IMG/VR virus record: IMGVR_UViG_3300027969_000063
Location: 32,001 to 96,000 of that record
Origin: a virus
DNA: 64,000 nucleotides
Strand: one strand, 5' to 3'
Shown here: piece by piece, positions 1 through 64,000 of the stretch
Layout of the letters: every line of letters begins with the position of its first letter
Position numbering within the stretch: the first letter of the stretch is position 1
The notes under the pieces: generated by a model
Database searches by the model: none
The model's input: only the letters and a program-made list of their open reading frames with translations
What the model was told of the DNA's origin: nothing
Translations under genes and position numbers: made by a program

Positions 1-73
1 CGGCATGATGGATATGCTTGAGTTCGGAACTTTTTTCCGTTTCTTCCGTTAGGAATGATCTAAATGATAACAT
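1..73 (-). CDS. 5' end of a late protein (partial, runs off the window); DUF6267-like, with a T4 internal-protein-like N-terminus
   Basis: Manual translation MLSFRSFLTEETEKSSELKHIHHA...; GAGG RBS and TATAAATA upstream; M-x-x-F-x-x-F-L-x-E resembles T4 capsid-targeting sequences. Confidence 0.6.
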   Translation of the reverse strand, partial: MLSFRSFLTEETEKSSELKHIHHA

Positions 74-118
74 TGAATTTCCTCTTGATTTGCAACACAC
101 TTTGGTTGCCGATTTGCT

Positions 119-126
119 TATTTATA
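119..126 (-). promoter_or_regulatory. T4-type late promoter TATAAATA
   Basis: Exact consensus ~45 nt upstream of the ATG at 73. Confidence 0.75.
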
Positions 127-186
127 CAACTTTTAAACTTTTGGAGCCAATTCTAGAAAGATTCGGTTCGATACATAGTGTCGTTT

Positions 187-681
187 TTATTGGCTTTTTT
201 CACCAACAATCATAAATGAATCGTTTAAATCACGGTCGGAGTAGAATATATTGGTGTAACCTCTAGATTCCATATAATCTTTGATGATTCCTGCTGAGAA
301 CATATGAATGTGTTTTCTATTATTCCATGGTCTCCAGTATTCTTGGGCATAGTGTGGTAGATATAGAAACAGAACTCCACCATTCTTTAGATTTGCTGTC
401 CAATAATCGAGTGCTGTAACCCAATCAGGAAGATGTTCCAAACAATGGCTAGAATAAACATAGTCTAAATCTGTGTATTCAAAATTATATGCTGTATTAC
501 CATCGTTGAAATTCAAATCGATACCGATGGCACCAGGAAAACACCACTCTTGTCTATTGCATCCAACATCTACACCATAACCTTTACAGAAGTGTTTGGC
601 ATAAGCAATAGCAAACTGTGAGGCATTACCTTCAGCTTGAAAGTGTGGATATGTTTTTTTGTTATAGTTTAAAATATTCAT
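187..681 (-). CDS. class I SAM-dependent methyltransferase (Methyltransf_11-like)
   Basis: VDVGCN motif I; DYVYSSHCLEHL; LKNGGVLFLYLP. Confidence 0.8.
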   Translation of the reverse strand: MNILNYNKKTYPHFQAEGNASQFAIAYAKHFCKGYGVDVGCNRQEWCFPGAIGIDLNFNDGNTAYNFEYTDLDYVYSSHCLEHLPDWVTALDYWTANLKNGGVLFLYLPHYAQEYWRPWNNRKHIHMFSAGIIKDYMESRGYTNIFYSDRDLNDSFMIVGEKSQ

Positions 682-1393
682 TTAGTTTAGCCAGTTCAAA
701 GTCGTTAAGATACATCAATTTAGAATTACGATTACCGTAAAAATGTTTTTCAAATGAATAAGTTATTGGCTTATTATCCCAATTACGAATATCATCACCC
801 CACAATACCACTTGTTGTTTGTTCAACAAGTCAGCAACACCAGAAATACCAGTAAATGTGGAAACAAATGGATGTTTGCTATTTTTAATAATATAGGCAT
901 TTCTCATCAGACTATCATTATAATCTAAAAATTTGATTCCGTCAAGATGTGATAGTGTCCAAGACGATCTTCTACCATCTATATTTGGACCACTCCATCG
1001 ATCACCACCATACACATCATTACCAACATCAAAACCTAAATCTTCCACTTTCAATACGAAATCATCATCCACTTCAAAAACAATTCGGTAATTGTCATTG
1101 ATCCAATTTTCATAACGGCAAGTTTCAATTGGTCTATCTGAATCTTCTTTATCTTCTCTTGTCCAAGAGCTCATTTTAATAATGTCATCACCATATAAGA
1201 ACACTTCATCATCAAATTCGACCGATGAGAATATATCTTGATACATTAGAAATTCTTTGATGCCATTAAACTTTTTCATTTCACCACGAATAATGAAATC
1301 TATTTTACCAATACTTTTAGATAGACCAGATAATACGGGTAAACTATTTACAAAGTCGCCAAGATTGGCGGTACAATCAATTTGAACTTTCAT
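662..1393 (-). CDS. putative GT-B (GT9/heptosyltransferase-like) glycosyltransferase
   Basis: N-terminal ANLGDFVNSLPVLSGL resembles the GT9 xGD...P motif; C-terminal FVSTFTGISGVADLLNKQQVVLWG; start reassigned to MKVQ at 1393. Confidence 0.5.
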   Translation of the reverse strand: MKVQIDCTANLGDFVNSLPVLSGLSKSIGKIDFIIRGEMKKFNGIKEFLMYQDIFSSVEFDDEVFLYGDDIIKMSSWTREDKEDSDRPIETCRYENWINDNYRIVFEVDDDFVLKVEDLGFDVGNDVYGGDRWSGPNIDGRRSSWTLSHLDGIKFLDYNDSLMRNAYIIKNSKHPFVSTFTGISGVADLLNKQQVVLWGDDIRNWDNKPITYSFEKHFYGNRNSKLMYLNDFELAKLNEYFKL

Positions 1394-2180
1394 TAAAATC
1401 CTTAAAAGCAATAAACCAATCAGATTCAGATACTCTATGTAGTTCAAATAAATCTGGTGATGATAGGTACGACATTAACAATAAAGTTTGGTCGTCATCG
1501 ATTAAATTATTATCCAATAGTTCTGTAGTGTTGTGGTGTACTAGATGTTCCAACTTAGGCCACATATCTTTACCGGCAACAATACAAGGACCTGTAATGT
1601 GGACATTGTTATCAACAATAACATCTTGTATGAATGTTCCTTCTTTCCAATCTTTGATATTGAAGAAATGGATCTTATCTTTATTGAATGGATATCTCCA
1701 ATGTTTAACGCCATTGAGTGTAGATTCATCACGACAGTAACCAAAGTCCAACCAAGCAACCAAATCTGTATTGATTAGATTGGATTGAATGGCTCTGTTT
1801 ACAAATGATGATTTCAATAGATTCACTAAAACATAATCAGCATTCCAATATTCTGGATTGCGTACTTGTGTTGGATTTATTTTGCTTTGATAGTTTTCAT
1901 CTTTTTGTACTTTAGAGATTGATGTTCTCAATTCATTAAAGTTACTTTTGAAATCAACTATCAAAATATCTAGTGGTCGGTCTTGTCGTAAAAATTTAAC
2001 CTCGTCTGCCAAATCTTTTGTTGTATAAACAACCATATTATTTTCCAACTTGGCCATATGGCCAAATCGTTCAAGATATGTCTTGGTTGTTCTCTGTAAG
2101 TAATGAGGCAGACCCTTATCTGGCGTCCAATCACCACGACCAATATCAAAGAAAGCAGTAACTATGGTTATATCGTTCAT
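1377..2180 (-). CDS. HtrL/YibB (WlaTC)-family glycosyltransferase-like protein
   Basis: ITIVTAFFDIGRGDW, AWLDFGY and DDDQ motifs typical of HtrL/YibB. Confidence 0.8.
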   Translation of the reverse strand: MNDITIVTAFFDIGRGDWTPDKGLPHYLQRTTKTYLERFGHMAKLENNMVVYTTKDLADEVKFLRQDRPLDILIVDFKSNFNELRTSISKVQKDENYQSKINPTQVRNPEYWNADYVLVNLLKSSFVNRAIQSNLINTDLVAWLDFGYCRDESTLNGVKHWRYPFNKDKIHFFNIKDWKEGTFIQDVIVDNNVHITGPCIVAGKDMWPKLEHLVHHNTTELLDNNLIDDDQTLLLMSYLSSPDLFELHRVSESDWFIAFKDFNESSN

Positions 2181-3205
2181 TTTAACCAACGATTATTTTC
2201 CAATGTCCATTCAACCACTTCTTTAATTCTTTCACGGAAAGAAATCTTTGGTTCCCATCCTAATGATTTCATGTATTCACCAGATAAAGCATATCGTAAA
2301 TCGTGTCCTGGTCTTGCAGAATGAAAATCATTTAATTCATAATTCAATTCTTTACCTTGTACTTTAGCAATTAATTTAGCCAATTCGAGGTTATCAATCT
2401 CTTCAGGTCCAACCAAATTAAACTTAGGACACTTTGCACCACCATAATCATAATCAGATAATTGTTCTTCTTTTAAACCCAACACAAACAATAAACCATC
2501 AGCTACATCTTTTGCATGAATGTAATGGCGAGAACCTGGAATTGTTTTGGTTGGATCGGAATGTATGGTGATTGTACCACCATCACGAATCTTACGAATA
2601 CACATTGGAATATATTTCTCCGGATGTTGTCTTTCACCAAACACATTCATTGTGTGTGTAATATAGATTGGCATCTTATAGGTGTTTTCAAATGCAACAC
2701 AAATCTCTTCTGCTGCAGCCTTAGATGCTGAATACGGATTGGTTGAGTTGTATCGGTCACGTTCTTTATAGTTAACACCTTTTGGTGCTGGACCAAATAC
2801 CTCATCTGTTGAGAAGTATACAAATCTTTCTAAATTAGGAAGTGTTCTTGCATACTGCAGTACATTTGCCGTACCAATTACATTATCTTGAATAAATTCC
2901 ATTGGAAATTCAATGGATCGGTCCACATGAGAACCTGCGGCCAAATGCAAAATAATATTTACATCACCTAGTAGTCCAACAATTTGTGGATTAAGTTCTG
3001 CTCGCAAGTCGTGATATACGATTTCAATCCTCTTACGAACTTCTGGTGCAGTATCTTTTAATAAATCAGCAAGGCGATTTAAATTACCTGAATAATCTAG
3101 TCGGTCAAGAGTTACAATTTCCCAATCAGTTTCTTTTAATATTTTGTCAACCACATGGTGGGCAATAAATCCGGCACCGCCGGTCAATAGTACTCTCTTA
3201 CTCAT
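2177..3205 (-). CDS. rfbB: dTDP-glucose 4,6-dehydratase-like NAD-dependent epimerase/dehydratase
   Basis: LLTGGAGFI, HLAAGSHVDRSI, STDEVFG, YSASKA and RPGHDLRYAL motifs. Confidence 0.88.
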   Translation of the reverse strand: MSKRVLLTGGAGFIAHHVVDKILKETDWEIVTLDRLDYSGNLNRLADLLKDTAPEVRKRIEIVYHDLRAELNPQIVGLLGDVNIILHLAAGSHVDRSIEFPMEFIQDNVIGTANVLQYARTLPNLERFVYFSTDEVFGPAPKGVNYKERDRYNSTNPYSASKAAAEEICVAFENTYKMPIYITHTMNVFGERQHPEKYIPMCIRKIRDGGTITIHSDPTKTIPGSRHYIHAKDVADGLLFVLGLKEEQLSDYDYGGAKCPKFNLVGPEEIDNLELAKLIAKVQGKELNYELNDFHSARPGHDLRYALSGEYMKSLGWEPKISFRERIKEVVEWTLENNRWLK

Positions 3206-3207
3206 AA

Positions 3208-4062
3208 TTAACTCCTGTAAATAAACATTTGTGATTCATCATCTTGGCCAAACTTCTTCTCGACAAACTTTTTAATCTCCGGTACACGATCATATTGATG
3301 TACTATAGGAAATATTCTTCCATCTAGTGGTGGTATTTTAACCAATCCATTTTCCCAAATTGGTTCACTAAACAATAAATTTGGTTTGAACTTTTCAATT
3401 TTGGATGGATCCATAACTGTGCCGAGTTCACAAGCCCAATCATGTGTATATGTAACAACATCTTTAAATGGTAGTGTATTGATTAATACATTGAATACAG
3501 CTTGGTCACAAATAGGAATTGGCCGGTTGATTGCGTTGGTAAAGATATTGAACACCATATCTTTTACATATTCTGAAGTGCCACCAAATGTTCCAACATT
3601 AAAAATTTCATTATTTTTAAACTGTTGATAGATATACGGACCATAAGATTGTAGTAAGTTTTCATTACCCCAAGCTTCGTCTTTATATCTTAAACCTTCT
3701 GAAGCAACCACAAGTTTATGTCCAATTAACTTCTCAAATGGGTCACATTGAAAATACACATCTTTAACATCTGTGGTAATCACATACTCATATTTTTGCC
3801 AATGTTTGTAAAGATAATCATAGATTGAATGAAAGCGTAACACATGAATTGGTATGCGTATACCTTCAACTCCCAACATAGGAACAATAATGACACCTTG
3901 TGATTCTAACCAATCTAGAGTTTCATCAGATGCGTTACCATAAACTAGAACAATATCACAATCATTATCATCGCCCGAATGTACCTTTGCTGATAATACC
4001 CAAGGTCTTAACTGGTTAGCGTTATAGTTTGTGAACCCACCGATGATGAGATTTTTTGCCAC
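3208..4062 (-). CDS. putative nucleotide-sugar transferase (GT-A-like)
   Basis: ITTDVKDVYFQ (DxxD), FNVGTFGG, DQAVFN, IVHQYDR; sits in the sugar cluster. Confidence 0.55.
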   Translation of the reverse strand: MAKNLIIGGFTNYNANQLRPWVLSAKVHSGDDNDCDIVLVYGNASDETLDWLESQGVIIVPMLGVEGIRIPIHVLRFHSIYDYLYKHWQKYEYVITTDVKDVYFQCDPFEKLIGHKLVVASEGLRYKDEAWGNENLLQSYGPYIYQQFKNNEIFNVGTFGGTSEYVKDMVFNIFTNAINRPIPICDQAVFNVLINTLPFKDVVTYTHDWACELGTVMDPSKIEKFKPNLLFSEPIWENGLVKIPPLDGRIFPIVHQYDRVPEIKKFVEKKFGQDDESQMFIYRS

Positions 4063-4766
4063 GGGAACTCTCCATTATATTTTTTATTCATTACTGCATT
4101 ACCATTGATAAAGAATTCAGCATTAACTGAACCTTCACCGCCATCAACACGATAGTTCACGGTGTATTCACCTGTACAATCGAATTTATTGAAGTGTTGA
4201 GCAATCGTTGCCAGAAACACTCGATCCTGTCCCCAACCACCATGCCAAACGGAAGCCAATTTTACACCAATTTCCGTTTTAAGGCAATACGAATTGGTAT
4301 CAACATGATTAACTCCGTGGTAAGTTTGCCATTTACCTAACGATTCACAGTCATCATGGCAAACAAATGTACCATCTTTGTTATAGATATCTCTTAATGA
4401 ATAACACCAGTCAAGATTTTTTGATTTGATTATATTGATACAAGATTCAACATGATTAGGTTTCAACCAATTATCTTGGTCAAGGTATAACACATATTCA
4501 GTATCAATGAGGTGAGTAAAGGCTGCATAGACACGGTGACCATAAAATCCATTGGCACCCACATTCAAAGGCAAATTACAAAGCACAATCTTTTTATAAT
4601 TTGGATGTTTCTCAAATTGTTTAATATGGTTCTTTACAGCATAAACAAATTCTGGACCATCACAAACAATATAACACTTGGTATCATAAGTTTGATTCAA
4701 TACTGATTTAATTGCTTCATGTACTGGTGCACCACCAGTAGTTGGTATAATCACAGTTGCGGACAT
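4008..4766 (-). CDS. glycosyltransferase family 2
   Basis: TVIIPT...AIKSVLNQTY...IVCDG; LYLDQDNW (DxD). Confidence 0.85.
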   Translation of the reverse strand: MSATVIIPTTGGAPVHEAIKSVLNQTYDTKCYIVCDGPEFVYAVKNHIKQFEKHPNYKKIVLCNLPLNVGANGFYGHRVYAAFTHLIDTEYVLYLDQDNWLKPNHVESCINIIKSKNLDWCYSLRDIYNKDGTFVCHDDCESLGKWQTYHGVNHVDTNSYCLKTEIGVKLASVWHGGWGQDRVFLATIAQHFNKFDCTGEYTVNYRVDGGEGSVNAEFFINGNAVMNKKYNGEFPWQKISSSVGSQTITLTS

Positions 4767-4768
4767 AA

Positions 4769-5047
4769 TTAATTCCTAGTTAATTTCAATATTCTTTCTA
4801 TTTGCTTTTCGATTAATGGTTTACGATTAGGCCAATATATGTATTCTTTATCTCCAGTCGAGTGGAGTTTGGTTAGAAAAGGAATAATAATCTTTTCAAC
4901 CTCAGTAAGGCGTGTCTTATAATCATCAGCCGTTTCGGCTGTCTTGTTGATGACCGAGTTATAATCGGCTTCTGAAACGGCGGAGAACCCAAAGTCGTCC
5001 TCCATTTCAAATTCTTTTGCTAGTTTATCAAAGTCTATGAGTGCCAT
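4769..5047 (-). CDS. conserved hypothetical T4-like phage protein
   Basis: DDFGFSAVSE...YIYWPNR pattern recalled from T4-like phages; RBS before the ATG at 5047. Confidence 0.6.
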   Translation of the reverse strand: MALIDFDKLAKEFEMEDDFGFSAVSEADYNSVINKTAETADDYKTRLTEVEKIIIPFLTKLHSTGDKEYIYWPNRKPLIEKQIERILKLTRN

Positions 5048-5057
5048 TAGTATATCC

Positions 5058-6368
5058 TTATTTTGCAACTACAAATTTTGCTGAATCGGATGACATTGAA
5101 GCCGCATAAGCATATGCCATTCTAACAAATGATGATTTTGTGTTTTCATCGGTAAAAATATTTTTAATTATGATAGGCCAGATTTTATTCGATACATGTA
5201 TAGCACTAAGTTGACCTACTCTCTCATCATAATTAATTTCTTTTTTAGATTCCTTTATCACTTCTTTAGTTTTTTCATCTTTATTTTTCATATCAAAACC
5301 TTTAGTTTTGACTTTATCTGTCAATTCTTTTCTTATGGGTTTTTTCAGTTCTTTAAAAGTTGTGTTTGCTGTTTTAAATTTATTTTTAATGTCATTTGTG
5401 ACACCATCGCTAATTAAAGATATAATACCTAAAATTTGTTCTAGCCCAAGACTTCCACCTCTAGCATTCATTCCTTTTAACATAATTTCACCTTTAATAC
5501 CTGCCGTAGAGGGATCATGTCGAATTAATATCTTATCGTTTTCACTATTGGTATTTTTTAAAAATAGTTTTAAATCTCTTGCTGGAGGTTTTCCAATGAT
5601 ATTTCCTGTTGGATAAGCAGTCCATGAAACATCACCTCCTTCATATTTTTCCAATTCTTTCCAATCTTGAGTTCTGTTAAAGTTTACTTTTTTTACTGTA
5701 ACTTTATCCGGAGCAAATTTTAAAGACAGCGGTAATAACTCACCATTATCAATTAATTTACTTATCATCGAATTTAATGAAAAAAATGTTGTTTTACTTA
5801 AATTGCTCTGTGATGCAGCAGTAATAATTGTTTTTTTGGCCAAAGGTGTTGCAAAATAGATATCGGCCGGAGACCACTTATTCAATTCACCAAAAGGTAT
5901 AAATCTTCTTTTAGTTTTTGTTTCTCTATTGTTTTTTTGTTTTTCATTAGCCACTTCAAATAATTTTGATATATTGTCCATTATTTCGTCTTTGTGTTCA
6001 TAAAACACATCAGACCATCCAAAAGGAGCAATCTTAGCATGAAGTTTATTTAAACCATTAACCTTGGCTACCAATTCTTTTCCAATATTAGAAGATGAAA
6101 TATACCAAGCTTTTTGTTTTGTTAGAAAATCATCTACTTGTTGAAATGATGCTTGGCCCGATTTAACGTGATTTTTAAAAATTTCTTCAACAGAATTTTT
6201 TTTCTTTGAATACATCATATTCCAAGCTGTTTTAAAATCAGGATAAGTTTTGTAGGTGTTTACATCAAATAAACTTTTTGATAGTTTAATTTTATCTTGG
6301 CCAAGGTAATCAGCCATAGCACAAAACAATGCTTGAGCAGTTTCTTGTATATCTTCTTTAGAAGCCAT
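5058..6368 (-). CDS. putative PD-(D/E)xK-type endonuclease
   Basis: QET near the N-terminus, KWSPADIY...LLPLSLK; very Lys-rich and AT-rich. Confidence 0.5.
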   Translation of the reverse strand: MASKEDIQETAQALFCAMADYLGQDKIKLSKSLFDVNTYKTYPDFKTAWNMMYSKKKNSVEEIFKNHVKSGQASFQQVDDFLTKQKAWYISSSNIGKELVAKVNGLNKLHAKIAPFGWSDVFYEHKDEIMDNISKLFEVANEKQKNNRETKTKRRFIPFGELNKWSPADIYFATPLAKKTIITAASQSNLSKTTFFSLNSMISKLIDNGELLPLSLKFAPDKVTVKKVNFNRTQDWKELEKYEGGDVSWTAYPTGNIIGKPPARDLKLFLKNTNSENDKILIRHDPSTAGIKGEIMLKGMNARGGSLGLEQILGIISLISDGVTNDIKNKFKTANTTFKELKKPIRKELTDKVKTKGFDMKNKDEKTKEVIKESKKEINYDERVGQLSAIHVSNKIWPIIIKNIFTDENTKSSFVRMAYAYAASMSSDSAKFVVAK

Positions 6369-6371
6369 ATA

Positions 6372-7481
6372 TCACCTAATAATTTGAATGTCTTTACCTG
6401 AAGTCCAGATTTCGAGTTCTGTCCTTAATCTACCCTCGGTTCTAAGGGTTTCGTATCTATTTATAGCTTTACTCCGCCACCATTCAATAATATTGGCCAG
6501 TTCATGTTTGGCATAGTTTTCACCAGGTAAAAGAGTATCAGTTTTACAGTTCATGTAATCTACTGTATTTTTGAAACCATAGTCCGATGTATAATATCTT
6601 TTCTTCTCTGTCAACTTTTTGGCGTTCTCAATCGTTAGGTTGAAAGTGTCACCTTCAGTTGTTCCTTTTAGAGCGGCTTTGGTTAAGGCAATAATTTTGG
6701 TAAATGTTCTTAACTTTCTACTGGTCGTTGAAGTATCACCACCCAATAAATCTCCAGTAATGTTCTCAACATAATCTTTTAGGTCATGATATCTTTGGCC
6801 GTGCATCATGGGTACCATATCAGATTCGGTCAGACCTCTAAATCGAATATAAGGTTTCATACCATCGTATTGTGATACTGACTTTGTAGAACCATATAAA
6901 CTGGTGGTTTCAAATAGGCAAAGATTCATACCATATTTCTTATTACAGATTTCTCTTACTGTATGGCTGGTACAAATGGCCGATAGAAGTTTGCCACCTA
7001 GGTAATTAAAACCAAATGGTTGAGCTGGTACAATTACAAATCCCATAGCACAAGAAACATTGAATCGTTTGGCAGTATCTTCCTGTTGGATCCAGACCTG
7101 TCCTAAGAGTTCGTTTCTAGGTTTCATATAGATTACTGGTGAACCTAAACGAATGAATCCTAGAACCTTTCCTGAGTTCTTCTCTCTAACTGCCAACTGT
7201 ATATTCTTACCAACTGGAGATTTATTGATGTGTGAAGAGGTAATGGCAAGTAATGTTTCAAATTGAGTATTTGGTATTTCACACACCTCAATATCCATAT
7301 CATTTGGGTGCATGGAGAAATCAGAGAACAAATCATCTTCGGGTGGAAATAAAGAAGATGGCAATTCTGCCACCGACTTTAACTTCTCATCACGCATGTA
7401 TTCTTCGGTACTTCCAATGTTACTAAAATAATCATTGAACACCTTAGAACAATGTAAGGCTTGTTCTCTAGTTAGTATCAT
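6372..7481 (-). CDS. DruA/DUF4338-like protein (paralog 1)
   Basis: IVPAQPFGFNYLGGKLL...ETTSLYG...SQYDG...GLT resembles the DruA GGKL/TTS-x-G motifs. Confidence 0.7.
   Translation of the reverse strand: MILTREQALHCSKVFNDYFSNIGSTEEYMRDEKLKSVAELPSSLFPPEDDLFSDFSMHPNDMDIEVCEIPNTQFETLLAITSSHINKSPVGKNIQLAVREKNSGKVLGFIRLGSPVIYMKPRNELLGQVWIQQEDTAKRFNVSCAMGFVIVPAQPFGFNYLGGKLLSAICTSHTVREICNKKYGMNLCLFETTSLYGSTKSVSQYDGMKPYIRFRGLTESDMVPMMHGQRYHDLKDYVENITGDLLGGDTSTTSRKLRTFTKIIALTKAALKGTTEGDTFNLTIENAKKLTEKKRYYTSDYGFKNTVDYMNCKTDTLLPGENYAKHELANIIEWWRSKAINRYETLRTEGRLRTELEIWTSGKDIQIIR
6458..6465 (-). promoter_or_regulatory. T4-type late promoter TATAAATA inside the upstream gene, serving the nuclease-like gene
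   Basis: Exact consensus ~90 nt upstream of the ATG at 6368. Confidence 0.55.
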
Positions 7482-8857
7482 ACTTTAAAGCCTTCAAAGT
7501 TCTTCTTTTCATGTTTAATTTTATTATTGGCACCAATATGACCGGCATCAGCAAGACCGTGTTGTGCTGATTGTTCAACATCATATAGTTTCATCTTGGC
7601 TCTATCGACACCAATGGTGAATCGTTTGTAATATGTTGGATCATTATAACGATTCTTTAATTGTTTAACCATCATCTGACCCATCTCTTCCAATTCTTCA
7701 GAAGAAATCAACGCAAACATTAGGTCGGCGGTTGCAGGCAACCCGAAACTCTCACTCGTATCCTCCAAGCCTGGATCGCTCGATGTGAATCCGCTTCTGG
7801 TAGTTTGAGTAGCAGATACAATAGGAACATTACATTCAACCGCAAGTCCCCTAAGTTCTTCTGCGATGGACTTGACATAGGTGTAAGAGTTAATATTCGC
7901 ACCAGCTTTGATACGAGAAGAACAGCAGATATTAAGATAATCCACAAAAATAATATCAGGCACGAAAGACCTTTTGAGGTTGAGTTCATTTAGTAAAGTC
8001 CTAAAATGTGTTGTCGATGCAGATGCTGTAGGATATTCTTTGATGATTAATTTACCAGTTACCTTCTCTTTAACCTTGGCAACCTTTTTATCATACATAT
8101 CTTTTGGTAAATCCATTAGGTCATCAAGAGTTACATTCAATAAGTTCGCATCTATTCTTTCTGCAATCTTTTCTTCAGCCATTTCAAGTGTAATGTATAA
8201 CACATTTTTTCCTTGAACCATAGCACCGGCAGCAACATGACACATAAACAAAGATTTACCAACGCCAGTACCAGCAAGAGCAATATTAAGGGTTTTGGCA
8301 GGTAATCCTCCCTTTGTAATTTTGTTAAAACATTCCAAATCAAAGGGGATTCGTTCTTCTTTTCTGTGATAGAATTCATATCGTTCATCGCTGTTCTCTA
8401 AGTAATCATGTCCTACGGAGTTATCGAAACTGACGGCCAAAGCGTCCGATAATATAGAGGGAATTGCACCTTTCTCGTTGCTTTTGTCCTTACCATCGAG
8501 AATTGAAATAGCCCGTAATACACCATTGTATATCGCCTTCTCTTGGCAAAACTTTTCCGTTTTGTCAACAAGCCATTGAACCTCGGTTTCTGTTTTGCTA
8601 CCAGCCTCAATTTCTTGGAGATAAGATTCACAGTTCTTAACTTCGTCATCCGAGAGATTATTCTTTTCTTTGAAGGCAATACTAATTGCTTCAATCGTAG
8701 GCGAAGAATTGTAAGTTTCCGTGAATGATGTAATCTCATTAAATAATGTCTTTTCAGTTCTGTCTGAAAAATATTCAGGCTTTAAAAATGGTAATACTTT
8801 CCTAAGAAAATCTTCATTGTAAATCAGATTCTTTAATATCGTCTGTTCCAGTTTCAT
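7478..8857 (-). CDS. gp41: replicative DNA helicase (T4 gp41, DnaB-like)
   Basis: LAGTGVGKS Walker A, YITLEMAEE, IFVDYL, SESFGLPATAD, KQLKNRY. Confidence 0.97.
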   Translation of the reverse strand: MKLEQTILKNLIYNEDFLRKVLPFLKPEYFSDRTEKTLFNEITSFTETYNSSPTIEAISIAFKEKNNLSDDEVKNCESYLQEIEAGSKTETEVQWLVDKTEKFCQEKAIYNGVLRAISILDGKDKSNEKGAIPSILSDALAVSFDNSVGHDYLENSDERYEFYHRKEERIPFDLECFNKITKGGLPAKTLNIALAGTGVGKSLFMCHVAAGAMVQGKNVLYITLEMAEEKIAERIDANLLNVTLDDLMDLPKDMYDKKVAKVKEKVTGKLIIKEYPTASASTTHFRTLLNELNLKRSFVPDIIFVDYLNICCSSRIKAGANINSYTYVKSIAEELRGLAVECNVPIVSATQTTRSGFTSSDPGLEDTSESFGLPATADLMFALISSEELEEMGQMMVKQLKNRYNDPTYYKRFTIGVDRAKMKLYDVEQSAQHGLADAGHIGANNKIKHEKKNFEGFKV

Positions 8858-9137
8858 CAATTATATCCTGCTCAAGATTGGATGACATAATTTCTACAAG
8901 TAGGTCACCAATATGGTTTTTAAAATTACTATCTTTTTGCAACTTCTTTGGTTTGTGTCCTATAGATTCTAACACATCATAAGCAAAAAGTAAATACATT
9001 TGTTCATCTTTTTCTTCAAACTTTACTCTACCATACTTAAATGTGGTATCTTTGTAAGGTCCATCCAAAAGTTTAATATGTACCGCAGTGTCATCCGTTT
9101 TAGGATAGATGTAACAATAATCAATTCCTTCAATCAT
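8814..9137 (-). CDS. hypothetical protein between uvsX and gp41 (position of T4 gp40)
   Basis: Synteny; 107-aa ORF coupled to both neighbours. Confidence 0.6.
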   Translation of the reverse strand: MIEGIDYCYIYPKTDDTAVHIKLLDGPYKDTTFKYGRVKFEEKDEQMYLLFAYDVLESIGHKPKKLQKDSNFKNHIGDLLVEIMSSNLEQDIIDETGTDDIKESDLQ

Positions 9138-10206
9138 CTTCTACTCCGTTTGTTGTCTCCACTTCAAATGCTTGGTCAACATCTCCTTGCATGATATTAC
9201 CTGAAGCAATTTGATAGGTGTTCTGTACAAAATCTTGGAAGGATTTTTGTTTGAGTATTGGTAGCCAAAATTCAGATGAATCGGTTTCTTTGATACGGTA
9301 TTTTTTATCTTCTATAACACCATCTGTGTCCACTTTGCTGTACCAACCATTAGTTGGCTTAACAACATGACCCGAATCAAGTGCAATATCAAGTAACCCG
9401 CTCCACTTACTAATGCCACCATCGTGACGAACAGTAACAGGAATTTTAGATTTCTCTCTAACATATCTACTCTTTTCTACATTGATGATAAAGTTATAAC
9501 CTACAACTTCAGTACCTTCTTTTTCTTGTTGCCGGCCAATAATGAAAACATTATCAGCCGAATACATTGAACCTGTTCCACCACCAACAATGGCTTTAGG
9601 GAACATTCCAATTTCCATGTAAGTATGATTTACCACAATCATTGGAATATCTTTAAGATTCAGGTGTGGTGTTACCATTCGAAATAATGATTTAACTTGT
9701 TTTGCTCTTGACATATCAGCAACAGACTTTTCAGCCAAGGCATCTTCTACTTCTTTCTTCGATGCTAAGTTACCAATAGAATCAATTATGATGATGAGTT
9801 TGTCACCCCTATCAAGTTTCGTAAGTTGTTGCATAATGTCGAATTTGAGTTGTTCGATATCTGTGAGGGGAGTGTGCAGTACACGCTCGGTATCGATACC
9901 AAAGCTGTCAAAATAACTCTGAGGAGTACCAAACTCACTATCGTAGAATAAAAGAGCCGCATCTTCATATTTGTCCAAATAAGATTTTGCCATCAAAAGT
10001 GAGAAAGCAGTCTTAAAGTGTTTTGATGGACCTGCCCACATTGTAAGACCTGGTGTTAAACCACCATCTAGTTTGCCACTCAATGCCACATTAATAATTG
10101 GCACAGAAGTAGGAATCATATCCTTGGCAGTAAAGAACTTTGATTTCGACAGAATGGCCGAATCTTTAATACTACTGTTCTTTTTAATTTTATCTAATAT
10201 ACTCAT
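9130..10206 (-). CDS. uvsX: RecA-like recombinase UvsX
   Basis: AGPSKHFKT, FYDSEFG, IDSIGNLASKKE, VVNHTY, KSRYVREK. Confidence 0.97.
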   Translation of the reverse strand: MSILDKIKKNSSIKDSAILSKSKFFTAKDMIPTSVPIINVALSGKLDGGLTPGLTMWAGPSKHFKTAFSLLMAKSYLDKYEDAALLFYDSEFGTPQSYFDSFGIDTERVLHTPLTDIEQLKFDIMQQLTKLDRGDKLIIIIDSIGNLASKKEVEDALAEKSVADMSRAKQVKSLFRMVTPHLNLKDIPMIVVNHTYMEIGMFPKAIVGGGTGSMYSADNVFIIGRQQEKEGTEVVGYNFIINVEKSRYVREKSKIPVTVRHDGGISKWSGLLDIALDSGHVVKPTNGWYSKVDTDGVIEDKKYRIKETDSSEFWLPILKQKSFQDFVQNTYQIASGNIMQGDVDQAFEVETTNGVEDD

Positions 10207-11213
10207 TTCTTATCCTTTTCACGAAATGCAAACTCTGCTTCATAATCATACTTAGGTTCTAATTTCTTAACTGGTTCTTCATCATGATGTTCACTATAAA
10301 ATCCTGGTGCATGATGAACTCTTTGGAAATTAGATATAGGTGGAATACTTTCACCAGTAACTCCATCGATAACAATATCTTCTTCCGGTTTTATTTCTGC
10401 AATGTTTTCCTTATCAACTTTAACTCTATCATCAACCGGATCTTCTGGCTTTTGAGGCTCTTCTGGCTCAGGCTTTTTATCTGTGAATACGGGAATATCG
10501 TTGGCAGTTAAACCTACCACTTCACCATTACGAACAATTGGCTTACCAACTGATCTGTTGTTCATAGACATATTTGCTGCTATCAATAATAACACAGCTA
10601 GCGGGTCAAATACAACCATGATTAACATGATTACCAATCTTACTGCTTTATCTAAGGCATTATCATCTTCCACTCCATAGATCATATCACCAACATACTT
10701 GATAGGACCAACTTCTGCGGTAAGTTTATTATTCTCTTTGAGTAATGGCAACTTCCGTTTATTGATTTCGGTAAGTTCTTTTTGAGTATCTTGAATTTGT
10801 TTATCGAGGCGGTTACTTGCCGTTGATGGATCTTTGGCACGAGCAAGTAAATAATCCAATCGTTCTTTGGTAATCTTTTCTTGTTGTACTAAAGTTTTAA
10901 TCTCTACTGTATTCATACCAGAGTCCATGGTAGAATCAATATGTGCTTTTGATAAGAAACCAAAAATACCCATCGAGGTAATAATCATCAGAATGACAAC
11001 GGCAAATGTCAAGTATGATTTTAATAAAAGTGGGCAGGTTTTCCAATTACGATACAGCCATGATGTAGTTACCAATTTGCTCAACTCAAGAACCGAACCC
11101 ATAAAAACGATTGGCCAAAATGCGCCAGTAAAAATTGCAGCCAAACCAATAACGGAATAATAGGCTGCAATACCTGATAGTAGTAGTGCTGATAATAGTG
11201 TTAAGAATATCAT
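10203..11213 (-). CDS. membrane protein with 3+1 TM helices flanking a coiled coil and an acidic Pro-rich tail
   Basis: Hydrophobic segments; GIFGFLSKAH, EVGPIKY and VFDPLAVLLLIA motifs; ATG at 11213 overlaps the gp43 stop. Confidence 0.65.
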   Translation of the reverse strand: MIFLTLLSALLLSGIAAYYSVIGLAAIFTGAFWPIVFMGSVLELSKLVTTSWLYRNWKTCPLLLKSYLTFAVVILMIITSMGIFGFLSKAHIDSTMDSGMNTVEIKTLVQQEKITKERLDYLLARAKDPSTASNRLDKQIQDTQKELTEINKRKLPLLKENNKLTAEVGPIKYVGDMIYGVEDDNALDKAVRLVIMLIMVVFDPLAVLLLIAANMSMNNRSVGKPIVRNGEVVGLTANDIPVFTDKKPEPEEPQKPEDPVDDRVKVDKENIAEIKPEEDIVIDGVTGESIPPISNFQRVHHAPGFYSEHHDEEPVKKLEPKYDYEAEFAFREKDKK

Positions 11214-13744
11214 GAGAAAAAATCCTCTAGTGAACTTACCTTTTCTGTCGACCAACCCATACATTCTAGAATAACCCTAATTGGTTCTATGAATGCTTTA
11301 TCAAACTGTGTGTCATAATCGATATACTGTTGCATTTCAAATTCCTTTGGTAAGCGTGACGGAAATGAAATGACCATATCTTTAAACGGGTTTGGCATTT
11401 TCAAATAAGTAAATTTAACTTTCTCACCTTCTTGTATGAGTGGATATTTTTTGGTTAGATTTAATTTATTTAAGTTATGATTATATATGATGGCACCCTT
11501 CACATGAATGGGTGTTCCCTTTTTATATAGTGATAAAGAATCGGAGTAATTCTTCAAACCGTTCAGGCCTCTTGGAAAAGAGATATCTTCTACCGGTAAA
11601 GTTTTAAAATATTCTTTAAACTCAGCAATAAATTTATGTACATCATCTTCTGTACCAGTTACCAACAGTTTAATCAACTCATACATCTTACCACGAATAA
11701 CGGATGGTGTCGATGACTTCACCATTTCAAGACCCATTACCTTGAGTTGGGGTTCATTATACTGTACGCCTTCGTTATTATACACATTAAGGATGTATCG
11801 TTTCTTGGCAGTCCAAATACCTTTGTCAGAGAGGCCTTCCCTCTTCATCTCCATTTTCTGCTGATACGCATTAACATACTCACCAAGTTCATCGTAACTT
11901 TTATCAATGAAAGGTTGTATTTTATCTTCACATATCTTATCCATGAAGGAGATGACTTTGTTAGGTTCGCTTGTATCTTTAATAAATTTGCTGACCAACG
12001 GACCAAGCTTAAGATAAATCGAATCTGTATCTGATGCAATGACATAATCTTCCTTACTTTGTAATAACTTATTCATCCAGCCATTAAGTTTGGCTTCTAT
12101 CCAACGAATACTTAATTGCCCAGCAGTTGTGACACCGAGTGCCATGCGTAAATCGTAAAAGCGAAAGTACTGAGAGCCCAGAGCACCGTAAGCTGAGTTG
12201 AGGGAAACTTTCTTTGCCAACTGGATGTTATTGTACTTTGCAATTCGTTTTTCAATTTCATAAAGCTTGGAAGGATCTTTTTCATTCTCATATTCCTGTT
12301 TTGCTTTTAACATTAAGTTCTTAAACTTCTTACGATCAGTATACATCTCTTCCATCATCTTAGGTAAGAAACCTTGGAAGTCTGTACGAAAGAATTGGCC
12401 ATTAGGAGTTATTGTTGCACCTTCAAGTTTAGATAAATCAATTTTCTTATCCAACAACTTATTCACATCAACGCCTGATGAAAGTATTTTACGCATCTCA
12501 TCTGTATAGTTCTCAGGTTCAATCAATGTTTCTGGACTGATATTGTATTGCATCATCAAATGTGGATACAAAGAGTTCAAGTCAAATGAGGCAACCCAAT
12601 CGTGCTTGCCTACTTGAACCTCTTTAACATAGGCACCTTCAAATGCCGAATCTTTACTCTTGGTAATTCGTGGTGGAACAATAATACCTTTCTCAAAGAG
12701 ATAGGCATATGTCATTGAATCCCACATACGAGTTTGAGCAAAAATATCTTCAAAGTTGGTTTTAGTATCATAGGCCAAGGTTACTCCTAGTTCAAGTAAC
12801 TTTAACTTTTCTTCCAACTTGATAATGATCTCAACGTCACGAATGTTATATTCAATAAATTTCTGGAAGTTTAGTCGATATAAGGTATGGAGATTATCAT
12901 ATTCATCATAGGCAATCTTACCTTCACCCAACTCAACTTGAGCAATGTTATCCAACCGATACGATTCTTGCGACTTACCACCAGGAGCATACCATTTGTA
13001 TAGTTCGATATAATCAAGTGAGGCAACACCAACAAGATAGTATTCGGTCATCTCACGACCATTGATGATGGCTTTTCGTTCTGAAATATAATTCCAAGGA
13101 GATAGTTTCTTGGTTGCATCTTCTCCAAGAAGTTTCTTAAAACGATTTACGATGTATGGTATATCAAAGAATTTGGTATTCCAACCAGTAATGATGTCAG
13201 GACATTTACTTGTCCACAAGGCCATGAATTGTTTACATAAAGAATATTCATCTTTACATTTCACATAGATTTCTTTACCTTGTGTTTCATAGATTCCACA
13301 ACCAAAGACATAGGTCTCACCATTAAGATATTTCACACAAATGGCTGTGATAGGTTCATCTGCTTTATATGGATCAGGAAACCCATTCTCAGAACCTACC
13401 TCGATATCGATTACGGCAATTGAAATTTTCTCATAATCATAGTCGACCATACCATTGTGTTCATCGGCAATAAAAGCATATTCAAAACGAGTTTGACCAT
13501 AGATTTTAGAGGCGTTAGCCACACCATCAAATTGCTTGATAAAATCTCTGGCCGATTTGGTATTGCCAAAGATTTTCTGGTCGAGGTAATCACCTTCGAG
13601 TGTGGTGAAGTTTGTTATTTTCTTGGATGGCAAATACAAAGATGGAGAATACTCTATCTTATCTTTGATTCTTTTACCATCAACAACACCCCGATAAAGG
13701 ATGTTGTTACCAAAACATTGGACATTTGTGTAGAATTTTGTCAT
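11210..13744 (-). CDS. gp43: family B DNA polymerase (T4 gp43)
   Basis: DIEV exonuclease motif, SFDLNSLYPH, KKVSLNSAYGALG, ASDTDS, KKRY. Confidence 0.98.
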   Translation of the reverse strand: MTKFYTNVQCFGNNILYRGVVDGKRIKDKIEYSPSLYLPSKKITNFTTLEGDYLDQKIFGNTKSARDFIKQFDGVANASKIYGQTRFEYAFIADEHNGMVDYDYEKISIAVIDIEVGSENGFPDPYKADEPITAICVKYLNGETYVFGCGIYETQGKEIYVKCKDEYSLCKQFMALWTSKCPDIITGWNTKFFDIPYIVNRFKKLLGEDATKKLSPWNYISERKAIINGREMTEYYLVGVASLDYIELYKWYAPGGKSQESYRLDNIAQVELGEGKIAYDEYDNLHTLYRLNFQKFIEYNIRDVEIIIKLEEKLKLLELGVTLAYDTKTNFEDIFAQTRMWDSMTYAYLFEKGIIVPPRITKSKDSAFEGAYVKEVQVGKHDWVASFDLNSLYPHLMMQYNISPETLIEPENYTDEMRKILSSGVDVNKLLDKKIDLSKLEGATITPNGQFFRTDFQGFLPKMMEEMYTDRKKFKNLMLKAKQEYENEKDPSKLYEIEKRIAKYNNIQLAKKVSLNSAYGALGSQYFRFYDLRMALGVTTAGQLSIRWIEAKLNGWMNKLLQSKEDYVIASDTDSIYLKLGPLVSKFIKDTSEPNKVISFMDKICEDKIQPFIDKSYDELGEYVNAYQQKMEMKREGLSDKGIWTAKKRYILNVYNNEGVQYNEPQLKVMGLEMVKSSTPSVIRGKMYELIKLLVTGTEDDVHKFIAEFKEYFKTLPVEDISFPRGLNGLKNYSDSLSLYKKGTPIHVKGAIIYNHNLNKLNLTKKYPLIQEGEKVKFTYLKMPNPFKDMVISFPSRLPKEFEMQQYIDYDTQFDKAFIEPIRVILECMGWSTEKVSSLEDFFS

Positions 13745-14055
13745 TAACCTGTAATAATTTGTTTTTGTGGAGGTACAACAAGGCCGGAACCAAAGATTTG
13801 CTTGTAATTATTAACAAAATCTTCTGCCGGTACATAGGAGTATACTACATGTTTCTTGGCCAAGGCAACCGTGGCACCAGTCTTTTGTTCGGCATGAAGT
13901 GGGAATGGAGAGAATCCAATATTAGGTTGGCCATCTTTACCACGGACTACCGTGATACCTACTGGATTGACAATGACAAATTCAGTTTCGGATTGAGAAT
14001 CGATCTCACCTAAGATATCTTCACCGGTGATTAATTTTAAAGCAATGATTTCCAT
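13744..14055 (-). CDS. Sm-like fold hypothetical protein
   Basis: IIALKLITGEDILGE N-terminus typical of T4-like Sm-like proteins. Confidence 0.55.
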   Translation of the reverse strand: MEIIALKLITGEDILGEIDSQSETEFVIVNPVGITVVRGKDGQPNIGFSPFPLHAEQKTGATVALAKKHVVYSYVPAEDFVNNYKQIFGSGLVVPPQKQIITG

Positions 14056-14071
14056 GTTATTTCCTTTTTAT

Positions 14072-14079
14072 TATAAATA
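14072..14079 (+). promoter_or_regulatory. T4-type late promoter TATAAATA for the plus-strand operon
   Basis: Exact consensus upstream of the ORF at 14151. Confidence 0.65.
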
Positions 14080-14101
14080 CTTACAATGATTTGAACATTT
14101 A

Positions 14102-14130
14102 ATTATACTATTTTTTATCCTTTTTGTCAA
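14102..14130 (-). promoter_or_regulatory. sigma70-type early promoter for the Sm-like/gp43 operon
   Basis: TTGACA-17 nt-TATAAT, perfect consensus. Confidence 0.85.
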
Positions 14131-14150
14131 CACAATAATGGTATACTTAG

Positions 14151-14594
14151 ATGCCCGATCCAATATCTGCTGGCGGCCAGACCGCTGTTTCCTCTTTGAA
14201 AAGTGCGCAACAAGTTGGTAAACAACTAGGCGCTGTGGTTGCTGATCAACAAGCCGACATGGAAAAATCGGTCCAAGAACAGCATAAACAAAGGCTCTTG
14301 GCACAAAAAAGAAAAGACTATGAGCACTCAATAGAAGAGTTTAGAGCCTTTGAAAGATATGAGAAAGATAAAGCTCACGAAAAAGAAATAGCAAAAATTA
14401 AAGCTCAAGCCATTGCAAAATATGGTGCTGGTGCTTGGAATGAAATTGAATCATTAAAACAGAAATTGAAAAAAGAAAAAGAAGAAGAAGCAAAATTAAT
14501 GGACAAAGATCGTGAAAAGGTCCAAGAATTATTCTGGTGGTGTATGACGGCAGCAGCTTTAATAACATATTTTTTTAAGTTGTATAAAATATGA
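14151..14594 (+). CDS. coiled-coil protein with a C-terminal TM helix
   Basis: Charged heptad-like body, C-terminal LFWWCMTAAALITYFF; the only sizeable credible plus-strand gene. Confidence 0.7.
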   Translation: MPDPISAGGQTAVSSLKSAQQVGKQLGAVVADQQADMEKSVQEQHKQRLLAQKRKDYEHSIEEFRAFERYEKDKAHEKEIAKIKAQAIAKYGAGAWNEIESLKQKLKKEKEEEAKLMDKDREKVQELFWWCMTAAALITYFFKLYKI

Positions 14595-14680
14595 AAAAAT
14601 TGCAACCAACAGTTTTTATTTTAGTTTTGATTCTTTGTTTGGTATTAATGGTAGTTGAATCGGGACACGTTTTCAAATAA
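14591..14680 (+). CDS. 29-aa single-TM micropeptide
   Basis: MKKLQPTVFILVLILCLVLMVVESGHVFK; ATGA overlap with the upstream stop. Confidence 0.55.
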   Translation: MKKLQPTVFILVLILCLVLMVVESGHVFK

Positions 14681-14697
14681 ACTAAAGTGAGGTTATT

Positions 14698-14778
14698 ATG
14701 TTATCTAAAATTGTTTTTATATTTTGTTTTTTAGGAATGTCGTTGTTAATGATAATGGAATCTTTAGCTAAGTTTTAG
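14698..14778 (+). CDS. 26-aa single-TM micropeptide
   Basis: MLSKIVFIFCFLGMSLLMIMESLAKF; GAGGT RBS. Confidence 0.55.
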   Translation: MLSKIVFIFCFLGMSLLMIMESLAKF

Positions 14779-14779
14779 C

Positions 14780-14920
14780 CTATCTTCCTCTTCCCGCTTT
14801 TCTCATCACATTAGGTTTTGGAACAAACTTAGGTTTATTAACCTTTGGTGCTGGTCCTACTGGCTTTAGATCACGAACCTTTTTTAATTGTTCTTCACGA
14901 AATTTTTTGTCATCAGACAT
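14780..14920 (-). CDS. small basic protein (46 aa)
   Basis: AGGAG RBS; MSDDKKFREEQLKKVRDLKPVGPAPKVNKPKFVPKPNVMRKAGRGR. Confidence 0.6.
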   Translation of the reverse strand: MSDDKKFREEQLKKVRDLKPVGPAPKVNKPKFVPKPNVMRKAGRGR

Positions 14921-14929
14921 ATTTTCTCC

Positions 14930-15166
14930 TTAATAGATAAAAACAACTTCCGTAATGGGGATAACATAATCTTCATCGGCTACCTTAACCGCTTTATTCC
15001 AATTCACCAGTAACTCATCACCAATCTGTACTTCATCAACTTTAGGACCAAGAGCAACAACTTTTGCACGGTCTGGTGCTTCTGTGTACTTTAGAATGAT
15101 ACCTGATGCCGTCTGTTTCTCTGCGGCGATTCTTGTCACAATGATATTATTTTTTAATGGTTGCAT
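14930..15166 (-). CDS. groES: co-chaperonin GroES (Cpn10)
   Basis: MQPLKNNIIV...EKQTASGIIL...AKVVALGPKV...IGD. Confidence 0.85.
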   Translation of the reverse strand: MQPLKNNIIVTRIAAEKQTASGIILKYTEAPDRAKVVALGPKVDEVQIGDELLVNWNKAVKVADEDYVIPITEVVFIY

Positions 15167-15324
15167 AATTTTCTTTCCGCAATAGCTCTTTGAATTTTGT
15201 TGATATGTTTTTTACGAGCACCTTCAAGTAGTTTCTCTAACTGTTCAATATTCAACGGACCTAATCTCTGTTTACCATTTTTGGTCAACATTGGATTTTT
15301 CTTTTTAGATTTTGCAACAGCCAT
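15154..15324 (-). CDS. small basic protein (56 aa)
   Basis: MAVAKSKKKNPMLTKNGKQRLGPLNIEQLEKLL...; AAGG RBS. Confidence 0.55.
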   Translation of the reverse strand: MAVAKSKKKNPMLTKNGKQRLGPLNIEQLEKLLEGARKKHINKIQRAIAERKLCNH

Positions 15325-15341
15325 AATATACCTTTTAAAAG

Positions 15342-15415
15342 TGGAGCGGGATATTGGAATCGAACCAATAACGAGAGGTTGGAAACCTCTAGTTTTACCA
15401 TTAAACTAATCCCGC
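15342..15415 (-). tRNA. tRNA-Gly(TCC) with encoded CCA
   Basis: GCGGGAT/ATCCCGC acceptor stem, D-loop AATGGTA, AGAGG-TTTCCAA-CCTCT anticodon arm, TTCGATT T-loop, U73-CCA. Confidence 0.95.
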
Positions 15416-15419
15416 ATGG

Positions 15420-15477
15420 ACTACATTAGCCACAGTTTCTATGTTTGCTACCGATAACTCGGTTCGTCTAATGCAGT
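15420..15477 (-). ncRNA. three-way-junction structured element between the two tRNA-type genes
   Basis: ACTGCATTAG/CTAATGTAGT closing stem encloses the hairpins ACCGA-GTTA-TCGGT and CATAG-AAA-CTGTG. Confidence 0.5.
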
Positions 15478-15483
15478 TTAAAC

Positions 15484-15550
15484 TGGAGCGGTGGTCTGCT
15501 ATGCTCAGATAATATAAGAGGGTATCTCACATCGTACTATTACACACCGC
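15484..15550 (-). ncRNA. non-canonical tRNA-Gly-like RNA (67 nt)
   Basis: GCGGTG/CACCGC-T-CCA acceptor; 3-bp mini D-arm; 7-bp stem with loop ATACCCT; 4-bp T-stem with non-canonical loop AGCATAG. Confidence 0.75.
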
Positions 15551-15553
15551 ATA

Positions 15554-15673
15554 TTACTTTTCTTTATCTTTTCTTGCCTTACCTTTTGCTTCAATTCTGG
15601 CAAGTAAATCTAATAATTCTTTTTTAGTTAACATTCTACCCCAAGAAGGAGTGTTATTTGCTTTTTCTGTCAT
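15554..15673 (-). CDS. small hypothetical protein (39 aa)
   Basis: MTEKANNTPSWGRMLTKKELLDLLARIEAKGKARKDKEK. Confidence 0.4.
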   Translation of the reverse strand: MTEKANNTPSWGRMLTKKELLDLLARIEAKGKARKDKEK

Positions 15674-15680
15674 ATGTAAC

Positions 15681-15710
15681 ATGATATCATTACTTATACA
15701 TCATTGTCAA
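15681..15710 (-). promoter_or_regulatory. sigma70-like promoter upstream of the tRNA locus
   Basis: TTGACA-18 nt-TATCAT. Confidence 0.5.
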
Positions 15711-15875
15711 ATGGTTATAGCAAAATATACCAAAATAAACTTTACTATAACCACTCTTCTTAGACTTCTCTAAACGCCTTACTGCTTTGTTACTTTTACG
15801 ATGAACTCCAGCCTTACGAAACAATGCCAACTTGACAAGATAGTTTCGTGGTTGAGGAGTAGTTTTCTTTTTCAT
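15690..15875 (-). CDS. small basic hypothetical protein
   Basis: AGGAG RBS; PRNYLVKLALFRKAGVHRKSNK. Confidence 0.55.
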   Translation of the reverse strand: MKKKTTPQPRNYLVKLALFRKAGVHRKSNKAVRRLEKSKKSGYSKVYFGIFCYNHLTMMYK

Positions 15876-15906
15876 GATACTCTCCTGTTGATAATACTTT
15901 ATAAAC

Positions 15907-16419
15907 TTATTGTGGGGGTTTCCAACCTAGAGATTCTGGAACAATCTGACTGTCCGGATCTTGAATGCCAAAGAATACTTCCCACAATTTCTCTTTTATT
16001 GCGAACTTACTAAACAAACCAACTTCTGTTCCAAATGCTTCTATTTCCCAAGGCTGAACCCAATAATCCATACTATCAGAATCAACCTTCTTTCCTTTCC
16101 AACGAGTTAATGTTTCGTTGGTTTCATTATAAGCATATTGCTTAATGTGTGTCATTTCGTGTGCCAAGGTTTTTAATATCTCAGCTGCACCAATTCCAGG
16201 ATGAAGTTCAATTTGAAACTCTCTCGCCTTACGACTTTCATTGTACTCTAAAATTTCAGCGTAACCATAGGCCTCAATCTTAGGATTAAATCTAATCCGT
16301 AGATAGATATTTTCTCTTAACTTTGGTGATATAAGTTGTTCAGCATAAAATACAGCAGCTCGTTTTACATACGGCCTGAAGTGCTTTTTATCGGGACAAC
16401 CAACTATACTTAGCTGCAT
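15907..16419 (-). CDS. putative zinc metallopeptidase (SprT-like, HExxH)
   Basis: TLAHEMTHIKQY...PWEIEA. Confidence 0.75.
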   Translation of the reverse strand: MQLSIVGCPDKKHFRPYVKRAAVFYAEQLISPKLRENIYLRIRFNPKIEAYGYAEILEYNESRKAREFQIELHPGIGAAEILKTLAHEMTHIKQYAYNETNETLTRWKGKKVDSDSMDYWVQPWEIEAFGTEVGLFSKFAIKEKLWEVFFGIQDPDSQIVPESLGWKPPQ

Positions 16420-16515
16420 TTGGGGCCTCTCTCCTTAGTAAATTGACCCAATACAAAGCTATTTAGGAACCAAACTCTTTTCACCAGGTGAAATCACAAT
16501 ACTACTTTAGATACC

Positions 16516-16544
16516 ATTATAACACACTTCTCCAAGAAAGTCAA
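16516..16544 (-). promoter_or_regulatory. sigma70-type promoter
   Basis: TTGACT-17 nt-TATAAT. Confidence 0.75.
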
Positions 16545-16556
16545 GCCGTCTGTCTA

Positions 16557-16730
16557 CTACCATTCACCATTATCAAACCATAAACGAATTGTAACAGGCA
16601 ACAATTCAATCACCAAAGCATCTTGTTCCCAAGCTTCATTCGACTTGTTATAATTAAAACTAATTCTCCAATGAAATGGATTTAATTTAAAAGTAATATT
16701 ACAACCAGAGTACATTAGCCAATCAATCAT
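16557..16730 (-). CDS. hypothetical protein (57 aa)
   Basis: MIDWLMYSGCNITFKLNPFHWRISF...LWFDNGEW; TAATG coupling to the upstream ORF. Confidence 0.6.
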   Translation of the reverse strand: MIDWLMYSGCNITFKLNPFHWRISFNYNKSNEAWEQDALVIELLPVTIRLWFDNGEW

Positions 16731-16933
16731 TATATTCCTAACTGAGATTTAATATATTTGTCTTTCAACATATCTGGTATGTTTAGATATGGTTCTTCTA
16801 ATAGAAAAGGACAAGGAGATCCCCACCTGTTTTCATTTAAAAAATATCTCAATAAATTTATATGATACTTATTTCTTGGATCAAACAAATATTTTGGATT
16901 GCCCAATGTTTGTTGCTGTGTTAGAAAACTCAT
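16730..16933 (-). CDS. hypothetical protein
   Basis: FDPRNKYH...WGSPCPFLLEEPYLNIP; coupled ORF. Confidence 0.6.
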   Translation of the reverse strand: MSFLTQQQTLGNPKYLFDPRNKYHINLLRYFLNENRWGSPCPFLLEEPYLNIPDMLKDKYIKSQLGI

Positions 16934-17175
16934 TTAATATACTCCACATTATCTTTGCGCATGTAAAAAACCACCTGATTTTTTTTTGGATCAGGTACTT
17001 CTCTAACTACGGGAATAAAAGTTATACCTTCAATCTCATTGGTTGACCAATTCGAATAAGTGTAATAGACATCTTGATTCGTTTTTGAACGAACCTTTTT
17101 AAGAATGGCTTTACCGCCAGTTGTCATGGCAATATAACCAGGTCGAGAGGGTTTAGTTTTGTTCCAGTTTTTCAT
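16930..17175 (-). CDS. hypothetical protein
   Basis: ORF directly downstream of a consensus promoter; start uncertain. Confidence 0.55.
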   Translation of the reverse strand: MKNWNKTKPSRPGYIAMTTGGKAILKKVRSKTNQDVYYTYSNWSTNEIEGITFIPVVREVPDPKKNQVVFYMRKDNVEYIK

Positions 17176-17181
17176 GATATA

Positions 17182-17210
17182 ATTATAACTCAAAAGGAGG
17201 GGGCTGTCAA
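17182..17210 (-). promoter_or_regulatory. sigma70-type promoter overlapping the hsp20 terminator
   Basis: TTGACA-17 nt-TATAAT; the -35 box lies in the terminator loop. Confidence 0.8.
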
Positions 17211-17219
17211 GAGCCCCCT
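17192..17219 (-). terminator. intrinsic terminator after hsp20
   Basis: GGGGGCT-CTTGAC-AGCCCCC followed by TCCTTTT. Confidence 0.7.
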
Positions 17220-17280
17220 GTATTATCTACCGTTTGGGTAGTTCAATTGTTCCCATTCCTCATCGGATACAGGCCACCAG

Positions 17281-17748
17281 TTACTCATCTTTTGATTTTA
17301 CGGCAATCTTCTTTACCGCATCCTGTGCTTTTACCATGGCTTCTAACCAGATTTTAAGCATACCATTAGTAATTACGGCATCCTTAATCTCTACCTTATC
17401 GGCAAGAGTAAAGGTACGAGAAAAATTACGGTTGGCAATACCTCTGTAGATGAAACTAGCCGGATCTTCTTCAGATTCAACTGCAGAACCTTTGATTACC
17501 AATTTACTACCGTCTAAGGTAACTTCAATATCAGTTTTAGCAAAGCCAGCAACTGCCAGTTCGATGACATACTTGTTGTCTTTTACTTGTTTGATATTGT
17601 ATGGAGGGTAGCTAGTTGTTGCTTTAGCGACTGTTTCAGATACTTCACGGATTTGGTCCAATACGTCATCGAAACCAACTGTGAACGGATCCAAAGTTTT
17701 GTGGAGGGAAGCCCATTGTGGGATTAAAGATAAAGTTGTGCTTGTCAT
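17281..17748 (-). CDS. hsp20: small heat-shock protein Hsp20 (IbpA-like)
   Basis: SYPPYNI, IELAVAGF, YRGIANRNFSRTFTL, NGMLKIWL. Confidence 0.95.
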   Translation of the reverse strand: MTSTTLSLIPQWASLHKTLDPFTVGFDDVLDQIREVSETVAKATTSYPPYNIKQVKDNKYVIELAVAGFAKTDIEVTLDGSKLVIKGSAVESEEDPASFIYRGIANRNFSRTFTLADKVEIKDAVITNGMLKIWLEAMVKAQDAVKKIAVKSKDE

Positions 17749-17754
17749 AGATTT

Positions 17755-17771
17755 CTCCTTAATTAAGCGAG
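17755..17771 (-). promoter_or_regulatory. ROSE-like RNA thermometer hairpin sequestering the hsp20 Shine-Dalgarno sequence
   Basis: CTCGCTT-AATT-AAGGAG: UCGCU pairs with AGGA leaving a bulged G. Confidence 0.65.
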
Positions 17772-17808
17772 TTACATTAAATTAAGATACCCCGAAGGCA
17801 TATCTGGT

Positions 17809-17901
17809 TTATACTGGTTACGGTATCCAGCGGCATCGTAACGTCATGCCCGCTTTAAAACGCTTCGTAAACTTAGCGGTCCTAAGGTGAAGCCAGTATA
17901 A
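17809..17901 (-). ncRNA. multi-stem structured RNA in the hsp20 leader
   Basis: TTATACTGG/CCAGTATAA outer stem; inner GCTTC/GAAGC, CTTAG/CTAAG and GGCAT/ATGCC stems; begins just after a late promoter. Confidence 0.6.
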
Positions 17902-17904
17902 TCT

Positions 17905-17912
17905 TATTTATA
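17905..17912 (-). promoter_or_regulatory. T4-type late promoter TATAAATA
   Basis: Exact consensus overlapping the transporter stop codon. Confidence 0.7.
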
Positions 17913-18948
17913 CTAGAAAAGTAAATAGTCCAGCGGTTATTAATAATAAACCAGCCCAACTACCTAGTGCTTTATAATATGTTTTGAGTGGTGTACCAAA
18001 ATAACGGTTACCAACCATAACACATTTATGCGTAGGACTTAATAAGTAACCAGCATAATCTACTGCAAAGAACCACATAAAATATTCTTGGCCAAATACT
18101 TGAGCCATCAATACGGCGATTGCAATAAACTTACCGCTACTACCCATCAGGAAACTTACAACAAATCCAACAAGCGAAATCAAGGTCATACCAATTAAAG
18201 AGTGTGGGTCAAAACCCGAACCTTTAATGTATGTAATAAATTCGTTATTGTAGGATTTAAAGAAGTTACCTAGAATGATAACTGCGGCGACTGTACCTAA
18301 TACTTCCCAATTCACATAACTTAATAATTTTGGAATACGCCATTGTTGTGTAATAAAAACATAATACAATGCCAACAAACCAAAAATTATAAAAACATTA
18401 TCTTTACCGCCACCATAAATGTAAGCACCCAAGGCAATAAACATAGGAAAGACATTACGCATTACTGTGCTGAGTTTGAAGGTGTCTGGTTTGATAACCA
18501 CATCTTCTTCTTTTACTTCATGCCAAATATACCAAGAAATAAAAATAAAACTAACAATCAGTAATGGTGCAATCATGCCCATAAATGTTGCATAGGTAAG
18601 ACCAAATGCTGCAATAGGAAGAACAACTGTTTTCTCTAAAGGTGACCACATATAATAGTGGTGTGTCGATAGATAATCAACGATGCCCATCTTCTCACGA
18701 CCTGGACCATTTTTTGGAACTACGGTGTCTAATAAACCTGCTGATACTGTTACTCTGCCTTCAATTGGTAAAATACCGCCAATAGCACTTAGAAGAACAA
18801 CAACAAATTTATTAGAACGGAAGGTGTTCTTAATATAAGAGTACGCTGGGGCAAAAAGAGAATACTCTTTGGCTAGTCCAGCAGCAATCATTATAAAGAA
18901 TACCATCCATAGATAGCCTAGGCCATCTAATAGTTTTAATACATCCAT
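17908..18948 (-). CDS. polytopic membrane transporter (DUF401 / ion-transporter superfamily-like)
   Basis: About 10 hydrophobic helices; GGILPIEGRVTVSAGL, HHYYMWSPLE and LLSPTHKC motifs. Confidence 0.65.
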   Translation of the reverse strand: MDVLKLLDGLGYLWMVFFIMIAAGLAKEYSLFAPAYSYIKNTFRSNKFVVVLLSAIGGILPIEGRVTVSAGLLDTVVPKNGPGREKMGIVDYLSTHHYYMWSPLEKTVVLPIAAFGLTYATFMGMIAPLLIVSFIFISWYIWHEVKEEDVVIKPDTFKLSTVMRNVFPMFIALGAYIYGGGKDNVFIIFGLLALYYVFITQQWRIPKLLSYVNWEVLGTVAAVIILGNFFKSYNNEFITYIKGSGFDPHSLIGMTLISLVGFVVSFLMGSSGKFIAIAVLMAQVFGQEYFMWFFAVDYAGYLLSPTHKCVMVGNRYFGTPLKTYYKALGSWAGLLLITAGLFTFLV

Positions 18949-19009
18949 ATAATACTCCTCAAATCAAATGCACCACAGAATCATGGTATAATCATATTTA
19001 TTACATCAA

Positions 19010-19417
19010 TTAATAGGCGCCTGGTTTTTTACCAATATTGTATTTTGGTACCAGTTCCCAATCATCTTTTTCTTTATGAGATAGTATCTTAATCTGTGAT
19101 AGAAAAATAGGAGGAGGATTCTCTGCCTTATCTCTATTGATAATCTTTACCAGTCCCCAATCTTCCAATAACTTAGCAATTGCATTTCTACGAGATAAAT
19201 CGTTTTCAGAAATGTCACTAGGCTTACCATCCAAAGCAAATAGTTCTTTGAAATGTACGATATAATATCTACCTTGTTTATGTAAGATATGGCAAGATTG
19301 GTATAAAATTCTGTCTTTTTTGGAAGCCACACCGATTCGTGTGAGAGTTTCACGCACTTTGAGGAAATCGTCCTTCTCACCTAATGTAACTTCAACCAAA
19401 TCTAAAATTGAAATCAT
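19010..19417 (-). CDS. regA: translational repressor RegA
   Basis: DFLKVRETLTRIGVAS, LYQSCHILHKQGRYYIVHFKELFALDG. Confidence 0.97.
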   Translation of the reverse strand: MISILDLVEVTLGEKDDFLKVRETLTRIGVASKKDRILYQSCHILHKQGRYYIVHFKELFALDGKPSDISENDLSRRNAIAKLLEDWGLVKIINRDKAENPPPIFLSQIKILSHKEKDDWELVPKYNIGKKPGAY

Positions 19418-19806
19418 TACTTGTTCACTCCGCCTTTTGCTGTTTTTATTTTTATTTCAGCGAGTTGTTCATCATTTAGAATTCGTAAGGCTTCCTTGGC
19501 TCTTTCATTAGAATAGCCAAAATATTGCTTCACACATTCTATATCTTTGTCGACCTCTGATTTCTGCCACGGTTGAAATTTCCGTTTCATTGGTCTTATG
19601 GTATTTAGAAGATATGAATATTGCATATCGGAGTCAAGCCCCGTATGAATATTCATCTCATTCACATATAGAACACAGTCCATATGATACGACAAAGCAC
19701 GATTTACAACAAAAGGTTTGTAATCCTTGTAATCATATTCATCTTGAAAAACAGACTTCTTCTTCTCCAGTATAGACGGAAGAATCTCTTTGAATAAATC
19801 TGGCAT
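19417..19806 (-). CDS. gp62: clamp loader small subunit (gp62)
   Basis: YKPFVVNRALSY, KQYFGYSNERAKEAL; synteny. Confidence 0.92.
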   Translation of the reverse strand: MPDLFKEILPSILEKKKSVFQDEYDYKDYKPFVVNRALSYHMDCVLYVNEMNIHTGLDSDMQYSYLLNTIRPMKRKFQPWQKSEVDKDIECVKQYFGYSNERAKEALRILNDEQLAEIKIKTAKGGVNK

Positions 19807-20738
19807 TATTTGAACTCACAATCCACCATAATTTCTGTCAGACAAGCAACCATATTAATCTCATGATCAGCCACGAAAGCTGCCTGATATTGATACTTAG
19901 CAAGAATCAAAACTAGTTGAGGAACGGATTGAGGTTTCAATACCTCATAAAGAGTATCGTATAGTTTACGATAGATTTTGACCGGATCATTGTCAAGGTT
20001 AGCAGTAACCCATTTACGAGTTGAGCCAAAGTCTTTAGATTTTAAAGCTGTAATGAGGGTATCAAGTTGAATGTCAGCAACATTAGAAAGAATACCAGAA
20101 TCAATTGTGCCAGAAACCGAATATCGTTGCAGTTCATTAAGAACCCTACGATTATCAGGAAAGTGTTTTGTGATAACTGCCGCAACGACATCTTTTGAAT
20201 AGGTGATATTTTCCTTTTCAAGAATCCATTCAACTCTTTTAAAGAATTGAGCAGCCATTTTTTGTTTGGCGCCATTGATTTTAAAATCGACCACAGAACA
20301 ACGAGAGTGGATTGGATCGATGATACGATTCTTATAATTACAAGTGAATATGAACGAACAGTTTGAGGAGAACTCTTCAATCGCTCCACGCAATGCTGGT
20401 TGAGTTGAATTAGGATTAAGATAGTCGGCCTCATCAATGATAACAACCTTCCGGCCACCAGCAAGAGAAACTGATGAAGCATAGTTCTTAATCTTTGTCC
20501 GAAGGACATCAATACCTGATTCGTCTGAACCGTTAATAACAATAAAGTCACACCCAACTTCATTACATAGTGCTTTAGCAATAGTTGTTTTTCCAACACC
20601 TGCTGAACCAGATAATAATAGATTAGGTATTTCTTTTCGGTTAACGTACTCTTGAAAGGTAGATTTAATCGCATCAGGTAAGATACAATCTTCAATAGTT
20701 TTTGGCCGATACTTCTCGACCCATAGTAAATGTTCCAT
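19806..20738 (-). CDS. gp44: clamp loader AAA+ subunit (gp44)
   Basis: LWVEKYRP, GSAGVGKTT, IIDEAD, HSRC. Confidence 0.97.
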   Translation of the reverse strand: MEHLLWVEKYRPKTIEDCILPDAIKSTFQEYVNRKEIPNLLLSGSAGVGKTTIAKALCNEVGCDFIVINGSDESGIDVLRTKIKNYASSVSLAGGRKVVIIDEADYLNPNSTQPALRGAIEEFSSNCSFIFTCNYKNRIIDPIHSRCSVVDFKINGAKQKMAAQFFKRVEWILEKENITYSKDVVAAVITKHFPDNRRVLNELQRYSVSGTIDSGILSNVADIQLDTLITALKSKDFGSTRKWVTANLDNDPVKIYRKLYDTLYEVLKPQSVPQLVLILAKYQYQAAFVADHEINMVACLTEIMVDCEFK

Positions 20739-20764
20739 CACAAACTCCCATAATATAATACATC

Positions 20765-21373
20765 TTATTCAAAAATACAATTAATAATCAAGCGATACTT
20801 CTTGTCCGTTGGTATGTTACCGGAATGTATCTGGTTAGAATCAAATATGATAGCACGACCTTTAACTGCTTCTATCCTTTGTTGTATAGTTAACTCTTCT
20901 TTAATAGGCACTCCATTATACTTCTCATTATATAAAATGGTTTCACCGTCAGAATTGTTTACATAGTACAACAATGTTTTTCTATTTCCAATATAACCTG
21001 TTGAATCATATGAAGATTCATCACCATCATCCGTATGTGGTCTTTGTAGTTTTACTCCGACCTGAGGCATTAATAAATTAGCTTTGATTCTTGATGCAGA
21101 TTTTATCTTACCAAATTGATTCTCATAACAAGCAATCAATGGTGCAATATAGTGCAGGTGTGCTGATTTGATTTTATTGTTTTCAATAAACGTATGTCGG
21201 AATTGAATATGTTCAGCCGTTGGTTGATTTGTAAAAAACAAATCTTCTAACTCCGTACTACTACTCACCGAATGTTTATGGAACGACCAAGCGATATCTT
21301 CACCACCCATTAATTTATAAATTGAATCTATATAAACTTCTGGTAAGAAGTTATCAATAATGATTGGTTCCAT
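20765..21373 (-). CDS. 2OG-Fe(II) oxygenase
   Basis: PHTD...LLYYVNNSDGET...GRAIIFDSNQIHSG...R (HxD...H...R). Confidence 0.8.
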   Translation of the reverse strand: MEPIIIDNFLPEVYIDSIYKLMGGEDIAWSFHKHSVSSSTELEDLFFTNQPTAEHIQFRHTFIENNKIKSAHLHYIAPLIACYENQFGKIKSASRIKANLLMPQVGVKLQRPHTDDGDESSYDSTGYIGNRKTLLYYVNNSDGETILYNEKYNGVPIKEELTIQQRIEAVKGRAIIFDSNQIHSGNIPTDKKYRLIINCIFE

Positions 21374-21573
21374 TAATTGGTGGCCAATGCACCGTTAATA
21401 ACACCAACCACTTCACTATAGTTTTGTGTAACGCCAATCGTTGCACTAGGAATACCAATGACAACAACCTCTTCATTGAGTTCTTCATTTTTATGTGTAA
21501 CAACACACAAAACGTGTTTTGGATTAATTGCAACTGGATTACCAGTCATTTTGTCCGTGAATTGAACTAACAT
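21373..21573 (-). CDS. small hypothetical protein
   Basis: AGGAG RBS; MLVQFTDKMTGNPVAINPKHV. Confidence 0.6.
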   Translation of the reverse strand: MLVQFTDKMTGNPVAINPKHVLCVVTHKNEELNEEVVVIGIPSATIGVTQNYSEVVGVINGALATN

Positions 21574-21574
21574 A

Positions 21575-22246
21575 TTATTCTCCTGTTTTAGTTTCTTTTG
21601 CTTCAAATGCGATCCAATATTGGATATCTTCTTTCGTATTCTTGAAATGACCAATACCCTTGAAAGAGATTTCAACATCATAACTTCCAGGAATCATTTT
21701 GATATTTTCAGTTTTGAATACAATATTATACTTCTTGCCATTACCTTCGCCAACTTGGGTCGAGTTTGTGTGTGCGGAATTATCTAAGGCATCAAATGTA
21801 ACCACTTCGATTGCATCACCATCGGACTTGATACCAATGTGTGGTGAACTCAAAACAGAAGATGATGACATGATTGATTTGTAATCTTCTTCAGAAAGAG
21901 TGAAAGAACAATCAACAGAAGGAAGAGTAATCTCTTTTTCTGGAGGAGTAACAATCATCTCCTTTGCCGTCATACGATAGTTTGTTTTTCTCTTACCACT
22001 CTTAAAAATGATATCGGAATCACTAAAATCAATTTCAGAATCTTTAAACAAAGAATGTACCGATAGGAATTGATTCAAATCGTATACACAAAAATCTTGT
22101 GGAAAAGAATCTTTCAGAACGGCTTGTGCCAAAACAGTTTTACCAGATGATACTGTGGTAAGTTTGGTGCCTTTTTTGAATTGAATACCTTGATTGATAC
22201 TTGAAAAGTTTTTCAATACGGTTAGTGTTTCATTTGATAACTTCAT
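21575..22246 (-). CDS. gp45: sliding clamp (gp45)
   Basis: MKLSNETLTVLKNFSSINQ, YDLNQFL, YWIAFE. Confidence 0.95.
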   Translation of the reverse strand: MKLSNETLTVLKNFSSINQGIQFKKGTKLTTVSSGKTVLAQAVLKDSFPQDFCVYDLNQFLSVHSLFKDSEIDFSDSDIIFKSGKRKTNYRMTAKEMIVTPPEKEITLPSVDCSFTLSEEDYKSIMSSSSVLSSPHIGIKSDGDAIEVVTFDALDNSAHTNSTQVGEGNGKKYNIVFKTENIKMIPGSYDVEISFKGIGHFKNTKEDIQYWIAFEAKETKTGE

Positions 22247-22269
22247 TTATTTCTCCATTATGTAAAATT

Positions 22270-22692
22270 TTACTGCTCTTTCGAATACATTATATCATGT
22301 TCATACAGAAACATCAAGCAGCACATGGCGTGTGCCAAGTGATGTAAACCGGATTCAGGATCAAACTTCTCTCCTTCTTTCCAAGCCCATGTATGCCGTT
22401 GCATTGCATCAAAGTACCTACGCTTTGCTTCTGGTACATGGATCCAATTATCTCTTTCATACTTCTGAGCACCAAAAGTTAAAACTTCTGTAAGGGCTTT
22501 TAGCCCGTGAGGGGGAACTAAACCATATTCTAATTTACCACCATCAAATTTACGGCCAATATTTGTATTAAAAGCATCTTCATAACCTGGATGATAAGGT
22601 GCTTCTTCAACTAGTTTGTTACTTGTAGATTCAAAAAGCTTTGTTCCATAAGTTATTTCTTTACCTTTAACACCATACTTTTTTGTTCCCAT
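22270..22692 (-). CDS. dATP/dGTP diphosphohydrolase-domain protein (DUF5664-like)
   Basis: GRKFDGGK...LTFGAQKYERDNW...DPESGLHHLAHA. Confidence 0.8.
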   Translation of the reverse strand: MGTKKYGVKGKEITYGTKLFESTSNKLVEEAPYHPGYEDAFNTNIGRKFDGGKLEYGLVPPHGLKALTEVLTFGAQKYERDNWIHVPEAKRRYFDAMQRHTWAWKEGEKFDPESGLHHLAHAMCCLMFLYEHDIMYSKEQ

Positions 22693-23510
22693 TACATTTC
22701 TCCAACATAATTAGCAACAGCTGGCATATCTCCTTGGAAATGATATGTACCAATGTGTGCAGTTCTCATCCAAGGACATAAGAAGATTTCTCCACCAATC
22801 TTACGCCACATCTGGCAGAACATATAATCTTCTGATAGGTAACGGTCTGAACCACCACCTGTAATAGAATCTTTGGTGTCAATTACTGTATCAAAATAAG
22901 CATGAATGTAACGAGTACCATCAAAGTGTGCCTGACCTACATGGTCTGGTTTATATTTGATTTCAGGATAAGCTTCTTTCATTTTGGTAAATACTTCACG
23001 CTTAATCATCATGAATCCCGTTCCAATTTCCAAAACATCTAAAGGTTCTGTTACACTAAACTGTGCCGTTCCTTGTACTGGATTGAATACAAAGTCACCA
23101 GCAATTTTTTCTAATGTCTGTGGGTCAATGTCAGGATTCTTTATAACACCTTTTTTAATAGACGACCACTTAATTGCTTTTTTAGGATAAGGACCACCAA
23201 TCACATCTTTGTCTAGTGCCAACATGGCAATAACATCCTGTGGCTGGAAGTGTACGTCAGAATCTATAAACAACATATGAGTACATTCTGAACGATTTAT
23301 AAATTCGTCAACAAGGTAATTCCTTGCTCTTGTAATTAGTGATTCATTAAACAGAAATGAAAATTTTATATTTACGCCATATTGAATACAAGAACTCTGT
23401 AAGTCTAAACAGGCCTTCATGTATAGTCCGTGGTTCATACCACCGTACATGGGTGTGGCCACAAATAAACTTTTCTTTTGTAGTTCTTCTTTTTTGATTG
23501 ATATTTCCAT
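22692..23510 (-). CDS. GT-A-fold glycosyltransferase-like protein
   Basis: FVATPMYGG, ESLITRARN, LFIDSD, GTGFMMI, LSEDYMFC. Confidence 0.7.
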   Translation of the reverse strand: MEISIKKEELQKKSLFVATPMYGGMNHGLYMKACLDLQSSCIQYGVNIKFSFLFNESLITRARNYLVDEFINRSECTHMLFIDSDVHFQPQDVIAMLALDKDVIGGPYPKKAIKWSSIKKGVIKNPDIDPQTLEKIAGDFVFNPVQGTAQFSVTEPLDVLEIGTGFMMIKREVFTKMKEAYPEIKYKPDHVGQAHFDGTRYIHAYFDTVIDTKDSITGGGSDRYLSEDYMFCQMWRKIGGEIFLCPWMRTAHIGTYHFQGDMPAVANYVGEM

Positions 23511-23528
23511 TTGTGCTCCGTGAATAGT

Positions 23529-23561
23529 AAAAAAGGGAGTATCTCCTATGAAGAACTCCCT
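23529..23561 (-). terminator. intrinsic terminator after the HTH gene
   Basis: GGGAGT...ACTCCC stem followed by a T-run. Confidence 0.6.
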
Positions 23562-23569
23562 ATGCTAGA

Positions 23570-23833
23570 TTAGGCTAAAGAATAACCTGATTTGATAGCC
23601 GCCTTAACCAAAGCTTTGGTTGGCTTACCCATGCGATAGAAGGCAACCTTCTGACCATCTACAACTTTTTTATTTGTGTAGATTACATGGCCTTCTTGAC
23701 GCAGTTCATCAATACGGGCTGAAACATTGGTGATGCCGAAACGGCGTTGTGCTTGTTTGACGGTAAAAGTGTTGTAACCTTCGGTTTGTTGTAAGGCATT
23801 CAACATCTTTTGTTTAGCAGATAAATTGCTCAT
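23570..23833 (-). CDS. winged helix-turn-helix DNA-binding protein
   Basis: FTVKQAQRRFGITNVSARIDELRQEGHVIYTN. Confidence 0.75.
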   Translation of the reverse strand: MSNLSAKQKMLNALQQTEGYNTFTVKQAQRRFGITNVSARIDELRQEGHVIYTNKKVVDGQKVAFYRMGKPTKALVKAAIKSGYSLA

Positions 23834-23885
23834 TGTAATACTCCATAGTAAAGTTAAAAAATCCTTGCCTTAAGCAAGTATTCAC

Positions 23886-23915
23886 ATCATATCATTTATG
23901 TATGTGATTTGTCAA
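23886..23915 (-). promoter_or_regulatory. sigma70-type promoter of the HTH gene
   Basis: TTGACA-18 nt-TATGAT. Confidence 0.65.
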
Positions 23916-23919
23916 GCGT

Positions 23920-25179
23920 TTATCGACCAACTTGTGGTAAATATTTCGCTTTGGTATCTTCCCATGACAGGTAAATAAGGTCGTCATAGAAAAGAGTTTC
24001 GTAGGATACCGTATTCTTTTTCTGTAATTGCCGAATACGGCCTTTGGCATACTTTGTTTTCCAAATAGTTGCCAATGCTTGTTCACTGGTATCGAATGAT
24101 TTTACCAATGCCTCATCTGTAATTTCTTTACGGAGAAATTCATTGGTATTATTATAGAGCGGACTAAAATAGATACCACGTTGGTGTTCGGTACGAATCA
24201 ATTCTTTTGGTATACCAAGTTTAGAATAAGCAAAGTTCAATGAACGATTCTTATGATCACGCTTGAGTGGAAGTCCTTGTGTGTTCTTGGCTTCCCACCA
24301 TTCAAAATATTTACGAGTATGGTTTTCTTTAATCCAATCGAATACTAATTTTTTAGTCGATCTACTTGGTTCGAAAGCCACAGAACCAGAAGAAAAACCC
24401 ATAGGAGTCCAATGGTCAAGACCATCATACTGTGAGAGGCCTCCGGTTTTTGTTTTTCCATATAGTGATGTTGTAGTAACGCCGACAAGAGTGTCTCCAT
24501 ATTGCCTCTTCCAATCTGCTTGAACTGTATCAGATAAACACATCAATGCCAATAATTTACCACCCATGTAATTAAAACCAAGTGGTTGTAACGGAACGAT
24601 GGTGGATCCAATCGCTGTATGATTAATCATATGTTGTTGTGTCTTAACATCTCTCGACCATCCGATTGCATTATCTCTCGGAGTCAAGTCCAGGAAGTCT
24701 GAGGAGATACAAATAACACCAAGGTATTTACCTGTTACTTCATCTGTCAAAACATAGAATAAATTACGACCAATGTTGGAATTGTTTTTCATTGTGGATG
24801 AAAATGTACGAATGGCATTCCACTTTTCGGCATCAGGACCATTTGAAAGAACCATAACAGGTTTCAATTTCTCATAATCATCAGGTTGTGTTGGCATCCA
24901 GAAATTTGATTTCATTTTATCAACCAATTTCTTTTGTTCAGGATCAACCATCTGTGTTTCTTGGCCAAACAATGTAGATACTTCTTGAACTGGATATCTC
25001 TCTTTTACTTCACACCACTTTTGATATAAGGTATATTCACGAACATCCATTTGAGAAGCATAAGTTAAGTCCTTGATGAGGACTTCTTTCATGTTACCTT
25101 CATCGATGTGTTCAAAGATAGTGTTCTTTTCAGACCACTCTTTCCATTGTTTTTCTACATACTCAATTGGTGTTGCCAT
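23920..25179 (-). CDS. DruA/DUF4338-like protein (paralog 2)
   Basis: IVPLQPLGFNYMGGKLLA...VTTTSLYG...SQYDG...GFSSG; shares motifs with 6372..7481. Confidence 0.7.
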   Translation of the reverse strand: MATPIEYVEKQWKEWSEKNTIFEHIDEGNMKEVLIKDLTYASQMDVREYTLYQKWCEVKERYPVQEVSTLFGQETQMVDPEQKKLVDKMKSNFWMPTQPDDYEKLKPVMVLSNGPDAEKWNAIRTFSSTMKNNSNIGRNLFYVLTDEVTGKYLGVICISSDFLDLTPRDNAIGWSRDVKTQQHMINHTAIGSTIVPLQPLGFNYMGGKLLALMCLSDTVQADWKRQYGDTLVGVTTTSLYGKTKTGGLSQYDGLDHWTPMGFSSGSVAFEPSRSTKKLVFDWIKENHTRKYFEWWEAKNTQGLPLKRDHKNRSLNFAYSKLGIPKELIRTEHQRGIYFSPLYNNTNEFLRKEITDEALVKSFDTSEQALATIWKTKYAKGRIRQLQKKNTVSYETLFYDDLIYLSWEDTKAKYLPQVGR

Positions 25180-25754
25180 TATCGTATTCTCAAACCATTC
25201 ATAATTTTATTACGCTTCTTGATACCTTGTTGTAATGCCAAAGGTTTTACTTTACTAGTATACACTATTCCATTCATGTGGTCAAGCTCATGTTGGAAAC
25301 AACGAGCAGATATACCAGAGAATGTAGTTTGTTGCCATTCACCTTTAAAGTCTTGGTATGTTACCGCAACTTCTTCTGGTCTTGTAATTCTTAATGCCAG
25401 AAAAGGATAAGAAAGGCAACCTTCCACCATGTGAACTTCCGTTTTAGAATTCAATACAATACTAGGATTGAAAAATGCCACATAATGATCACCTGAACCC
25501 ATCACAAACATTCTATATGGAAATCCACATTGATTGGCTGAAAGTCCTACACCACGATGTAGTTTACAGGTTTCTACCATCGATGATGCAAACTCAACTG
25601 GATCAACCGGTGGATTTTTAAAATCAAATTCCGGCATTACTTCACGGAGAATTGGATGTTGTTCTGATACCAACTCAAAGGTTTTAAATTGTTCAATGGG
25701 AGTATTCGGTTGTATTAACGAATCTTCTGTATTAATTTTAATTACATCACTCAT
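25179..25754 (-). CDS. def: peptide deformylase
   Basis: GVGLSANQ, EGCLS and QHELDH signature motifs. Confidence 0.95.
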   Translation of the reverse strand: MSDVIKINTEDSLIQPNTPIEQFKTFELVSEQHPILREVMPEFDFKNPPVDPVEFASSMVETCKLHRGVGLSANQCGFPYRMFVMGSGDHYVAFFNPSIVLNSKTEVHMVEGCLSYPFLALRITRPEEVAVTYQDFKGEWQQTTFSGISARCFQHELDHMNGIVYTSKVKPLALQQGIKKRNKIMNGLRIR

Positions 25755-27466
25755 TGTGCTATCCTACTAAAGTTATTATGTTTCTCGAATTTAATAATGG
25801 ATCTAAACTTATCAAACAGTTGGTCTCCTTTGTGTGAGATAACAAACACATTGGTGTCGGTTCCCATCTCATGAAGCAACTTTAAGAATTCTTCTGTACC
25901 AACACCGTCTAATGATGAATCAAATACCTCATCTAGAATTAATAGATTGGTATTGGTGGAGTTCTTCAACTTGGCAATCTGACGCCATGTAAACAATAAG
26001 GCCAAGTCAATACGCATTTTTTCACCTTCTGAAAAGTTAGCATAAGAGAACTCATCACGGTGCCTACTTTTAATTGTTTCTTCAAACGATTCATTGATAT
26101 TAAAGTTTACAAAGAAATCCATGGCAGTCAAATACTTATTAATTAACTTATTCATAATAGGTAAGTATTGACGAATAATCTTGGTCTTAATACCAGTATC
26201 TTTTAATAGATTTCCAGCAAACTCATAATACTGCTTCTCTACTGATAGTTCTTCCATCTTGCTGAGCAACACGGACAACTGTTGTTTGAGTTCCTTAAGC
26301 TTCTGATTTTCTTCCTCAACAGTATCTTTACCAATCGATAACTCATCGATTTCTTTTTGTAATTTAGTAACATAAGCATTAATTGCCGATATCGTGGAAT
26401 TATGTTTAACAATTTCATTATTATGTCCAGAAATGTGTTTGTTGATATTAATAATTTCTTCTATTCGTTGGTTTGTTTTAGCAATCTCCGCTGAGATTTC
26501 CGTAAGGCCTTCCCGTTGAGTAACGACTTTGGATTTTCTTTCGCTGACTTGTTCTGACTTGAAGTCTCCTTCAATGGTTTGTTTACAGGTTGGGCAGTTG
26601 TCGTGTTCTTCATAGAAAGCAATGTCCTTTTCATTTTTCTTAATGTTGGTTTCAATCTTTGATTCTAGTTGTAACAACTTCTTACTCTTCTTTTCCACAG
26701 AAAGTTTATCTTCAATCTTTCTTTGTAGTACATCAATGTGTTTTTGGATTAAATCCACATCTCGTTTGAGTGTAAAGATTTGGTCTATGCTATCAGCAAT
26801 TTCTTTTCGTTTCTTACCAATCTCTTCGTCACTTCTATTCTTGTGGTCCTCAATACTTTGTTTTTGGAAATTAATTCTTTCAGATGTCAAGTCCATCTCA
26901 TGTTTACTTTTAACCGAGAGGTCTTTAATTTCTGCCATCTTCTCTTTAACAACACCATTCATTGAGGAGAAGATATTAATATCCAATAAGTCCTCAATAA
27001 TTGCCCTACGATCCGCAGGAGTTAATTGCATAAATGGAACAAACGATGCAGAACCTAATATAACAACTTGAGTAAAGGATTTAAAATTTATTTTGAGAAT
27101 GAACTTCTCTAAGAACTCTTGATAGTCCTTTGCTTTGGCATCTTGGTCTAGTAGTTTATCACCAAGGTACACTTCAAATACATTTGGTTTAATACCACGA
27201 ATAACCTTATAGTTCTTTTGGCCAATGGCAAATTCAATCTCCACAACACAAGCTTGTTGGTTGATAGAGTTTAATAACTGTGGTTTGTTTATCTTACGAA
27301 ATGGTTTACCAAAAAGACCAAAGCACAAAGCATCCAGAATTGTGGACTTGCCTGCACCATTATGGCCAATGATTAGTGTATTGGGTGACTTCTGAAAATT
27401 AATTTCTGTAAAGGTGTTACCTGTTGATAAGAAATTCTTCCAACGGACTTTCTGGAATATAATCAT
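25751..27466 (-). CDS. gp46: recombination nuclease ATPase subunit (gp46, SbcC/Rad50-like)
   Basis: GHNGAGKST, CPTC hook, FSEGEKMRID, LILDEVFD. Confidence 0.97.
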   Translation of the reverse strand: MIIFQKVRWKNFLSTGNTFTEINFQKSPNTLIIGHNGAGKSTILDALCFGLFGKPFRKINKPQLLNSINQQACVVEIEFAIGQKNYKVIRGIKPNVFEVYLGDKLLDQDAKAKDYQEFLEKFILKINFKSFTQVVILGSASFVPFMQLTPADRRAIIEDLLDINIFSSMNGVVKEKMAEIKDLSVKSKHEMDLTSERINFQKQSIEDHKNRSDEEIGKKRKEIADSIDQIFTLKRDVDLIQKHIDVLQRKIEDKLSVEKKSKKLLQLESKIETNIKKNEKDIAFYEEHDNCPTCKQTIEGDFKSEQVSERKSKVVTQREGLTEISAEIAKTNQRIEEIININKHISGHNNEIVKHNSTISAINAYVTKLQKEIDELSIGKDTVEEENQKLKELKQQLSVLLSKMEELSVEKQYYEFAGNLLKDTGIKTKIIRQYLPIMNKLINKYLTAMDFFVNFNINESFEETIKSRHRDEFSYANFSEGEKMRIDLALLFTWRQIAKLKNSTNTNLLILDEVFDSSLDGVGTEEFLKLLHEMGTDTNVFVISHKGDQLFDKFRSIIKFEKHNNFSRIAQ

Positions 27467-27684
27467 TTATTAAAGTGGTCTTTGATCGCTTCACATACCA
27501 GAACTTTACCATCATAAGATTCAGAAAGTCCTGAATGTTCTAATGTGTGTTTTCTAGCCACATCCATACAGGTATTAATAATCAATTCCGCAAAGAATTC
27601 AATTTCTTTATCGGTCACTTCACGATTGTCATATGCAATGTATAATCCAGACCTCTCAACCAATTCTCTAATTTTATTATTCAT
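27463..27684 (-). CDS. hypothetical protein
   Basis: 73-aa ORF coupled between gp47 and gp46. Confidence 0.6.
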   Translation of the reverse strand: MNNKIRELVERSGLYIAYDNREVTDKEIEFFAELIINTCMDVARKHTLEHSGLSESYDGKVLVCEAIKDHFNK

Positions 27685-28757
27685 GCTTGCTCCTGATTCA
27701 ATGCCTCAATATACAGTTCTTTTAATACCGTTTTGAGTTTGTCATTATCAATATGTTCTTCTTTAATACCATCCACAAACTTGTTAATAATCGTGATAGT
27801 ATCTTCAGCTTCATTAATCATATCATCATCCACGCCTTCTGTCAAGTCAGCAAAGTCTTCCGCAATGGTAATATCGACTGGATTGACCTTGTATAATTTG
27901 TCCATGAACCGGTCAAATAGATGTGGATTGATCTTGTTCACTACCACAACTTTCACATATGTTCCGGTATACTTTTCTAAATCTTTGGCTAACATCTCGG
28001 AAATGGTGGTTTCTTTATCATCATATGTAATACGATGAAACATTACGTTGGGGTTCTCAATAAATTCCAAATCAAGAGAACTAAGATCAAACAAATGAAA
28101 GCCCCTCGGATCATTATAATCCTGCCAGGTGAGTTCGTAAGGATTACCAAGATAACGGATATTATCCTGATTTGAACGATGATGATAGTGACCTGAAAAA
28201 ACAGTATCAAACTTTTTAAATAATCCACGGTCTAGTCCTTCTTGTGATGGCATACCACGATGCATGGCAAAGCCGGCAATTTCAAGATGTCCCATACAAA
28301 TATTAGCATCGGTATCAGACAATACAAAAATTGAATCGTCATAATTTTCTGGACAAATCCAAGGTATCATGCAAATAGGATATTTTTCATTGTCTAACCA
28401 AATTGTAGTTGGTTCATCAATTACGGAAATGTTATTATATTCTTTTAATAGTAAACGTACCGAATTAACTTCATTGGTATTTTTGAAATAGGTATCATGA
28501 TTACCTGCCAACATATGAACTTGAATGTTCCTTTTGGCCAATTCATCAAAGAACATCTCCTTGGTTCGTTTTAAGGAGTAAAAGTTTACATACTTACGGC
28601 GGTCAAAAGTGTCCCCAAGTATGAGAACAGTATTAATACCATTACTGTCAAGAGTAGGAAAGAATGTATCTTTATAGAACTTCTCATAGTAATCCAAAAA
28701 GTGGGGTGAATCGTTTCTAGCTCCGAAGTGCTGATCTGTTATTACTGCTATCTTCAT
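27681..28757 (-). CDS. gp47: recombination nuclease subunit (gp47, SbcD/Mre11-like)
   Basis: ITDQHFG, LGDTFD, AGNHD, SGHYH. Confidence 0.96.
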   Translation of the reverse strand: MKIAVITDQHFGARNDSPHFLDYYEKFYKDTFFPTLDSNGINTVLILGDTFDRRKYVNFYSLKRTKEMFFDELAKRNIQVHMLAGNHDTYFKNTNEVNSVRLLLKEYNNISVIDEPTTIWLDNEKYPICMIPWICPENYDDSIFVLSDTDANICMGHLEIAGFAMHRGMPSQEGLDRGLFKKFDTVFSGHYHHRSNQDNIRYLGNPYELTWQDYNDPRGFHLFDLSSLDLEFIENPNVMFHRITYDDKETTISEMLAKDLEKYTGTYVKVVVVNKINPHLFDRFMDKLYKVNPVDITIAEDFADLTEGVDDDMINEAEDTITIINKFVDGIKEEHIDNDKLKTVLKELYIEALNQEQA

Positions 28758-28884
28758 GTAGTTTAATCTCAATTACGCTGTTAATGGGACTCGAATTAGA
28801 AAACAAAGTGGCTTCAAACAAAGTTTTAAAAAATTTATAACTAACGGTTGAAGAACCATTTAAATAATAAGATACTCTGTACAT
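28717..28884 (-). CDS. small hypothetical protein (55 aa)
   Basis: MYRVSYYLNGSSTVSYKFFKTLFEATLF...; fills the gp55-gp47 gap. Confidence 0.45.
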   Translation of the reverse strand: MYRVSYYLNGSSTVSYKFFKTLFEATLFSNSSPINSVIEIKLHEDSSNNRSALRS

Positions 28885-28888
28885 TATA

Positions 28889-29446
28889 TCATTCTCCTAA
28901 GAATTTTTCAATACCTTTTGGTTTCTTTACCTCTTTTTTCTTTTCTTTGGCTTCCTCATAGTTCTCAATAAATTCTGCAATGTTATCATAGAGTTCGAAC
29001 TGTTTAGAGGTACCATCTTCAAACTCCATTAGTTCCATTTCATCAAGTATGCCCATTTGCTGTGTGGCTTTATACTTCACATATAACTGTTTCTTCTCTT
29101 TTTGGATCCTACGCAGAAAGGCATAGTAAATAATTTGAGTAAAGTAAGCAAAAGGGTTTTTGGATTTGGTAGGATCAAAGTTGCTAAAATACATTAAACA
29201 GTTTTCAATACCATCCGATATCATTTCATCACGGTAAGTATAGTTAATGAAATTGGGTTTATGTGATAGACCTTCTGCTATCTTCATGAAGCACTCACCA
29301 ATATAGTTTGGAATAGGAGGAGGTGTAGTTTTATTCTTCTTAGCTTCTTTGGATTTTTCTTGATAGTCCATCAAAGCTTGTAGAAAGTCCCCATTATTGA
29401 CATATTGTTTAGGTTTCTTTGGTGCTTTAGGTGCTGGTGTATTCAT
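28889..29446 (-). CDS. gp55: late sigma factor (gp55)
   Basis: YVNN...YIGECFMKIAEGLSHKPNF...EMISDGIENCL...NPFAYFTQI. Confidence 0.96.
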   Translation of the reverse strand: MNTPAPKAPKKPKQYVNNGDFLQALMDYQEKSKEAKKNKTTPPPIPNYIGECFMKIAEGLSHKPNFINYTYRDEMISDGIENCLMYFSNFDPTKSKNPFAYFTQIIYYAFLRRIQKEKKQLYVKYKATQQMGILDEMELMEFEDGTSKQFELYDNIAEFIENYEEAKEKKKEVKKPKGIEKFLGE

Positions 29447-29464
29447 ATTTACCACATAATGTTA

Positions 29465-29493
29465 TTGACATGTGCTTGACAAGTGTGTATAGT
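29465..29493 (+). promoter_or_regulatory. plus-strand sigma70-type promoter, antisense to the uvsW operon
   Basis: TTGACA-17 nt-TATAGT. Confidence 0.5.
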
Positions 29494-29528
29494 CGAGTAT
29501 GTCCTTGGTTGAAAGTAATAAAGGATCA

Positions 29529-29909
29529 TTAATGTATGTTATGTCCATCGTATTTTAATTCGTCTAATGCTTCCATAATATCTAGGGATTCTATATCATC
29601 TAAATCGTCCATGATATCTCTTGCCTTAAGCAGCTTCTTAATTTTTTCCACAGAGTTGACATAGAACTCACAGAGGTCGTCAAGTGGTTCAAACACACAC
29701 ATAATATCTTTAGTTGATATTACCGCTTCATTCTTCTTCAACAACTGTACCGGCAACCAGTGATTCATTATCAATCCAGATTCATTATTTTTAAATTGTA
29801 TTCCAACTGTCATAGGCTCACATATAGTGAACTGGTCATCATCTTGACTAATCACGGTACCAACAATATCTTCACCATTCTGTAAGCGAACTATTTTAAT
29901 ATTATCCAT
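29529..29909 (-). CDS. Sm-like fold hypothetical protein
   Basis: IKIVRLQNGEDIVG; usual uvsW-gp55 position. Confidence 0.65.
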   Translation of the reverse strand: MDNIKIVRLQNGEDIVGTVISQDDDQFTICEPMTVGIQFKNNESGLIMNHWLPVQLLKKNEAVISTKDIMCVFEPLDDLCEFYVNSVEKIKKLLKARDIMDDLDDIESLDIMEALDELKYDGHNIH

Positions 29910-31398
29910 TTTTTAGTCCAATCTTGTATATTTTAAATGGGAACTTCTCTTCATTATATATCTTAGTCCTATCCACAAAATGTTTCAAAGTAAAATTCAT
30001 GTGTTTTCCAACACGGAGGTCATCAGATATATCATAGAGTGTGGCTATTTCTTTGCCATCACTTTGTCGTAAGCCTCGTCCAATGCTTTGCAGAGTTCGA
30101 ATGCTCGATTTTGTTGGCATTGCAAATATAATGTTATGCAGGTTCCTAATATTAATTCCAGTACTAAAAGTACCAAAACTAGCCACAATAATAGCATCTT
30201 GTTCTATCTCCATAATTCTTCTAACTTCTTCACGGTCTGATGTATCTACACCACCATGAATAAAGAAAACTTTTCTGTTGCCAATCTTCTCTGTATCCTT
30301 TATCATATCATACAGGATCTTGCCATGTTTGTCAACCATTTGATATAGTACCAGAGTATTTTTGCCTAAGCTAACTGCAAGATTCTTAACGAATTTATTT
30401 CTTGCCTCATGCGATATCAAGTAACCAATCTCTTCAGCATATGTCATACCTTTAACTGCCTTAGATTCTTCATTGGTATGTTTTAATACAAGACATTTAA
30501 TTTCAAAGTTAGATAGCTGGTCTTTGTCGATCAGTTCTTTTGTGGAGATTACCTTCTTAACTGGACCAAACAAACCTTCTAATACTAATTTGTGTGTCTT
30601 GGTACCATCTAAGGTACCCGTAAGGCCAATACGGTATTTGGCATTAGTACAAGAAGTAAGAATAGTAGTAAGTGATTGTGCTTTAAAGTTATGTGCCTCA
30701 TCACCAATTACATAATCAAACTGTTCAAAATATTCTTTTGGCATTTTATACAAGGACTGCCAAGTGGATATTGTCAACGGTTTGTCTGTGGTCTTTTCTT
30801 TACCTTGATAGATTCGGTGTAAATGTTCTTCCATACTACCATCATTGTAATCACCAAAGTCGGAGAATAACTGTTCCACCAAAGATGTAGTTGGAACAAT
30901 AACAAGGCCTTTTAAGTTTTGGTATTTCCAAAGTTGTCTAAAGATGAGGTAGATAATAAGGGATTTACCTGAAGCTGTTGGAGATAATAGTAACGCTCTT
31001 CGCTTCTGCATTGCATGAACATAGGCATTGATTTGGTGTTCTCTAACTTCAATTGGTTCGCCACGAGCATGTGGGTTAATTTCTGAGATAAATTTCTTTG
31101 CATGGTATATCGAGTATTCACTTTCTATATCTAAATCATTTTGACATTCATATGTGTAACCTCTTGATTCACAAAACTGTTGGATATAATCCAATAGACC
31201 CAAATACAACTGTGATGTTTGTAAGTTGTATAATCTTATTTTGCCATCCCAAATTTTATTTCGGAATGCTGGAACAAATTGGTAACCAGGAACAAAGAAC
31301 GTAAAAAACTCCGATAACTCTCGAGCAATATGCTTCTCGCAAGTTATCTTGGCATATACTTCATCCTTTTTGGAGATTATTATATTACTGTCCGCCAA
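29902..31398 (-). CDS. uvsW: SF2 helicase UvsW
   Basis: SPTASGKS, GDEAH, GLTGT, QSIGRGLR; probable TTG start. Confidence 0.96.
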   Translation of the reverse strand: MADSNIIISKKDEVYAKITCEKHIARELSEFFTFFVPGYQFVPAFRNKIWDGKIRLYNLQTSQLYLGLLDYIQQFCESRGYTYECQNDLDIESEYSIYHAKKFISEINPHARGEPIEVREHQINAYVHAMQKRRALLLSPTASGKSLIIYLIFRQLWKYQNLKGLVIVPTTSLVEQLFSDFGDYNDGSMEEHLHRIYQGKEKTTDKPLTISTWQSLYKMPKEYFEQFDYVIGDEAHNFKAQSLTTILTSCTNAKYRIGLTGTLDGTKTHKLVLEGLFGPVKKVISTKELIDKDQLSNFEIKCLVLKHTNEESKAVKGMTYAEEIGYLISHEARNKFVKNLAVSLGKNTLVLYQMVDKHGKILYDMIKDTEKIGNRKVFFIHGGVDTSDREEVRRIMEIEQDAIIVASFGTFSTGINIRNLHNIIFAMPTKSSIRTLQSIGRGLRQSDGKEIATLYDISDDLRVGKHMNFTLKHFVDRTKIYNEEKFPFKIYKIGLKNG

Positions 31399-31819
31399 TG
31401 AACTTTTCCCATCCAATAAAATCACGCAACTGCCAAGTTCTTTGTTTTAATTCATTCATAATAGATTCGATCACAGATACCGTTTCTTCATGATATACTT
31501 TCTTTTCTAACATACGAATAAGGTCATCATCACCTTCCAAGTAAGCATTGATATCCGATTTCAAAACAAACTGAAACGGTTCCCATCCATGTTCTTTTAA
31601 CTCATCGGCATCCATACGGCCAGAATAATAGTTAATCTTTACCTTACGCATACGCAAATAATCAAAGTGTGCCTTTTTAGAGGCAATCTTATGTTTGGTA
31701 AGAATGGAGAGGTACTTGTTGTGTAGAGTGGGTATCTTGATGAGTTCTTTACCAGGTTCGGTTTGGTCCATCTCTGCATCTTTTTCCCAATACTTTAATA
31801 CTTGTTCTAAGTTTTCCAT
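31385..31819 (-). CDS. uvsY: recombination mediator UvsY
   Basis: IPTLHNKY, YYSG, RTWQLRDFIGWEKF; synteny. Confidence 0.9.
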   Translation of the reverse strand: MENLEQVLKYWEKDAEMDQTEPGKELIKIPTLHNKYLSILTKHKIASKKAHFDYLRMRKVKINYYSGRMDADELKEHGWEPFQFVLKSDINAYLEGDDDLIRMLEKKVYHEETVSVIESIMNELKQRTWQLRDFIGWEKFIGGQ

Positions 31820-31849
31820 AATATAATAAAAAAGTTATCCTAAACCTGT

Positions 31850-31878
31850 ATAATATCACATATACATTACGTTGTCAA
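31850..31878 (-). promoter_or_regulatory. sigma70-type promoter for the uvsY-uvsW operon
   Basis: TTGACA-17 nt-TATTAT. Confidence 0.75.
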
Positions 31879-31881
31879 TAC

Positions 31882-32412
31882 TTAAACACTTTCAAATTCA
31901 AAATAATCAAATATAAAAGTGGCATCTGCCGTCATGATGTCATCTGCCGATTGAGAACTATCAAAAATAATATCCGATAGACTAATTGGGAACATGTTAA
32001 TTAATTTAACTCTCAATATGGGGTTGTTTAACGATGATAACACCGTAAGGGTACCATCGGAGTAATACTTTAAATTGGTATTCTTGCCAACATTTTGTAC
32101 ATCAGTTAACCTTTTTCTCTCCTCAAAATTGACTGGAGATGCGATGGAACGGAACCAGTTATGGATATGGCGCCATCCTTCTACCGATTCATCCAGCAGG
32201 AAATGAACGTTGAAAGGGTTATAGGTTATCTTATTACCAGGAGCAAAGTAATCTAATAGTGGACTACTAATAGGAGCTTGACCCAAGTTAATACCAGGTA
32301 AGTTTACCGATTGGCAAAAGAATTGGGATGTACCAATCCTATCAAACGTCAATATAAACTTGGTCGGTTGAAGTAGGTTGGTGTTCTGAGGGGTTCTGTT
32401 AAATGCTGTCAT
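31882..32412 (-). CDS. gp3: tail tube terminator / sheath stabiliser (gp3-like)
   Basis: FFCQSVNLPGINLG, MFPISLS, ADATF; CATAAATA late promoter at 32418-32425. Confidence 0.85.
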   Translation of the reverse strand: MTAFNRTPQNTNLLQPTKFILTFDRIGTSQFFCQSVNLPGINLGQAPISSPLLDYFAPGNKITYNPFNVHFLLDESVEGWRHIHNWFRSIASPVNFEERKRLTDVQNVGKNTNLKYYSDGTLTVLSSLNNPILRVKLINMFPISLSDIIFDSSQSADDIMTADATFIFDYFEFESV

Positions 32413-32430
32413 ACTAGTATTTATGTAGCC

Positions 32431-32459
32431 AAAAAAAAGACCACCCGAAGGTGGTCTTT
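32431..32459 (-). terminator. intrinsic terminator after the major capsid gene
   Basis: GACCACC-TTCG-GGTGGTC followed by T8. Confidence 0.9.
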
Positions 32460-32485
32460 CAAATATCACTCTACGGTGATTTTTA

Positions 32486-33814
32486 TTACATCAAGTTTGC
32501 AACTTTGAAAATGCGATAGTACTTGTTAGTACGAGCATTCATACGACCGTTACCAACAGTAATACCTTCTGCGAATGGGTTTGCGACCATTCCATAACGT
32601 GTCTTAAAGCCAATCTTAGGTTGGAATGTGTACTGATCTACTGCACGAACCATTTGTAATGGAACGTATGGGCAATAGAACAAGCCAGCATCGTAAGGGC
32701 TAGAACCTTTGTAACCGATAGTTACGAGTTCTTGGTTAGATGTATATCCACCAAAATACGGGTCAATATAAACCTTCATACGACCATGTAACAAACCAGC
32801 AAAAGTATTGCCTGTGTCATCTACTTGCAAATCAGTTTGGAGAGCAGGAGTATATTGTAATACACCAGCCATTGCCATTGCTGAAGCAACGTCAGAAGAT
32901 ACGATCAATACATTACCTTTTCCACGGCGAGTCTGCTTAGCAATTACGTTAGCATCACGCTCGATTTGGAAAATTAGACCTTTGAAACGCTCAACTGACC
33001 AACGGCCGTTAGAGTCTGTATCTAAGTCAAATGTACCAGCGTTTGTTGTACCATACTGAGCACCTACAACAGCAGTTGCGTAGATTGTACGGATAACTTC
33101 ACGGTTGATCTCAGCAAGGATTTCTGTTGAAAGAATGTTGCTCAATTCTGTTTCAGCGTCAAGACCATGGATTGCTTTCAAGTCTTGTGCTAATTCGAGT
33201 GAGTACTCAGCTTTCAAAGCACGGCTTTGAGCAGTTACAGTAACTTTCTCAATAGAGAATGCCATCTGTGCAAATGCTGTGTTGCCATCAGAACCCAAGA
33301 ATTCAGCAGTAGCTGTTGGGATACCTAGACCGCTTGTGAAAGCGTTAGCAGAGAAAGAGTTAACAGGGTTTACTGAAACGTCAGCGGCTGTATTACCACC
33401 AAAACCATAGATGTTAGTGGCAGAACCTTGGCCAGTAAACATTGTGTTGGCTTCGTTGAAGAATGCCTCATCGCCACCTTGGTTAACATACTTAGCACGC
33501 ATTGCAAAAATCAAACCGGTAGGACCAGTCATTGGCTGAACGCCAGCAACGTCATAAGCGATTAGATTTGGTAGAGCACGGCGAACCAAAGAGATCAAGA
33601 TTGGATCAAAGTTTTGAATAGCAGATCCAGTAACGTTTGTAGGACCGTCAGAGGAGGTTTCGTTCAAAGCTTGACGATCTTGTGTCATAGCTTGTTGTTG
33701 ATTTTCCAAAACAAGGGCTGTAACAGCACGCTTGTATGGGTCTTTAATGGCTTCTAATTCTGGATGCTCCAGAACTGGTGCCCACTTAGTTTGTAGTTCT
33801 TCAGTTAAATACAT
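32486..33814 (-). CDS. gp23: major capsid protein (gp23)
   Basis: KWAPVL, VQPMTGPTGLIFAMR, SRALKAEYSLELAQDLKAIHGLDAE, FQPKIGFKTRYG. Confidence 0.98.
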   Translation of the reverse strand: MYLTEELQTKWAPVLEHPELEAIKDPYKRAVTALVLENQQQAMTQDRQALNETSSDGPTNVTGSAIQNFDPILISLVRRALPNLIAYDVAGVQPMTGPTGLIFAMRAKYVNQGGDEAFFNEANTMFTGQGSATNIYGFGGNTAADVSVNPVNSFSANAFTSGLGIPTATAEFLGSDGNTAFAQMAFSIEKVTVTAQSRALKAEYSLELAQDLKAIHGLDAETELSNILSTEILAEINREVIRTIYATAVVGAQYGTTNAGTFDLDTDSNGRWSVERFKGLIFQIERDANVIAKQTRRGKGNVLIVSSDVASAMAMAGVLQYTPALQTDLQVDDTGNTFAGLLHGRMKVYIDPYFGGYTSNQELVTIGYKGSSPYDAGLFYCPYVPLQMVRAVDQYTFQPKIGFKTRYGMVANPFAEGITVGNGRMNARTNKYYRIFKVANLM

Positions 33815-33844
33815 TTTAGTATCCTTTGTTGTTATTATTATGGC

Positions 33845-35032
33845 TTACTTAGCCAAGTTTTTTGAAATTACATTAGCATACTGTTCCATTAAAGGATCAG
33901 AAGATTTAGAAACCTTCTTTTCTTCTTCAATTTCTACAGTATCATCTAAAGCAGAACTGTCGGCAACTTTAACATCGGACTTGAAATATGATTCTTTCAA
34001 AGTTTCGACTTTAGTAGCAAACTCTTCCTCTGTGGTAAACTCTACGTTCTCTGCGAGCGATTTCAATTTCTCCACTTGGGTCTGCGATAGGCCTTCACAC
34101 GCTGTGTAGATTGCCTCAATTTTTTTCTGTTCGTTAAGTGCTTTAGCCAACTCAACGCCTTTGCTGATTTGCTCATTTAAAGAAGCTTCGAGTTCTTCTA
34201 CCTTGGTTGCCAACTCTTCAACAACATCAACCTTGTCGGTAGGAATATCGATGTAATGCTCTTCGAACAAACTTTTTAATCCAGTAATAAAATCTTCTAC
34301 GATTTCGGCACGGAGACCTTTTTCGATAGCGATTTCGTTATCTTTCATCCACTCTTCAACCATGTAGTTGAGGTAGTCGTCCACTTTAGCAGCCAAATCT
34401 TCTTTAATTTCTTCGACAGCGGCATGGAACTGTTCTGTGAGTTCTGCTTCAATTTCTTCAGCAACTTCTTCAGCACGAGCAATAACTGCAGCTTCAAAAA
34501 TTGTGGTAGCTTTAGCAGTGAACTCTTCAGAAAGATTTTCGCCAGACAACAGAGCGTCAATATCTTCCTTCATTTTTGCCTTAGACATAGCTTTCTTAAT
34601 CATGGCTTTATCTTGAGCAGCATCTTCGTGACCTTCTTTTTCTTCGGCAACAACTTCATCACCTTCAACTTCGGTCTCTTCGTACTGCTGAATACCAACA
34701 CCACCTTTATTTGGTTTCATCATTTGCTTACCTGGCTTTCCTTCTGGTTGTTCTACTGAACCAGACTGAGCAGGCTGGCCAGTGAGTTTTTTAGCTGGCT
34801 CAGAACCTACAGGAGGTGTTGCACCTGGAGCGGTAGCTGTTGGCGTACCTCTAGTTGCATCTGGACCAGAGTCAGTTGTTTTGGTAACTTGAGTACCAAT
34901 GTCACCTGCGTCTTTTGTACCGTAGGCAACATCACCACTTAGTTTTGCTGGTTTATCTTGACCACTTTTCTTACTAGCGACAGAGCCTGAAAGAATTTCT
35001 TTAGCGGCTTCGGACAGATTAAATTTTCCCAT
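33845..35032 (-). CDS. gp22: prohead core scaffold (gp22)
   Basis: LSEEF...IFEAAV, VDDYLNYMVEEW; synteny. Confidence 0.92.
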   Translation of the reverse strand: MGKFNLSEAAKEILSGSVASKKSGQDKPAKLSGDVAYGTKDAGDIGTQVTKTTDSGPDATRGTPTATAPGATPPVGSEPAKKLTGQPAQSGSVEQPEGKPGKQMMKPNKGGVGIQQYEETEVEGDEVVAEEKEGHEDAAQDKAMIKKAMSKAKMKEDIDALLSGENLSEEFTAKATTIFEAAVIARAEEVAEEIEAELTEQFHAAVEEIKEDLAAKVDDYLNYMVEEWMKDNEIAIEKGLRAEIVEDFITGLKSLFEEHYIDIPTDKVDVVEELATKVEELEASLNEQISKGVELAKALNEQKKIEAIYTACEGLSQTQVEKLKSLAENVEFTTEEEFATKVETLKESYFKSDVKVADSSALDDTVEIEEEKKVSKSSDPLMEQYANVISKNLAK

Positions 35033-35060
35033 TTTGAAAATCTCCTTGATTTATATTGGA

Positions 35061-35068
35061 TATTTATA
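35061..35068 (-). promoter_or_regulatory. late promoter TATAAATA (gp22)
   Basis: Exact consensus. Confidence 0.8.
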
Positions 35069-35069
35069 T

Positions 35070-35714
35070 TTAAAGTTTTTTGAAGAAGTTCTCAAAAATG
35101 CGTAGACTTACTTCCTCGATCTCCCCTCTGGTTGCCTTGCGGATTTGACCCACGGCCTCAGAGTAATCTTGTTCGGTCCATACACCATTGACTAACATCC
35201 ATTCTTTACCCTCCATGATACCTTGTACAAAAGCACCAGGCGCTGAAGGGTCTGCTACAATATCTGCCGCTGTGGCTAGATAGAAATCGGGTTGTACAAC
35301 GTTAACACCGTTAACATTTTTTAGTGAACCCATGCCTCTTGAAGATACTCCTAATTGTGCACCACCTTCAATAAGACTTTTGGCGATGTTGCCCATAGGC
35401 GTATCTAAAATTTTTGCTTTACCGATCCATTGTTGACCATCTTCTTTTAAGGCGGTGATCATATGTGATACACGGTCAAGATTGATACTTGGTGATTCTG
35501 GATGACCTAACTCTCCAAAAGCACGATGTTTATTGATGTACTCTTCTGTATACCGAGCAACTTCTTTTCTCATGGTATTGAACTCATACAAACGGCCGTT
35601 ACGGTTCTTTTTTTCGGAAACCAAAAATGGCCCCTCGATGTGTAAAGACTTCTTACCATCGGATTCTTCAACCAAGTAACTTACGGTTTCATTAATTTCT
35701 TTAATGAGTTTCAT
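35070..35714 (-). CDS. gp21: prohead protease (gp21)
   Basis: NRNGRLY, GELGHP, GVSSRGMGSL, DIVADPSAP. Confidence 0.96.
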   Translation of the reverse strand: MKLIKEINETVSYLVEESDGKKSLHIEGPFLVSEKKNRNGRLYEFNTMRKEVARYTEEYINKHRAFGELGHPESPSINLDRVSHMITALKEDGQQWIGKAKILDTPMGNIAKSLIEGGAQLGVSSRGMGSLKNVNGVNVVQPDFYLATAADIVADPSAPGAFVQGIMEGKEWMLVNGVWTEQDYSEAVGQIRKATRGEIEEVSLRIFENFFKKL

Positions 35715-36127
35715 AATCCCATTGCCCTTCTTTTCCTTAACGACATAATTCTCTTTCTAAGAGATTGTCCTAATTTAGCACGCCTTTTAGTTTTAGAACG
35801 TCTAGCACCCATTTTACGGTTTCTACGCTCAATAGGTGACATGCGTGTCATTTTGCCACCTCTAATTGTCCAACCTTTTACAGCAGAAAGTTTCTTCCTA
35901 CGTTGAATCTTTCCTTTTCTAATTCTTACTCGAAAGGTCTTAGTTCTACCAATCTTCATTACATTTCTTACCGCTTCAGATATATTGCTAGTTTCAAACA
36001 TCTCTGACGCCAAACGCAATTTCATTTGGTTGAGTTTTTGGTCAACCAAATCATTTAAATATTGATCTAAAACTTCTTTACTTTCTACCAGTTGGTTGTT
36101 AAGAAGTTTGTCAATAAAACCATCCAT
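35711..36127 (-). CDS. prohead core protein (gp68-like)
   Basis: Acidic N-terminal half, Arg/Lys-rich C-terminal half ending RKRRAMGL; synteny. Confidence 0.65.
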   Translation of the reverse strand: MDGFIDKLLNNQLVESKEVLDQYLNDLVDQKLNQMKLRLASEMFETSNISEAVRNVMKIGRTKTFRVRIRKGKIQRRKKLSAVKGWTIRGGKMTRMSPIERRNRKMGARRSKTKRRAKLGQSLRKRIMSLRKRRAMGL

Positions 36128-36645
36128 TATGGCCTTAGATTATAAGGAGGATAGTTAAATGCTGCCGGATCATTAAACTGACCACGTTGATAATGCGCAT
36201 TGTCTTTACGGAATTCAATAACAATCGTGTAAGAACTGTTTGCAATCATACCTCTGGTTTGAATGCCCATATCACCTTTACAATTAGCCGTACCTCTTGC
36301 ATTATTTGGAATTGTAATCCAGTTACCTGCACCGTCATATTCTCCATTACTATTTAAAAACAAACAAGTAATTGCCGTATCTGCATGCCAAAACAATTGA
36401 ACATCACCATCTTTAGGAGAATCATACCAAACACGGTTAACGGCTAAACCATAGTAAGGTAATGCTGTACCGCCGTCACTTAATAAACCAGGTACTGTGT
36501 TTGCATTTAAAGCACCAGACAAGGTGTTTGCTACAATACGAGCGTGATTATCTTCTTGACCTGAACCGTCAAATTTACCCGTTAACTTAATAACAGCATG
36601 TTCTGTTGTGTCTTTTAAGACTTGGTATGTAAATAGGTTTGCCAT
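36127..36645 (-). CDS. conserved hypothetical head-region protein
   Basis: 172-aa ORF within the head operon. Confidence 0.65.
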   Translation of the reverse strand: MANLFTYQVLKDTTEHAVIKLTGKFDGSGQEDNHARIVANTLSGALNANTVPGLLSDGGTALPYYGLAVNRVWYDSPKDGDVQLFWHADTAITCLFLNSNGEYDGAGNWITIPNNARGTANCKGDMGIQTRGMIANSSYTIVIEFRKDNAHYQRGQFNDPAAFNYPPYNLRP

Positions 36646-36648
36646 TTT

Positions 36649-36879
36649 TTATTCCTGTTTAAATTCTTCTGGTAAGGCTATCGCCCATTGCGAAGCGTTA
36701 TACGGTATGCTTATGTATTTATTAATCTTATCTATGTGGTATAGTGCCACTCGCTGGCCGTCACCAAACTGTCTAATTGACATTCTTTTCATCAACATGA
36801 CGGCAGGAGGGTCAGCCGGTAACTTGTCTTTACGGGCTTCATTTATCTGACCAAAACGAACTTCTTTAAGAGTTTTCAC
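36649..36879 (-). CDS. hypothetical head-region protein
   Basis: MKTLKEV N-terminus; DPPAVMLMKRMSIRQF...VALY. Confidence 0.6.
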   Translation of the reverse strand: MKTLKEVRFGQINEARKDKLPADPPAVMLMKRMSIRQFGDGQRVALYHIDKINKYISIPYNASQWAIALPEEFKQE

Positions 36880-37060
36880 CCGTTTCTTCCTCTTCTGATT
36901 CTGTTTCTTCTTCTGGTTGAGCCATCAAACCTTGAGCAATTTCTACCTTTTTTGCTTCAATATGAGCATTTACTTTATCTTGAATGGAAGAATATAGTGA
37001 GTTTCTAAACTCTACACCGTTGTCGTCCATTGCGTAATCGATTATACTTTTAGTTTCCAT
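36866..37060 (-). CDS. prohead core protein (gp67-like)
   Basis: Small acidic ORF immediately after the portal gene. Confidence 0.6.
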   Translation of the reverse strand: METKSIIDYAMDDNGVEFRNSLYSSIQDKVNAHIEAKKVEIAQGLMAQPEEETESEEEETGENS

Positions 37061-37077
37061 TTTTATCTCCAATAAAA

Positions 37078-37085
37078 TATTTATA
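37078..37085 (-). promoter_or_regulatory. late promoter TATAAATA
   Basis: Exact consensus overlapping the portal stop codon. Confidence 0.75.
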
Positions 37086-38763
37086 ATATACGTTTCAATT
37101 TAATTAATGTACCACTTACTTCTTCTTTAGTGGCTTTGGCTTGTGCATCTTGTTGTTGCTGTGCCATGTCCATAGCATGTTGTTGGTCATCCGGATTCTG
37201 TGGTTGACCAGGTACTTGGGACATCATCTGTGCCTGTGCCACATCGTTGGTTACACCAACTGGCAATCCAAGACCATCTTTCTTCTCTTGCTCAATCTCT
37301 TTCTCCATAATCTGAATGTCGTCATCAGTCAAACGGAGAACATTACGTTGAATCCATGCTTGTGAGAAGTACCGACCAGTATACGGATCAACAGAACCCA
37401 ACAACTGTAGACGGTTGGTCATCAGTTCGGCTTCTTTGAGTTCAGAGAAGTTATTGTCTTTAATGAAGTCATAATGGATGTATTCTTTGAATTCATTCCA
37501 CTCCTCATTAGTACAGATACCTTTTAGTACACATTGTACTCGCATTGCTTGGTCAAACAACTCGGAGAACTTACTGCGTAAACGGTCTACAAACTTGGCA
37601 AACTTTAACTCGTCACGGGTAATCTCATTTGAACGACCTAAAGAGAAACCTGAAGTTTCTGGATTCAACCTAGACACAGGTACACATAGTGCCTTGTATA
37701 GTTTCTTTTCAAAATACTTAACATCTTCCAATTCACCTAGGTTTTGACCGCCAGGTAATGTGGTAATTTCTGTACCTTTACCGCCTTCACGGCGAGGTAA
37801 CCAAAAATCTTCTAACATTGAAAGGTGTTTACGGTCATCACGAACTTCACCTGTGGCAGAATCGTATACAAGTTTGTTCTTGTATTTGACCATAATATCA
37901 CGGAGATACTGCTCTGCCTTTAATTTTGGTAGATTACCCACATCAATGTAAAAAATACGGCGTTCAGGAGCACGACTAATTCTGTAAATGACTGTAGCAT
38001 CTTCAATCATCCTTAATTGGTTAAGTGGCTTAATTGCTTTGTGAAGGTAAGATAATACCACGGCACGCCTAGAATCCATTAGACCAGAAACCACCGACAC
38101 AATAGAGTCCACAGTAATACGAACTCCTACTGGTCCAAAGTTGTTGGAACCGCCCGTGGTGACTTTATCGTTGAACAGGTAATACTCATTGATCACCTTC
38201 ATGATTTCAGCACCAGTCCGTTCATCCTTTTGCTTCTTAATTTCACGAACTTTACGCAGTTTTCGTGGGTCGATATAACGGAGTTCTTTGACACCTTGTG
38301 ATGGGTTTTCTCTATCGACAATAATGTGGTAATATAAACGACCATCCACATAGTATCTACGGAAGATATCTTGTCCCATGTTCTTGTAATTAAACAATCT
38401 CAGAACGGTATTAAATTCATCCTTAATAGCAGTTTTGATTTTATCTGGTTGTTTGAGATCATCCAAAATAATTTTAATACTTTGACCATCATCATCTTGG
38501 CAAATGGCTTCATTGATAATATCATCGATGGCCGATTCGATTTCTGGCTGCATGGCCATTTCACGATAACGAGAAATGAGTTCTACTTCATTTTTGGCTG
38601 TACCATCGAGGTCCACATATGTGCCATAGTAGGCCGCAGAGGTAATGGTGAGAGCGCCGTCCTCATTAGCAGGAGGCGTAAAAGATTGTTGCACATCTTG
38701 GACTTCTTCGTCCTTGTTTCGTGCAATTGTAAAACCAAAAAGAGAAAATTTATTAGCCGCCAT
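37081..38763 (-). CDS. gp20: portal protein (gp20)
   Basis: YRISRAPERRIFYIDVGNLP, EDFWLPRREGGKGTEITTLPGG. Confidence 0.98.
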   Translation of the reverse strand: MAANKFSLFGFTIARNKDEEVQDVQQSFTPPANEDGALTITSAAYYGTYVDLDGTAKNEVELISRYREMAMQPEIESAIDDIINEAICQDDDGQSIKIILDDLKQPDKIKTAIKDEFNTVLRLFNYKNMGQDIFRRYYVDGRLYYHIIVDRENPSQGVKELRYIDPRKLRKVREIKKQKDERTGAEIMKVINEYYLFNDKVTTGGSNNFGPVGVRITVDSIVSVVSGLMDSRRAVVLSYLHKAIKPLNQLRMIEDATVIYRISRAPERRIFYIDVGNLPKLKAEQYLRDIMVKYKNKLVYDSATGEVRDDRKHLSMLEDFWLPRREGGKGTEITTLPGGQNLGELEDVKYFEKKLYKALCVPVSRLNPETSGFSLGRSNEITRDELKFAKFVDRLRSKFSELFDQAMRVQCVLKGICTNEEWNEFKEYIHYDFIKDNNFSELKEAELMTNRLQLLGSVDPYTGRYFSQAWIQRNVLRLTDDDIQIMEKEIEQEKKDGLGLPVGVTNDVAQAQMMSQVPGQPQNPDDQQHAMDMAQQQQDAQAKATKEEVSGTLIKLKRIL

Positions 38764-38782
38764 ATTGTGTTATATCCAATTC

Positions 38783-38820
38783 AAAAAAAACATAATGGAG
38801 AGAACCGTAGCTCTCTCCGT
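38783..38820 (-). terminator. probable terminator after the tail tube gene
   Basis: GGAGAGAGC-TACG-GTTCTCTCC, then a T8 run. Confidence 0.55.
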
Positions 38821-38833
38821 AAAATAAAATAAA

Positions 38834-39376
38834 TTAACTTGTTGTAACAGCTTCCCACCATTGGTAGGCAAAGGTTACACCGTATTCTTCAATACTGTCA
38901 TTTGAACTCCAATCTAAATCAATTGGTGCCAAATCAACAGGGAACAAGCCAACAAATTTATAAGATTTGAGAGCTTCGCCTGCTTTGCCGTATTGAGTAA
39001 CGGTTGCGTCTGTGGTGTATCCTAGTGGATTAACAGCTGCACCATTTCTGACGTTACTTGCATGACTGTTGATTGCATTCATCCATGATTCCATAGAATC
39101 TCTGATTACAAAATCTTCATCATTGATAATTTGCAATGTCCAATCGGCGAATGAACGGTTACCAGCAAACTTCAATTCACGACCAAAGTAATAAATTGGG
39201 AATGAATTAACGGTTGAACCAGGTAACTGTGCCGTTTTAGCCATAAACGATGTCTTTTGTGAAGCTGCCACACCGTTTGCTGCGACTGTTGGAAATGTTA
39301 AGGTTACTTGAAATAGATTGGGACGGGCACCGTCACCAATCATATTAGACCTAAATTCCGCTACATTAAATGCCAT
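38834..39376 (-). CDS. gp19: tail tube protein (gp19)
   Basis: GARPNLF, GRELKFAGNRSF, IEEYGVTFAYQWW. Confidence 0.95.
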   Translation of the reverse strand: MAFNVAEFRSNMIGDGARPNLFQVTLTFPTVAANGVAASQKTSFMAKTAQLPGSTVNSFPIYYFGRELKFAGNRSFADWTLQIINDEDFVIRDSMESWMNAINSHASNVRNGAAVNPLGYTTDATVTQYGKAGEALKSYKFVGLFPVDLAPIDLDWSSNDSIEEYGVTFAYQWWEAVTTS

Positions 39377-39405
39377 TTGTATCTCCTATATCGTTGTATT
39401 ATTTA

Positions 39406-41121
39406 TTAGAACTTCCCAACGACTTCAGTAAAATCAACACCAGTTCTTACTGCCACAAAATTCAACTGGATGAAGTTGATAGAACGAGCAGGTTTGATGT
39501 AGATATCACCAACAAATCGGTTTGTATCAATCACTTCACCAGTATTATTTGTAGAATCACAAACAACACGGAAGTCATAGATACCACGGCGACCTTGTAC
39601 ATCTCTTAGGAACGGTGTAACCAAAGCAACAAACTGAGCCCGTGTAAATTCGTCATTGAATTCAAACATGGAATATTTAGCTGCTGAAGCAATAGCCTTT
39701 TCTAATACAATAAACAATCTACGAACATTAATACGATCAAAGGCAGATGGTTTGGATTGTAAAGTCTTGTCACCATACAACACTACGCCTGTACCAGCCA
39801 TTGCAACTACTGGATTAACACCTTTTGCATAAAGTGTATCTCTATCTGTCTTGGTTGGATTGTATGCCAACTTAACAACATTCTTTAGATTACCACGGTT
39901 TAGACCAGCAGGTGAGAACCATGGATCACGAACATTGTCGGTATTAACACATAGTCCAGCAATATCACCGTTTAAAGGAACCCAACGATATGTATTGTTG
40001 TACTTGTCAAACATATACTTCCAACCAGAGTCGGCAACAGTATAAGAAGATGAACGAGCCAACGTAGTATTCCAAGCAACAATATCAGCAGCTTCATCGC
40101 CAGCATTGTTTACAACAGTATCGGAAGGTGGAGAAATAAATGCCACACAATCTTTTCTGTATTCAGCAACATTATCGATGATGTACTGTTGTACGGCCAC
40201 AGCAGCATTACCAGAAATTACCAATGAAATATCTAATGCTTCAGAATTTCTGAATAAACCATATCCAGTTTGAAGATTGCTAGCAGCTGGTTGGCTATCG
40301 GTACCTTTGGTCAATGTGATTGTTTGTGGTGTAGCCACAGTTACATAATTGGTATTGCTTAATGCATTACCCCATGTGGTAGAAGTTGTGCTGTAACTTA
40401 CTGGATCCATAGAATAAACATACTTTGATTGCTTAAACAATACATCTTTGTAGAAATTTGAATTTCCTAAAGAGTCTGTTGAATCTGAACCTTTTGAAAG
40501 GTATGGGAATACTTCTAATACAGTATTTTTTGTACCAGTAAATAGACCTTGTGAGTCCATAACGACAATGTGTATTTCATCATTAGCAGCACCAGCAGAT
40601 GCAGCTTGTACAGAAGTACCTGGAGCGCCAGTAAAGTATGAAGAAACACCCACACCATTAACTGTCCAAGTATTAAAAGTGGCACCAGCATCAATAACTG
40701 AAACTGTTATTGAATTACCTAGAGCACCAGCATACTTAGCGGCAAAAGCACCAGTAGTATTAGCGTTAAGTCTGTTATGTAAATAGGACTCTTCGTAGAT
40801 ATCTTCATTTAAAATTTGGATACTTGTAGCAGTAGTATTTGCAATAGCATTGTATCCGCTATCACCAACCGCACGAACAATTTTTAAATTATTACCATAG
40901 GCCAGAAAACTGGCTGCTGTGAAGAATGATGTATATGTGTTACTATCAGGCTTGCCAAATACTTTTGCTAAAGTAATTTCGCTATCGATAGTTTTTACTA
41001 TATTTGCTGGTCCCCATTGGAAACCTCCAGCAAAAGCACCGGCCGTAGTGAGTACTGAAGGAACGACTGTTGTAAGGTCGACTTCAGAAACGTTTACGCC
41101 TGGAGAGATTTGAAATGCCAT
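39406..41121 (-). CDS. gp18: tail sheath protein (gp18)
   Basis: SPGVNVSEVD, WFSPAGLNRG, FDRINVRRLF, KPARSINFI; CATAAATA at 41173-41180. Confidence 0.97.
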   Translation of the reverse strand: MAFQISPGVNVSEVDLTTVVPSVLTTAGAFAGGFQWGPANIVKTIDSEITLAKVFGKPDSNTYTSFFTAASFLAYGNNLKIVRAVGDSGYNAIANTTATSIQILNEDIYEESYLHNRLNANTTGAFAAKYAGALGNSITVSVIDAGATFNTWTVNGVGVSSYFTGAPGTSVQAASAGAANDEIHIVVMDSQGLFTGTKNTVLEVFPYLSKGSDSTDSLGNSNFYKDVLFKQSKYVYSMDPVSYSTTSTTWGNALSNTNYVTVATPQTITLTKGTDSQPAASNLQTGYGLFRNSEALDISLVISGNAAVAVQQYIIDNVAEYRKDCVAFISPPSDTVVNNAGDEAADIVAWNTTLARSSSYTVADSGWKYMFDKYNNTYRWVPLNGDIAGLCVNTDNVRDPWFSPAGLNRGNLKNVVKLAYNPTKTDRDTLYAKGVNPVVAMAGTGVVLYGDKTLQSKPSAFDRINVRRLFIVLEKAIASAAKYSMFEFNDEFTRAQFVALVTPFLRDVQGRRGIYDFRVVCDSTNNTGEVIDTNRFVGDIYIKPARSINFIQLNFVAVRTGVDFTEVVGKF

Positions 41122-41191
41122 TTGTTATCTCCTTGAATATGATGTTATTTGGCAGTTATGATACCATACAGATATTTATGTAAGGCGGTAT

Positions 41192-42877
41192 TTAGAGATT
41201 CCTAAAAGATTCTCTGACGAAAGATTCATAAACATTGCCTCCGTCTGCTACTTCCCATACATCACCACCAACAACCTCTAGTCCTGGCCGTTCTAAACCA
41301 GTTTCTATGATTGGTGCTGGTAATGTTTCATCATCTAATTGATTCATATTTTCTAACTGAATCTGTTTTCTAATGTCATGGTTGACAATTTCTTTAAAGT
41401 ATTTCTGTGTGGCAGCCCATGCAAAAAGAACTAAAGTCATAGCCATATCATCATTGGCTTCAGCTTCAGCCGCAAAAGATGTCTTGTTGGCCACAAAGGT
41501 GGTTAGTTCAGAAATGGTATCAAAGTCTACAACTTGTAACTTGTCACCCTCAATCAAGGTCTTTAGGTTAGAACAACCAACTCGTTTGACCGCTGTAGAC
41601 ATCTTGACACCCATCTGTACACCACGACCAAATCCACTATGAAGTTGTTGGGGTTTCTTATTACCTGTAAACACTTTCCATAGATTTTCATACTCCAAAT
41701 CTTGGTGAATAATATCGGCTACTTGTGGATTGTTATTAATTTCAACCAAAACATAAGCTTCATTATATAATCTTGCAGCATTGTATATGATGGTTGGAAA
41801 TAAAATTGGTGAAATTGATGAACTCTTATAGGTGGCCACTTGCCGATATGGTGTGATGGATATATCGAATACAGAAAATGCTGAACAGTCCAAGTTACGA
41901 CCTTCTGATACATCCACGGTAATGGCATACAGATGGTCTTTTTTACCATAATCATCACCTTTAATTGGATATTCATAGATTTTCATCATATCGTGTTCAG
42001 TAACAGGATCTTTATAGACCATTGCCTGTAATTTTTGACCAGAAATAAGAGTGTTATTAGAACCTAAAAACTCCGTTTCAAACTCCTGACGGAACTGATG
42101 CTCAGATGTGTTACGAATTGTTTCTTCTTTCCAAGCATCATCTCGACCTGGTACCATAGACCAATGAACTTCAAATGGTGTGTAGTTATTCTTTTTATTA
42201 ATGGCATCTGTCCAAATCTTATAAAACAGATTCATACCATTAGGTGTAGAAACAATAATAATCTTTGTTTTGGTACCAGCAGTAATAACAGGATACACAG
42301 AAGTAAAGAAGTCCGTGGCAATATTGGATGGTACGAAAGCAAACTCGTCTAAGAATACAATGTTAAACGAACCAGAACGAGCCGCTGAAGATGATGTTGA
42401 AGATGCAATGATTACAGAACCGTTTTCTAATTCGACACGACCTTTGTTCCACTCTACAACACCTTGTTGTAACCACATTGGTAAATTCTCATAGGCCAAC
42501 TGTAGTTTACCTAGAATACCACGAGCAGTTTCACCACGGTTAGCAAGAACAGCAACGGTCTGTGAATCTTGAAACAATATGGTCCAGAGAAGATAAGCAA
42601 CTGTTGTGGTGGTTTTACCAACTTGTCGAGGACATTTCATGATTGTAAAACGATTTTGATGGAACGTTTTAATCATGTCCTCTTGAAAATCATACATCTT
42701 AAATGATGTTATACCTTCATCAAGAGTAATAATCTTAATGTATTTGGTAAAATACAAAGGATCTTTAGAACATTTGATATATTCTTGTACTTGTTCTTCC
42801 GTAAAGTTAACCTGAACACCTACCCGTTTCAGTAGGGGGTTATCACGGTACGATTCTTTATTCTTTTTGAGAGCCAT
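41192..42877 (-). CDS. gp17: terminase large subunit (gp17)
   Basis: PRQVGKTT, FLDEFAF, STPNG, DVSEG, NDDMAM. Confidence 0.97.
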   Translation of the reverse strand: MALKKNKESYRDNPLLKRVGVQVNFTEEQVQEYIKCSKDPLYFTKYIKIITLDEGITSFKMYDFQEDMIKTFHQNRFTIMKCPRQVGKTTTTVAYLLWTILFQDSQTVAVLANRGETARGILGKLQLAYENLPMWLQQGVVEWNKGRVELENGSVIIASSTSSSAARSGSFNIVFLDEFAFVPSNIATDFFTSVYPVITAGTKTKIIIVSTPNGMNLFYKIWTDAINKKNNYTPFEVHWSMVPGRDDAWKEETIRNTSEHQFRQEFETEFLGSNNTLISGQKLQAMVYKDPVTEHDMMKIYEYPIKGDDYGKKDHLYAITVDVSEGRNLDCSAFSVFDISITPYRQVATYKSSSISPILFPTIIYNAARLYNEAYVLVEINNNPQVADIIHQDLEYENLWKVFTGNKKPQQLHSGFGRGVQMGVKMSTAVKRVGCSNLKTLIEGDKLQVVDFDTISELTTFVANKTSFAAEAEANDDMAMTLVLFAWAATQKYFKEIVNHDIRKQIQLENMNQLDDETLPAPIIETGLERPGLEVVGGDVWEVADGGNVYESFVRESFRNL

Positions 42878-43286
42878 TATTTTTCAGTAGTTTACTTAGT
42901 TCAGAGGTTGAACCAACAAAAATGGCTTTATCGATATTGGTGTTAGTTGTTTCTCTCTTAACACCATCCATCTCACGCATTTGTTTTTGAATATTTAAAA
43001 GTTCTTTATTGGCATCTACCATATTTTTAAGTATACCACCATACACTTCAAATGCTCTTGGATGTTGACCTGCTTTGGCAACTTGTAATATTTCTTCCAT
43101 GGCTTCTTTACCTTGGTCAATAATACCTTGTAGGTTTTCTTTTGACTGTTGATACGCATCAGACAAATCTTGTTTTAATTCGGGATCATTATCTTTGGTA
43201 GATACCGCAGGAAGTTTTTCTTTCTTTTCCTCTGGCGCAGGCACCACATCAAATATTTCTTCCATTTTTTTATCAAAGTTGTTCAT
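42858..43286 (-). CDS. gp16: terminase small subunit (gp16)
   Basis: QHPRAFEV, AIFVGSTSELSKLL. Confidence 0.92.
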   Translation of the reverse strand: MNNFDKKMEEIFDVVPAPEEKKEKLPAVSTKDNDPELKQDLSDAYQQSKENLQGIIDQGKEAMEEILQVAKAGQHPRAFEVYGGILKNMVDANKELLNIQKQMREMDGVKRETTNTNIDKAIFVGSTSELSKLLKNNGSQKE

Positions 43287-43301
43287 AGTTAGTTTTATTC
43301 A

Positions 43302-44921
43302 TTAAGATAGTTTAACGTAACCCCAATAAACAGTTTGTTCCGATCCGCTGGTGTTATTAATTCCAAAAACAAATACATTGTTTGTTGTGCCTGATACAGT
43401 AGCAGTTGATATTGCACCTACTGTTCCCACAATTTGATCCGGTATACTTGTGATTGTAATTGGACTTCCACCACCTGTATAATTCCAAGCGTATTGATTA
43501 CCTAATACTGGCACATTACTATTGGTAACATGTACGGTAGCAATGTATGATATAATCCCGTTAGGAATATTACCTCTAACCCATAACTGATAAGCGCCAT
43601 TTATTGGAACTGTAATACTGTATGTGCTTGCGCCGGTAGTAACAGTCCAACTACCTGAAGTGAGATTTGCTCCGCTTGCACCTTGAACACCCGTAGCACC
43701 ATTGGTGCCAGAAGGACCGGTTGCACCACTAACACCAGTAGCACCATTAGTACCTGCTGAACCGGTGGCACCATTAATACCTGTACCTGTAGCACCGTTA
43801 GTGCCGGCAGAACCTGTGGCACCAGTAACACCTGAAGCACCCGATACTCCACTAGCACCATTTGTACCATTTGTACCAAAAGGACTTAAATCGGTTACAT
43901 AGATGGCATACTGAGTACCGTTAGTGGCGTATACTGGTAAAACTATAGCATCGTTGGTATTAATTACCCAAGTAGGATGGCCTGGATCGTCACCTAATGA
44001 CACATTAGATTGAGGAGTATTCATTAATTTTGTAACAGTATTGGCAGGATCACCAACAGGTACAAAAGTCCAATTTGTATTTCCAAGACCAATTATTTCA
44101 TTTATGTAAGCATCTACTACTGAGCCATCTTTTCTAACAGTAAAACCATTTCCATAAGAATTAAGATTAAATTCTCCTAGTGCTACTGTATAACTGCCTG
44201 TAAAACTATCTAGTAATAATAAATTACCAGCACCAATAGTACCTTGTGGTCCAGTAGCACCAGAAACACCAGTTGCGCCTTGTGTACCTACACCAGTTGC
44301 ACCATCAATACCTGTAGCACCATTAGTACCCGCTGAGCCTGTGGCGCCATTGGTACCGGCAGAACCTGTAGCACCATCAACACCATTTACTCCACTAGCG
44401 CCATTAGTACCGGCTGAACCTGTGGCACCATTGGTTCCATTTGAACCGGTAGGACCAGTAGCACCATCAATACCTGTAGCACCATTTGAACCAGAGGAAC
44501 CCGTGGCACCATCAATACCTGTAGCACCATTAGTACCTGCTGAACCTGAAGCACCTTGTACGCCTGTAGCACCATTTGTACCGGCTGAACCTGTGGCACC
44601 ATTAGTACCTGCTGAACCTGAAGCACCTTGTACGCCTGTGGCACCGTTGGTACCGGCAGAACCTGTAGCACCAGAAATACCAGTAGCACCTTGGCCACCA
44701 GTAACACCACTAGCGCCTTGAGCACCTGTAGCACCTTGATTACCTTGAATACCAACATGGTCAACATAATATTTTGAAGCCATTGCATGGCCGCCACGGG
44801 TTACACCATCATGGATTGTTATTGTGTGGTTTGTTGAATCGATAATAAATTCACCATTAGCTCCAGTAGTATTAGCAACTACTGTGTTGGCAAATCTTTT
44901 AAATTGTAATGTTCTTGGCAT
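43302..44921 (-). CDS. collagen-like fibre protein with an Mtd-N-like anchoring domain
   Basis: N-terminal LQFKR...GEFIID...IHDGVTRGG; two (Gly-X-Y)n blocks separated by and followed by globular domains. Confidence 0.8.
   Translation of the reverse strand: MPRTLQFKRFANTVVANTTGANGEFIIDSTNHTITIHDGVTRGGHAMASKYYVDHVGIQGNQGATGAQGASGVTGGQGATGISGATGSAGTNGATGVQGASGSAGTNGATGSAGTNGATGVQGASGSAGTNGATGIDGATGSSGSNGATGIDGATGPTGSNGTNGATGSAGTNGASGVNGVDGATGSAGTNGATGSAGTNGATGIDGATGVGTQGATGVSGATGPQGTIGAGNLLLLDSFTGSYTVALGEFNLNSYGNGFTVRKDGSVVDAYINEIIGLGNTNWTFVPVGDPANTVTKLMNTPQSNVSLGDDPGHPTWVINTNDAIVLPVYATNGTQYAIYVTDLSPFGTNGTNGASGVSGASGVTGATGSAGTNGATGTGINGATGSAGTNGATGVSGATGPSGTNGATGVQGASGANLTSGSWTVTTGASTYSITVPINGAYQLWVRGNIPNGIISYIATVHVTNSNVPVLGNQYAWNYTGGGSPITITSIPDQIVGTVGAISTATVSGTTNNVFVFGINNTSGSEQTVYWGYVKLS
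43670..44750 (-). repeat. collagen-coding repeats (GATGSAGTN / GATGIDGAT units) in two blocks, ~43670-43880 and ~44240-44750
   Basis: Recurrent gcaccattagtacc / gaacctgtggcacc units on the + strand. Confidence 0.8.
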
Positions 44922-44922
44922 T

Positions 44923-46032
44923 TTAAGATCCTAAATCTATTTGGTTTTCTAATTCGATATGCAAATCGTCTATACCAAATACGTTTGTGTTTAAATCAAC
45001 AACTAAAGTATTTGATGAAATAACTGTATCATCAATATTTGGTATTTCTGTTGTAGTGGTGGTATATGTATAAGAAGTGTTTACGTTAGCATCAGTTGGA
45101 TTAGTAACAATAACAATCTGTGCTTGTGTTTGTGGTAATACATTGTATGAATCAAATACATAATTGGCATTACTTACATAACCAACAATGGGCGAATCTG
45201 ATATAAAATTACCTTCAATATTGGTTAATTTTAATACGCCATTTTCCCAAGAAAGAACCTTGGCAGTTGCTGTGGCATTGGCATGAGAGTATCCTTGATA
45301 TACCAATTCATCTTTTTTATAATTTTGTTCATAAGAATTTTGGTGATGTGATCTCATATTAAATTCAACAACATCATTTGTAGTAATGTTATTCAATATA
45401 TTTGTAATAGAAGTTCTGATTAAACCACCAACATCAGATACCTTACCAAATACAAATCCTTTAACTGTAAAGTTTAATGTCCAAATAACCATTCTAGTTT
45501 CTACAGTTCTACCATCACCTTCGTATTCTATTTCGTGTGTAGCACTATTTAAAACAATAGGTATTTCTTTTACAATACCCATTTCAGGAATAAGATTTAA
45601 TTTAATAGTGTAATCTGGTGCAAAATATGGAAGTATGTGTTCAATAATTTGTGTACCATCTTCAATGTTTCTTACATAGATGTACAGATTAAAATCAAAA
45701 TTATATGGAACAGGATTGTATTGAGATACAACACCACTAGTTGTTTTGGCAAATGTTTTAATATTTGTATTTTGTTTACGAGTGGCATCGTAAGTCATAT
45801 TAGACATTTCGAATGACATTCTTGGTAAAGTTGTTTGAACTTTTTTATCCAAGTTTGGATCATCCTCTAGACGCCTAACATACATCTCTTTGGTGGCATA
45901 GACAATAGGCACCAACATTCTTTGTTGTTCTGATAAATTTGGATTGTAACGAACCAATGTAATATCTTTAAATAGATTACCAAATCCTATTACTAGTTTT
46001 CGAATGATTCTATTGTATGATGTATTTGCCAT
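44923..46032 (-). CDS. gp15: tail terminator / sheath stabiliser (gp15) with a C-terminal extension
   Basis: FGNLFKDI, LPRMSFEM, PVPYNFDF, QIIEHILPYF, WTLNFTVKG. Confidence 0.93.
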   Translation of the reverse strand: MANTSYNRIIRKLVIGFGNLFKDITLVRYNPNLSEQQRMLVPIVYATKEMYVRRLEDDPNLDKKVQTTLPRMSFEMSNMTYDATRKQNTNIKTFAKTTSGVVSQYNPVPYNFDFNLYIYVRNIEDGTQIIEHILPYFAPDYTIKLNLIPEMGIVKEIPIVLNSATHEIEYEGDGRTVETRMVIWTLNFTVKGFVFGKVSDVGGLIRTSITNILNNITTNDVVEFNMRSHHQNSYEQNYKKDELVYQGYSHANATATAKVLSWENGVLKLTNIEGNFISDSPIVGYVSNANYVFDSYNVLPQTQAQIVIVTNPTDANVNTSYTYTTTTTEIPNIDDTVISSNTLVVDLNTNVFGIDDLHIELENQIDLGS

Positions 46033-46919
46033 TATATGCTACCAAAAGGATTTGTTTCTGAAAAATCAATAATAGAATTAGCAGAATTACTAATATGTTT
46101 ATTATCGTAAGTTTCTGAATAAGTGTTGTCCACTAATGGATCAAACGATGCCAAGACATATTGAGCACCACTTGTTTCACCAACAAGAGTTTCACCATCG
46201 ACAAAGTTTCCGTAGATAGTTGTTACAGCCAGAATGTTGGATGCTGGTACCCAACCTTGAACTGTAGCAGAAGCAATCACAACATCGTTTACTGTTTGTG
46301 TTACCAATTCTTTTTGTAAGAACTTTCCTGTACCTGCACCAGTATTTAAATGTAATGTGTAAGCATTATTAGTAACAACATCATCAATCTCACTAATGCC
46401 AGTAGAAATCTCTTCTTGTGAATACTTGAATTTCTCTAAACTGAGTTCAAAGAAATAAGGTTGTTTTCTACCTAACATATGGAAATCTTTGGCTTGTTCT
46501 GTAAATTTAATTTCAAACAATTCGCCAGTACCATTCAACCAAGGTACATACACCAAATCACCTTCTCTTGGTCTGGTAAAATGGTTATCTGGATTCTGTA
46601 GTACCTTTTCTTCAAAGGCTCTCTTAGAAACAATTACTTTAACGTCATCTTTAATTTCCAAACCAAACTTGGAAAATACATCATGCTGACCAATGTAATC
46701 TGTTGGATCAGAAGATAGATACATCTCAACTGGAAATGAAGTTTTAAATTTCTTAACTGGATCTTCACCGTACAATAGATCACGATCTCCCGAATTGGTA
46801 ATAGGAAGATAGAAAGCATCAAAGCCCATAATCTTGATTGATTCAACAATCAAATCTTCTATGAGTCTTTGTTCGCTATATTTTGAATTGTAATTATTAA
46901 AGTAAACTGAAGTTGCCAT
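46032..46919 (-). CDS. gp14: neck protein (gp14)
   Basis: EQRLIEDLIVESIK, FSKFGLEIKD, RPREGDLVY, DFSETNPFG. Confidence 0.93.
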   Translation of the reverse strand: MATSVYFNNYNSKYSEQRLIEDLIVESIKIMGFDAFYLPITNSGDRDLLYGEDPVKKFKTSFPVEMYLSSDPTDYIGQHDVFSKFGLEIKDDVKVIVSKRAFEEKVLQNPDNHFTRPREGDLVYVPWLNGTGELFEIKFTEQAKDFHMLGRKQPYFFELSLEKFKYSQEEISTGISEIDDVVTNNAYTLHLNTGAGTGKFLQKELVTQTVNDVVIASATVQGWVPASNILAVTTIYGNFVDGETLVGETSGAQYVLASFDPLVDNTYSETYDNKHISNSANSIIDFSETNPFGSI

Positions 46920-46920
46920 A

Positions 46921-47694
46921 TTAATTCATGAACATTTCTAGTGGTGCACCGTATTCGGTTTGCATTTGTGCTTCTAGTGCTTTAATTTCTTCAAATGCTT
47001 CGTCATAAATTTTATCGCCATTAAGTGTTACACCACCTGGCAATTGTAGATTGTTAAACTTTTTAAGGTTGGCTCCCCAACTACGCTTGATAACTGCCGT
47101 GGCATATTCTTTTAACCAACGGTCATTCCATACTTTACCATATACATCAGGATTAATTACGGCATATGCTTCAGCAATTACGATTGTACCAACTGGTGCC
47201 TCAGATGCTCCCCAAGCCCAATCAATATACAATCTTTGCATGTGTCTTTGAAAACGGATTGGTACTTCTCCAGAGAATAACAACTCCAAAGAACGTAGAT
47301 GTTGCATGGTTAATGTATAGTTAATATACGATGCAGAAGTAAAGTCGTAGAGTTCATTTAAACGTAATTGGTATCTTAGGTCAAACATATTGACGGCTGC
47401 ATGAGAATCTTGGACTGGAAATATTCTGGTGATACCAACAATTTCCAATGGATTACCATCAGCGTCTTGTGATTCGGATAAGTCTAGATATTTTTGGTCA
47501 ATTTCGGTTTGACCAACGGCTTTGATATAATATACCTTTTGTAGACCATCAAAATGATAGTCCTGCCAGTATTGTAAAGCGTCATCGATACGGTCTTCCA
47601 CTTGGTCATCATCTATGTTGATATCGATAACGGGAAAACCTAGTCTACGGAGGCAGTAATTTTTAAAGTCCGTTCTATTAGTGATTGTTGCCAT
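46921..47694 (-). CDS. gp13: neck protein (gp13)
   Basis: YCLRRLGFPVIDINIDDDQ, WLKEYATA, LPGGVTLNG. Confidence 0.95.
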   Translation of the reverse strand: MATITNRTDFKNYCLRRLGFPVIDINIDDDQVEDRIDDALQYWQDYHFDGLQKVYYIKAVGQTEIDQKYLDLSESQDADGNPLEIVGITRIFPVQDSHAAVNMFDLRYQLRLNELYDFTSASYINYTLTMQHLRSLELLFSGEVPIRFQRHMQRLYIDWAWGASEAPVGTIVIAEAYAVINPDVYGKVWNDRWLKEYATAVIKRSWGANLKKFNNLQLPGGVTLNGDKIYDEAFEEIKALEAQMQTEYGAPLEMFMN

Positions 47695-47734
47695 GTTATC
47701 CTCAGATATAAGAATTTATTGGATATTTAGGCAT

Positions 47735-48511
47735 TTATTTGGTGTACTCTCCCCACCATGTGGTCCAATCAATGTAAGGGTCCATTTGTGTGTCAAACTG
47801 CATATGTAATGCCACACTTGGTATTGGACTAAACCGTAAAGCATGGTTCTTCCAAACATGACAGATGGTATTGCCTTCGTGAGTATGTTCCTCTGGTGTA
47901 CTATAGTCTGGATTGTATTCCTTAGCCAGTTTTTCAAATTTTGGCCAATGGTCAATGAGTACCTGTGGTCGTAACATGAAAGTATTGGTTGTCCAGATAC
48001 CAGATTTCCAATGTCTTTTTGAACCATGTACCACAAAACATGGTTCCATGTGTGGTGGATAATAATCATCTGGCATATCAAACGGATAAATTACAATTTC
48101 TTGGCCAGATTTATCTTTAAATAACTGATAAGAATCTAACATTTCTACCAAAGAACTATTACAATGTAGGTAATCATCTTCCACAGAATATACTAAATCT
48201 GCTTCTGAATCACGGCAGAATTCAAACTGTTTTAATGCTGAATAGTTATAACCAGGTTCTGCCATGTTATAGATTTCATGTGGCCATTTGGATTTCTCAA
48301 ACAAAGCATAGATACCTTGTTTCAATAAATCGGTACTGTGGTCATCTAGAATTTTAAAATTGACTTCGTGGCTTTCTACCATGTTGGCTGCATTGATGAG
48401 TGATGATAAACAACCTAGAATTAAAGTTGTTTTGTCCATACCACAATATCTCTCACGGTCCAAGTGTACATTACCCAAGTCGTGTGTTCTTAAAATGATT
48501 TCTAGTTTCAT
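47735..48511 (-). CDS. GT-A (GT2-like) glycosyltransferase
   Basis: ILDDHS, VYSVEDDYLH, FSPIPSVALH. Confidence 0.7.
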   Translation of the reverse strand: MKLEIILRTHDLGNVHLDRERYCGMDKTTLILGCLSSLINAANMVESHEVNFKILDDHSTDLLKQGIYALFEKSKWPHEIYNMAEPGYNYSALKQFEFCRDSEADLVYSVEDDYLHCNSSLVEMLDSYQLFKDKSGQEIVIYPFDMPDDYYPPHMEPCFVVHGSKRHWKSGIWTTNTFMLRPQVLIDHWPKFEKLAKEYNPDYSTPEEHTHEGNTICHVWKNHALRFSPIPSVALHMQFDTQMDPYIDWTTWWGEYTK

Positions 48512-49308
48512 GTTATCCTATCCCATAAATCTCTCCACCCTAAGTGAGTGGTTCTTATTGTTGCCGGTTCATTAAATGAAAGATGATACGCTACAGATGG
48601 TATTGGACTAAACACCTTTACATGACCTGTACCTTCTTCATAGTTCTCATATAACTTGTTTATAAACTGATCTTCTGCCGCATCAGGAAAGGTCAAAGCC
48701 AATCCTTTAAATACTTCAAAATTATCTTTAAAGAAACTTTGATGTGCAAATATGGTATTGGCAGTATGGCGAACTTGCCTCCAATACCGAACACCATCAT
48801 ATAGAAGAATAGTAAGATACTCTCTACCTACATCATATCTAAATGCACAATCATAAGGATACAAAGCAATTGGATTTGGATATTTTTGTGTCAAATAATT
48901 ATAAGCAATCAACATACTGTTTAAAGCATTCTCTTCGTGCAAATAATCATCTTCTACCGAATATACCATATCTTCGGACTCAGCACACATCTCAAACTGC
49001 TTAAGTGCTGATTGTTTAAATCCTTTAGTTTCTAAACTGATTAACTCAACTTCTTTACTACACTTACTTAACACTTCTCTTAAATCTACCAAAAAAGATT
49101 CAATACTATTATCATCCAGTACGGTCAATTTAATATCTTCAACGACCACACAGTTATTGATTGCATTTACTAAAGACGTGGCACACTTTAGGACCATACC
49201 TTTCCTGTCGTCACCACATATTCTTGGTAACTGCTGAACTGTTGGTTGATTAGTGCCTTGCTTAGGTACTTCTTTCTCACAAGTCCTTAGTATGACATGA
49301 AGCTTCAT
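48508..49308 (-). CDS. GT-A (GT2-like) glycosyltransferase, paralog
   Basis: VLDDNS, VYSVEDDYLH, FSPIPSVAYH. Confidence 0.7.
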   Translation of the reverse strand: MKLHVILRTCEKEVPKQGTNQPTVQQLPRICGDDRKGMVLKCATSLVNAINNCVVVEDIKLTVLDDNSIESFLVDLREVLSKCSKEVELISLETKGFKQSALKQFEMCAESEDMVYSVEDDYLHEENALNSMLIAYNYLTQKYPNPIALYPYDCAFRYDVGREYLTILLYDGVRYWRQVRHTANTIFAHQSFFKDNFEVFKGLALTFPDAAEDQFINKLYENYEEGTGHVKVFSPIPSVAYHLSFNEPATIRTTHLGWRDLWDRIT

Positions 49309-50726
49309 GCAATAATCAATTCTGGATCACACATGGCATCCAATGGAGGTTCTCCTTTGAATAGTATTGCCACCACTTCACCATCTTCCGATTTAACATG
49401 TGCATCAAAGCCTAAAGAATTTAATATCTGTGTCATAGAATGTTTAGTAAATCCAGTTTTATGTAACATACCTTCACCCCAAGATTCTGTAAACCCACGA
49501 TGACCATAAATCATATCAATGACCGAAACTGGACCAGCAGAGCTTTCATATACAGTATCAAGTAAATTGTTTTCAATCTTATCTGCAATAGAACCAATAT
49601 CTGGTACTCTGATGACGGCAAAGCCACCATCTTTTAATACTCTCAACATACTATTAAAGATTTTTGGTAGGTCATGAAAGTAATTATGTTCTACCACATG
49701 AGAAGCCCAAATGGCATCCACAGATTCATTAGGTATACCTTCAAAATCAATGATAGAAGATTTCATGTGTGCTGTATCATTTTCATAAGCATCAACACGA
49801 ATCTCTTTCCAATCTAAAAAGTATTTTGATTGTGATTCTAGTTTTGTTTTACCACAACCAATGTTAACCACAATTTTTTTATCGGTCGTAAACAGGTCTT
49901 GGTTATCATTTCGTGCAAAACTGGTAACATCATCACCGTGTTTATTCCACCAATCTTCCCACTTAATGTAAGGATCTTTTTCATTCTCACCTTGAAAGTG
50001 CAATGCTAAAGATGGTATTGGTGACATGACCACATACTCTCTTTCTTGCCATAATCTGTTTACCGATTCATCTTCCAGCTTTGGATTATGAGGATGGTCG
50101 TTAACAATCTTCTCGAACAGGTCCCATTCTTTCACCACGACTTCGTGAGTTGTCATGAAGGTACACGGTACCTGATAAGTTTGCCGCCAATGGCGATCTG
50201 GTCCTTGAACGATCCGAACAGGTACCACATTGTGGTCCCAATACCGGTATGGATCATTGTATGGTAACAATGAAAGTGGCTGAGGAAACTTAGGTTGGTA
50301 TTTTTGCCATTGTAATACCATTTGATAAAAACATTCTTCGTCAAAAAGGTAATCATCTTGTGCCTGAAACACCAAATCTTTACCATCATCACGCATACTC
50401 TCATAACACTCACGCAATGATGCCATTAAACCAAAACCTTCAATATGTTTTAGATTGGTTGGAAAGTTAGCCAACGAGAGATTATCTTTTAATATTTGAA
50501 TACCATTCTCATCGGAGTGGTCATCAAATGCATTCAGTTTAAACTTCCAAGTTGGTAATTTCTCTTGAGCATAGTTAATGGATTTAATTAAAGAACGGGT
50601 ACAACGCTTTACGATTTCTGTTTTATCGTTACACCCGTATCTTGTAAATTTAAATCCTTCATATGGTACATAATTATCTTGGCTGTTTGATTTATTATGT
50701 GTTTGTAAAGCAATCAAAAATTCCAT
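49305..50726 (-). CDS. GT-A glycosyltransferase fused to a SAM methyltransferase
   Basis: N-terminal FDDHS/AQDDYL/SPIPSLALH; C-terminal VNIGCG, ASHVVEH, LKDGG. Confidence 0.75.
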   Translation of the reverse strand: MEFLIALQTHNKSNSQDNYVPYEGFKFTRYGCNDKTEIVKRCTRSLIKSINYAQEKLPTWKFKLNAFDDHSDENGIQILKDNLSLANFPTNLKHIEGFGLMASLRECYESMRDDGKDLVFQAQDDYLFDEECFYQMVLQWQKYQPKFPQPLSLLPYNDPYRYWDHNVVPVRIVQGPDRHWRQTYQVPCTFMTTHEVVVKEWDLFEKIVNDHPHNPKLEDESVNRLWQEREYVVMSPIPSLALHFQGENEKDPYIKWEDWWNKHGDDVTSFARNDNQDLFTTDKKIVVNIGCGKTKLESQSKYFLDWKEIRVDAYENDTAHMKSSIIDFEGIPNESVDAIWASHVVEHNYFHDLPKIFNSMLRVLKDGGFAVIRVPDIGSIADKIENNLLDTVYESSAGPVSVIDMIYGHRGFTESWGEGMLHKTGFTKHSMTQILNSLGFDAHVKSEDGEVVAILFKGEPPLDAMCDPELIIA

Positions 50727-50728
50727 TA

Positions 50729-52504
50729 TTAACTCTTCTCAGGTTTAGGTGCTGTTAAGGCTGCCTTCCGTTTATCATCACGGCGTTTAATGGTATCTTT
50801 AAGTTCTTGAATCGTATAACGTGGTGGTTTGTGAACTTGTAACAACATGATAGTTGCTTCTGCCACATTAGATTGAGTATGTAAAGCAAACTGTAATTGC
50901 TCTTCGGTAATTTCCTTATCTTTCAACATTCTCATCCACTCACCAACATAGGTATACTTGACATCACATACATCAATATCAATACCCAATTCAATTGACA
51001 ATGTACTGTCTGAACGACCAATCTCCATGCCATCAATTAAACTCTTTTGATTAAACAAAGCAAATGTTCCAGGAGTTAATGGACGCTTGTGTGTAGGATC
51101 ATCCCAAGCATGGTCTGAACGATGATGTGGGAACTGTACTTCCCATACGGCACCATTCTCTGATACACGATACATTTCTTTAATGATATCTACGATTGAA
51201 TGTGTATCATTACCTAAATGTTCTAGAATATCTTTAGCAACGATGTGCTGGAACTCATCATCTTGAAATGGCCATGGTACTGATTGTAGATCCACGATTT
51301 GATCTGGTTCAACATTCTCTGAAGCATCCACATTAAGAAAGCCATCCATCTTAAAGAAACCACAACCCATGTTCATCTTCTTAGGCTCTTTATCGTGACT
51401 TTCATGTTGAACTGGTTTTAAATTAAATTTCTTTTCAAAATCTTTGTAGAGTTTTTGAAATGTTCCGTTCCATGATTTGGCTTCTTGCTGACGATACAAA
51501 GTAACACAATCATAATAAGGAGATTTGGTACTCTGTGGTGCACCAAATGTCCATGTATGATATGGTAGAATTGGTGTAAGAATCCAAGTTTGTTTACCAA
51601 GTGCAGCAGCCGCATGAGCAATACTGGTACAAGAGGTAATAACAATGTCAAGATTCTCCATTGCAGCCAATGTATCTTCCCAAGAAGTTAATTGATGTTG
51701 TAAATCAATAATGTTCTCTGGCAAATCAATAATGTTTTGGTCACGCTGTAATGAATACAACTGAACTTCATCGTACTTACCAAGTTCTGTTAAGAAACCA
51801 GGAGGGAATCTACGGAACTGTTGATGTTCAAATTTAGGATTACCAGCCCAACGAATACCAACTTTAAGTTTGTCAGATTTAATAATATCTTTCCACTCTT
51901 CAATCTTTTCTGGTAAAGCATGTAGGTATTTTTTACTTGGGAAATTTTTGAATGTATTGCCTGATACCCAGCCTGCTGAGAAACCTGGTACCCAATAATC
52001 ATGAGCAACTAAGTGGCTTTGATTTCGTAGAATAACACCATCACAACCTTCAATACGCTCAAATACCGATACCACTTCTGGTGATGCGGCCAAATAAACT
52101 TTATCTGCACCTAGTTTTTTAAATGATTCTACAAAACGAGAGTGAATAATTTCATCACCAAATCCACCCTCTAAAGAGATGATAATTGATTTACCTTTGA
52201 TATCATCTTTTTCAGGATTAAAAATGGGAGCATTTGTTTTGAGTGGAGGAGAACCATAGACATTAATAAATCGTCCTGATTCCAACATCTGGCAACCTTC
52301 TTGATAATTGCCATCTTGTAACATGAACCAGCCACGATTAAATGTGTGCCGTGTCCACATTTCAGGATTACCAAGTTCACCTTTGGTGTCTGGAATACCT
52401 TCTGGTCCTAGTTTCTGTAACTTATCAGATATTTGGCGAGCTTTAACAAACTCACCTTTTAACATCAACTGCAATTCACTATCAATATCATGCATTGAAT
52501 TCAT
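50729..52504 (-). CDS. GT-B (GT9-like) glycosyltransferase fused to a SAM methyltransferase
   Basis: EGGFGDEI, GIRWAGNP, LDIVITSCTSIAHAAAALGK; C-terminal MNMGCG, KDILEHL, WDDPTH. Confidence 0.75.
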   Translation of the reverse strand: MNSMHDIDSELQLMLKGEFVKARQISDKLQKLGPEGIPDTKGELGNPEMWTRHTFNRGWFMLQDGNYQEGCQMLESGRFINVYGSPPLKTNAPIFNPEKDDIKGKSIIISLEGGFGDEIIHSRFVESFKKLGADKVYLAASPEVVSVFERIEGCDGVILRNQSHLVAHDYWVPGFSAGWVSGNTFKNFPSKKYLHALPEKIEEWKDIIKSDKLKVGIRWAGNPKFEHQQFRRFPPGFLTELGKYDEVQLYSLQRDQNIIDLPENIIDLQHQLTSWEDTLAAMENLDIVITSCTSIAHAAAALGKQTWILTPILPYHTWTFGAPQSTKSPYYDCVTLYRQQEAKSWNGTFQKLYKDFEKKFNLKPVQHESHDKEPKKMNMGCGFFKMDGFLNVDASENVEPDQIVDLQSVPWPFQDDEFQHIVAKDILEHLGNDTHSIVDIIKEMYRVSENGAVWEVQFPHHRSDHAWDDPTHKRPLTPGTFALFNQKSLIDGMEIGRSDSTLSIELGIDIDVCDVKYTYVGEWMRMLKDKEITEEQLQFALHTQSNVAEATIMLLQVHKPPRYTIQELKDTIKRRDDKRKAALTAPKPEKS

Positions 52505-52562
52505 TCAAATCTCCTATAATTAAATCATGTTATACTATTATATATGCTTGTTGTTTTTCGAC

Positions 52563-55500
52563 TTACCTTCTAAAGTTACTTCCAGCACCACCAGAGAATA
52601 GGTTGGCGGTATAACCTGTGGCTAATTGTGCTACTAATACCGGACTAGATCTTGTGACAGTTGATCCATCACCGTACTGACCTACAGCATTATTACCCCA
52701 AGCATACAGGTAACTATTGGTTTCATTATCAGTTGTAATGGCTATCGTGGTATTATTACCTATAGCAACATCAATAATATTTAAATTTGATATGGCTATA
52801 TTTACAATGTCGGGAGTGGACCTACTGGTTGGAACAGTATTAAAACCAAAAGCATTATTGGTATTTGCACCCCATGCATATAAGGAATCAGATAAATTAA
52901 TACCAAAAGCTGTACTAAGTCCAATAGATAAAGATTTCCAACCTAAACCTTTTGAATTTTTAATATTTGATTGATTTATTATGGCAGCTCGATCTGTAAC
53001 ACTGGCAGGACTAACTGTGGTTCCAATACCCATTTGTCCATAAGTATTGTTTCCATAACCATAAGATACATTATTATTATCTAAAAGAAGATAATATTGT
53101 ACACCACCACCGCCACCAGTAACAGCTGTTTTCCATGGCACTCCAGTTGATGCGGAATTTGAAACGATTGATGGTACACCTCCGCCATTTCCCCAATTAA
53201 ACAAACGGCCAGCAATATCAATAGCTACCGAACTATTACCATTACAATTTATAAAAGAAAAAGAAGATCCACTAACAACCGTTACAGGAGTTGATTTAGA
53301 AATTACGGTATTATCACCTATTTGACCACTAGAGTTACCGCCCCATCCAAATAAACGGCCTGTGTTAGTAATAGCATGGCCAGCTGTTACCATTGTCCAT
53401 GAAACTGTGGTAGAACCTTCAGCACCAATTTTAACCGGAGATGATCTATTAATTAAAGTACCGTCACCTAAATCACCACTACTATTATCACCCCATGCAT
53501 ATAAAGCACCAGTTATATCAATAGCAAAATTATTATAAGAACCAGCATATACAGATGACCATGAAGATGTACCAATTTTTACAGGAGAAGATTTATTAAT
53601 AGTTGTACCATCACCGAATGCGCCAAATAGACCAGTTCCCCAAATGTATAAAGCACCCGTAGTATCAATAGCAATAGTGTTGACATATCCAGCACTTACT
53701 GCTGACCATGATTTGGTACCAATTTTTACTGGAGAAGATTTATCAATCGTAGTACCATCACCTAATTGGCCATTAACATTATAACCCCATGTATAAAGAG
53801 CACCTGTAGTATCAATAGCTGCTGAATGTCGATTTATTCCAACACTAAGTATAGTCCAAGAATTGCCAAACAAAAGTTGTGGAACAGTTTGTCTTTCAGT
53901 AAATGTATTACCTGCTATACCGTTACCTAACATTCCATCATTATTGGAACCCCATGTATAAAGAGAACCATCATCACTTATACCACCAGAAGTGGGGCCA
54001 AGAGCGCCACCAGTTCTAAGTAATTTCCAAGATGTAAATGGCTTAGAGTTTGTAATTATTATTGGTTGTGATTTACCAATTGTTGTACCATCACCTAATT
54101 GTCCATATTGGTTATCACCCCAAATATAATTATATCCATTTTTAACTCCTGTAGTATTTTGATAGTGCGCTTTTACTGAAGTCCAAGGATAAACATCAAT
54201 TAATACAGGCGAAGATTTATCAACTATAGTACCGTCACCCAATCGGCCAGAATTATTGGAGCCCCATGCATGCAATTGGCCAGCAGCAGTAAGACCGACT
54301 GTAAAATAGTTACCAACACTCACTATTGACCATGAACTTGTACCAATTTTTACCGGTGTAGATTTACCAATTGTTGTGCCATCGCCTAAATTACCACTTG
54401 AATTAGCGCCCCATGTGTACAGAGCACCAGTAGTAGTAATAGCAGCAGTATGGGAACCATCAGCAGATACCGCTGACCATGAAGAATAACTGTTTAATGC
54501 TTCGTTTATCACAGAAACTAATACTGGTGAAGATTTAGAAACTGTTGAGGTATCACCTAATTGTCCTTGATTATTATAACCCCATACATATGCATTGTTT
54601 GCAGTAGTAATGGCTGCTGTGTTATATTGTGAAGCACTCACGGCTGACCATGAAGAAGAGGAATAACCACTAGTAGTTGTCGAAAGCTGAACAGGTACCG
54701 ATCTACTAGCTGTTGAAAGGCCACCTAAGTTACCATAAGGATTGTAACCCCATAACCATAAAGAACCAAGCGTATCAATAGCAGTAGAAGTAGAATATCC
54801 AGCAGAAACAAAATTAAAAGAAATGTTTGATGTGGTATCATAAGGATAACCTAATACAACAGGAGAACTTGTTAAATTGCTAGGTAATATATTAAAATAA
54901 TTAATACTACCCCAATTCCATAAAAGACCATTAATATCAATCGCTGATACATTTGATGTCATTGAAAATACTTTTGTCCATGAGCTAGTACCAATTTGTA
55001 CTGGTGATGATTTATTGATTGTAGTGCCATCACCTAATTGGCCTTGAGCATTATAACCCCAAACGTATAAAGCACCATTTGTGGCAATACCTGCTGATGT
55101 TGAAAAACCAGATGATATTGCTGACCATGAACTAGAACCAATTTTTATTGGTACTGATCTATTAGATGTTGTACCGTCACCTAAGAAACCTAAGTTATTT
55201 TGGCCCCATGCATACAAAGAACCAGTAGTATCAATACCAAGAACATAACCAGATCCAGCACTTACTGTAGTCCATGAAGAATAAATGGCAGCTGCATTAT
55301 TTCCAATACCAATGAATACTGGTGAAGATTTATTAATTGTGGTACCGTCACCTAAACCACCATAAAGATTATAACCCCATGTATATAAATTACCAGAAGT
55401 GGTAATACCAATAACACCGAAAATATCTGAACCTATGAATGACCATGAGCTTGTACCAATTTGTACAGGTGAGGATTGATTAATTGTTGTACCATCACCT

Positions 55501-58500
55501 AGTTGGCCATAAGTATTACTACCCCATGCAAATAATCGGCCATTAATATCAATAGCTCTGTGACCATCGTATCCTGCAGCTAACTTAGACCATGAACTTG
55601 TACCAATTTTAACGGGTGATGATTTATTAATTGTAGTACCATCACCCAATTCACCATTGCTATTATTGCCCCATGTAAATAAGCTGCCATCTTTTGTAAT
55701 ACCAGCTGTATTAGATGGACCACTTATGGATATGATTGTCCATGAACTCGAACCAATTTTTATTGGAAATGATTGATTAGTTGTATTACCGTTGCCTAAC
55801 TGACCAGTAGAATTAGTACCAGTCATCCATAAACCACCATTAACATCAATTCCTCCTGTGTGGTTGTAACCAAGGCTCACTATTGTAAATGAAGAACCAC
55901 TATTAATTAATACCGGTGAGGATTTAGCAACTATAGTACCGTCACCTAATGCACCATTGGTGTTATTGCCCCATGCATACCAAGCACCAGAAGAGGTAAT
56001 ACCTGCCATGTAACTTACACCTGCAGCCACAAATGCCCATGAAGATGTGCCAATTTGTACAGGTGAAGATTTAGTGACTGTGGTATTATCACCTAATTGG
56101 CCGGCAGTATTTTGACCCCATGTGTATAGACGGCCGTTAATATCAATACCTGCTGAAGCAAGTCCTTTTACGCTTACTCTAGTCCATGAAGAGCTACCAA
56201 TTTTAATTGGTGCTGATTTATTATTTGCAGTATTATCACCTAATTGACCATTAGGATTATAACCCCATGTATATAAAGCACCAGTAGAGGTAATAATTGC
56301 TTGATTATATTGACCAGAAGCTACTTGATTCCAAGAAGAATAATATACTGAAGATGTTTGAATTTTCACCGGCAATACATAAGAAAGATTTAAACCTAAA
56401 TCCGTACCAATTTCTCCAAAACTATTATCTCCCCATGCCCATAAAGCACCAGTAGAATCAATTGCGCTCGTATGATACGAACCAACAGATACAGATGTCC
56501 ATGAAGAACTACCAATTTGTACAGGTGATGATTTGGCAACCAATGTACCATCACCTAAATTACCAAAACCATTAGCTCCCCAAGTAAATAACCGACCATT
56601 AATATCAATTGCTGCAGTGTTATTACCAACACTTACTTTTGTCCATGAGCTAGTACCAATTTGTATTGGTGATGATTTATTAACCGTAGTACCATCGCCT
56701 AATTGTCCATTAGAGCCACTACCCCACGCAAACAATCGACCTACAGTATCAATTGCTGTTACATAAGAAGTGCCTGCAGCTATAGCTAACCATGAAGAAG
56801 AACCAATTTTTACTGGAGAAAATCTAGTAGTTACTGTACCGTCACCTAATTGGCCTTGTTGATTGTCACCCCATGACCACAATGATGAATCTGAATTTTT
56901 AATGGCTAAAAAGAAATTAGCAGGACCTCCAGTAATTTGTTTCCATGCACCTGGTATACTTGGTGTTGTAACTACTGGTGAAGATTTATTAATTGTTGTG
57001 CCATCACCTAATTGTCCAAGAGAATTATCACCCCAAGCATATAATTTTTTAAGCGAATCGCTAGCAATGGTGTGTGCTTGGCCTGCACTTACTGCTGACC
57101 ATGATGAAGTACCAAGTTGTACTGCAGAAAGTTTATCAATCGTGTTACCGTTACCCAATTGACCTGCAGCATTACCACCCCATGTATATAATTTACCACT
57201 AGTGGTGATAGCCGCTGTGTGCGATACGCCAGCAGTTACAACTGTCCATGAAGAATAGACGTTTAATACAGGATCATATGCAGTAACGAATACAGGAGAA
57301 GATTTGGAAGTTGCCGTACCATCGCCTAATTGGCCTGATGTACCAAGACCCCACATGTATGCTGTATTTGCAGTAGTAACCGCAGCAGTATGAGTACCAC
57401 CAGCAGATACAGATGTCCAAGATAAAATTGATGGATTGCTAGTTGGGCCAACTTTAAATGCTGTAGTTTTGTTTATTGTTGTGCCATCACCTAATTGACC
57501 GGTAGCATTACCACCCCAAACATATAACGTGTTTGCAGTAGAAATAGCAGCAGTATGAGAACCACCAGCAGATACGGATGTCCAAGATACAATTGGATTA
57601 GTTGGAGCTAAAACAAATACAGGCGATGATTTGCTAACAACAGTATTATCACCCAATTCACCAGAGGTACCAAGACCCCATGTAAACAGAACACCAGTTG
57701 TTGTGATACCCGCTGTGGTTGAACCGCCTGCACCTATTGATGACCATGAGCTTGTACCAATTTTTACTGGAGAGGATTTATTAACAGTAGTACCATCGCC
57801 TAATATACCACCAGCATTATTACCCCATGTATATAAAGCGCCTGTAGTATCAATAGCGGCTATACTACCATTACCAACGTTTGACACAACTGCAATCCAT
57901 GAACTTGTACCAATTTTTACTGGAGAGGATTTGGCAATTGTAGTACCATCACCCAAGTAACCTGTGTCAGAAGCATTAGCACTCCATGTAAACAAAGATC
58001 CATCAATAGTAATACCTGCACCAGCAGTTACTACTGACCACGAACTAGATCCAATTTTAACAGGAGAAGATTTAGTAACACTTGTGTTATCACCTAATTG
58101 GCCAACATTACCAAAACCCCAAGCATATAAAGCACCAGTAATATCAATAGCCCAAGCATTAAGTGAACCAGCAGCTACTTTTGTCCATGAAGAAGAACCA
58201 ATTTTGACTGGTGAAGATTTAGTAACTGTAGTATTATCACCCAATGCACCAAAACTACCACTACCCCATGTCCATAAAGCACCAGTGGAATCAATCGCAA
58301 CTGCGTGCTGATTTCCAGCAGCTATTGTACTCCATGAATTATTACCAATTTGTACTGGTGAAGATTTAGTAACTGTAGTACCGTCACCTAATTGTCCAAC
58401 GTTGTTGTAACCCCATGCATACAGAGCACCAGCAGTAGTAATACCAAACGCAACTTGAACTCCTGCAGCTACTACTGACCATGATGATGATCCAATTTTT

Positions 58501-60668
58501 ACTGGTGAAGATTTATTAACTGCTGTATTATCGCCTAATTGACCTATAGCGCCATTACCCCATGTCCATAAACCACCAGTAGTATCAATAGCAACTGCAG
58601 CTGATATGTTATAACTTATTTGACTCCATGTGCTTGGTATAGTAACAGTTGTTTGTACAGGAGTAGATTTATTAATTGTAGTACCATCACCTAATTGGCC
58701 GGTAGCATTATTACCCCAAGCAAACAATTTACCATCTGATGTAATACCGGTTGAGTGTGTACTACCAGCACTTACTGATGACCATGAACTGGATCCAATT
58801 TGTACAGGTGAAGATTTGTTTATTGTTGTACCATCACCTAAGTGACCGTTAGTATTTTGACCCCAAGTATATAAGGCACCGGTAGTGGTGATACCTGCTG
58901 TATGTGAAGCACCAGCTGATGCTACTGACCACGATGATGTACCAATTTTTACTGGTGAAGATTTGGCAACTGTAGTATTATCACCAATTTGACCGGTAGC
59001 ATTAGAACCCCACGCATATAAATTACCATTAATATCAGTAGCGGTAGTATGTATATCACCAGCAGATACAGATGACCAAGAAGAAGATCCAATTTTTACT
59101 GGTGAAGATTTTGAAACTATTGTGCCATCGCCTAATTGTCCTGAAGTACCAAAACCCCAAGCATATAAAGCACCAGTAGAATCAATAGCAACTATATGTG
59201 AATTGCCTGCAGATACAGATGACCATGAAGATGTACCAATTTTAACTGGTGAAGATTTTGAAACTACTGTATTATCACCCAATTGTCCTATGGAATTATT
59301 ACCCCAAGTATATAAGGCACCGGTAGTGGTGATACCTGCTGTAAATGTTCCATTTCTATTAGCTGAAAGTTGTTTCCAAGTAGGCGCTGAGATTATAGGA
59401 ATTAATACGGGTGACGATCTATTAGTTGTGGTGCCGTCACCAATTTGACCAGTAACATTATAACCCCATGCATATAAATTACCATTAATATCGGTAGCAG
59501 ATGTGTGATATTGTCCAGCACTTACTGTTGTCCATGAAGAAGAACCAATTTTAACGGGAGAAGATTTAGCAACGGTAGTATTATCACCTAAACCACCATA
59601 ATTATTATAACCCCAAGCATAGAGCGCACCAGTAGAATCAATGGCGGCCATATGTGAAAAACCGGCTGATACTATTGACCATGAGTTTGAACCAATTTTA
59701 ACAGGAGAAGATTTAGAAACTATTGTATTATCGCCTAATGCACCATAATTGGTGTTATTGCCCCATGTATACAAAGCACCATTAGTGGTGATACCTGCTG
59801 TAAATCCTGCTCCAATACTAGTTACAATTTGTTTGAAAGAAAAATTACCATTTGCAAAACCAATTTGTGTTGGTGTACTATAATATGGTTGACCCGTTAT
59901 GTAACCAACTTGACCCGCATCATTTTGACCCCAAGCCCATAGTCCGCCATTTGTTGTAATACCTGTTACATATTGACTTCCAGCACTTACAGATGTCCAT
60001 GAAGATGTACCAATTAATACCGGCGATGATTTATTAATTGTAGTACCATCACCTAATTGATTACTACTATTTAAACCCCATGTATACAAAACGCCAAGTG
60101 AATCAATTGCTGCTGTATAAGATTGTCCTGCACTCACTATACTCCAAGATTTATTTCCAAGTTGTGTTGGTGTTGATTTGTCAATTGTAGTACCATCACC
60201 TAATTGGCCATTATTATTAAGGCCCCATACAAACAAAGCACCATCAGTAGTACGAATGGCTGCAAAATGATTGCCAACACCTTGACCTCCTGTAATTGAT
60301 TTCCAAGGATACTCAACAGTTTTTGTTATTGATATTGCTACTGGTGAAGATTTGTTAATTGTAGTACCATCACCAATTTGATAAGCTGAATTATTACCCC
60401 ATGTGTATAATTTATTACCTGTTACAACACCAAAATTAGCATAACCAGATTCAAGTGCTGTAATACTTCCTAAAGGTATTGATGTTGGAGTGGATTTACT
60501 GACTGTTGTACCATCACCAAGTTCTCCGTTGCTAGCGTTACCTAATACATATAAAGTTTGAGCTGCATCTAATATAGCTGTAGTACCAGAGCTAGTTGTT
60601 GCTATTTTTGTAACAGTATTAGCAGTTGATAAAACTGGAACTTGTGTTGGAAATGAAGTAGTGGTCAT
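52563..60668 (-). CDS. giant RCC1/BLIP-II repeat beta-propeller protein (2701 aa, ~52 repeats), probable virion appendage
   Basis: Repeat consensus SSWxxVSAGxxHxxAIDxxGxLYxWGxNxxGQLGDGTTINKSSPVxIG. Confidence 0.88.
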   Translation of the reverse strand: MTTTSFPTQVPVLSTANTVTKIATTSSGTTAILDAAQTLYVLGNASNGELGDGTTVSKSTPTSIPLGSITALESGYANFGVVTGNKLYTWGNNSAYQIGDGTTINKSSPVAISITKTVEYPWKSITGGQGVGNHFAAIRTTDGALFVWGLNNNGQLGDGTTIDKSTPTQLGNKSWSIVSAGQSYTAAIDSLGVLYTWGLNSSNQLGDGTTINKSSPVLIGTSSWTSVSAGSQYVTGITTNGGLWAWGQNDAGQVGYITGQPYYSTPTQIGFANGNFSFKQIVTSIGAGFTAGITTNGALYTWGNNTNYGALGDNTIVSKSSPVKIGSNSWSIVSAGFSHMAAIDSTGALYAWGYNNYGGLGDNTTVAKSSPVKIGSSSWTTVSAGQYHTSATDINGNLYAWGYNVTGQIGDGTTTNRSSPVLIPIISAPTWKQLSANRNGTFTAGITTTGALYTWGNNSIGQLGDNTVVSKSSPVKIGTSSWSSVSAGNSHIVAIDSTGALYAWGFGTSGQLGDGTIVSKSSPVKIGSSSWSSVSAGDIHTTATDINGNLYAWGSNATGQIGDNTTVAKSSPVKIGTSSWSVASAGASHTAGITTTGALYTWGQNTNGHLGDGTTINKSSPVQIGSSSWSSVSAGSTHSTGITSDGKLFAWGNNATGQLGDGTTINKSTPVQTTVTIPSTWSQISYNISAAVAIDTTGGLWTWGNGAIGQLGDNTAVNKSSPVKIGSSSWSVVAAGVQVAFGITTAGALYAWGYNNVGQLGDGTTVTKSSPVQIGNNSWSTIAAGNQHAVAIDSTGALWTWGSGSFGALGDNTTVTKSSPVKIGSSSWTKVAAGSLNAWAIDITGALYAWGFGNVGQLGDNTSVTKSSPVKIGSSSWSVVTAGAGITIDGSLFTWSANASDTGYLGDGTTIAKSSPVKIGTSSWIAVVSNVGNGSIAAIDTTGALYTWGNNAGGILGDGTTVNKSSPVKIGTSSWSSIGAGGSTTAGITTTGVLFTWGLGTSGELGDNTVVSKSSPVFVLAPTNPIVSWTSVSAGGSHTAAISTANTLYVWGGNATGQLGDGTTINKTTAFKVGPTSNPSILSWTSVSAGGTHTAAVTTANTAYMWGLGTSGQLGDGTATSKSSPVFVTAYDPVLNVYSSWTVVTAGVSHTAAITTSGKLYTWGGNAAGQLGNGNTIDKLSAVQLGTSSWSAVSAGQAHTIASDSLKKLYAWGDNSLGQLGDGTTINKSSPVVTTPSIPGAWKQITGGPANFFLAIKNSDSSLWSWGDNQQGQLGDGTVTTRFSPVKIGSSSWLAIAAGTSYVTAIDTVGRLFAWGSGSNGQLGDGTTVNKSSPIQIGTSSWTKVSVGNNTAAIDINGRLFTWGANGFGNLGDGTLVAKSSPVQIGSSSWTSVSVGSYHTSAIDSTGALWAWGDNSFGEIGTDLGLNLSYVLPVKIQTSSVYYSSWNQVASGQYNQAIITSTGALYTWGYNPNGQLGDNTANNKSAPIKIGSSSWTRVSVKGLASAGIDINGRLYTWGQNTAGQLGDNTTVTKSSPVQIGTSSWAFVAAGVSYMAGITSSGAWYAWGNNTNGALGDGTIVAKSSPVLINSGSSFTIVSLGYNHTGGIDVNGGLWMTGTNSTGQLGNGNTTNQSFPIKIGSSSWTIISISGPSNTAGITKDGSLFTWGNNSNGELGDGTTINKSSPVKIGTSSWSKLAAGYDGHRAIDINGRLFAWGSNTYGQLGDGTTINQSSPVQIGTSSWSFIGSDIFGVIGITTSGNLYTWGYNLYGGLGDGTTINKSSPVFIGIGNNAAAIYSSWTTVSAGSGYVLGIDTTGSLYAWGQNNLGFLGDGTTSNRSVPIKIGSSSWSAISSGFSTSAGIATNGALYVWGYNAQGQLGDGTTINKSSPVQIGTSSWTKVFSMTSNVSAIDINGLLWNWGSINYFNILPSNLTSSPVVLGYPYDTTSNISFNFVSAGYSTSTAIDTLGSLWLWGYNPYGNLGGLSTASRSVPVQLSTTTSGYSSSSWSAVSASQYNTAAITTANNAYVWGYNNQGQLGDTSTVSKSSPVLVSVINEALNSYSSWSAVSADGSHTAAITTTGALYTWGANSSGNLGDGTTIGKSTPVKIGTSSWSIVSVGNYFTVGLTAAGQLHAWGSNNSGRLGDGTIVDKSSPVLIDVYPWTSVKAHYQNTTGVKNGYNYIWGDNQYGQLGDGTTIGKSQPIIITNSKPFTSWKLLRTGGALGPTSGGISDDGSLYTWGSNNDGMLGNGIAGNTFTERQTVPQLLFGNSWTILSVGINRHSAAIDTTGALYTWGYNVNGQLGDGTTIDKSSPVKIGTKSWSAVSAGYVNTIAIDTTGALYIWGTGLFGAFGDGTTINKSSPVKIGTSSWSSVYAGSYNNFAIDITGALYAWGDNSSGDLGDGTLINRSSPVKIGAEGSTTVSWTMVTAGHAITNTGRLFGWGGNSSGQIGDNTVISKSTPVTVVSGSSFSFINCNGNSSVAIDIAGRLFNWGNGGGVPSIVSNSASTGVPWKTAVTGGGGGVQYYLLLDNNNVSYGYGNNTYGQMGIGTTVSPASVTDRAAIINQSNIKNSKGLGWKSLSIGLSTAFGINLSDSLYAWGANTNNAFGFNTVPTSRSTPDIVNIAISNLNIIDVAIGNNTTIAITTDNETNSYLYAWGNNAVGQYGDGSTVTRSSPVLVAQLATGYTANLFSGGAGSNFRR

Positions 60669-60693
60669 ATTTTTTTATTTTATTAATATCTAA

Positions 60694-60701
60694 TATTTAT
60701 C
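60694..60701 (-). promoter_or_regulatory. late-promoter-like GATAAATA overlapping the upstream stop
   Basis: One mismatch to TATAAATA, ~26 nt before the ATG at 60668. Confidence 0.5.
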
Positions 60702-63700
60702 TAAGGTTTCCTAATTGGCCATTACTATCAAGACCCCATGTGTATAAAGTATTGGTACTGTCAATTGCTGCTGAATGTCCTTGTCCAGTTGCAACAGAAA
60801 TCCAATTTGATTTACCTACACTAATTTGAACAGGTGAAGATTTGTTAATTGTAGTACCATCACCCATTTGACCGGAACTATTAAGACCCCATGCAAATAA
60901 ACGACCACTTGAATCAACTGCTAATATTTGGCCAAAAGATGCACTTACTGATACCCATGAAGAATTGCCAACTTGTACCGGTGAAGATTTGTTAATTGTA
61001 GTACCATCACCTAAACTACCCCAAGTATTATCACCCCACATAAACAACCGACCTTGAATGTCAATACCTACCGTAGTTCTATTAGAAGAAGCTTGAACAA
61101 AAGCCCAAGAACTGTTGCCTATTTTATTAACCCATGAAGTTTTTGTTGTTACTGTACCATCACCTAATGCACCACTAAGTGCATCACCCCATGCATATAG
61201 AGCACCAGCCGTGGTAATACCTACTACATATCCACCAGGAGTAGCTCCTGTACGGCCTCCACCAACATCTACAATTGTCCAAGAAGATCCAGTTAGTGGT
61301 TGACCAGTGCTTGAACCAAAACCACCAGAAGTATTGTCACCTTTTTCACCGGTAACTGAATATCCTGTAAAGGTAGCAACACCATTGTTATTTAAAAGGA
61401 ATGTACTGCAATAAGCTGTTCCTCCAGCATTATTTGCAGAATTGGTGCCAACAAAACTAAATGATGATCCAGCATAACATAATACCGGTGAAGATGTGGA
61501 TGCTCCGGCACTAGCATTTGCTGGATTTCCTCGATCATTAAAACCCCATGCATATAAAGCACCTTGAGTAGTAATAGCTATACTAATAAAATGAGAGGCT
61601 TTTACAAATGTCCATGAAGAAGTACCAAGTTTTACTGGAGATGATTTAGAAACTATTGTATTATCACCTAATTGACCAGAAGTATTCAAGCCCCAAACCC
61701 ATAAACCACCAGTAGTATCAATAGCCATTGTATGAGAAGCACCAAGACTTATTTTTTTCCAAGTTGCAGATGTGTTATAAAAATTGGTAGTAACCAATGT
61801 TTTTTGCGGATTATTTACAAGCGGATTAGTTCCTAAACCTAATTGACTATTGGTATTATTTCCCCAACCATATAAACTACCGGATATTCCACGGCCATAG
61901 AAGAAGTTTCCTGTACCTGATGATATTAAATTAAATGAAGTATCTGCCACTACTGTATCTAAACCAATTTGTACGGGTGAAGATTTGCTAGTAGTGGTGA
62001 CATCACCTAATTGATAAGAACTAGCAAGACCCCATGTAAACAGTCGGCCATTAATATCAAGACCTAAATTATTATTATTTGAAAATGGATTACCATTTAC
62101 CACGGACCAAGATGATGAACCAATTTTTATTGGAACGGATCTACTAATTGTTGTACCATCACCTAATTGACCAGAAGCATTAACACCCCAAGCATACAAA
62201 GCACCAGTTGAATCAATAGCATTTGATAAACCAACATAAGACCAAGATGTAGTATTGTAAGAATATGGAACAGAATTAATTGTTTGAACATTTCTATTGG
62301 TTGTTGTGCCATCACCTAATTGGCCAGAAGTATTAAGACCCCAAGTATATACATTACCTGTAGTATTAATAGCTGCTGCATGAGTACTACCAGCACTTAC
62401 TGTAGTCCATGATAATGAACCAACTTGTACTGGTGATGATCTAGTTGCACCACCATCACCTAATTGACTAGTAGCACCATTACCCCAAGAATATAAACGA
62501 CCGAGTGTATTGAGAGCAAATGTACTATCAAGTCCAGCACTCACTACAGTCCAAGAATAATATGTTGAAAGAATGACAGTTGCACCAATTTGTACTGGAG
62601 AAGATTTATCAACAATAGTATTATCACCTAATTGGCCATAATTATTAACACCCCAAGCAAACAAACGACCAGTATTATCTATAGCAGAACTACCTTGGCC
62701 AGAAGATAATTTAGTCCACGATGAAGTACTAACTTGTACTGGTGATGATCTATTAGTGATTGTACCATCACCAAATGCGCCGCCAGCATTTGAACCCCAA
62801 GCCCATAAATTACCAATAGAATCAATAGCTGTGGTAGCATAGTTGCTAGTAACTACTTTTGTCCAAGCTCTTGTACCAATTTTTACCGGCGATGATTTAT
62901 TAATTGTTGTGCCATCACCCATAAAACCAGAAGCATTCCATCCCCAAGTATATAATGCACCAGTAGTATCGATAGCCGCTGTAGTAGAAAAACCTACTGA
63001 TATTAATATCCATGATGAAGTACCAATTTGTACCGGTGAGGATTTACCAGCTGAGGTGTTATCACCTAATTGGCCTAAGGAATTATTACCCCACATAAAC
63101 AAACGACCATTAATATCAATTGCTGCACCCCTTGAATCACCACAACTTACCATTGACCATGAACTCGTACCAATTTGTACTGGTGAAGATTTAGCAACTA
63201 AAGTACCATCACCTAATTGACCAACAGCGTTATCACCCCAAGCATATAAACGACCATTGGTATCGATAGCTAACACATTACTGTATCCAACACTTACTGC
63301 TGACCATGAACTTGTACCAATTTTAGCAGGTGAAGATTTAGAAACTCCGGCATTATCACCTAATTGTCCGCTAGCTGATGAACCCCAAGTCCACAAAGCA
63401 CCAGTAGAATCAATAGCTGCCGACATAGCATTAACAACACCAAATCCGCCGGCGCTTACTTTACTCCATGTGCGATATCCGGTTGGTGTATCCAAATTTG
63501 ATCCAATTTGTATTGGAGTGGATTTACTAATTGTAGTACCATCACCTAAATTACCAACTGAATTTTGACCCCATGCCCATAATGTTGAATCTTCAGCACG
63601 AATGGCTAAAGTATGAGAATTATTTAATCCTCTCGACACTTCACTCCATGTAGAAGATATTGTTGTTGAAGTATTTGCTTGTTGTATTATTACTGGTGAA

Positions 63701-64000
63701 GATTTACTAATTGTAGTACCATCACCTAGTTGGCCACTAGTATTTTGACCCCATGTAAACAAACGGCCAATAGTATTAATTGCAGTAGTATAAGAATTAC
63801 CAAGAGCTACGGATGACCACGAATCGGTTCCTATTTGTACAGGTGAAAATTTATTAATTGTGGTACCATCACCTAGTTGGCCAACATTATTTAAACCCCA
63901 AGCAAACAAAGCTCTTGCACTTGTAATAGCTGCTGTATGAGTACCACCAACAGCTACGGCTGACCATGAAGAATAAACATATGTTGTTTCATTATAAACA
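60697..64000 (-). CDS. giant RCC1-repeat protein, 5'-truncated by the window edge (21 repeats visible)
   Basis: Frame stays open from 63909 to the window end (...VYNETTYVYSSWSAVAVGGTHTAAITSARALFAWG). Confidence 0.88.
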   Translation of the reverse strand, partial: VYNETTYVYSSWSAVAVGGTHTAAITSARALFAWGLNNVGQLGDGTTINKFSPVQIGTDSWSSVALGNSYTTAINTIGRLFTWGQNTSGQLGDGTTISKSSPVIIQQANTSTTISSTWSEVSRGLNNSHTLAIRAEDSTLWAWGQNSVGNLGDGTTISKSTPIQIGSNLDTPTGYRTWSKVSAGGFGVVNAMSAAIDSTGALWTWGSSASGQLGDNAGVSKSSPAKIGTSSWSAVSVGYSNVLAIDTNGRLYAWGDNAVGQLGDGTLVAKSSPVQIGTSSWSMVSCGDSRGAAIDINGRLFMWGNNSLGQLGDNTSAGKSSPVQIGTSSWILISVGFSTTAAIDTTGALYTWGWNASGFMGDGTTINKSSPVKIGTRAWTKVVTSNYATTAIDSIGNLWAWGSNAGGAFGDGTITNRSSPVQVSTSSWTKLSSGQGSSAIDNTGRLFAWGVNNYGQLGDNTIVDKSSPVQIGATVILSTYYSWTVVSAGLDSTFALNTLGRLYSWGNGATSQLGDGGATRSSPVQVGSLSWTTVSAGSTHAAAINTTGNVYTWGLNTSGQLGDGTTTNRNVQTINSVPYSYNTTSWSYVGLSNAIDSTGALYAWGVNASGQLGDGTTISRSVPIKIGSSSWSVVNGNPFSNNNNLGLDINGRLFTWGLASSYQLGDVTTTSKSSPVQIGLDTVVADTSFNLISSGTGNFFYGRGISGSLYGWGNNTNSQLGLGTNPLVNNPQKTLVTTNFYNTSATWKKISLGASHTMAIDTTGGLWVWGLNTSGQLGDNTIVSKSSPVKLGTSSWTFVKASHFISIAITTQGALYAWGFNDRGNPANASAGASTSSPVLCYAGSSFSFVGTNSANNAGGTAYCSTFLLNNNGVATFTGYSVTGEKGDNTSGGFGSSTGQPLTGSSWTIVDVGGGRTGATPGGYVVGITTAGALYAWGDALSGALGDGTVTTKTSWVNKIGNSSWAFVQASSNRTTVGIDIQGRLFMWGDNTWGSLGDGTTINKSSPVQVGNSSWVSVSASFGQILAVDSSGRLFAWGLNSSGQMGDGTTINKSSPVQISVGKSNWISVATGQGHSAAIDSTNTLYTWGLDSNGQLGNLR

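What the first reader, a model, noticed from the sequence alone, without database searches (positions are those of the whole stretch)
6372..25179. Candidate system: two DruA/DUF4338-like paralogs plus a dedicated Gly-tRNA-like RNA and a dNTP hydrolase in the replication module
Seen: 6372..7481 (coupled to the gp41 helicase) and 23920..25179 (after gp46-def) are divergent paralogs. They share IVPxQPxGFNYxGGKLL, TTSLYG and SQYDG. Between them lie the tRNA-Gly pair, a DUF5664-like dATP/dGTP diphosphohydrolase, a GT-A protein and a 2OG-Fe(II) oxygenase. Established: DUF4338 is the DruA component of the bacterial Druantia defence system. No DruE-like helicase partner is recognisable here. Inference, unverified: the domain may have a GNAT/Mom-like fold. 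The phage Mu Mom product, N6-carbamoylmethyl-adenine, is formally glycine-derived, and GNAT-fold Fem enzymes use aminoacyl-tRNA. The pair could therefore be a replication-coupled DNA hypermodification enzyme, possibly a heterodimer, fed by the odd tRNA-Gly. Alternatives are a dominant-negative anti-Druantia mimic or a superinfection-exclusion factor.
Basis: inference. Interest (0 to 1): 0.8.

Follow-up and report, generated by a model that had tools for sequence, protein, structure and literature searches.

The report
Phage Mom-like enzymes with glycine-tRNA mimic
A marine T4-like phage carries two DruA-family enzymes whose closest solved structure is phage Mu's DNA-modifying enzyme Mom, plus a conserved shrunken glycine-tRNA look-alike that sits right next to such an enzyme gene in related phages, which points to an untested system that may use its own activated glycine to modify phage DNA.

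Summary
ORFs 6372-7481 and 23920-25179 (both minus strand) are divergent paralogs of Pfam DruA/DUF4338. They lie inside T4-type replication operons of a pelagiphage-like myovirus. AlphaFold models of both are GNAT folds, and phage Mu Mom (8bv8) is the top solved neighbour of each (Z 9.9 and 11.0, about 180 residues aligned). Sequence profiles show no Mom membership.

Mom is now known to transfer glycine from Gly-tRNAGly to adenine N6 in DNA.

The "tRNA-Gly pair" is one ordinary tRNA-Gly(UCC) plus a 69-nt tRNA-like RNA that tRNA finders miss but covariation supports. The ordinary tRNA sits in a hypervariable tRNA island and is not specific. Versions of the mimic occur in all four DruA-2 lineages checked. 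They start about 70 nt after the DruA-2 stop in 9 of 13 distant loci. None was found in 20 cyanophages.

A heterodimer is not supported, nor is membership of the dNTPase, "GT-A" or 2OG genes in the system. The donor (aminoacyl-tRNA or acyl-CoA) and the target (DNA) are inferred, not shown.

The scan has already noted the same idea in at least 45 other genomes.

The parts
6372..7481 (-). DruA-1: 369-aa DruA/DUF4338-family GNAT. Its start overlaps the stop of the gp41 helicase gene. It is the orthologue of the cyanophage 'putative cytoplasmic protein' (T4-like GC 1216, phrog_19197).
   Evidence: Pfam DruA 33.7 bits. phrog_19197 at E 2.4e-127. AF2 model pLDDT 86. The top PDB neighbour is Mom 8bv8_A, Z 11.0, rmsd 3.8, 180 aligned. 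Orthologues at 37-49% identity occur in 30 phage records.
23920..25179 (-). DruA-2: 419-aa DruA/DUF4338-family GNAT. Its start overlaps the stop of the peptide deformylase gene. It has an N-terminal helical domain, a GNAT core at about residues 105-270, a helical insertion at 273-320 before the last strands, and C-terminal helices.
   Evidence: Pfam DruA 79.1 bits. AF2 model pLDDT 95, pTM 0.91. Mom 8bv8_A is the top neighbour, Z 9.9, rmsd 4.2, 186 aligned. Orthologues at 56-58% identity occur in pelagiphages HTVC008M and Mosig.
15484..15552 (-). Miniature tRNA-Gly-like RNA. The acceptor stem reads GCGGUG/CACCGC, followed by U73 and an encoded CCA. It has a 3-bp D arm without GG, a 9-bp anticodon stem with a loop containing ACCC, and a T arm with loop AGCAUAG (no T-psi-C).
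   Evidence: Missed by ARAGORN and by Rfam at E<=1. RNAalifold finds 22 pairs, 11 with compensatory changes. Covariance model R1 finds it or a variant in most related loci, in HTVC008M and in Mosig. In a distant lineage R1 hits begin about 70 nt after the DruA-2 orthologue.
15342..15415 (-). Ordinary tRNA-Gly(UCC) with encoded CCA. It is the only canonical tRNA in the 105.5 kb record and is probably a codon-usage tRNA.
   Evidence: ARAGORN. Rfam tRNA 68.6 bits. Present in only some close relatives.
15417..15483 (-). CCA-ended structured spacer RNA between the two Gly elements. Its role is unknown and it is not conserved in the related loci.
   Evidence: MFE -19.4 kcal/mol, z -3.86. No blastn hit in 80 related loci.
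25179..25754 (-). Peptide deformylase gene, the conserved upstream neighbour of DruA-2. It is context and is not shown to be part of the system.
   Evidence: Pfam Pep_deformylase E 7.7e-37. The same def-DruA-2 order is seen in Mosig and in L234.
7478..8860 (-). gp41-type replicative helicase gene, upstream of DruA-1 (context).
   Evidence: Pfam DnaB_C E 1.6e-19.

Best explanation
The two genes encode Mom-like GNAT transferases of the DruA family. They are expressed with the phage replication genes. Most likely they modify nucleic acid, probably adenine in phage DNA, to escape host restriction or Druantia-type immunity. The two paralogs probably act independently, for example on different sequence contexts. 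For DruA-2 at least, the likely acyl donor is glycine carried on the phage's own miniature tRNA-Gly-like RNA. That RNA keeps the acceptor-end identity marks for GlyRS but lacks the elbow and anticodon-loop features needed for decoding. It would therefore supply activated glycine without competing with translation. Shown here: family membership, GNAT fold, Mom as the nearest solved structure, a real conserved tRNA-like RNA, and its physical linkage to DruA-2 in relatives. Inferred: DNA as the target, glycyl-RNA as the donor, and the anti-restriction role.
For: Both models are GNAT folds, and Mom 8bv8_A ranks first for each with about 35-45 more aligned residues than most of the GNATs ranked below it (Z 9.9/186 aligned; Z 11.0/180 aligned). 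A Mom homolog also appears in the viral library. Both have a helical insertion before the last strand, where Mom has its essential HTH-like insertion. Mom transfers Gly from Gly-tRNAGly to N6-dA and seems to read mainly the acceptor end (PMC13219725). DruA homologs are fused to ParB_N (3 cases), UDG and DUF3102. Druantia type I expression gives a new PacBio adenine signal although the system has no methylase. The mini tRNA is supported by covariation. It occurs in all four DruA-2 lineages checked: the window clade, HTVC008M, where it is the only tRNA, Mosig, and the L229-L240 lineage, where it begins about 70 nt after the DruA-2 stop in 9 of 13 loci. None was found in 10 DruA-negative or 10 DruA-1-only cyanophages. 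Canonical tRNA-Gly(UCC) occurs in 9 of 10 DruA-1 cyanophages against 4 of 10 controls (Fisher one-sided 0.029).
Against: Profile comparison with the Mom family finds nothing (hhalign probability 0.1%). Mom's essential R111, S124, D149 and R151 have no evident counterparts. The DruA family keeps a nearly invariant Q-P-x-G-x-N...GGK stretch after strand 4 and an invariant Tyr. These resemble the CoA-pyrophosphate loop and general acid of acyl-CoA GNATs, so the donor may be acyl-CoA. The Z scores are within 1 of many unrelated GNATs. The co-occurrence of the mini tRNA with DruA-2 is confounded by phylogeny, because all carriers are pelagiphage-like. In this window the RNA is 8 kb from either gene. 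Four close relatives with DruA-2 show no mini tRNA in the fetched stretch, although their tRNA islands run close to or off the end of it, so this is weak. S-B68 has DruA-1 but no tRNA-Gly. No modified base has been reported for these phages in the papers searched.
Confidence: 0.4

Rival explanations
1. The proteins are acyl-CoA-dependent GNAT acyltransferases. They modify DNA, a replication protein, a nascent N-terminus (DruA-2 follows peptide deformylase) or a small molecule such as a polyamine or nucleotide. The tRNA-like RNA is unrelated.
For: A nearly invariant Q198-P-x-G201-x-N...G206-G207-K208 stretch and an invariant Y251 sit where acyl-CoA GNATs have their pyrophosphate loop and general acid. 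Most structural neighbours after Mom are CoA-dependent acetyltransferases such as SpeG, AAC(6'), RimI and Naa60. def-DruA-2 adjacency is conserved. There is no profile similarity to Mom.
Against: This does not explain why the mini tRNA-Gly lies directly behind the DruA-2 orthologue in 9 of 13 distant loci, nor why it is the only tRNA of HTVC008M. ParB_N and UDG fusions point to DNA rather than to proteins or small molecules.
Confidence: 0.3
2. The proteins serve defence or superinfection exclusion. The phage DruA homologs act like their Druantia counterpart and mark or sense DNA so that competing phages are excluded.
For: The family is named after a defence component. Phage-encoded homologs of defence genes are known (Phold preprint).
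Against: No DruE-type helicase domain occurs in the record, and no DruB-D-like genes were seen among the annotated neighbours. The genes are embedded in, and translationally coupled to, core replication operons across many phages. This fits a function on the phage's own DNA.
Confidence: 0.1
3. The proteins are catalytically silent mimics of DruA that poison host Druantia type I complexes.
For: Homology to DruA. Anti-defence by mimicry is a known phage strategy.
Against: The motifs conserved across the whole family, including the invariant K208 and Y251, are intact in both paralogs, which argues for active enzymes. Thousands of near-identical copies in marine metagenomes indicate strong purifying selection on the full length. 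Druantia type I was not shown to exist in the hosts.
Confidence: 0.05

Closest known systems
Mom of bacteriophage Mu (Pfam PF25680; PDB 8bv8), Gly-tRNAGly-dependent N6-adenine modifier of dsDNA (PMC13219725)
   Same: Both are GNAT folds with an extra helical insertion before the last strand. Mom is the best solved structural neighbour of both paralogs. Both are phage encoded. Both have a link to tRNA-Gly. A short Q-R-G-V-Y stretch in DruA-2 (residues 333-337) matches Mom 195-199, inside Mom's essential insertion.
   Different: There is no profile-level sequence similarity. The DruA proteins are 370-420 aa with added N- and C-terminal domains, against 241 aa for Mom. Mom's catalytic R111, S124, D149 and R151 are not evidently kept. 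These genes sit in early replication operons, whereas mom is a late, tightly regulated gene. Mom uses host tRNAs, and here the phage brings its own non-decoding tRNA-like RNA.
DruA (DUF4338, PF14236) of the Druantia type I defence system
   Same: Same Pfam family, with both proteins above the gathering score and PADLOC DruA hits.
   Different: There are no DruB-E partners. The genes are encoded by a lytic phage inside replication operons, and there are two paralogs. The function of DruA itself is unknown.
Non-proteinogenic tRNA-Gly isoacceptors of Staphylococcus that feed the GNAT-fold Fem transferases (own knowledge; cited as precedent in PMC13219725)
   Same: In both cases a tRNA-Gly variant keeps the aminoacylation identity but lacks features for ribosomal use, and it is paired with a GNAT-fold transferase.
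   Different: Here the RNA is shorter, with an elongated anticodon stem and no T-psi-C or GG. It is phage encoded. The presumed target is DNA rather than peptidoglycan. Charging and transfer have not been tested.
T4 tRNA-cluster small stable RNAs (species 1 and 2; own knowledge)
   Same: Both are CCA-ended structured RNAs lying among tRNA genes of a T4-like phage, and both are presumably released by tRNA processing.
   Different: The element here carries specific tRNA-Gly acceptor features. It is conserved across divergent lineages, next to or near a DruA gene.

Membership tests
Pfam DruA / DUF4338 (PF14236) | Whole-protein HMM score above the gathering cut-off (27 bits) | tested here: met
   P0001 scores 33.7 bits and P0002 79.1 bits. 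Both places are also found in the own record.
Druantia type I system | DruA encoded together with DruB, DruC, DruD and the DruE helicase (MZB/DUF1998 domain) | tested here: not met
   No MZB domain was found in the 105.5 kb record. All neighbours are T4-type replication genes. The record is only 63% complete.
GNAT superfamily | GNAT core fold | tested here: met
   The models have pLDDT 95 and 86. Hundreds of GNAT chains score Z >= 8. DUF4338 is called a GNAT in PMC10853773.
GNAT superfamily | Acyl-CoA binding through the Q/R-x-x-G-x-G/A loop | not testable with these tools
   A Q-P-x-G-x-N...GGK stretch is nearly invariant. It resembles the loop, but no binding test was possible.
Mom family (Pfam PF25680) | Sequence-profile match to Mom | tested here: not met
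   Pfam scans at E<=1 list no Mom hit. hhalign of the DruA alignment against a 32-sequence Mom alignment gives probability 0.1%.
Mom family (Pfam PF25680) | Mom-type structure: GNAT core plus an essential helical insertion before the last strand | tested here: met
   8bv8_A ranks first for both paralogs, with 186 and 180 of 222 residues aligned. Z is within about 1 of other GNATs, so this shows likeness and not membership.
Mom family (Pfam PF25680) | Catalytic residues R111, S124, D149 and R151 | tested here: inconclusive
   No residue-level superposition was available. By motif position the equivalents differ: G201 sits where S124 would be, and T-T-S-L-Y-G sits in place of S-F-A-D-E-R.
Mom family (Pfam PF25680) | Uses Gly-tRNAGly to modify N6 of adenine in dsDNA | not testable with these tools
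   Only comparative linkage to a tRNA-Gly-like RNA is available.
Canonical elongator tRNA (Rfam RF00005) | Covariance-model score above 29 bits, T-psi-C loop, D-loop GG and a 7-nt anticodon loop with U33 | tested here: not met
   For the mini RNA at 15484-15552 there is no Rfam hit at E<=1 and no ARAGORN call. The T loop reads AGCAUAG, the D arm has no GG, and position 33 is C in some relatives. The neighbouring tRNA-Gly(UCC) meets all of these (68.6 bits).
Non-proteinogenic tRNA-Gly type donors | GlyRS identity set kept (G1:C72, C2:G71, G3:C70, U73, C35/C36) | tested here: met
   The acceptor GCGG...CCGC-U-CCA is invariant in the four-lineage alignments, and all loops contain CC. Actual charging has not been tested.

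The most novel reading that the evidence does not exclude
Pelagiphage-like T4 phages run a self-supplied, tRNA-dependent DNA hypermodification. A private, non-decoding glycyl-tRNA mimic feeds Mom-like DruA enzymes, which aminoacylate adenines in replicating phage DNA. By extension, DruA would be the missing enzyme that marks self DNA in Druantia type I.
Probability: 0.3. Interest if true: 0.9.

Novelty: new variant of a known kind. Interest (0 to 1): 0.72.

Why it matters
These genes are among the most abundant phage genes in marine metagenomes, with thousands of 90%-identity clusters for each paralog. If they modify DNA with tRNA-borne glycine, then a large share of ocean myovirus DNA carries an unrecognised base modification. 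That would affect sequencing, restriction-based methods and host-range biology. It would be the second example of tRNA-dependent DNA modification after Mom, and the first with a dedicated carrier RNA encoded by the virus. It would also give a testable function to DruA, the unexplained first gene of Druantia type I. Finally, it would explain small tRNA-like RNAs that standard tRNA finders miss and that annotators overwrite with hypothetical ORFs, as in Mosig.

Tried and rejected

Single proteins were used as queries.

A profile search of PDB sequences with the DruA alignment found nothing meaningful.

Foldseek against the PDB gave no hit at E<=0.001, only GNATs at E about 0.02-0.1. VIA-align re-ranking was therefore used.

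hhalign of DruA against Mom, with a single sequence and with an alignment, gave no significant match.

Complex prediction of DruA-1 with DruA-2 returned no verdict (score 0.00). It says nothing for or against binding.

A Z-genome reading of the dATP/dGTP diphosphohydrolase was rejected because the record has no PurZ-type adenylosuccinate synthetase.

The GT-A / glucosyltransferase label for 22692-23510 could not be verified.

blastn with a 71-nt tRNA-Gly query was too insensitive for a census. It was replaced by Rfam plus ARAGORN on 20 genomes.

The Protein Atlas only returned the protein's own DruA clusters.

The idea that the ordinary tRNA-Gly(UCC) is the dedicated partner was rejected, because its locus is a hypervariable tRNA island.


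Full report
**What the window is.** All genes from about 200 to 32000 lie on the minus strand. They form a T4-type replication and recombination module: gp47, gp46, peptide deformylase, gp45 clamp, gp44/gp62 clamp loader, RegA, Hsp20, a family-B DNA polymerase, UvsX and a gp41 helicase. The nearest isolates are the Pelagibacter myophages HTVC008M and Mosig, followed by Synechococcus myoviruses (Kyanoviridae). The window is part of a 105.5 kb IMG/VR virus record estimated to be 63% complete.

**The observation.**
- ORF 6372-7481 (DruA-1, 369 aa) and ORF 23920-25179 (DruA-2, 419 aa) are true paralogs. BLASTP gives E 7e-27 with 35% identity over 170 residues.
- Both exceed the Pfam DruA/DUF4338 gathering score and hit PADLOC DruA models.
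- The quoted motifs are present in both.
- The DruA-1 start overlaps the stop of the gp41 gene, and the DruA-2 start overlaps the stop of the deformylase gene. Both are therefore embedded in replication operons.
- The dATP/dGTP diphosphohydrolase and a 2OG-Fe(II) oxygenase are confirmed. The 'GT-A' label is not.
- No DruE-type domain and no PurZ occur in the record.

**Distribution.** Each paralog has thousands of 90%-identity clusters in marine metagenomes. DruA-2 has 895 50%-identity representatives at E<=0.001. Among 50,697 phage records only 31 have a homolog.
- About twenty Synechococcus phage isolates carry DruA-1 only. In the five I inspected it lies in the clamp-loader stretch, after gp44 and just before gp62.
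- Mosig carries DruA-2 only.
- HTVC008M carries both.

Each paralog can therefore work alone, which argues against an obligate heterodimer. A complex prediction gave no verdict.

**Fold.** With a 58-sequence alignment, AlphaFold2 gives a DruA-2 model of pLDDT 95. DruA-1 gives pLDDT 86. There is no sequence-level PDB relative. Foldseek returns only GNATs, weakly.
- VIA-align re-ranking puts the crystal structure of phage Mu Mom (8bv8_A) first for both proteins.
- For DruA-2 the match is Z 9.9, rmsd 4.2, 186 of 222 residues aligned.
- For DruA-1 it is Z 11.0, rmsd 3.8, 180 aligned.
- The next GNATs score within about 1 Z unit, and most align only about 140-150 residues (the longest, NatF/Naa60, about 157-168).
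- Both DruA models have a helical insertion before the last beta-strands, where Mom has its essential HTH-like insertion.
- A viral-library search also lists a Mom homolog, as well as DruA-like proteins of giant viruses.

Independently, Aravind and colleagues call DUF4338 a GNAT (PMC10853773). The Phold preprint noted DruA-like folds in six Synechococcus phages without proposing a function.

**Not a Mom family member.** Mu Mom belongs to Pfam PF25680. The DruA proteins do not hit it. Profile-profile comparison with a 32-sequence Mom alignment finds nothing.

The only local likeness is Q-R-G-V-Y in DruA-2 (R334 and G335 are nearly invariant), matching Mom 195-199 inside its insertion. This is a lead and not a test.

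The DruA family keeps a nearly invariant Q-P-x-G-x-N...G-G-K stretch after strand 4, T-T-S-L-Y-G, and an invariant Tyr. By position the first resembles the CoA pyrophosphate loop of classical GNATs. An acyl-CoA donor therefore remains a serious rival.

**What is known about Mom.** Silva et al. (PMC13219725) show that Mom transfers glycine from Gly-tRNAGly to N6 of adenine in dsDNA. It accepts all three tRNAGly isoacceptors but not Gly-tRNAAla. It probably reads the acceptor end.

**Evidence for a DNA target.** Some DruA homologs carry N-terminal ParB_N (three cases), UDG-superfamily or DUF3102 domains. [quoted passage not shown] A Mom-like DruA is an obvious candidate for that signal. This last step is my inference.

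**The tRNA question.** ARAGORN and Rfam find one tRNA in the whole record, an ordinary tRNA-Gly(UCC) at 15342-15415. In 87-99% identical relatives the same spot is a hypervariable tRNA island holding anything from one tRNA (Met) to ten. Many of these islands have no tRNA-Gly. That tRNA is therefore not a dedicated partner.

In isolates, tRNA-Gly(UCC) is present in 9 of 10 DruA-1 cyanophages and 4 of 10 DruA-negative ones. Fisher one-sided p is 0.029. This is uncorrected for phylogeny or for tRNA number, so it is suggestive only.

**The second 'tRNA'.** The element at 15484-15552 is different in kind.
- It folds as a small cloverleaf. The acceptor stem GCGGUG/CACCGC is followed by U73 and an encoded CCA. 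The D arm is 3 bp without GG. The anticodon stem is 9 bp with a loop containing ACCC. The T loop reads AGCAUAG.
- Across relatives, 11 of 22 pairs show compensatory changes.
- A covariance model built from it (R1) finds this form or a second form in roughly 26 of 32 related loci that cover the spot. The second form has a UGUCCAA loop and a UGCGAAU T loop.
- HTVC008M's only tRNA is an aberrant tRNA-Gly(ACC) without T-psi-C or GG.
- Mosig has a similar ACC element that both tRNA finders miss and that is annotated as a hypothetical CDS.
- In a more distant lineage (DruA-2 orthologues of about 40% identity) the element begins about 70 nt after the DruA-2 stop, on the same strand, in 9 of 13 loci. 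The synteny there is gp47-gp46-def-DruA-2-[RNA]-peptidase-CobS.
- R1 finds nothing in 10 DruA-1-only and 10 DruA-negative cyanophages.

There are caveats. All carriers belong to one broad pelagiphage-like group, so the co-occurrence is not phylogenetically independent. Four close relatives with DruA-2 show no element in the fetched stretch, though their islands run close to or off the end of it. In this window the RNA is 8 kb from either gene.

**Reading.** The best-supported model is a Mom-like, replication-associated nucleic-acid modification by two independent DruA-family GNATs. For DruA-2 the phage's non-decoding tRNA-Gly mimic is the likely glycine donor. This parallels the non-proteinogenic tRNAGly species that feed Fem transferases (own knowledge). 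I put this at about 0.4. An acyl-CoA-dependent acyltransferase unrelated to the RNA comes to about 0.3. Defence, exclusion or decoy roles are lower. Nothing here measures a modification.

**Novelty.** The papers searched contain no link between phage DruA homologs, Mom-type chemistry and a private tRNA-Gly. The scan itself has raised the same idea in at least 45 other genomes. I re-tested its key claim of adjacency and confirmed it. I did not find strict co-loss. If true, this is a new variant of two known kinds: Mom-type modification and dedicated non-proteinogenic tRNA-Gly.

Noticed in passing
window 15417-15483 (-): A 67-nt CCA-ended structured RNA lies between the two Gly elements (MFE -19.4, z -3.86). 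It has no blastn match in 80 related loci, so it may be a decayed tRNA or a lineage-specific small RNA.
   Followed up: partly
window 17743-17807 (-), upstream of hsp20 (17281-17748): There is a weak match to the ROSE_3 RNA thermometer (23 bits, gathering score 43, E 0.14) in the hsp20 leader. It pairs the Shine-Dalgarno region.
   Followed up: no
window about 14600-15900 and loci L010-L080: The stretch between the 170-aa gene (15907-16419) and the DNA polymerase gene is a hypervariable tRNA island. Relatives with 87-93% identical DruA-2 carry from one to ten different tRNAs there.
   Followed up: yes
L085/L092 (Mosig MT647606.1 7775-7858, minus strand): Mosig's miniature tRNA-Gly(ACC) overlaps an annotated 'hypothetical protein' (Mosig_000011), so the CDS call is probably spurious. 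In HTVC008M the aberrant tRNA-Gly(ACC) is the only tRNA of the genome.
   Followed up: yes
proteins P0152, P0182, P0188, P0196, P0237: These metagenomic DruA homologs carry N-terminal UDG-superfamily, ParB_N or DUF3102 domains. Others (P0256, P0263, P0269) have 350-500-residue N-terminal extensions with no Pfam match.
   Followed up: partly
fold search, viral library: DruA-like proteins occur in giant viruses (Faunusvirus, Yasminevirus, Dasosvirus; Foldseek E 1e-9 to 1e-19). Some are 1150-1260 residues long.
   Followed up: no
window 25179-25754 / 23920-25179 (-); L085; L234: The peptide deformylase gene directly precedes DruA-2 in the window, in Mosig and in the distant L234 lineage. The reason for this conserved pairing is unknown.
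   Followed up: partly
window 17908-18948 (-): A 346-aa DUF401-family membrane protein (phrog_14035) sits between regA and hsp20 in the replication module.
   Followed up: no
L152 (Syn19 NC_015286.1 about 163913-163985): ARAGORN calls a tRNA with anticodon CUA (labelled Pyl), which would be an amber-suppressor-type tRNA, in cyanophage Syn19.
   Followed up: no
L112 (S-SSM7 NC_015287.1 151563-151633): In S-SSM7 the tRNA-Gly(UCC) stands alone about 3 kb downstream of the DruA-1 gene, far from the phage's main tRNA cluster at 216 kb.
   Followed up: no

Follow-up and report, generated by a model that had tools for sequence, protein, structure and literature searches.

Non-proteinogenic tRNA-Gly species of staphylococci serve as donors for pentaglycine synthesis by FmhB, FemA and FemB; they apparently escape EF-Tu, which would leave their glycine to a non-ribosomal transferase. 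These are full-size cellular tRNAs with stems of 7, 5 and 5 bp and a UCC anticodon, and they are found by tRNA finders. The RNA described here resembles them in that it is an extra tRNA-Gly which has kept the identity elements for GlyRS and lost features of the D and T loops. Unlike them, it is encoded by a phage, is 67 nt long, has stems of 6, 3, 7 and 4 bp and is missed by both ARAGORN and Rfam.

A reduced cloverleaf is not in itself an obstacle to decoding, for tRNA-Pyl and mitochondrial tRNA-Ser(UCN) function although their anticodon stems have 6 bp and their D loops are reduced. With these two, and with the 8/4 and 9/3 tRNAs, our RNA has several traits in common: the acceptor and D stems are separated by one nucleotide, the D loop is small and devoid of GG, the anticodon stem is lengthened and the variable region is very short. 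However, the compact tRNAs have a 7-nt anticodon loop, U33 and a purine at position 37, and they decode, whereas the family to which our RNA belongs varies at positions 33, 34 and 37 and in the length of the loop. The stack formed by its acceptor and T stems is also, unlike that of the compact tRNAs, shorter than 12 bp.

On the protein side, two described systems are relevant. The Mom protein of phage Mu is a GNAT enzyme that moves glycine from Gly-tRNAGly to the N6-adenine of double-stranded DNA; any of the three E. coli isoacceptors can serve as its donor, and it probably reads mainly the acceptor end (PMC13219725). DruA2, a protein encoded in the genome studied here and a candidate user of the RNA, is likewise a phage protein with a GNAT fold (for Mom, see PF25680, PDB 8BV8; Silva et al. 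2026). Yet Mom uses host tRNAs without a dedicated RNA, whereas DruA2 is twice as long, belongs to Pfam family DruA and has no sequence similarity to Mom. The other system is type I Druantia, whose DruA belongs to DUF4338, also termed a GNAT domain in PMC10853773; no function for DruA is established in the literature that we searched. Both DruA-family proteins of our phage pass the Pfam cut-off and match PADLOC DruA, but their genes lie in a T4-like replication module, whereas Druantia DruA is encoded in a DruA-E operon. The RNA itself is not described in the literature searched.

The mini tRNA-Gly and its surroundings

The window, by which we mean the whole stretch of 64,000 nucleotides that was analysed, is part of a 105.5-kb IMG/VR virus contig that is 63% complete. 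All window genes are on the minus strand, and the GC content is ca. 36%. A T4-type DNA polymerase, a clamp, a clamp loader, UvsX, a major head protein and an Hsp20 are encoded in the record. The nearest cultured relatives, as judged by the DruA-family protein (56-58% identity), are Pelagibacter phages Mosig and HTVC008M, and lake and freshwater samples are the source of the related contigs and of the RNA-library runs considered below. The source phage most likely belongs among freshwater pelagimyophages like those treated in survey PMC7029224. The elements at the locus are as follows:

15484..15550, minus strand: mini tRNA-Gly of the form that we call type A, 67 nt, defined by sequence, fold, covariation and covariance model
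15342..15415, minus strand: canonical tRNA-Gly(UCC) with encoded CCA, called by ARAGORN and matched by Rfam RF00005 (68.6 bits)
15416..15483, minus strand: 68-nt spacer between the mini tRNA and tRNA-Gly, with a predicted stable fold (-19.4 kcal/mol, z -3.15)
15554..15682, minus strand: 42-aa ORF between the promoter and the RNA, no family match
15681..15710, minus strand: sigma-70-like promoter TTGACA-18-TATCAT, 11/12 matches, with a TG extension
15907..16419, minus strand: 170-aa HExxH protein (phrog_10499), the direct upstream neighbour of the RNA in many relatives of the same clade
15154..15324, minus strand: 56-aa ORF (MAVAKSKKK...), located after the RNA or the tRNAs in most relatives, no family match

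The mini tRNA consists of a 6-bp acceptor stem (GCGGTG/CACCGC), a 3-bp D arm (GTA-ATAG-TAC, loop AUAG), a 7-bp anticodon stem that includes two G-U pairs and carries the loop AUACCCU, and a 4-bp T arm (TCTG-AGCATAG-CAGA, loop AGCAUAG), which is followed by U73 and an encoded CCA. These stems replace the canonical set of 7, 4, 5 and 5 bp, and the acceptor and T stems stack to 10-11 bp instead of 12. The anticodon loop of the window copy has 7 nt, with U33 present, the anticodon ACC and C37. An earlier note on this DNA had written the same minus-strand sequence as a shrunken cloverleaf, and folding agrees with it. The minimum-free-energy fold of the single sequence is the proposed cloverleaf (-18.1 kcal/mol, z -2.2; modest alone, with 6 of 200 shuffles equally good), and RNAalifold applied to the type A alignment returns it as well.

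As had been predicted in the earlier note, tRNA finders miss this RNA. ARAGORN made no call at 15484-15550 in bacterial and mitochondrial modes; with lowered thresholds or mitochondrial modes it produced only calls that overlap the region, and these were rejected as spurious. A search with Rfam RF00005 at E up to 10 gave no match to the mini tRNA at the site, and at E up to 1 none for the type B, type C or intermediate forms described below. The covariance model of the family, on the other hand, scores the window copy at 95.6 bits. Since a conserved, promoter-driven RNA is thus missed by standard tools, it constitutes a real annotation gap.

The tRNA-Gly(UCC) located 68 nt downstream, which had been pointed out earlier as a normal tRNA, often begins only 1-7 nt after the RNA in relatives. 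The 68-nt spacer is not kept there: either 1-7 nt or other genes are found instead, and RNA-library contigs of relatives have 4-5 nt in its place. Four RNA-library runs contain contigs of depth 2-4 that partly cover the region, with ends and strand not resolvable and DNA carry-over possible. The mini tRNA is found within tRNA clusters, where it often abuts a tRNA-Gly, and tRNA-Thr(UGU) is a frequent neighbour.

The promoter at 15681..15710 is expected, from its sequence, to transcribe the 42-aa ORF together with the mini tRNA and tRNA-Gly. Most relatives have a TTGACA-17-TATAGT promoter that ends ca. 9 nt before G1 of the RNA, and in a marine clade the RNA stands alone with its own promoter and a terminator-like hairpin. 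The 42-aa ORF is limited to the window and a few relatives, and its ...KDKEK end is common to loci L002, L007, L015, L026 and L048. For the 170-aa protein we obtained weak metallopeptidase-like matches only and no evidence of a transferase fold. The 56-aa ORF was considered as a possible S21, the gene that follows the related RNA of HTVC008M, and was rejected because it has no similarity to the S21 of that phage.

Conservation and covariation of the RNA

For the comparative test, 80 loci were fetched around homologues of the upstream 170-aa gene; a GroES-like neighbour gene, also used as bait, yielded too few loci for use. A gap-free 67-nt type A homologue with 82-100% identity is present in ca. 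40 of the 80 loci, while in ca. 25 a relative of 70 nt, which we call type B, occupies that position. In all, the mini tRNA is kept free of indels in more than 100 viral contigs, and the type A 5' half is present in more than 117.

The earlier note had suggested building a covariance model from related phages and testing it for covariation, and homologues with compensatory changes were indeed found. In 20 distinct type A copies, 400/400 stem cells are standard pairs. Double-sided changes occur in 10 of the 20 pairs, and 0 of 500 shuffles reach these values. The covarying pairs are distributed over the acceptor stem (one), the D stem (one), the anticodon stem (six of seven) and the T stem (two). 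Controls in which partners were slid along the same 20 copies show pairing of only 34-54%. Covariation thus bears out the earlier argument that the stems speak against random decay, and we reject the reading of the RNA as a decaying pseudogene because compensatory changes are present in all four stems. From the same results it follows that the 7-bp anticodon stem is real and that the fold is under purifying selection. The larger set of 46 distinct type A copies has 899/920 stem cells paired.

In type B, 95.5% of the cells are paired and five pairs covary; the sole unpaired position is a conserved C6-C67 mismatch. A marine form, type C, is 65-67 nt long. Both type B (70 nt) and type C keep the type A ends and likewise pair or covary. 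One genome has a 70-nt form that combines the type A loop with the type B T arm. The alignment of the three types used for a second covariance model was model-based; MAFFT had displaced the D and anticodon arms by one column.

The identity set of the bacterial alpha2-beta2 GlyRS consists of G1-C72, C2-G71, G3-C70, U73, C35 and C36. The full set is present in the window copy, together with the 3' CCA, as the earlier note had stated. As can be seen from 46 type A, 11 type B and 6 type C sequences, it is also invariant across the three structural types, along with G4-C69, CCA, one D-loop G and the T-loop GC. The last two bear on another statement of the earlier note, according to which the D-loop GG, the T-loop motif and the purine at position 37 were all lost. 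U54-psi55 is indeed absent from the T loop, G18 from the D loop, and the purine from position 37, but the loss is incomplete. Since one D-loop G and the T-loop GC are invariant, a G19-C56-like elbow pair may survive.

Positions important for codon reading behave differently from the identity set. Among the 46 type A sequences, N34 is A in 37, U in seven and C in two, next to the fixed C35 and C36. Position 33 is C in 5 of the 46 and G in all type B sequences, and position 37 is C in most type A copies. The anticodon loop has 6 nt (CUCCAA) or fewer in type C and in L236-type copies. Genomes that encode both normal tRNA-Gly(GCC) and normal tRNA-Gly(UCC) still keep the mini tRNA.

A more distant relative was detected with the family covariance model in one of the nearest cultured phages, to which survey PMC7029224 assigns 0 tRNAs:

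KC465899.1, 91140-91213: tRNA-Gly(ACC)-like RNA of HTVC008M, 74 nt, unannotated, 32.9 bits

It shares with the mini tRNA the GCGG...CCGCUCCA ends, the ACC anticodon, a T loop of the AGCG type and the lack of GG in the D loop, and, as in the rest of the family, it lies downstream of a DruA2 orthologue on the same strand. It differs in having full length, anticodon and T stems of 5 bp each, U33 and A37, and in being called by ARAGORN; it is located 3.9 kb from DruA2, just before the S21 gene of the phage. On comparison of their sequences, the type A, type B, intermediate and HTVC008M forms resemble successive stages of a single process of shrinkage from tRNA-Gly.

Beyond this set of phages, a blastn search against 50,697 phage records matched only normal tRNA-Gly. 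A search for a cellular copy in 185,579 bacterial and archaeal species genomes gave 61 contigs that match an 18-mer from the 5' half of the RNA, a number at or below chance, and the covariance model confirmed none of them (0/61).

DruA-family proteins and their linkage to the RNA

Two genes of the window code for proteins of the DruA family (PF14236), both scoring above the gathering cut-off of 27 bits:

23920..25179, minus strand: DruA2, 419 aa, Pfam 79.1 bits, PADLOC DruA 1.1e-16
6372..7481, minus strand: DruA1, the 369-aa paralogue, Pfam 33.7 bits, PADLOC DruA 4.1e-07, phrog_19197

The DruA1 gene adjoins a gene for a gp41-like helicase, and the two paralogues are 35% identical over 170 aa. 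A structural model of DruA2 (pLDDT 93.8) has a GNAT fold at residues ca. 101-363, and its fold matches all belong to the GNAT superfamily. When the model was aligned with VIA-align, Mom (8bv8_B) came first (Z 10.1, rmsd 3.8, 168 residues, the longest alignment). Some 50 generic GNATs with Z 9.5-8.5 come next, which amounts to a tie, and Foldseek E-values are only 0.01-0.1, so that Mom appears to be the closest structure to DruA2 in a nominal sense. At the sequence level, nothing in the record matches the Mom profile PF25680, even with E allowed up to 10. When a profile built from 40 DruA2 homologues was searched against the PDB, it retrieved no Mom chain and no sequence link to any PDB chain. 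The first protein search with DruA2 gave only relatives of at least 88% identity, and representatives were used in their place. DruA2 retains a Q-x-x-G-like motif, QPLGFN, which could mean that its donor is an acyl-CoA; its conserved residues include Q198, G201, G206-K208, T236-S238 and Y251.

In the window, DruA2 lies 8.4 kb upstream of the RNA on the same strand, with core replication genes in between; no DruA gene is found within 3 kb of the RNA in the clade of the window. The RNA and both DruA paralogues are present in 5/5 large relatives from this clade. Since all three are universal there, their co-occurrence within the clade is uninformative.

Sister lineages present a closer arrangement. 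In several of them, a DruA2 orthologue (55-74% identity) is followed by the RNA 19-65 nt later. At eight marine loci, which were chosen by a distant DruA homologue alone, all 8 full-length DruA2 orthologues (58-59% identity) are followed on the same strand by the RNA, which starts 19-26 nt beyond the stop codon. A broad sample of 80 DruA-family loci, drawn by alignment, added seven more adjacent cases from five lineages (60-74% identity, gaps of 19-60 nt), three of them with two tandem copies of the RNA; in 43 of the 50 DruA2-type loci of this sample there is no RNA within 2.5 kb.

When 80 loci were instead chosen by an 18-mer of the RNA alone, the gene directly upstream was DruA2 in 11 and the 170-aa gene in 24. 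Those RNA-chosen loci that have at least ca. 7 kb of upstream sequence contain DruA2 7-10 kb upstream on the same strand. In HTVC008M and Mosig no RNA is found within 1.5 kb of DruA2, and the related RNA is 3.9 kb and 6.5 kb away, respectively. The RNA is thus always downstream of DruA2, either adjoining it or a few kb off. The adjacent cases are not independent events, since the gene order is common to related genomes, and the adjacency seen in sister lineages may be one inherited arrangement rather than a product of repeated selection.

Possible roles of the RNA

Taken at the level of sequence comparison, the RNA is a selected, functional derivative of tRNA-Gly that has shrunk to 67 nt. It can very probably be charged with glycine, and its conservation pattern fits selection for recognition by the synthetase and for the 3' end, with no particular codon being favoured. 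Since positions 33, 34 and 37 and the size of the loop drift, and since the RNA is retained beside normal tRNA-Gly(UCC) and tRNA-Gly(GCC), it is probably something other than an ordinary decoder. The earlier note had reached a similar point and compared the RNA with the glycine donors of Fem ligases. That analogy found no partner: at E up to 1, the Fem-family profiles (PF02388 and PF13480) have no match in the 105.5-kb record, which is 63% complete, and a DruA-family GNAT protein emerged instead.

The reading that we tentatively prefer is that the mini tRNA is a private glycine donor for a DruA-family GNAT enzyme, a possibility that we hold short of probable. The RNA would be transcribed from the early sigma-70-type promoter and trimmed, and the trimmed product would be glycylated by the host GlyRS. 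The charged RNA would be used mainly outside ordinary codon reading. The likeliest user would be DruA2 (23920-25179), which would draw glycine off the 3' end in the way that Mu Mom does with Gly-tRNAGly. If EF-Tu and the ribosome handled it poorly, such a carrier would provide a supply of glycine apart from translation. The altered T arm and the short stack of acceptor and T stems would point, indirectly, to weak binding by EF-Tu. The acceptor substrate of DruA2 could be DNA, as for Mom, or something else. More doubtful is the wider proposal that the mini tRNA and the DruA GNAT form a two-part, aminoacyl-tRNA-dependent phage system, which uses an orthogonal carrier of its own, charged by the GlyRS of the host yet excluded from translation, to glycylate DNA in the manner of Mom, or another target, during replication.

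Should the RNA be a private carrier, it would be without precedent as a non-decoding aminoacyl carrier encoded by a virus. The 2026 finding on Mom and Gly-tRNAGly would then be extended, and DruA/DUF4338 proteins, including those of Druantia, would gain a testable function. If the two-part system were true, Druantia DruA and many DUF4338 proteins would be aminoacyl-tRNA-dependent transferases too.

The same data can be read in other ways. One can argue, as the earlier note had not, that the RNA is a working, if structurally odd, decoding tRNA-Gly, whose ACC anticodon reads GGU and which complements the tRNA-Gly(UCC) of the phage. Codon usage fits this well: GGT makes up 68% of the Gly codons in 53 window ORFs and pairs perfectly with ACC, while the GGA and GGG codons read by tRNA-Gly(UCC) total 17.5%. 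The U33 and 7-nt loop of the window copy, the location in tRNA clusters, often next to tRNA-Gly, and the 74-nt relative from HTVC008M, which ARAGORN calls as tRNA-Gly(ACC) with U33 and A37, all point the same way. A compact shape with a long anticodon stem and a short D arm is moreover tolerated in tRNA-Pyl and mitochondrial tRNA-Ser. What makes a decoder unlikely in our opinion is the behaviour of the family. N34 varies between A, U and C while C35 and C36 stay fixed, and the CCC form would read GGG, a codon that accounts for 1.2% of Gly codons. UCC copies adjoin a normal tRNA-Gly(UCC) at loci L052 and L080, and the RNA is kept in genomes whose normal tRNA-Gly(GCC) already reads GGU. Within the family, C or G occurs at position 33 and a pyrimidine at position 37, and sister forms have loops of 6 nt or fewer. 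In addition, the acceptor and T stack has 10-11 bp rather than 12, and U54-psi55 is missing. Quite unlikely, in turn, is a role against host defence toxins that recognise tRNA-Gly by the acceptor stem or the anticodon, be it as a decoy or sponge or as a stand-in insensitive to the toxin. The most conserved parts of the RNA are precisely the acceptor end (G1-C72 to G4-C69, U73 and CCA) and C35/C36. This pattern matches the acceptor-stem determinants of FaRel2, a toxin that picks tRNA-Gly and tRNA-Thr via pairs 1, 2, 4 and 5 (bioRxiv 10.1101/2024.07.05.602228). The frequent neighbour tRNA-Thr(UGU) and the strong early promoter would suit a counter-defence RNA, and there are known cases of phage tRNAs that overcome defences aimed at tRNAs (cited in bioRxiv 10.1101/2024.07.05.602228). 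Pair 5:68, however, is U-A or A-U, whereas FaRel2 prefers a purine-pyrimidine pair, and no tRNA-Gly toxin of such a kind is known for SAR11/Fonsibacter hosts. A decoy for anticodon nucleases, the alternative named in the earlier note, should retain a loop close to the native one, whereas loop size varies. Nor would a decoy explain the repeated placement of the RNA behind one enzyme gene.

The conserved identity set and CCA would equally suit a glycylated donor that serves a user other than DruA2, be it the 170-aa HExxH protein, whose gene is directly upstream in 24 of the 80 RNA-first loci, or an aminoacyl-tRNA transferase of the host or the phage, as the earlier note had proposed. We regard this as improbable: the record contains no FemAB/Acetyltransf_6 match, and the matches of the 170-aa protein are weak and metallopeptidase-like, with no sign of a transferase fold. 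Its adjacency to the RNA is limited to one clade, whereas that of DruA2 occurs in several. Finally, tRNA-like punctuation occurs in phage and organelle transcripts, and in most relatives the RNA is flanked by a promoter and by a conserved small ORF. It could be a tRNA-like structure that is never aminoacylated, acting as a signal for processing by RNase P/Z, as a stabilising element or as the 5' leader of a small gene. Such a signal would have no need for C35/C36, U73 and an encoded CCA, yet these are invariant, and in the marine clade the RNA stands alone with its own promoter and terminator-like hairpin; this explanation is very improbable.

Apart from its proposed role as a glycine donor, the mini tRNA represents a natural case of tRNA shrinkage in which the identity for the synthetase has been kept, and as such it is relevant to the design of orthogonal tRNAs.

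Spacer, neighbours and copy number of the mini tRNA

The canonical tRNA-Gly(UCC) of the window and the mini tRNA, a shrunken 67-nt tRNA-Gly-like element located upstream of it, are separated by a spacer with a predicted stable fold, and a protein-coding gene precedes both.

Window 15416-15483, minus strand: 68-nt spacer that separates the mini tRNA from tRNA-Gly, predicted to form a stable three-helix structure
Window 15907-16419, minus strand: 170-aa protein upstream of the mini tRNA, with an HExxH motif (HEMTH)

The predicted fold of the spacer has an energy of -19.4 kcal/mol (z -3.15), and its 68 nt contrast with only 1-7 nt at the same place in relatives. The spacer may have been left over from a further tRNA-like element. 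The 170-aa protein, which is widely conserved (138 viral loci), weakly matches two families of metallopeptidases (DUF6782, Peptidase_M91).

In some relatives (L009 and L011, ca. 70 nt before the mini-tRNA homologue; also L043 and L168), a GC-richer conserved stretch with hairpin potential (...ctgttgtgaaacagcaa...ccctgtaaccggtaagcagg) precedes the RNA in place of the usual promoter. This stretch may represent a site of RNA processing or a further small RNA. Certain relatives carry two members of the mini-tRNA family per genome.

L236:3736-3879; L241 and L251:3756-3899: tandem copies behind the gene of DruA2, the DruA-family candidate partner of the mini tRNA
L041:5037-5179: type B (the 70-nt form), followed by type A (the 67-nt form)
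L170:1501-2019: an intermediate form and type A in one genome

Genes around DruA2 and hsp20

Window 20765-23833, minus strand: gene group just downstream of DruA2
Window 17743-17807, minus strand: match to the ROSE_3 RNA thermometer, below threshold at 23 bits
Window 17281-17748, minus strand: phage hsp20 gene, directly downstream of the ROSE_3-like match

The group downstream of DruA2 includes a winged-helix-like 87-aa ORF, a GT-A-like protein (phrog_1574), a MazG/dATP-dGTP pyrophosphohydrolase-like protein (phrog_801) and a 2OG-Fe(II) oxygenase. As a set, these genes hint at nucleotide or DNA modification. In Mosig, a DUF4338 gene is directly followed by a MazG-domain gene.

The ROSE_3-like element, which scores 36.7 bits in a related phage (L083:273-340), stays below the gathering score of 43 in both genomes; it may be a thermosensor of the heat-shock type ahead of a phage Hsp20.

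Related loci in other phages

L266, KC465899.1 91140-91213: unannotated 74-nt tRNA-Gly(ACC)-like gene of Pelagibacter phage HTVC008M, called by ARAGORN
L445, GU071098.1 147240-151634: region of cyanophage S-SSM7 with a DruA-like "putative cytoplasmic protein" between gp44 and gp62

The HTVC008M gene lies immediately before the ribosomal protein S21 gene; a published survey gives a tRNA count of 0 for this phage (PMC7029224). A related RNA is present in Mosig at 7779-7852, without an ARAGORN call.

The S-SSM7 tRNA-Gly(UCC), located between hsp20 and gp43 and 3.2 kb downstream of the DruA-like gene, occupies the same syntenic slot as the tRNA-Gly of the window. In one cyanophage record, the DruA-like homologue is annotated as "methylcarbamoylase mom".

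Follow-up and report, generated by a model that had tools for sequence, protein, structure and literature searches.

The large open reading frame (ORF) on the minus strand at positions 52563..60668 of the window, which is the 64,000-nucleotide stretch of viral DNA that was analysed, is real and encodes a 2701-residue protein (P0001) that consists of 52 RCC1 blades. Together with the product of the adjoining upstream gene (P0007), this protein is most likely a multivalent fibre or adhesin of the virion, very large, made of RCC1-type seven-bladed propellers, and a candidate for host binding. That some of the propellers in P0001 are nested within others, or are otherwise discontinuous in sequence, is a real possibility that falls a little short of probable, and this estimate includes the one specific tree of propellers that had been proposed from the sequence.

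P0001 is made almost wholly of RCC1 repeats. Comparison with Pfam models yields 47 stretches matching RCC1 (PF00415; 1225.8 bits against a cut-off of 21.7) and 12 stretches matching the RCC1-like domain (PF25390; 1658.5 bits against a cut-off of 150). A blade HMM built in register, with strands A-B-C-D and a repeat unit of approximately 50 residues, identifies exactly 52 blades, and these coincide with repeats R1-R52 of the sequence-only reading, which had counted 52 full repeats plus a terminal half. Outside the blades lie only a D-like strand at the N-terminus (aa 1-18) and an A/B half blade at the C-terminus (aa 2680-2701). The canonical linker between strand D of one blade and strand A of the next is four residues in length. 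Long linkers, defined as those of seven or more residues, precede R3, R6, R9, R14, R21, R22, R23, and R25 in the first half and R29, R36, R39, R40, R41, R44, R48, R51, and R52 in the second, and the junctions listed in the sequence-only reading were recovered from the HMM blade boundaries. The resulting segments comprise 2, 3, 3, 5, 7, 1, 1, 2, 4, 7, 3, 1, 1, 3, 1, 3, 3, 1, and 1 blades.

The last blade of P0007 stops after strand C (...GQLGNLR), and the N-terminal strand of P0001 completes this truncated blade and leads through a canonical four-residue linker to R1. Because P0007 ends in the middle of a blade for which P0001 brings the missing strand, the two ORFs are one giant gene split in two, in which P0007 (4228 aa) is the upstream half and P0001 the downstream half. 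The genes are in different frames, are separated by an A+T-rich spacer of 28 nt (60669..60696), and remain split in an orthologous contig. The window contains the C-terminal 1100 codons of the P0007 gene (60697..64000, minus strand), whose product carries RCC1 and LamG domains with 73 blade hits, and the pair totals approximately 125-126 blades and 6,900 residues. The N-terminal strand of P0001 and R1-R2 (60333..60668, minus strand; aa 1-112) are 95-100% identical in the orthologue P0002. R1 and R2 had been considered to be left over as the root of a tree of propellers. However, canonical short linkers join both to the last blade of P0007, such that b69-b73 of that protein plus R1 and R2 are themselves a run of seven, and there is no free root. 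We also used structure prediction to look for pairing of the C-terminal half blade with the N-terminal half blade of the partner. The resulting ipSAE values of 0.12 and 0.09 for P0007 residues 1-150 with P0001 residues 2577-2701, relative to a mark of 0.32, favour neither side.

The genomic setting is consistent with a virion component. P0001 is located directly upstream of homologues of the gp13-like adaptor (Ad2/gp13), gp14, and gp15, all on the same strand, and additional same-strand neighbours encode a collagen-like protein, the large terminase, sheath, portal, and major head protein. Both giant genes sit in the tail and neck structural module of a T4-like myovirus. This position, combined with a region that is hypervariable between close relatives, is as expected of a tail fibre, and P0001 is probably a host-binding fibre. 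The hypervariable region is the 14-blade block R25-R38 (54846..56966, minus strand; aa 1235-1941), which has only about 50% identity in P0002 compared with 73% overall and 90-100% for R13-R23 and the termini. This block is a candidate host-range determinant. A megablast search against deposited phages gave no match.

The remaining blades, all encoded on the minus strand, are arranged around long linkers of two kinds. R3-R13 (58650..60332; aa 113-673) form runs of three, three, and five blades, each of which starts at a long 'entry-type' linker followed by an A strand of the W-K/x-Q type and a lengthened A-B loop. R14-R20 with its entry linker (57612..58649; aa 674-1019) is an uninterrupted seven-blade run between long linkers that is present in five of five family members, with approximately 91% identity in P0002. 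R21-R24 (56967..57611; aa 1020-1234) carry three consecutive long 'exit-type' linkers of 9, 10, and 12 residues that end in ..SW, and then one canonical blade. The hypervariable block has the pattern 4+7+3, wherein R29-R35 with its entry linker (55311..56360; aa 1437-1786) is a second uninterrupted run of seven, found in P0001 and P0002 only. R39-R43 (54054..54845; aa 1942-2205) contain a second triple of exit-type long linkers followed by two canonical blades. R44-R50 (52989..54053; aa 2206-2560) had been read as a third uninterrupted leaf of the tree, although a long linker precedes R48 within this segment and its blades R49 and R50 are degenerate. R14-R20 and R29-R35 are the two inner units that have precisely seven blades and a long linker on either side. 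Finally, R51-R52 and the C-terminal half blade (52566..52988; aa 2561-2701) are the best-conserved part of the family (83-100% identity). All three seven-blade runs are probably self-contained propellers. In simple relatives of 14 and 21 blades, the single long linker or spacer falls exactly at the 7|7 boundary.

Comparison of family members provides arguments for nesting. Family members have 45, 45, 52, 52, and 73 blades, all 3 modulo 7, which is more than chance would give, and relatives differ by exactly seven blades. P0019, P0003, and P0015 have one contiguous run of seven, with its entry linker, six short linkers, and exit linker, in place of the 4+[7]+3 of P0001 and P0002, in which both junctions carry new long linkers. 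Judged at the level of linker pattern, the variants that lack the inner seven blades appear to keep a contiguous host propeller; blade-by-blade orthology is not available for this block because it is hypervariable. Relatives carry LamG domains in the same D-to-A loops and exit these domains through the same exit-type linker. A search with the C-terminal 165 residues revealed no further family members among proteins of up to 2000 aa.

These patterns suggest a model in which R14-R20, R29-R35, and, less cleanly, R44-R50 would be self-contained propellers plugged into D-to-A loops, which would be the same loops that bear LamG domains in relatives. The blades flanking each inserted unit would then close around it as a discontinuous propeller, and the architecture would be at least partly nested. 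We know of no precedent for deeply nested propellers, and this counts against the nested reading, as does the long wait for partners that deep nesting would impose on N-terminal blades.

The observation that initially suggested nesting, that groups bracketed by long linkers each sum to exactly seven, is less informative than it seems. R3-R51 does parse fully as seven nested groups of seven, with parents of 5+2, 4+3, 3+2+2, and 3+3+1 blades. However, a full parse is also obtained for 77% of shuffled orders of the observed segment sizes and for 11% of random placements of 18 long linkers, and P0001 itself permits 18 distinct full parses, each at least four levels deep. Given the success of most shuffles and the number of valid parses, the sums carry little weight: the arithmetic holds, but it is mostly at the level of chance and does not define a unique solution. 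When the untyped grammar is applied to the concatenated pair, all 126 blades parse only on the assumption that a 36-residue gap in P0007 holds a degenerate blade, and on that assumption 79% of shuffled orders likewise parse.

Other statistics are more favourable to nesting. Long linkers enclose runs of exactly seven blades more often than expected, with two such runs in P0001 (p=0.05) and three in its orthologue P0019 (p=0.002). The runs in P0001 are mutually out of frame, and therefore the groups of four, five, and eight blades between them cannot make consecutive sevens. If the runs are closed propellers, the remaining blades must close discontinuously. A stack automaton with typed linkers, whose rule was derived from and tuned on P0001 itself, processes this protein with no violations and three discontinuous closures (p about 0.002); over 79 giant RCC1 proteins low p values are only mildly over-represented, with p<=0.05 in just nine. 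Blade conservation is accounted for as well or better by the nested grouping (R2 of 0.66) than by consecutive frames (0.57-0.66), and its pairing of N-terminal with C-terminal parts ranks second of 24. In addition, blades that share a position in a nested ring resemble each other more closely (+0.014 identity, p=0.0085), whereas every consecutive frame gives a value of about zero. Such positional homology could also arise by segmental duplication of modules.

Several candidate signals were set aside. Neither the low-scoring, irregular blades (R18, R25, R32, and R39) nor those with the 'AIR..D..LW' motif keep a consistent period of seven across the whole of P0001. A positional trend of blade HMM scores under nested numbering was dropped as circular, because the way the scores are constructed makes them low for blades beside long linkers.

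The prior expectation for tandem RCC1 repeats is a string of beads, in which each propeller comprises seven consecutive blades regardless of linker length and the sums to seven are numerology. The frame would follow from the ends of the split pair, where a C/D half blade opens P0007 and an A/B half blade closes P0001, the arrangement known from the 'velcro' closure of classical RCC1. Long linkers would be surface loops, recombination scars of seven-blade cassettes, or sites of domain insertion. We consider this arrangement possible and only slightly less likely than some degree of nesting. Consistent with such an arrangement, other giant RCC1 proteins have 42-84 blades and few long linkers (e.g. 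84 blades with six long linkers), and many have blade counts that are multiples of seven with almost no long linkers, indicating that consecutive propellers need no special linker. Repeat identity by lag in P0083, P0120, and P0041 has a strong periodicity of seven that indicates consecutive propellers. The permissive nature of the nested parse also favours the string, and insertions or deletions of exactly seven blades would preserve any consecutive frame. However, repeat identity by lag reveals no period-7 duplication signal in P0001, and its family likewise lacks one. Furthermore, a string leaves the excess of mutually out-of-frame runs unexplained, cannot account for the extra seven blades placed in the middle of a run of seven in P0001 and P0002 with new long linkers on both sides, and is at odds with the fact that long linkers do mark propeller boundaries in the simple relatives.

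Structure prediction, which had been suggested as the means to distinguish these possibilities, agrees with neither in full. AlphaFold2 was run on two unaltered fragments of P0001, aa 1-1200 and R9-R22 (pLDDT 78-80, pTM 0.41-0.44), and the predicted folds resemble propellers of seven four-stranded blades. UVR8 matches residues 15-395 of the aa 1-1200 model (Z 38.7, 355 of 369 residues, rmsd 3.6), and the HERC2 RLDs match the first ~400 residues at Z 36. All fold matches for this model fell on this first domain, in which R1-R8 form one compact propeller-like unit that spans two brackets of the proposed tree. For R9-R22 (pLDDT 79.5, pTM 0.44), the best rings are R13-R19 or R13cd-R20ab (model residues 203-553 and 222-567), with positions estimated from where the VIA alignments begin and end rather than from contacts or PAE. 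This ring crosses the TTVTIPSTW bracket between R13 and R14 and equals neither the leaf R14-R20 nor the parent R9-R13+R21-R22. That the predicted rings ignore brackets is in accord with a string of consecutive propellers. Among the fold-match alignments for the R9-R22 model, there is no ring at residues 258-596 and none that spans 8-705, as well as none at 8-350 or 355-705, and the absence of two clean consecutive propellers weighs against a string. Thus, the predictions produced propeller-like folds, but neither the earlier brackets nor a clean 7+7 string.

The same models are one reason to entertain a mixed or irregular architecture, in which the clean runs of seven are closed and the short groups form rings of other sizes, remain open arcs, or are completed in trans by P0007 or by another copy. 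Seven-bladed targets fit R1-R7(+R8ab) and R2-R8 of the aa 1-1200 model almost equally well. The rmsd values for the fragment models are high (3.5-4.1 A), whereas alignments of 4.5-5.5 blades in the R9-R22 model reach 2.4-2.8 A, which suggests that the rings are not clean seven-mers. P0007 and P0001 are also demonstrably complementary at one split blade. Nonetheless, blade number modulo 7 is strictly conserved in the family, which argues for a place in a ring of seven for every blade. To our knowledge, and in our fold and PDB match lists, all solved RCC1-like domains are seven-bladed, and we regard such irregularity as unlikely.

Within the nested reading, two more elaborate proposals can be weighed. 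It is quite unlikely that P0007 and P0001 (4228 + 2701 aa, 125-126 blades) form a single two-chain object of 18 seven-bladed propellers, with whole propellers and LamG domains in D-to-A loops over at least four levels and at least one blade shared between chains, to yield a dendritic multivalent adhesin of a T4-like phage. The exact tree drawn in the sequence-only reading is a special case of nesting with up to five levels, wherein R14-R20, R29-R35, R44-R50, R9-R13+R21-R22, R25-R28+R36-R38, R6-R8+R23-R24+R39-R40, and R3-R5+R41-R43+R51 each make a propeller above a root of R1, R2, and R52. It is among the 18 valid parses, the typed automaton recovers six of its seven groups without violation, and it gives both triples of exit-type linkers one role as the last two blades of a parent. 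However, the tree is improbable, because R51 opens with an entry-type motif that causes the automaton to leave R3-R5+R41-R43 one blade short, R44-R50 is not a clean run, R1-R2 are tied to P0007, and the ring in the AlphaFold2 model runs across the R13/R14 bracket. The permissive counting, the predicted rings, and the linkage of R1-R2 make a five-level tree of seven propellers just one of several possibilities. Some degree of nesting as such still draws support from the excess of seven-blade runs, their lack of a common frame, and the seven-blade steps among relatives.

Among known systems, the closest in repeat structure are the single seven-bladed propellers of RCC1, UVR8, the HERC1/HERC2 RLDs, and RPGR, which share the ~50-residue repeat of P0001, and a PDB sequence search returned only single RCC1-like domains. 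Many giant RCC1 proteins share the terminal halves of these domains, with C/D at the N-terminus and A/B at the C-terminus. P0001 differs in having 52 blades per chain (~125-126 in the pair) rather than seven and in its frequent long D-to-A linkers of two kinds, and the resemblance does not imply a GEF or photoreceptor function. UBR5 (PDB 8ewi, 8bja; bioRxiv 10.1101/2022.11.03.515015), which is in the list of fold matches for R9-R22, offers a solved precedent for an RCC1-type propeller with inserted domains that break up the run of its blades along the chain. We found no description in the literature, including the work on UBR5, of a propeller inside a propeller over several levels. The domains inserted in UBR5 are reportedly small, non-propeller modules.

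Giant bacterial proteins composed entirely of RCC1 repeats, from Oscillospiraceae and others, have been predicted to have an extracellular role in adhesion (bioRxiv 10.1101/2023.11.21.568195). Their repeats fill the entire length of the protein as in P0001, and metagenomes contain thousands of relatives of 1500-4700 aa. Unlike these, P0001 is encoded by a phage within a T4-like structural module, its gene is split within a blade, and its long linkers are dense, with LamG insertions in its relatives. Most other giants have blade counts of 0 modulo 7 in contrast to 3 modulo 7 for the P0001 family. Cultured cyanophages also encode RCC1 proteins (Synechococcus phage BUCT-ZZ01, ON615601.1; S-SRM01) with 40-48% identity over 700 residues. 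In BUCT-ZZ01, the gene adjoins an annotated tail fibre gene, and four-residue linkers alone connect the 14 blade equivalents (half + 13 + half) of its product. It is therefore a plain two-propeller protein with terminal half blades, as expected for propellers that are strung consecutively.

If the propellers of P0001 are truly nested, the protein would have an unprecedented topology in which a closed repeat domain is recursively inserted into its own copies, and would represent a new route by which a phage obtains many binding surfaces from one gene pair. On the ordinary reading too, a repeat gene of ~6,900 residues carries a split inside a blade that its relatives share. This split, the blade steps of seven, and the hypervariable block make the rules by which propeller arrays evolve directly testable. 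Nesting would also raise hard questions of folding. Deep nesting would make N-terminal blades wait for partners that emerge up to ~2400 residues later.

The RCC1 protein under study (P0001) is encoded by a single open reading frame of 2701 codons on the minus strand (window 52563-60668), and Pfam matches to PF00415 (RCC1; 47 stretches) and PF25390 (12 stretches) span its entire length. An HMM made from its own repeats recovers 52 units plus a terminal half, and a second HMM, set in structural-blade phase (strands A-B-C-D), finds exactly 52 blades (R1-R52), flanked by a D-like strand at the N-terminus (amino acids 1-18) and an A/B half blade at the C-terminus. The canonical linker from strand D to the next strand A is four residues long. 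Longer linkers are of two kinds. Entry-type linkers (before R3, R6, R9, R14, R25 and R44) precede an atypical A strand (W-K-x or W-x-Q) with a lengthened A-B loop, and exit-type linkers (before R21-23, R36, R39-41 and R48) terminate in ..SW and lead into a canonical ...SAG..HTAA blade. A sequence-only reading of this DNA had arrived at the same repeat count and long-linker positions, which the two HMMs and the blade-phased linker calls, respectively, bear out.

The same reading took the long linkers as brackets around inserted propellers, so that every group of blades sums to seven in a five-level tree of leaves (R14-20, R29-35, R44-50) and interrupted parents (R9-13+R21-22, R25-28+R36-38, R6-8+R23-24+R39-40, R3-5+R41-43+R51). 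The arithmetic is right and the parse is valid, but the grammar is permissive. When the observed segment sizes are put in random order, a complete nested parse still results in 77% of trials for P0001 and in 79% for P0001 concatenated with the upstream protein P0007; placing the same number of long linkers at random in P0001 yields one in 11%. Objective linker calls give 18 different complete parses of R3-R51, all with at least four levels, and the proposed tree is not singled out among them. Because so many shuffles parse and so many parses exist, the sums to seven are correctly counted but only weakly diagnostic of nesting. A deterministic stack automaton, in which an entry-type linker opens a propeller that closes at seven blades and must then land on a long linker, parses P0001 with 0 violations and closes R14-20, R9-22, R29-35, R25-38, R6-40 and R44-50 (p about 0.001-0.002, with the entry-type rule derived from P0001 itself). 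Over 79 giant proteins it reaches p<=0.05 in only 9, against about 4 expected, and several of the 9 are relatives.

Several features of the P0001 family are nevertheless non-random. Runs of exactly seven blades bounded by long linkers are more frequent than expected in P0001 (p=0.05) and in the family member P0019 (p=0.002). Five proteins with both termini in common have blade counts of 52, 52, 45, 45 and 73, each equal to 3 mod 7; other giant RCC1 proteins mostly have counts of 0 mod 7. In simple 14- or 21-blade relatives, the sole long linker or spacer falls precisely on the 7|7 boundary (e.g. 7|11|7, 7|17|7, 7|335|7|419|7), and a long D-to-A linker therefore marks the edge of a contiguous propeller in the superfamily. 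The 7-runs of the P0001 family are mutually out of frame and leave groups of 13, 8, 8 and 2 blades in P0001 and of 13, 4, 5 and 2 in P0019; these leftovers cannot make consecutive sevens if each run closes into a ring. In the stretch that opens with an entry linker and ends at three successive exit linkers, family members P0019, P0003 and P0015 have one contiguous 7-run; P0001 and its 73%-identical orthologue P0002 have 4+[7]+3 there, and each of the two junctions carries a new long linker. LamG domains occupy D-to-A loops in P0015, P0003 and P0007, and are followed by the same exit-type linker. The out-of-frame runs, the seven-blade insertion and the LamG insertions keep alive the reading that P0001 contains some discontinuous or nested propellers, to which we give somewhat less than an even chance; within that reading, the exact seven-propeller tree is improbable.

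Softer support for nesting comes from the automaton and from two comparisons among blades. Under nested numbering, blades that share a ring position resemble each other slightly more (p=0.0085), a likeness that segmental duplication could also explain; none of the consecutive frames gives a signal. Within each proposed parent, the N-part and the C-part match in conservation (2nd of 24 pairings), and the discontinuous groups account for blade-wise conservation against P0002 (R2 0.66) as well as the best consecutive frame does (0.57-0.66).

The available structure predictions do not support nesting. AlphaFold2 models fragment 1-1200 (pLDDT 77.9, pTM 0.41) with one good propeller-like domain at residues about 15 to 395-427, which corresponds to R1-R8 and spans the R2/R3 and R5/R6 brackets; this fragment is an unfair test, since most proposed partner blades lie outside it. 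Fragment 424-1134 is exactly R9-R22 and permits both nested (5+[7]+2) and consecutive (7+7) folds. Its model (pLDDT 79.5, pTM 0.44) has its best ring at model residues 203-553 (R13-R19; 306 residues aligned with Z 29.1 and rmsd 3.6) or at 222-567 (from the C/D half of R13 through the A/B half of R20; 324 aligned, rmsd 3.9-4.1). Among the fold alignments of this model, none matches the leaf R14-20 (258-596), either of two in-register consecutive propellers (8-350, 355-705) or the full extent of the parent propeller (8-705), and those of low rmsd cover only 4.5-5.5 blades. The predicted ring may be a classical-register ring lodged in a hybrid blade, a ring of eight blades or a spiral that stays open. 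It crosses R13/R14 and so contradicts the bracket placed there. The input alignments were shallow (27 rows, with few true orthologues). Neither fragment reproduces the proposed brackets, nor does a clean 7+7 string emerge.

Plain consecutive propellers are the prior expectation, and any frame tolerates seven-blade indels. Some giants hold 42-84 blades with almost no long linkers, others have strong lag-7 and lag-14 autocorrelation, and an all-canonical 14-blade protein of Synechococcus phage BUCT-ZZ01 has low-scoring blades at period 7. The P0001 family, however, lacks a strong lag-7 signal (0.07). We rate a purely consecutive arrangement as slightly less likely than one with some nesting, and a mixed or other architecture as less likely still. 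As for nested propellers, the solved RCC1-like domain of UBR5 is interrupted by inserted domains, and a literature search found no description of propellers within propellers.

P0007 (4228 aa, RCC1 + LamG; window part 60697-64000) lies directly upstream, and its final blade breaks off behind strand C (...GQLGNLR). P0001 begins 28 nt past it in another frame with the absent D strand (MTTTSFPTQVPV...; junction window 60616-60776), which leads into R1 through a canonical 4-residue linker. The same mid-blade split separates P0009 and P0002, the counterparts in an orthologous contig; P0007 and P0009 each have 73 blade matches. Across the pair, the N-terminus of P0007 is a C/D half blade and the C-terminus of P0001 an A/B half blade, a layout also found at the two ends of several single-chain giants and a 700-aa cyanophage protein. 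The most plausible reading is that one giant gene has been split to give the pair. The last five P0007 blades and R1-R2 form a 7-run flanked by long linkers. Beyond the window, P0007 residues about 2370-2405 form a 36-residue gap between blade matches that resembles a degenerate blade; its inclusion would bring the pair to 126 = 18 x 7 blade equivalents. The half-blade termini, ML.Y....P.Q......LY.WG (C/D) and/or ..V.AGG..TFK(R/K) (A/B), recur among unrelated giants from metagenomes (P0004, P0005, P0007, P0022 and P0027), which prompts the question whether such giants pair their N-terminus with their C-terminus.

The sequence comes from a T4-like myovirus (an IMG/VR record of 105.5 kb), and every gene of the window is on the same strand. 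P0001 is followed by two methyltransferase-domain ORFs, small ORFs, a gp13-like adaptor, gp14, gp15, a collagen-like protein, large terminase, sheath, portal, scaffold and major head protein, an order that places its gene on the fibre/baseplate side of the neck genes. Between P0001 and P0002, a 14-blade block (R25-R38; window 54846-56966) has about 50% identity, compared to 90-100% in R13-R23 and both termini, and may determine host range or be a recombination cassette. From position, size, repeat type, the LamG additions in relatives and this hypervariable block, we infer that P0007 and P0001 together most likely form a fibre or adhesin of the virion. Giant RCC1-only proteins have been described in bacteria (bioRxiv 10.1101/2023.11.21.568195). 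Among deposited phages, RCC1 proteins have few carriers, mostly cyanophages. In BUCT-ZZ01 (ON615601.1, 6131-8233), the 700-aa 'BNR repeat domain protein' beside a tail fibre gene is an RCC1 array: 13 blades connected through 4-residue linkers stand between a C/D half blade at the N-terminus and an A/B half blade at the C-terminus, making two propellers in all. Directly downstream of the giant genes, the two ORFs of 473 and 591 aa (window 49305-52504) carry SAM-methyltransferase domains (PF08241; phrog_6636). The 539-aa protein with collagen triple-helix repeats (window 43302-44921) adjoins gp15, where a whisker or fibritin-like gene would sit.
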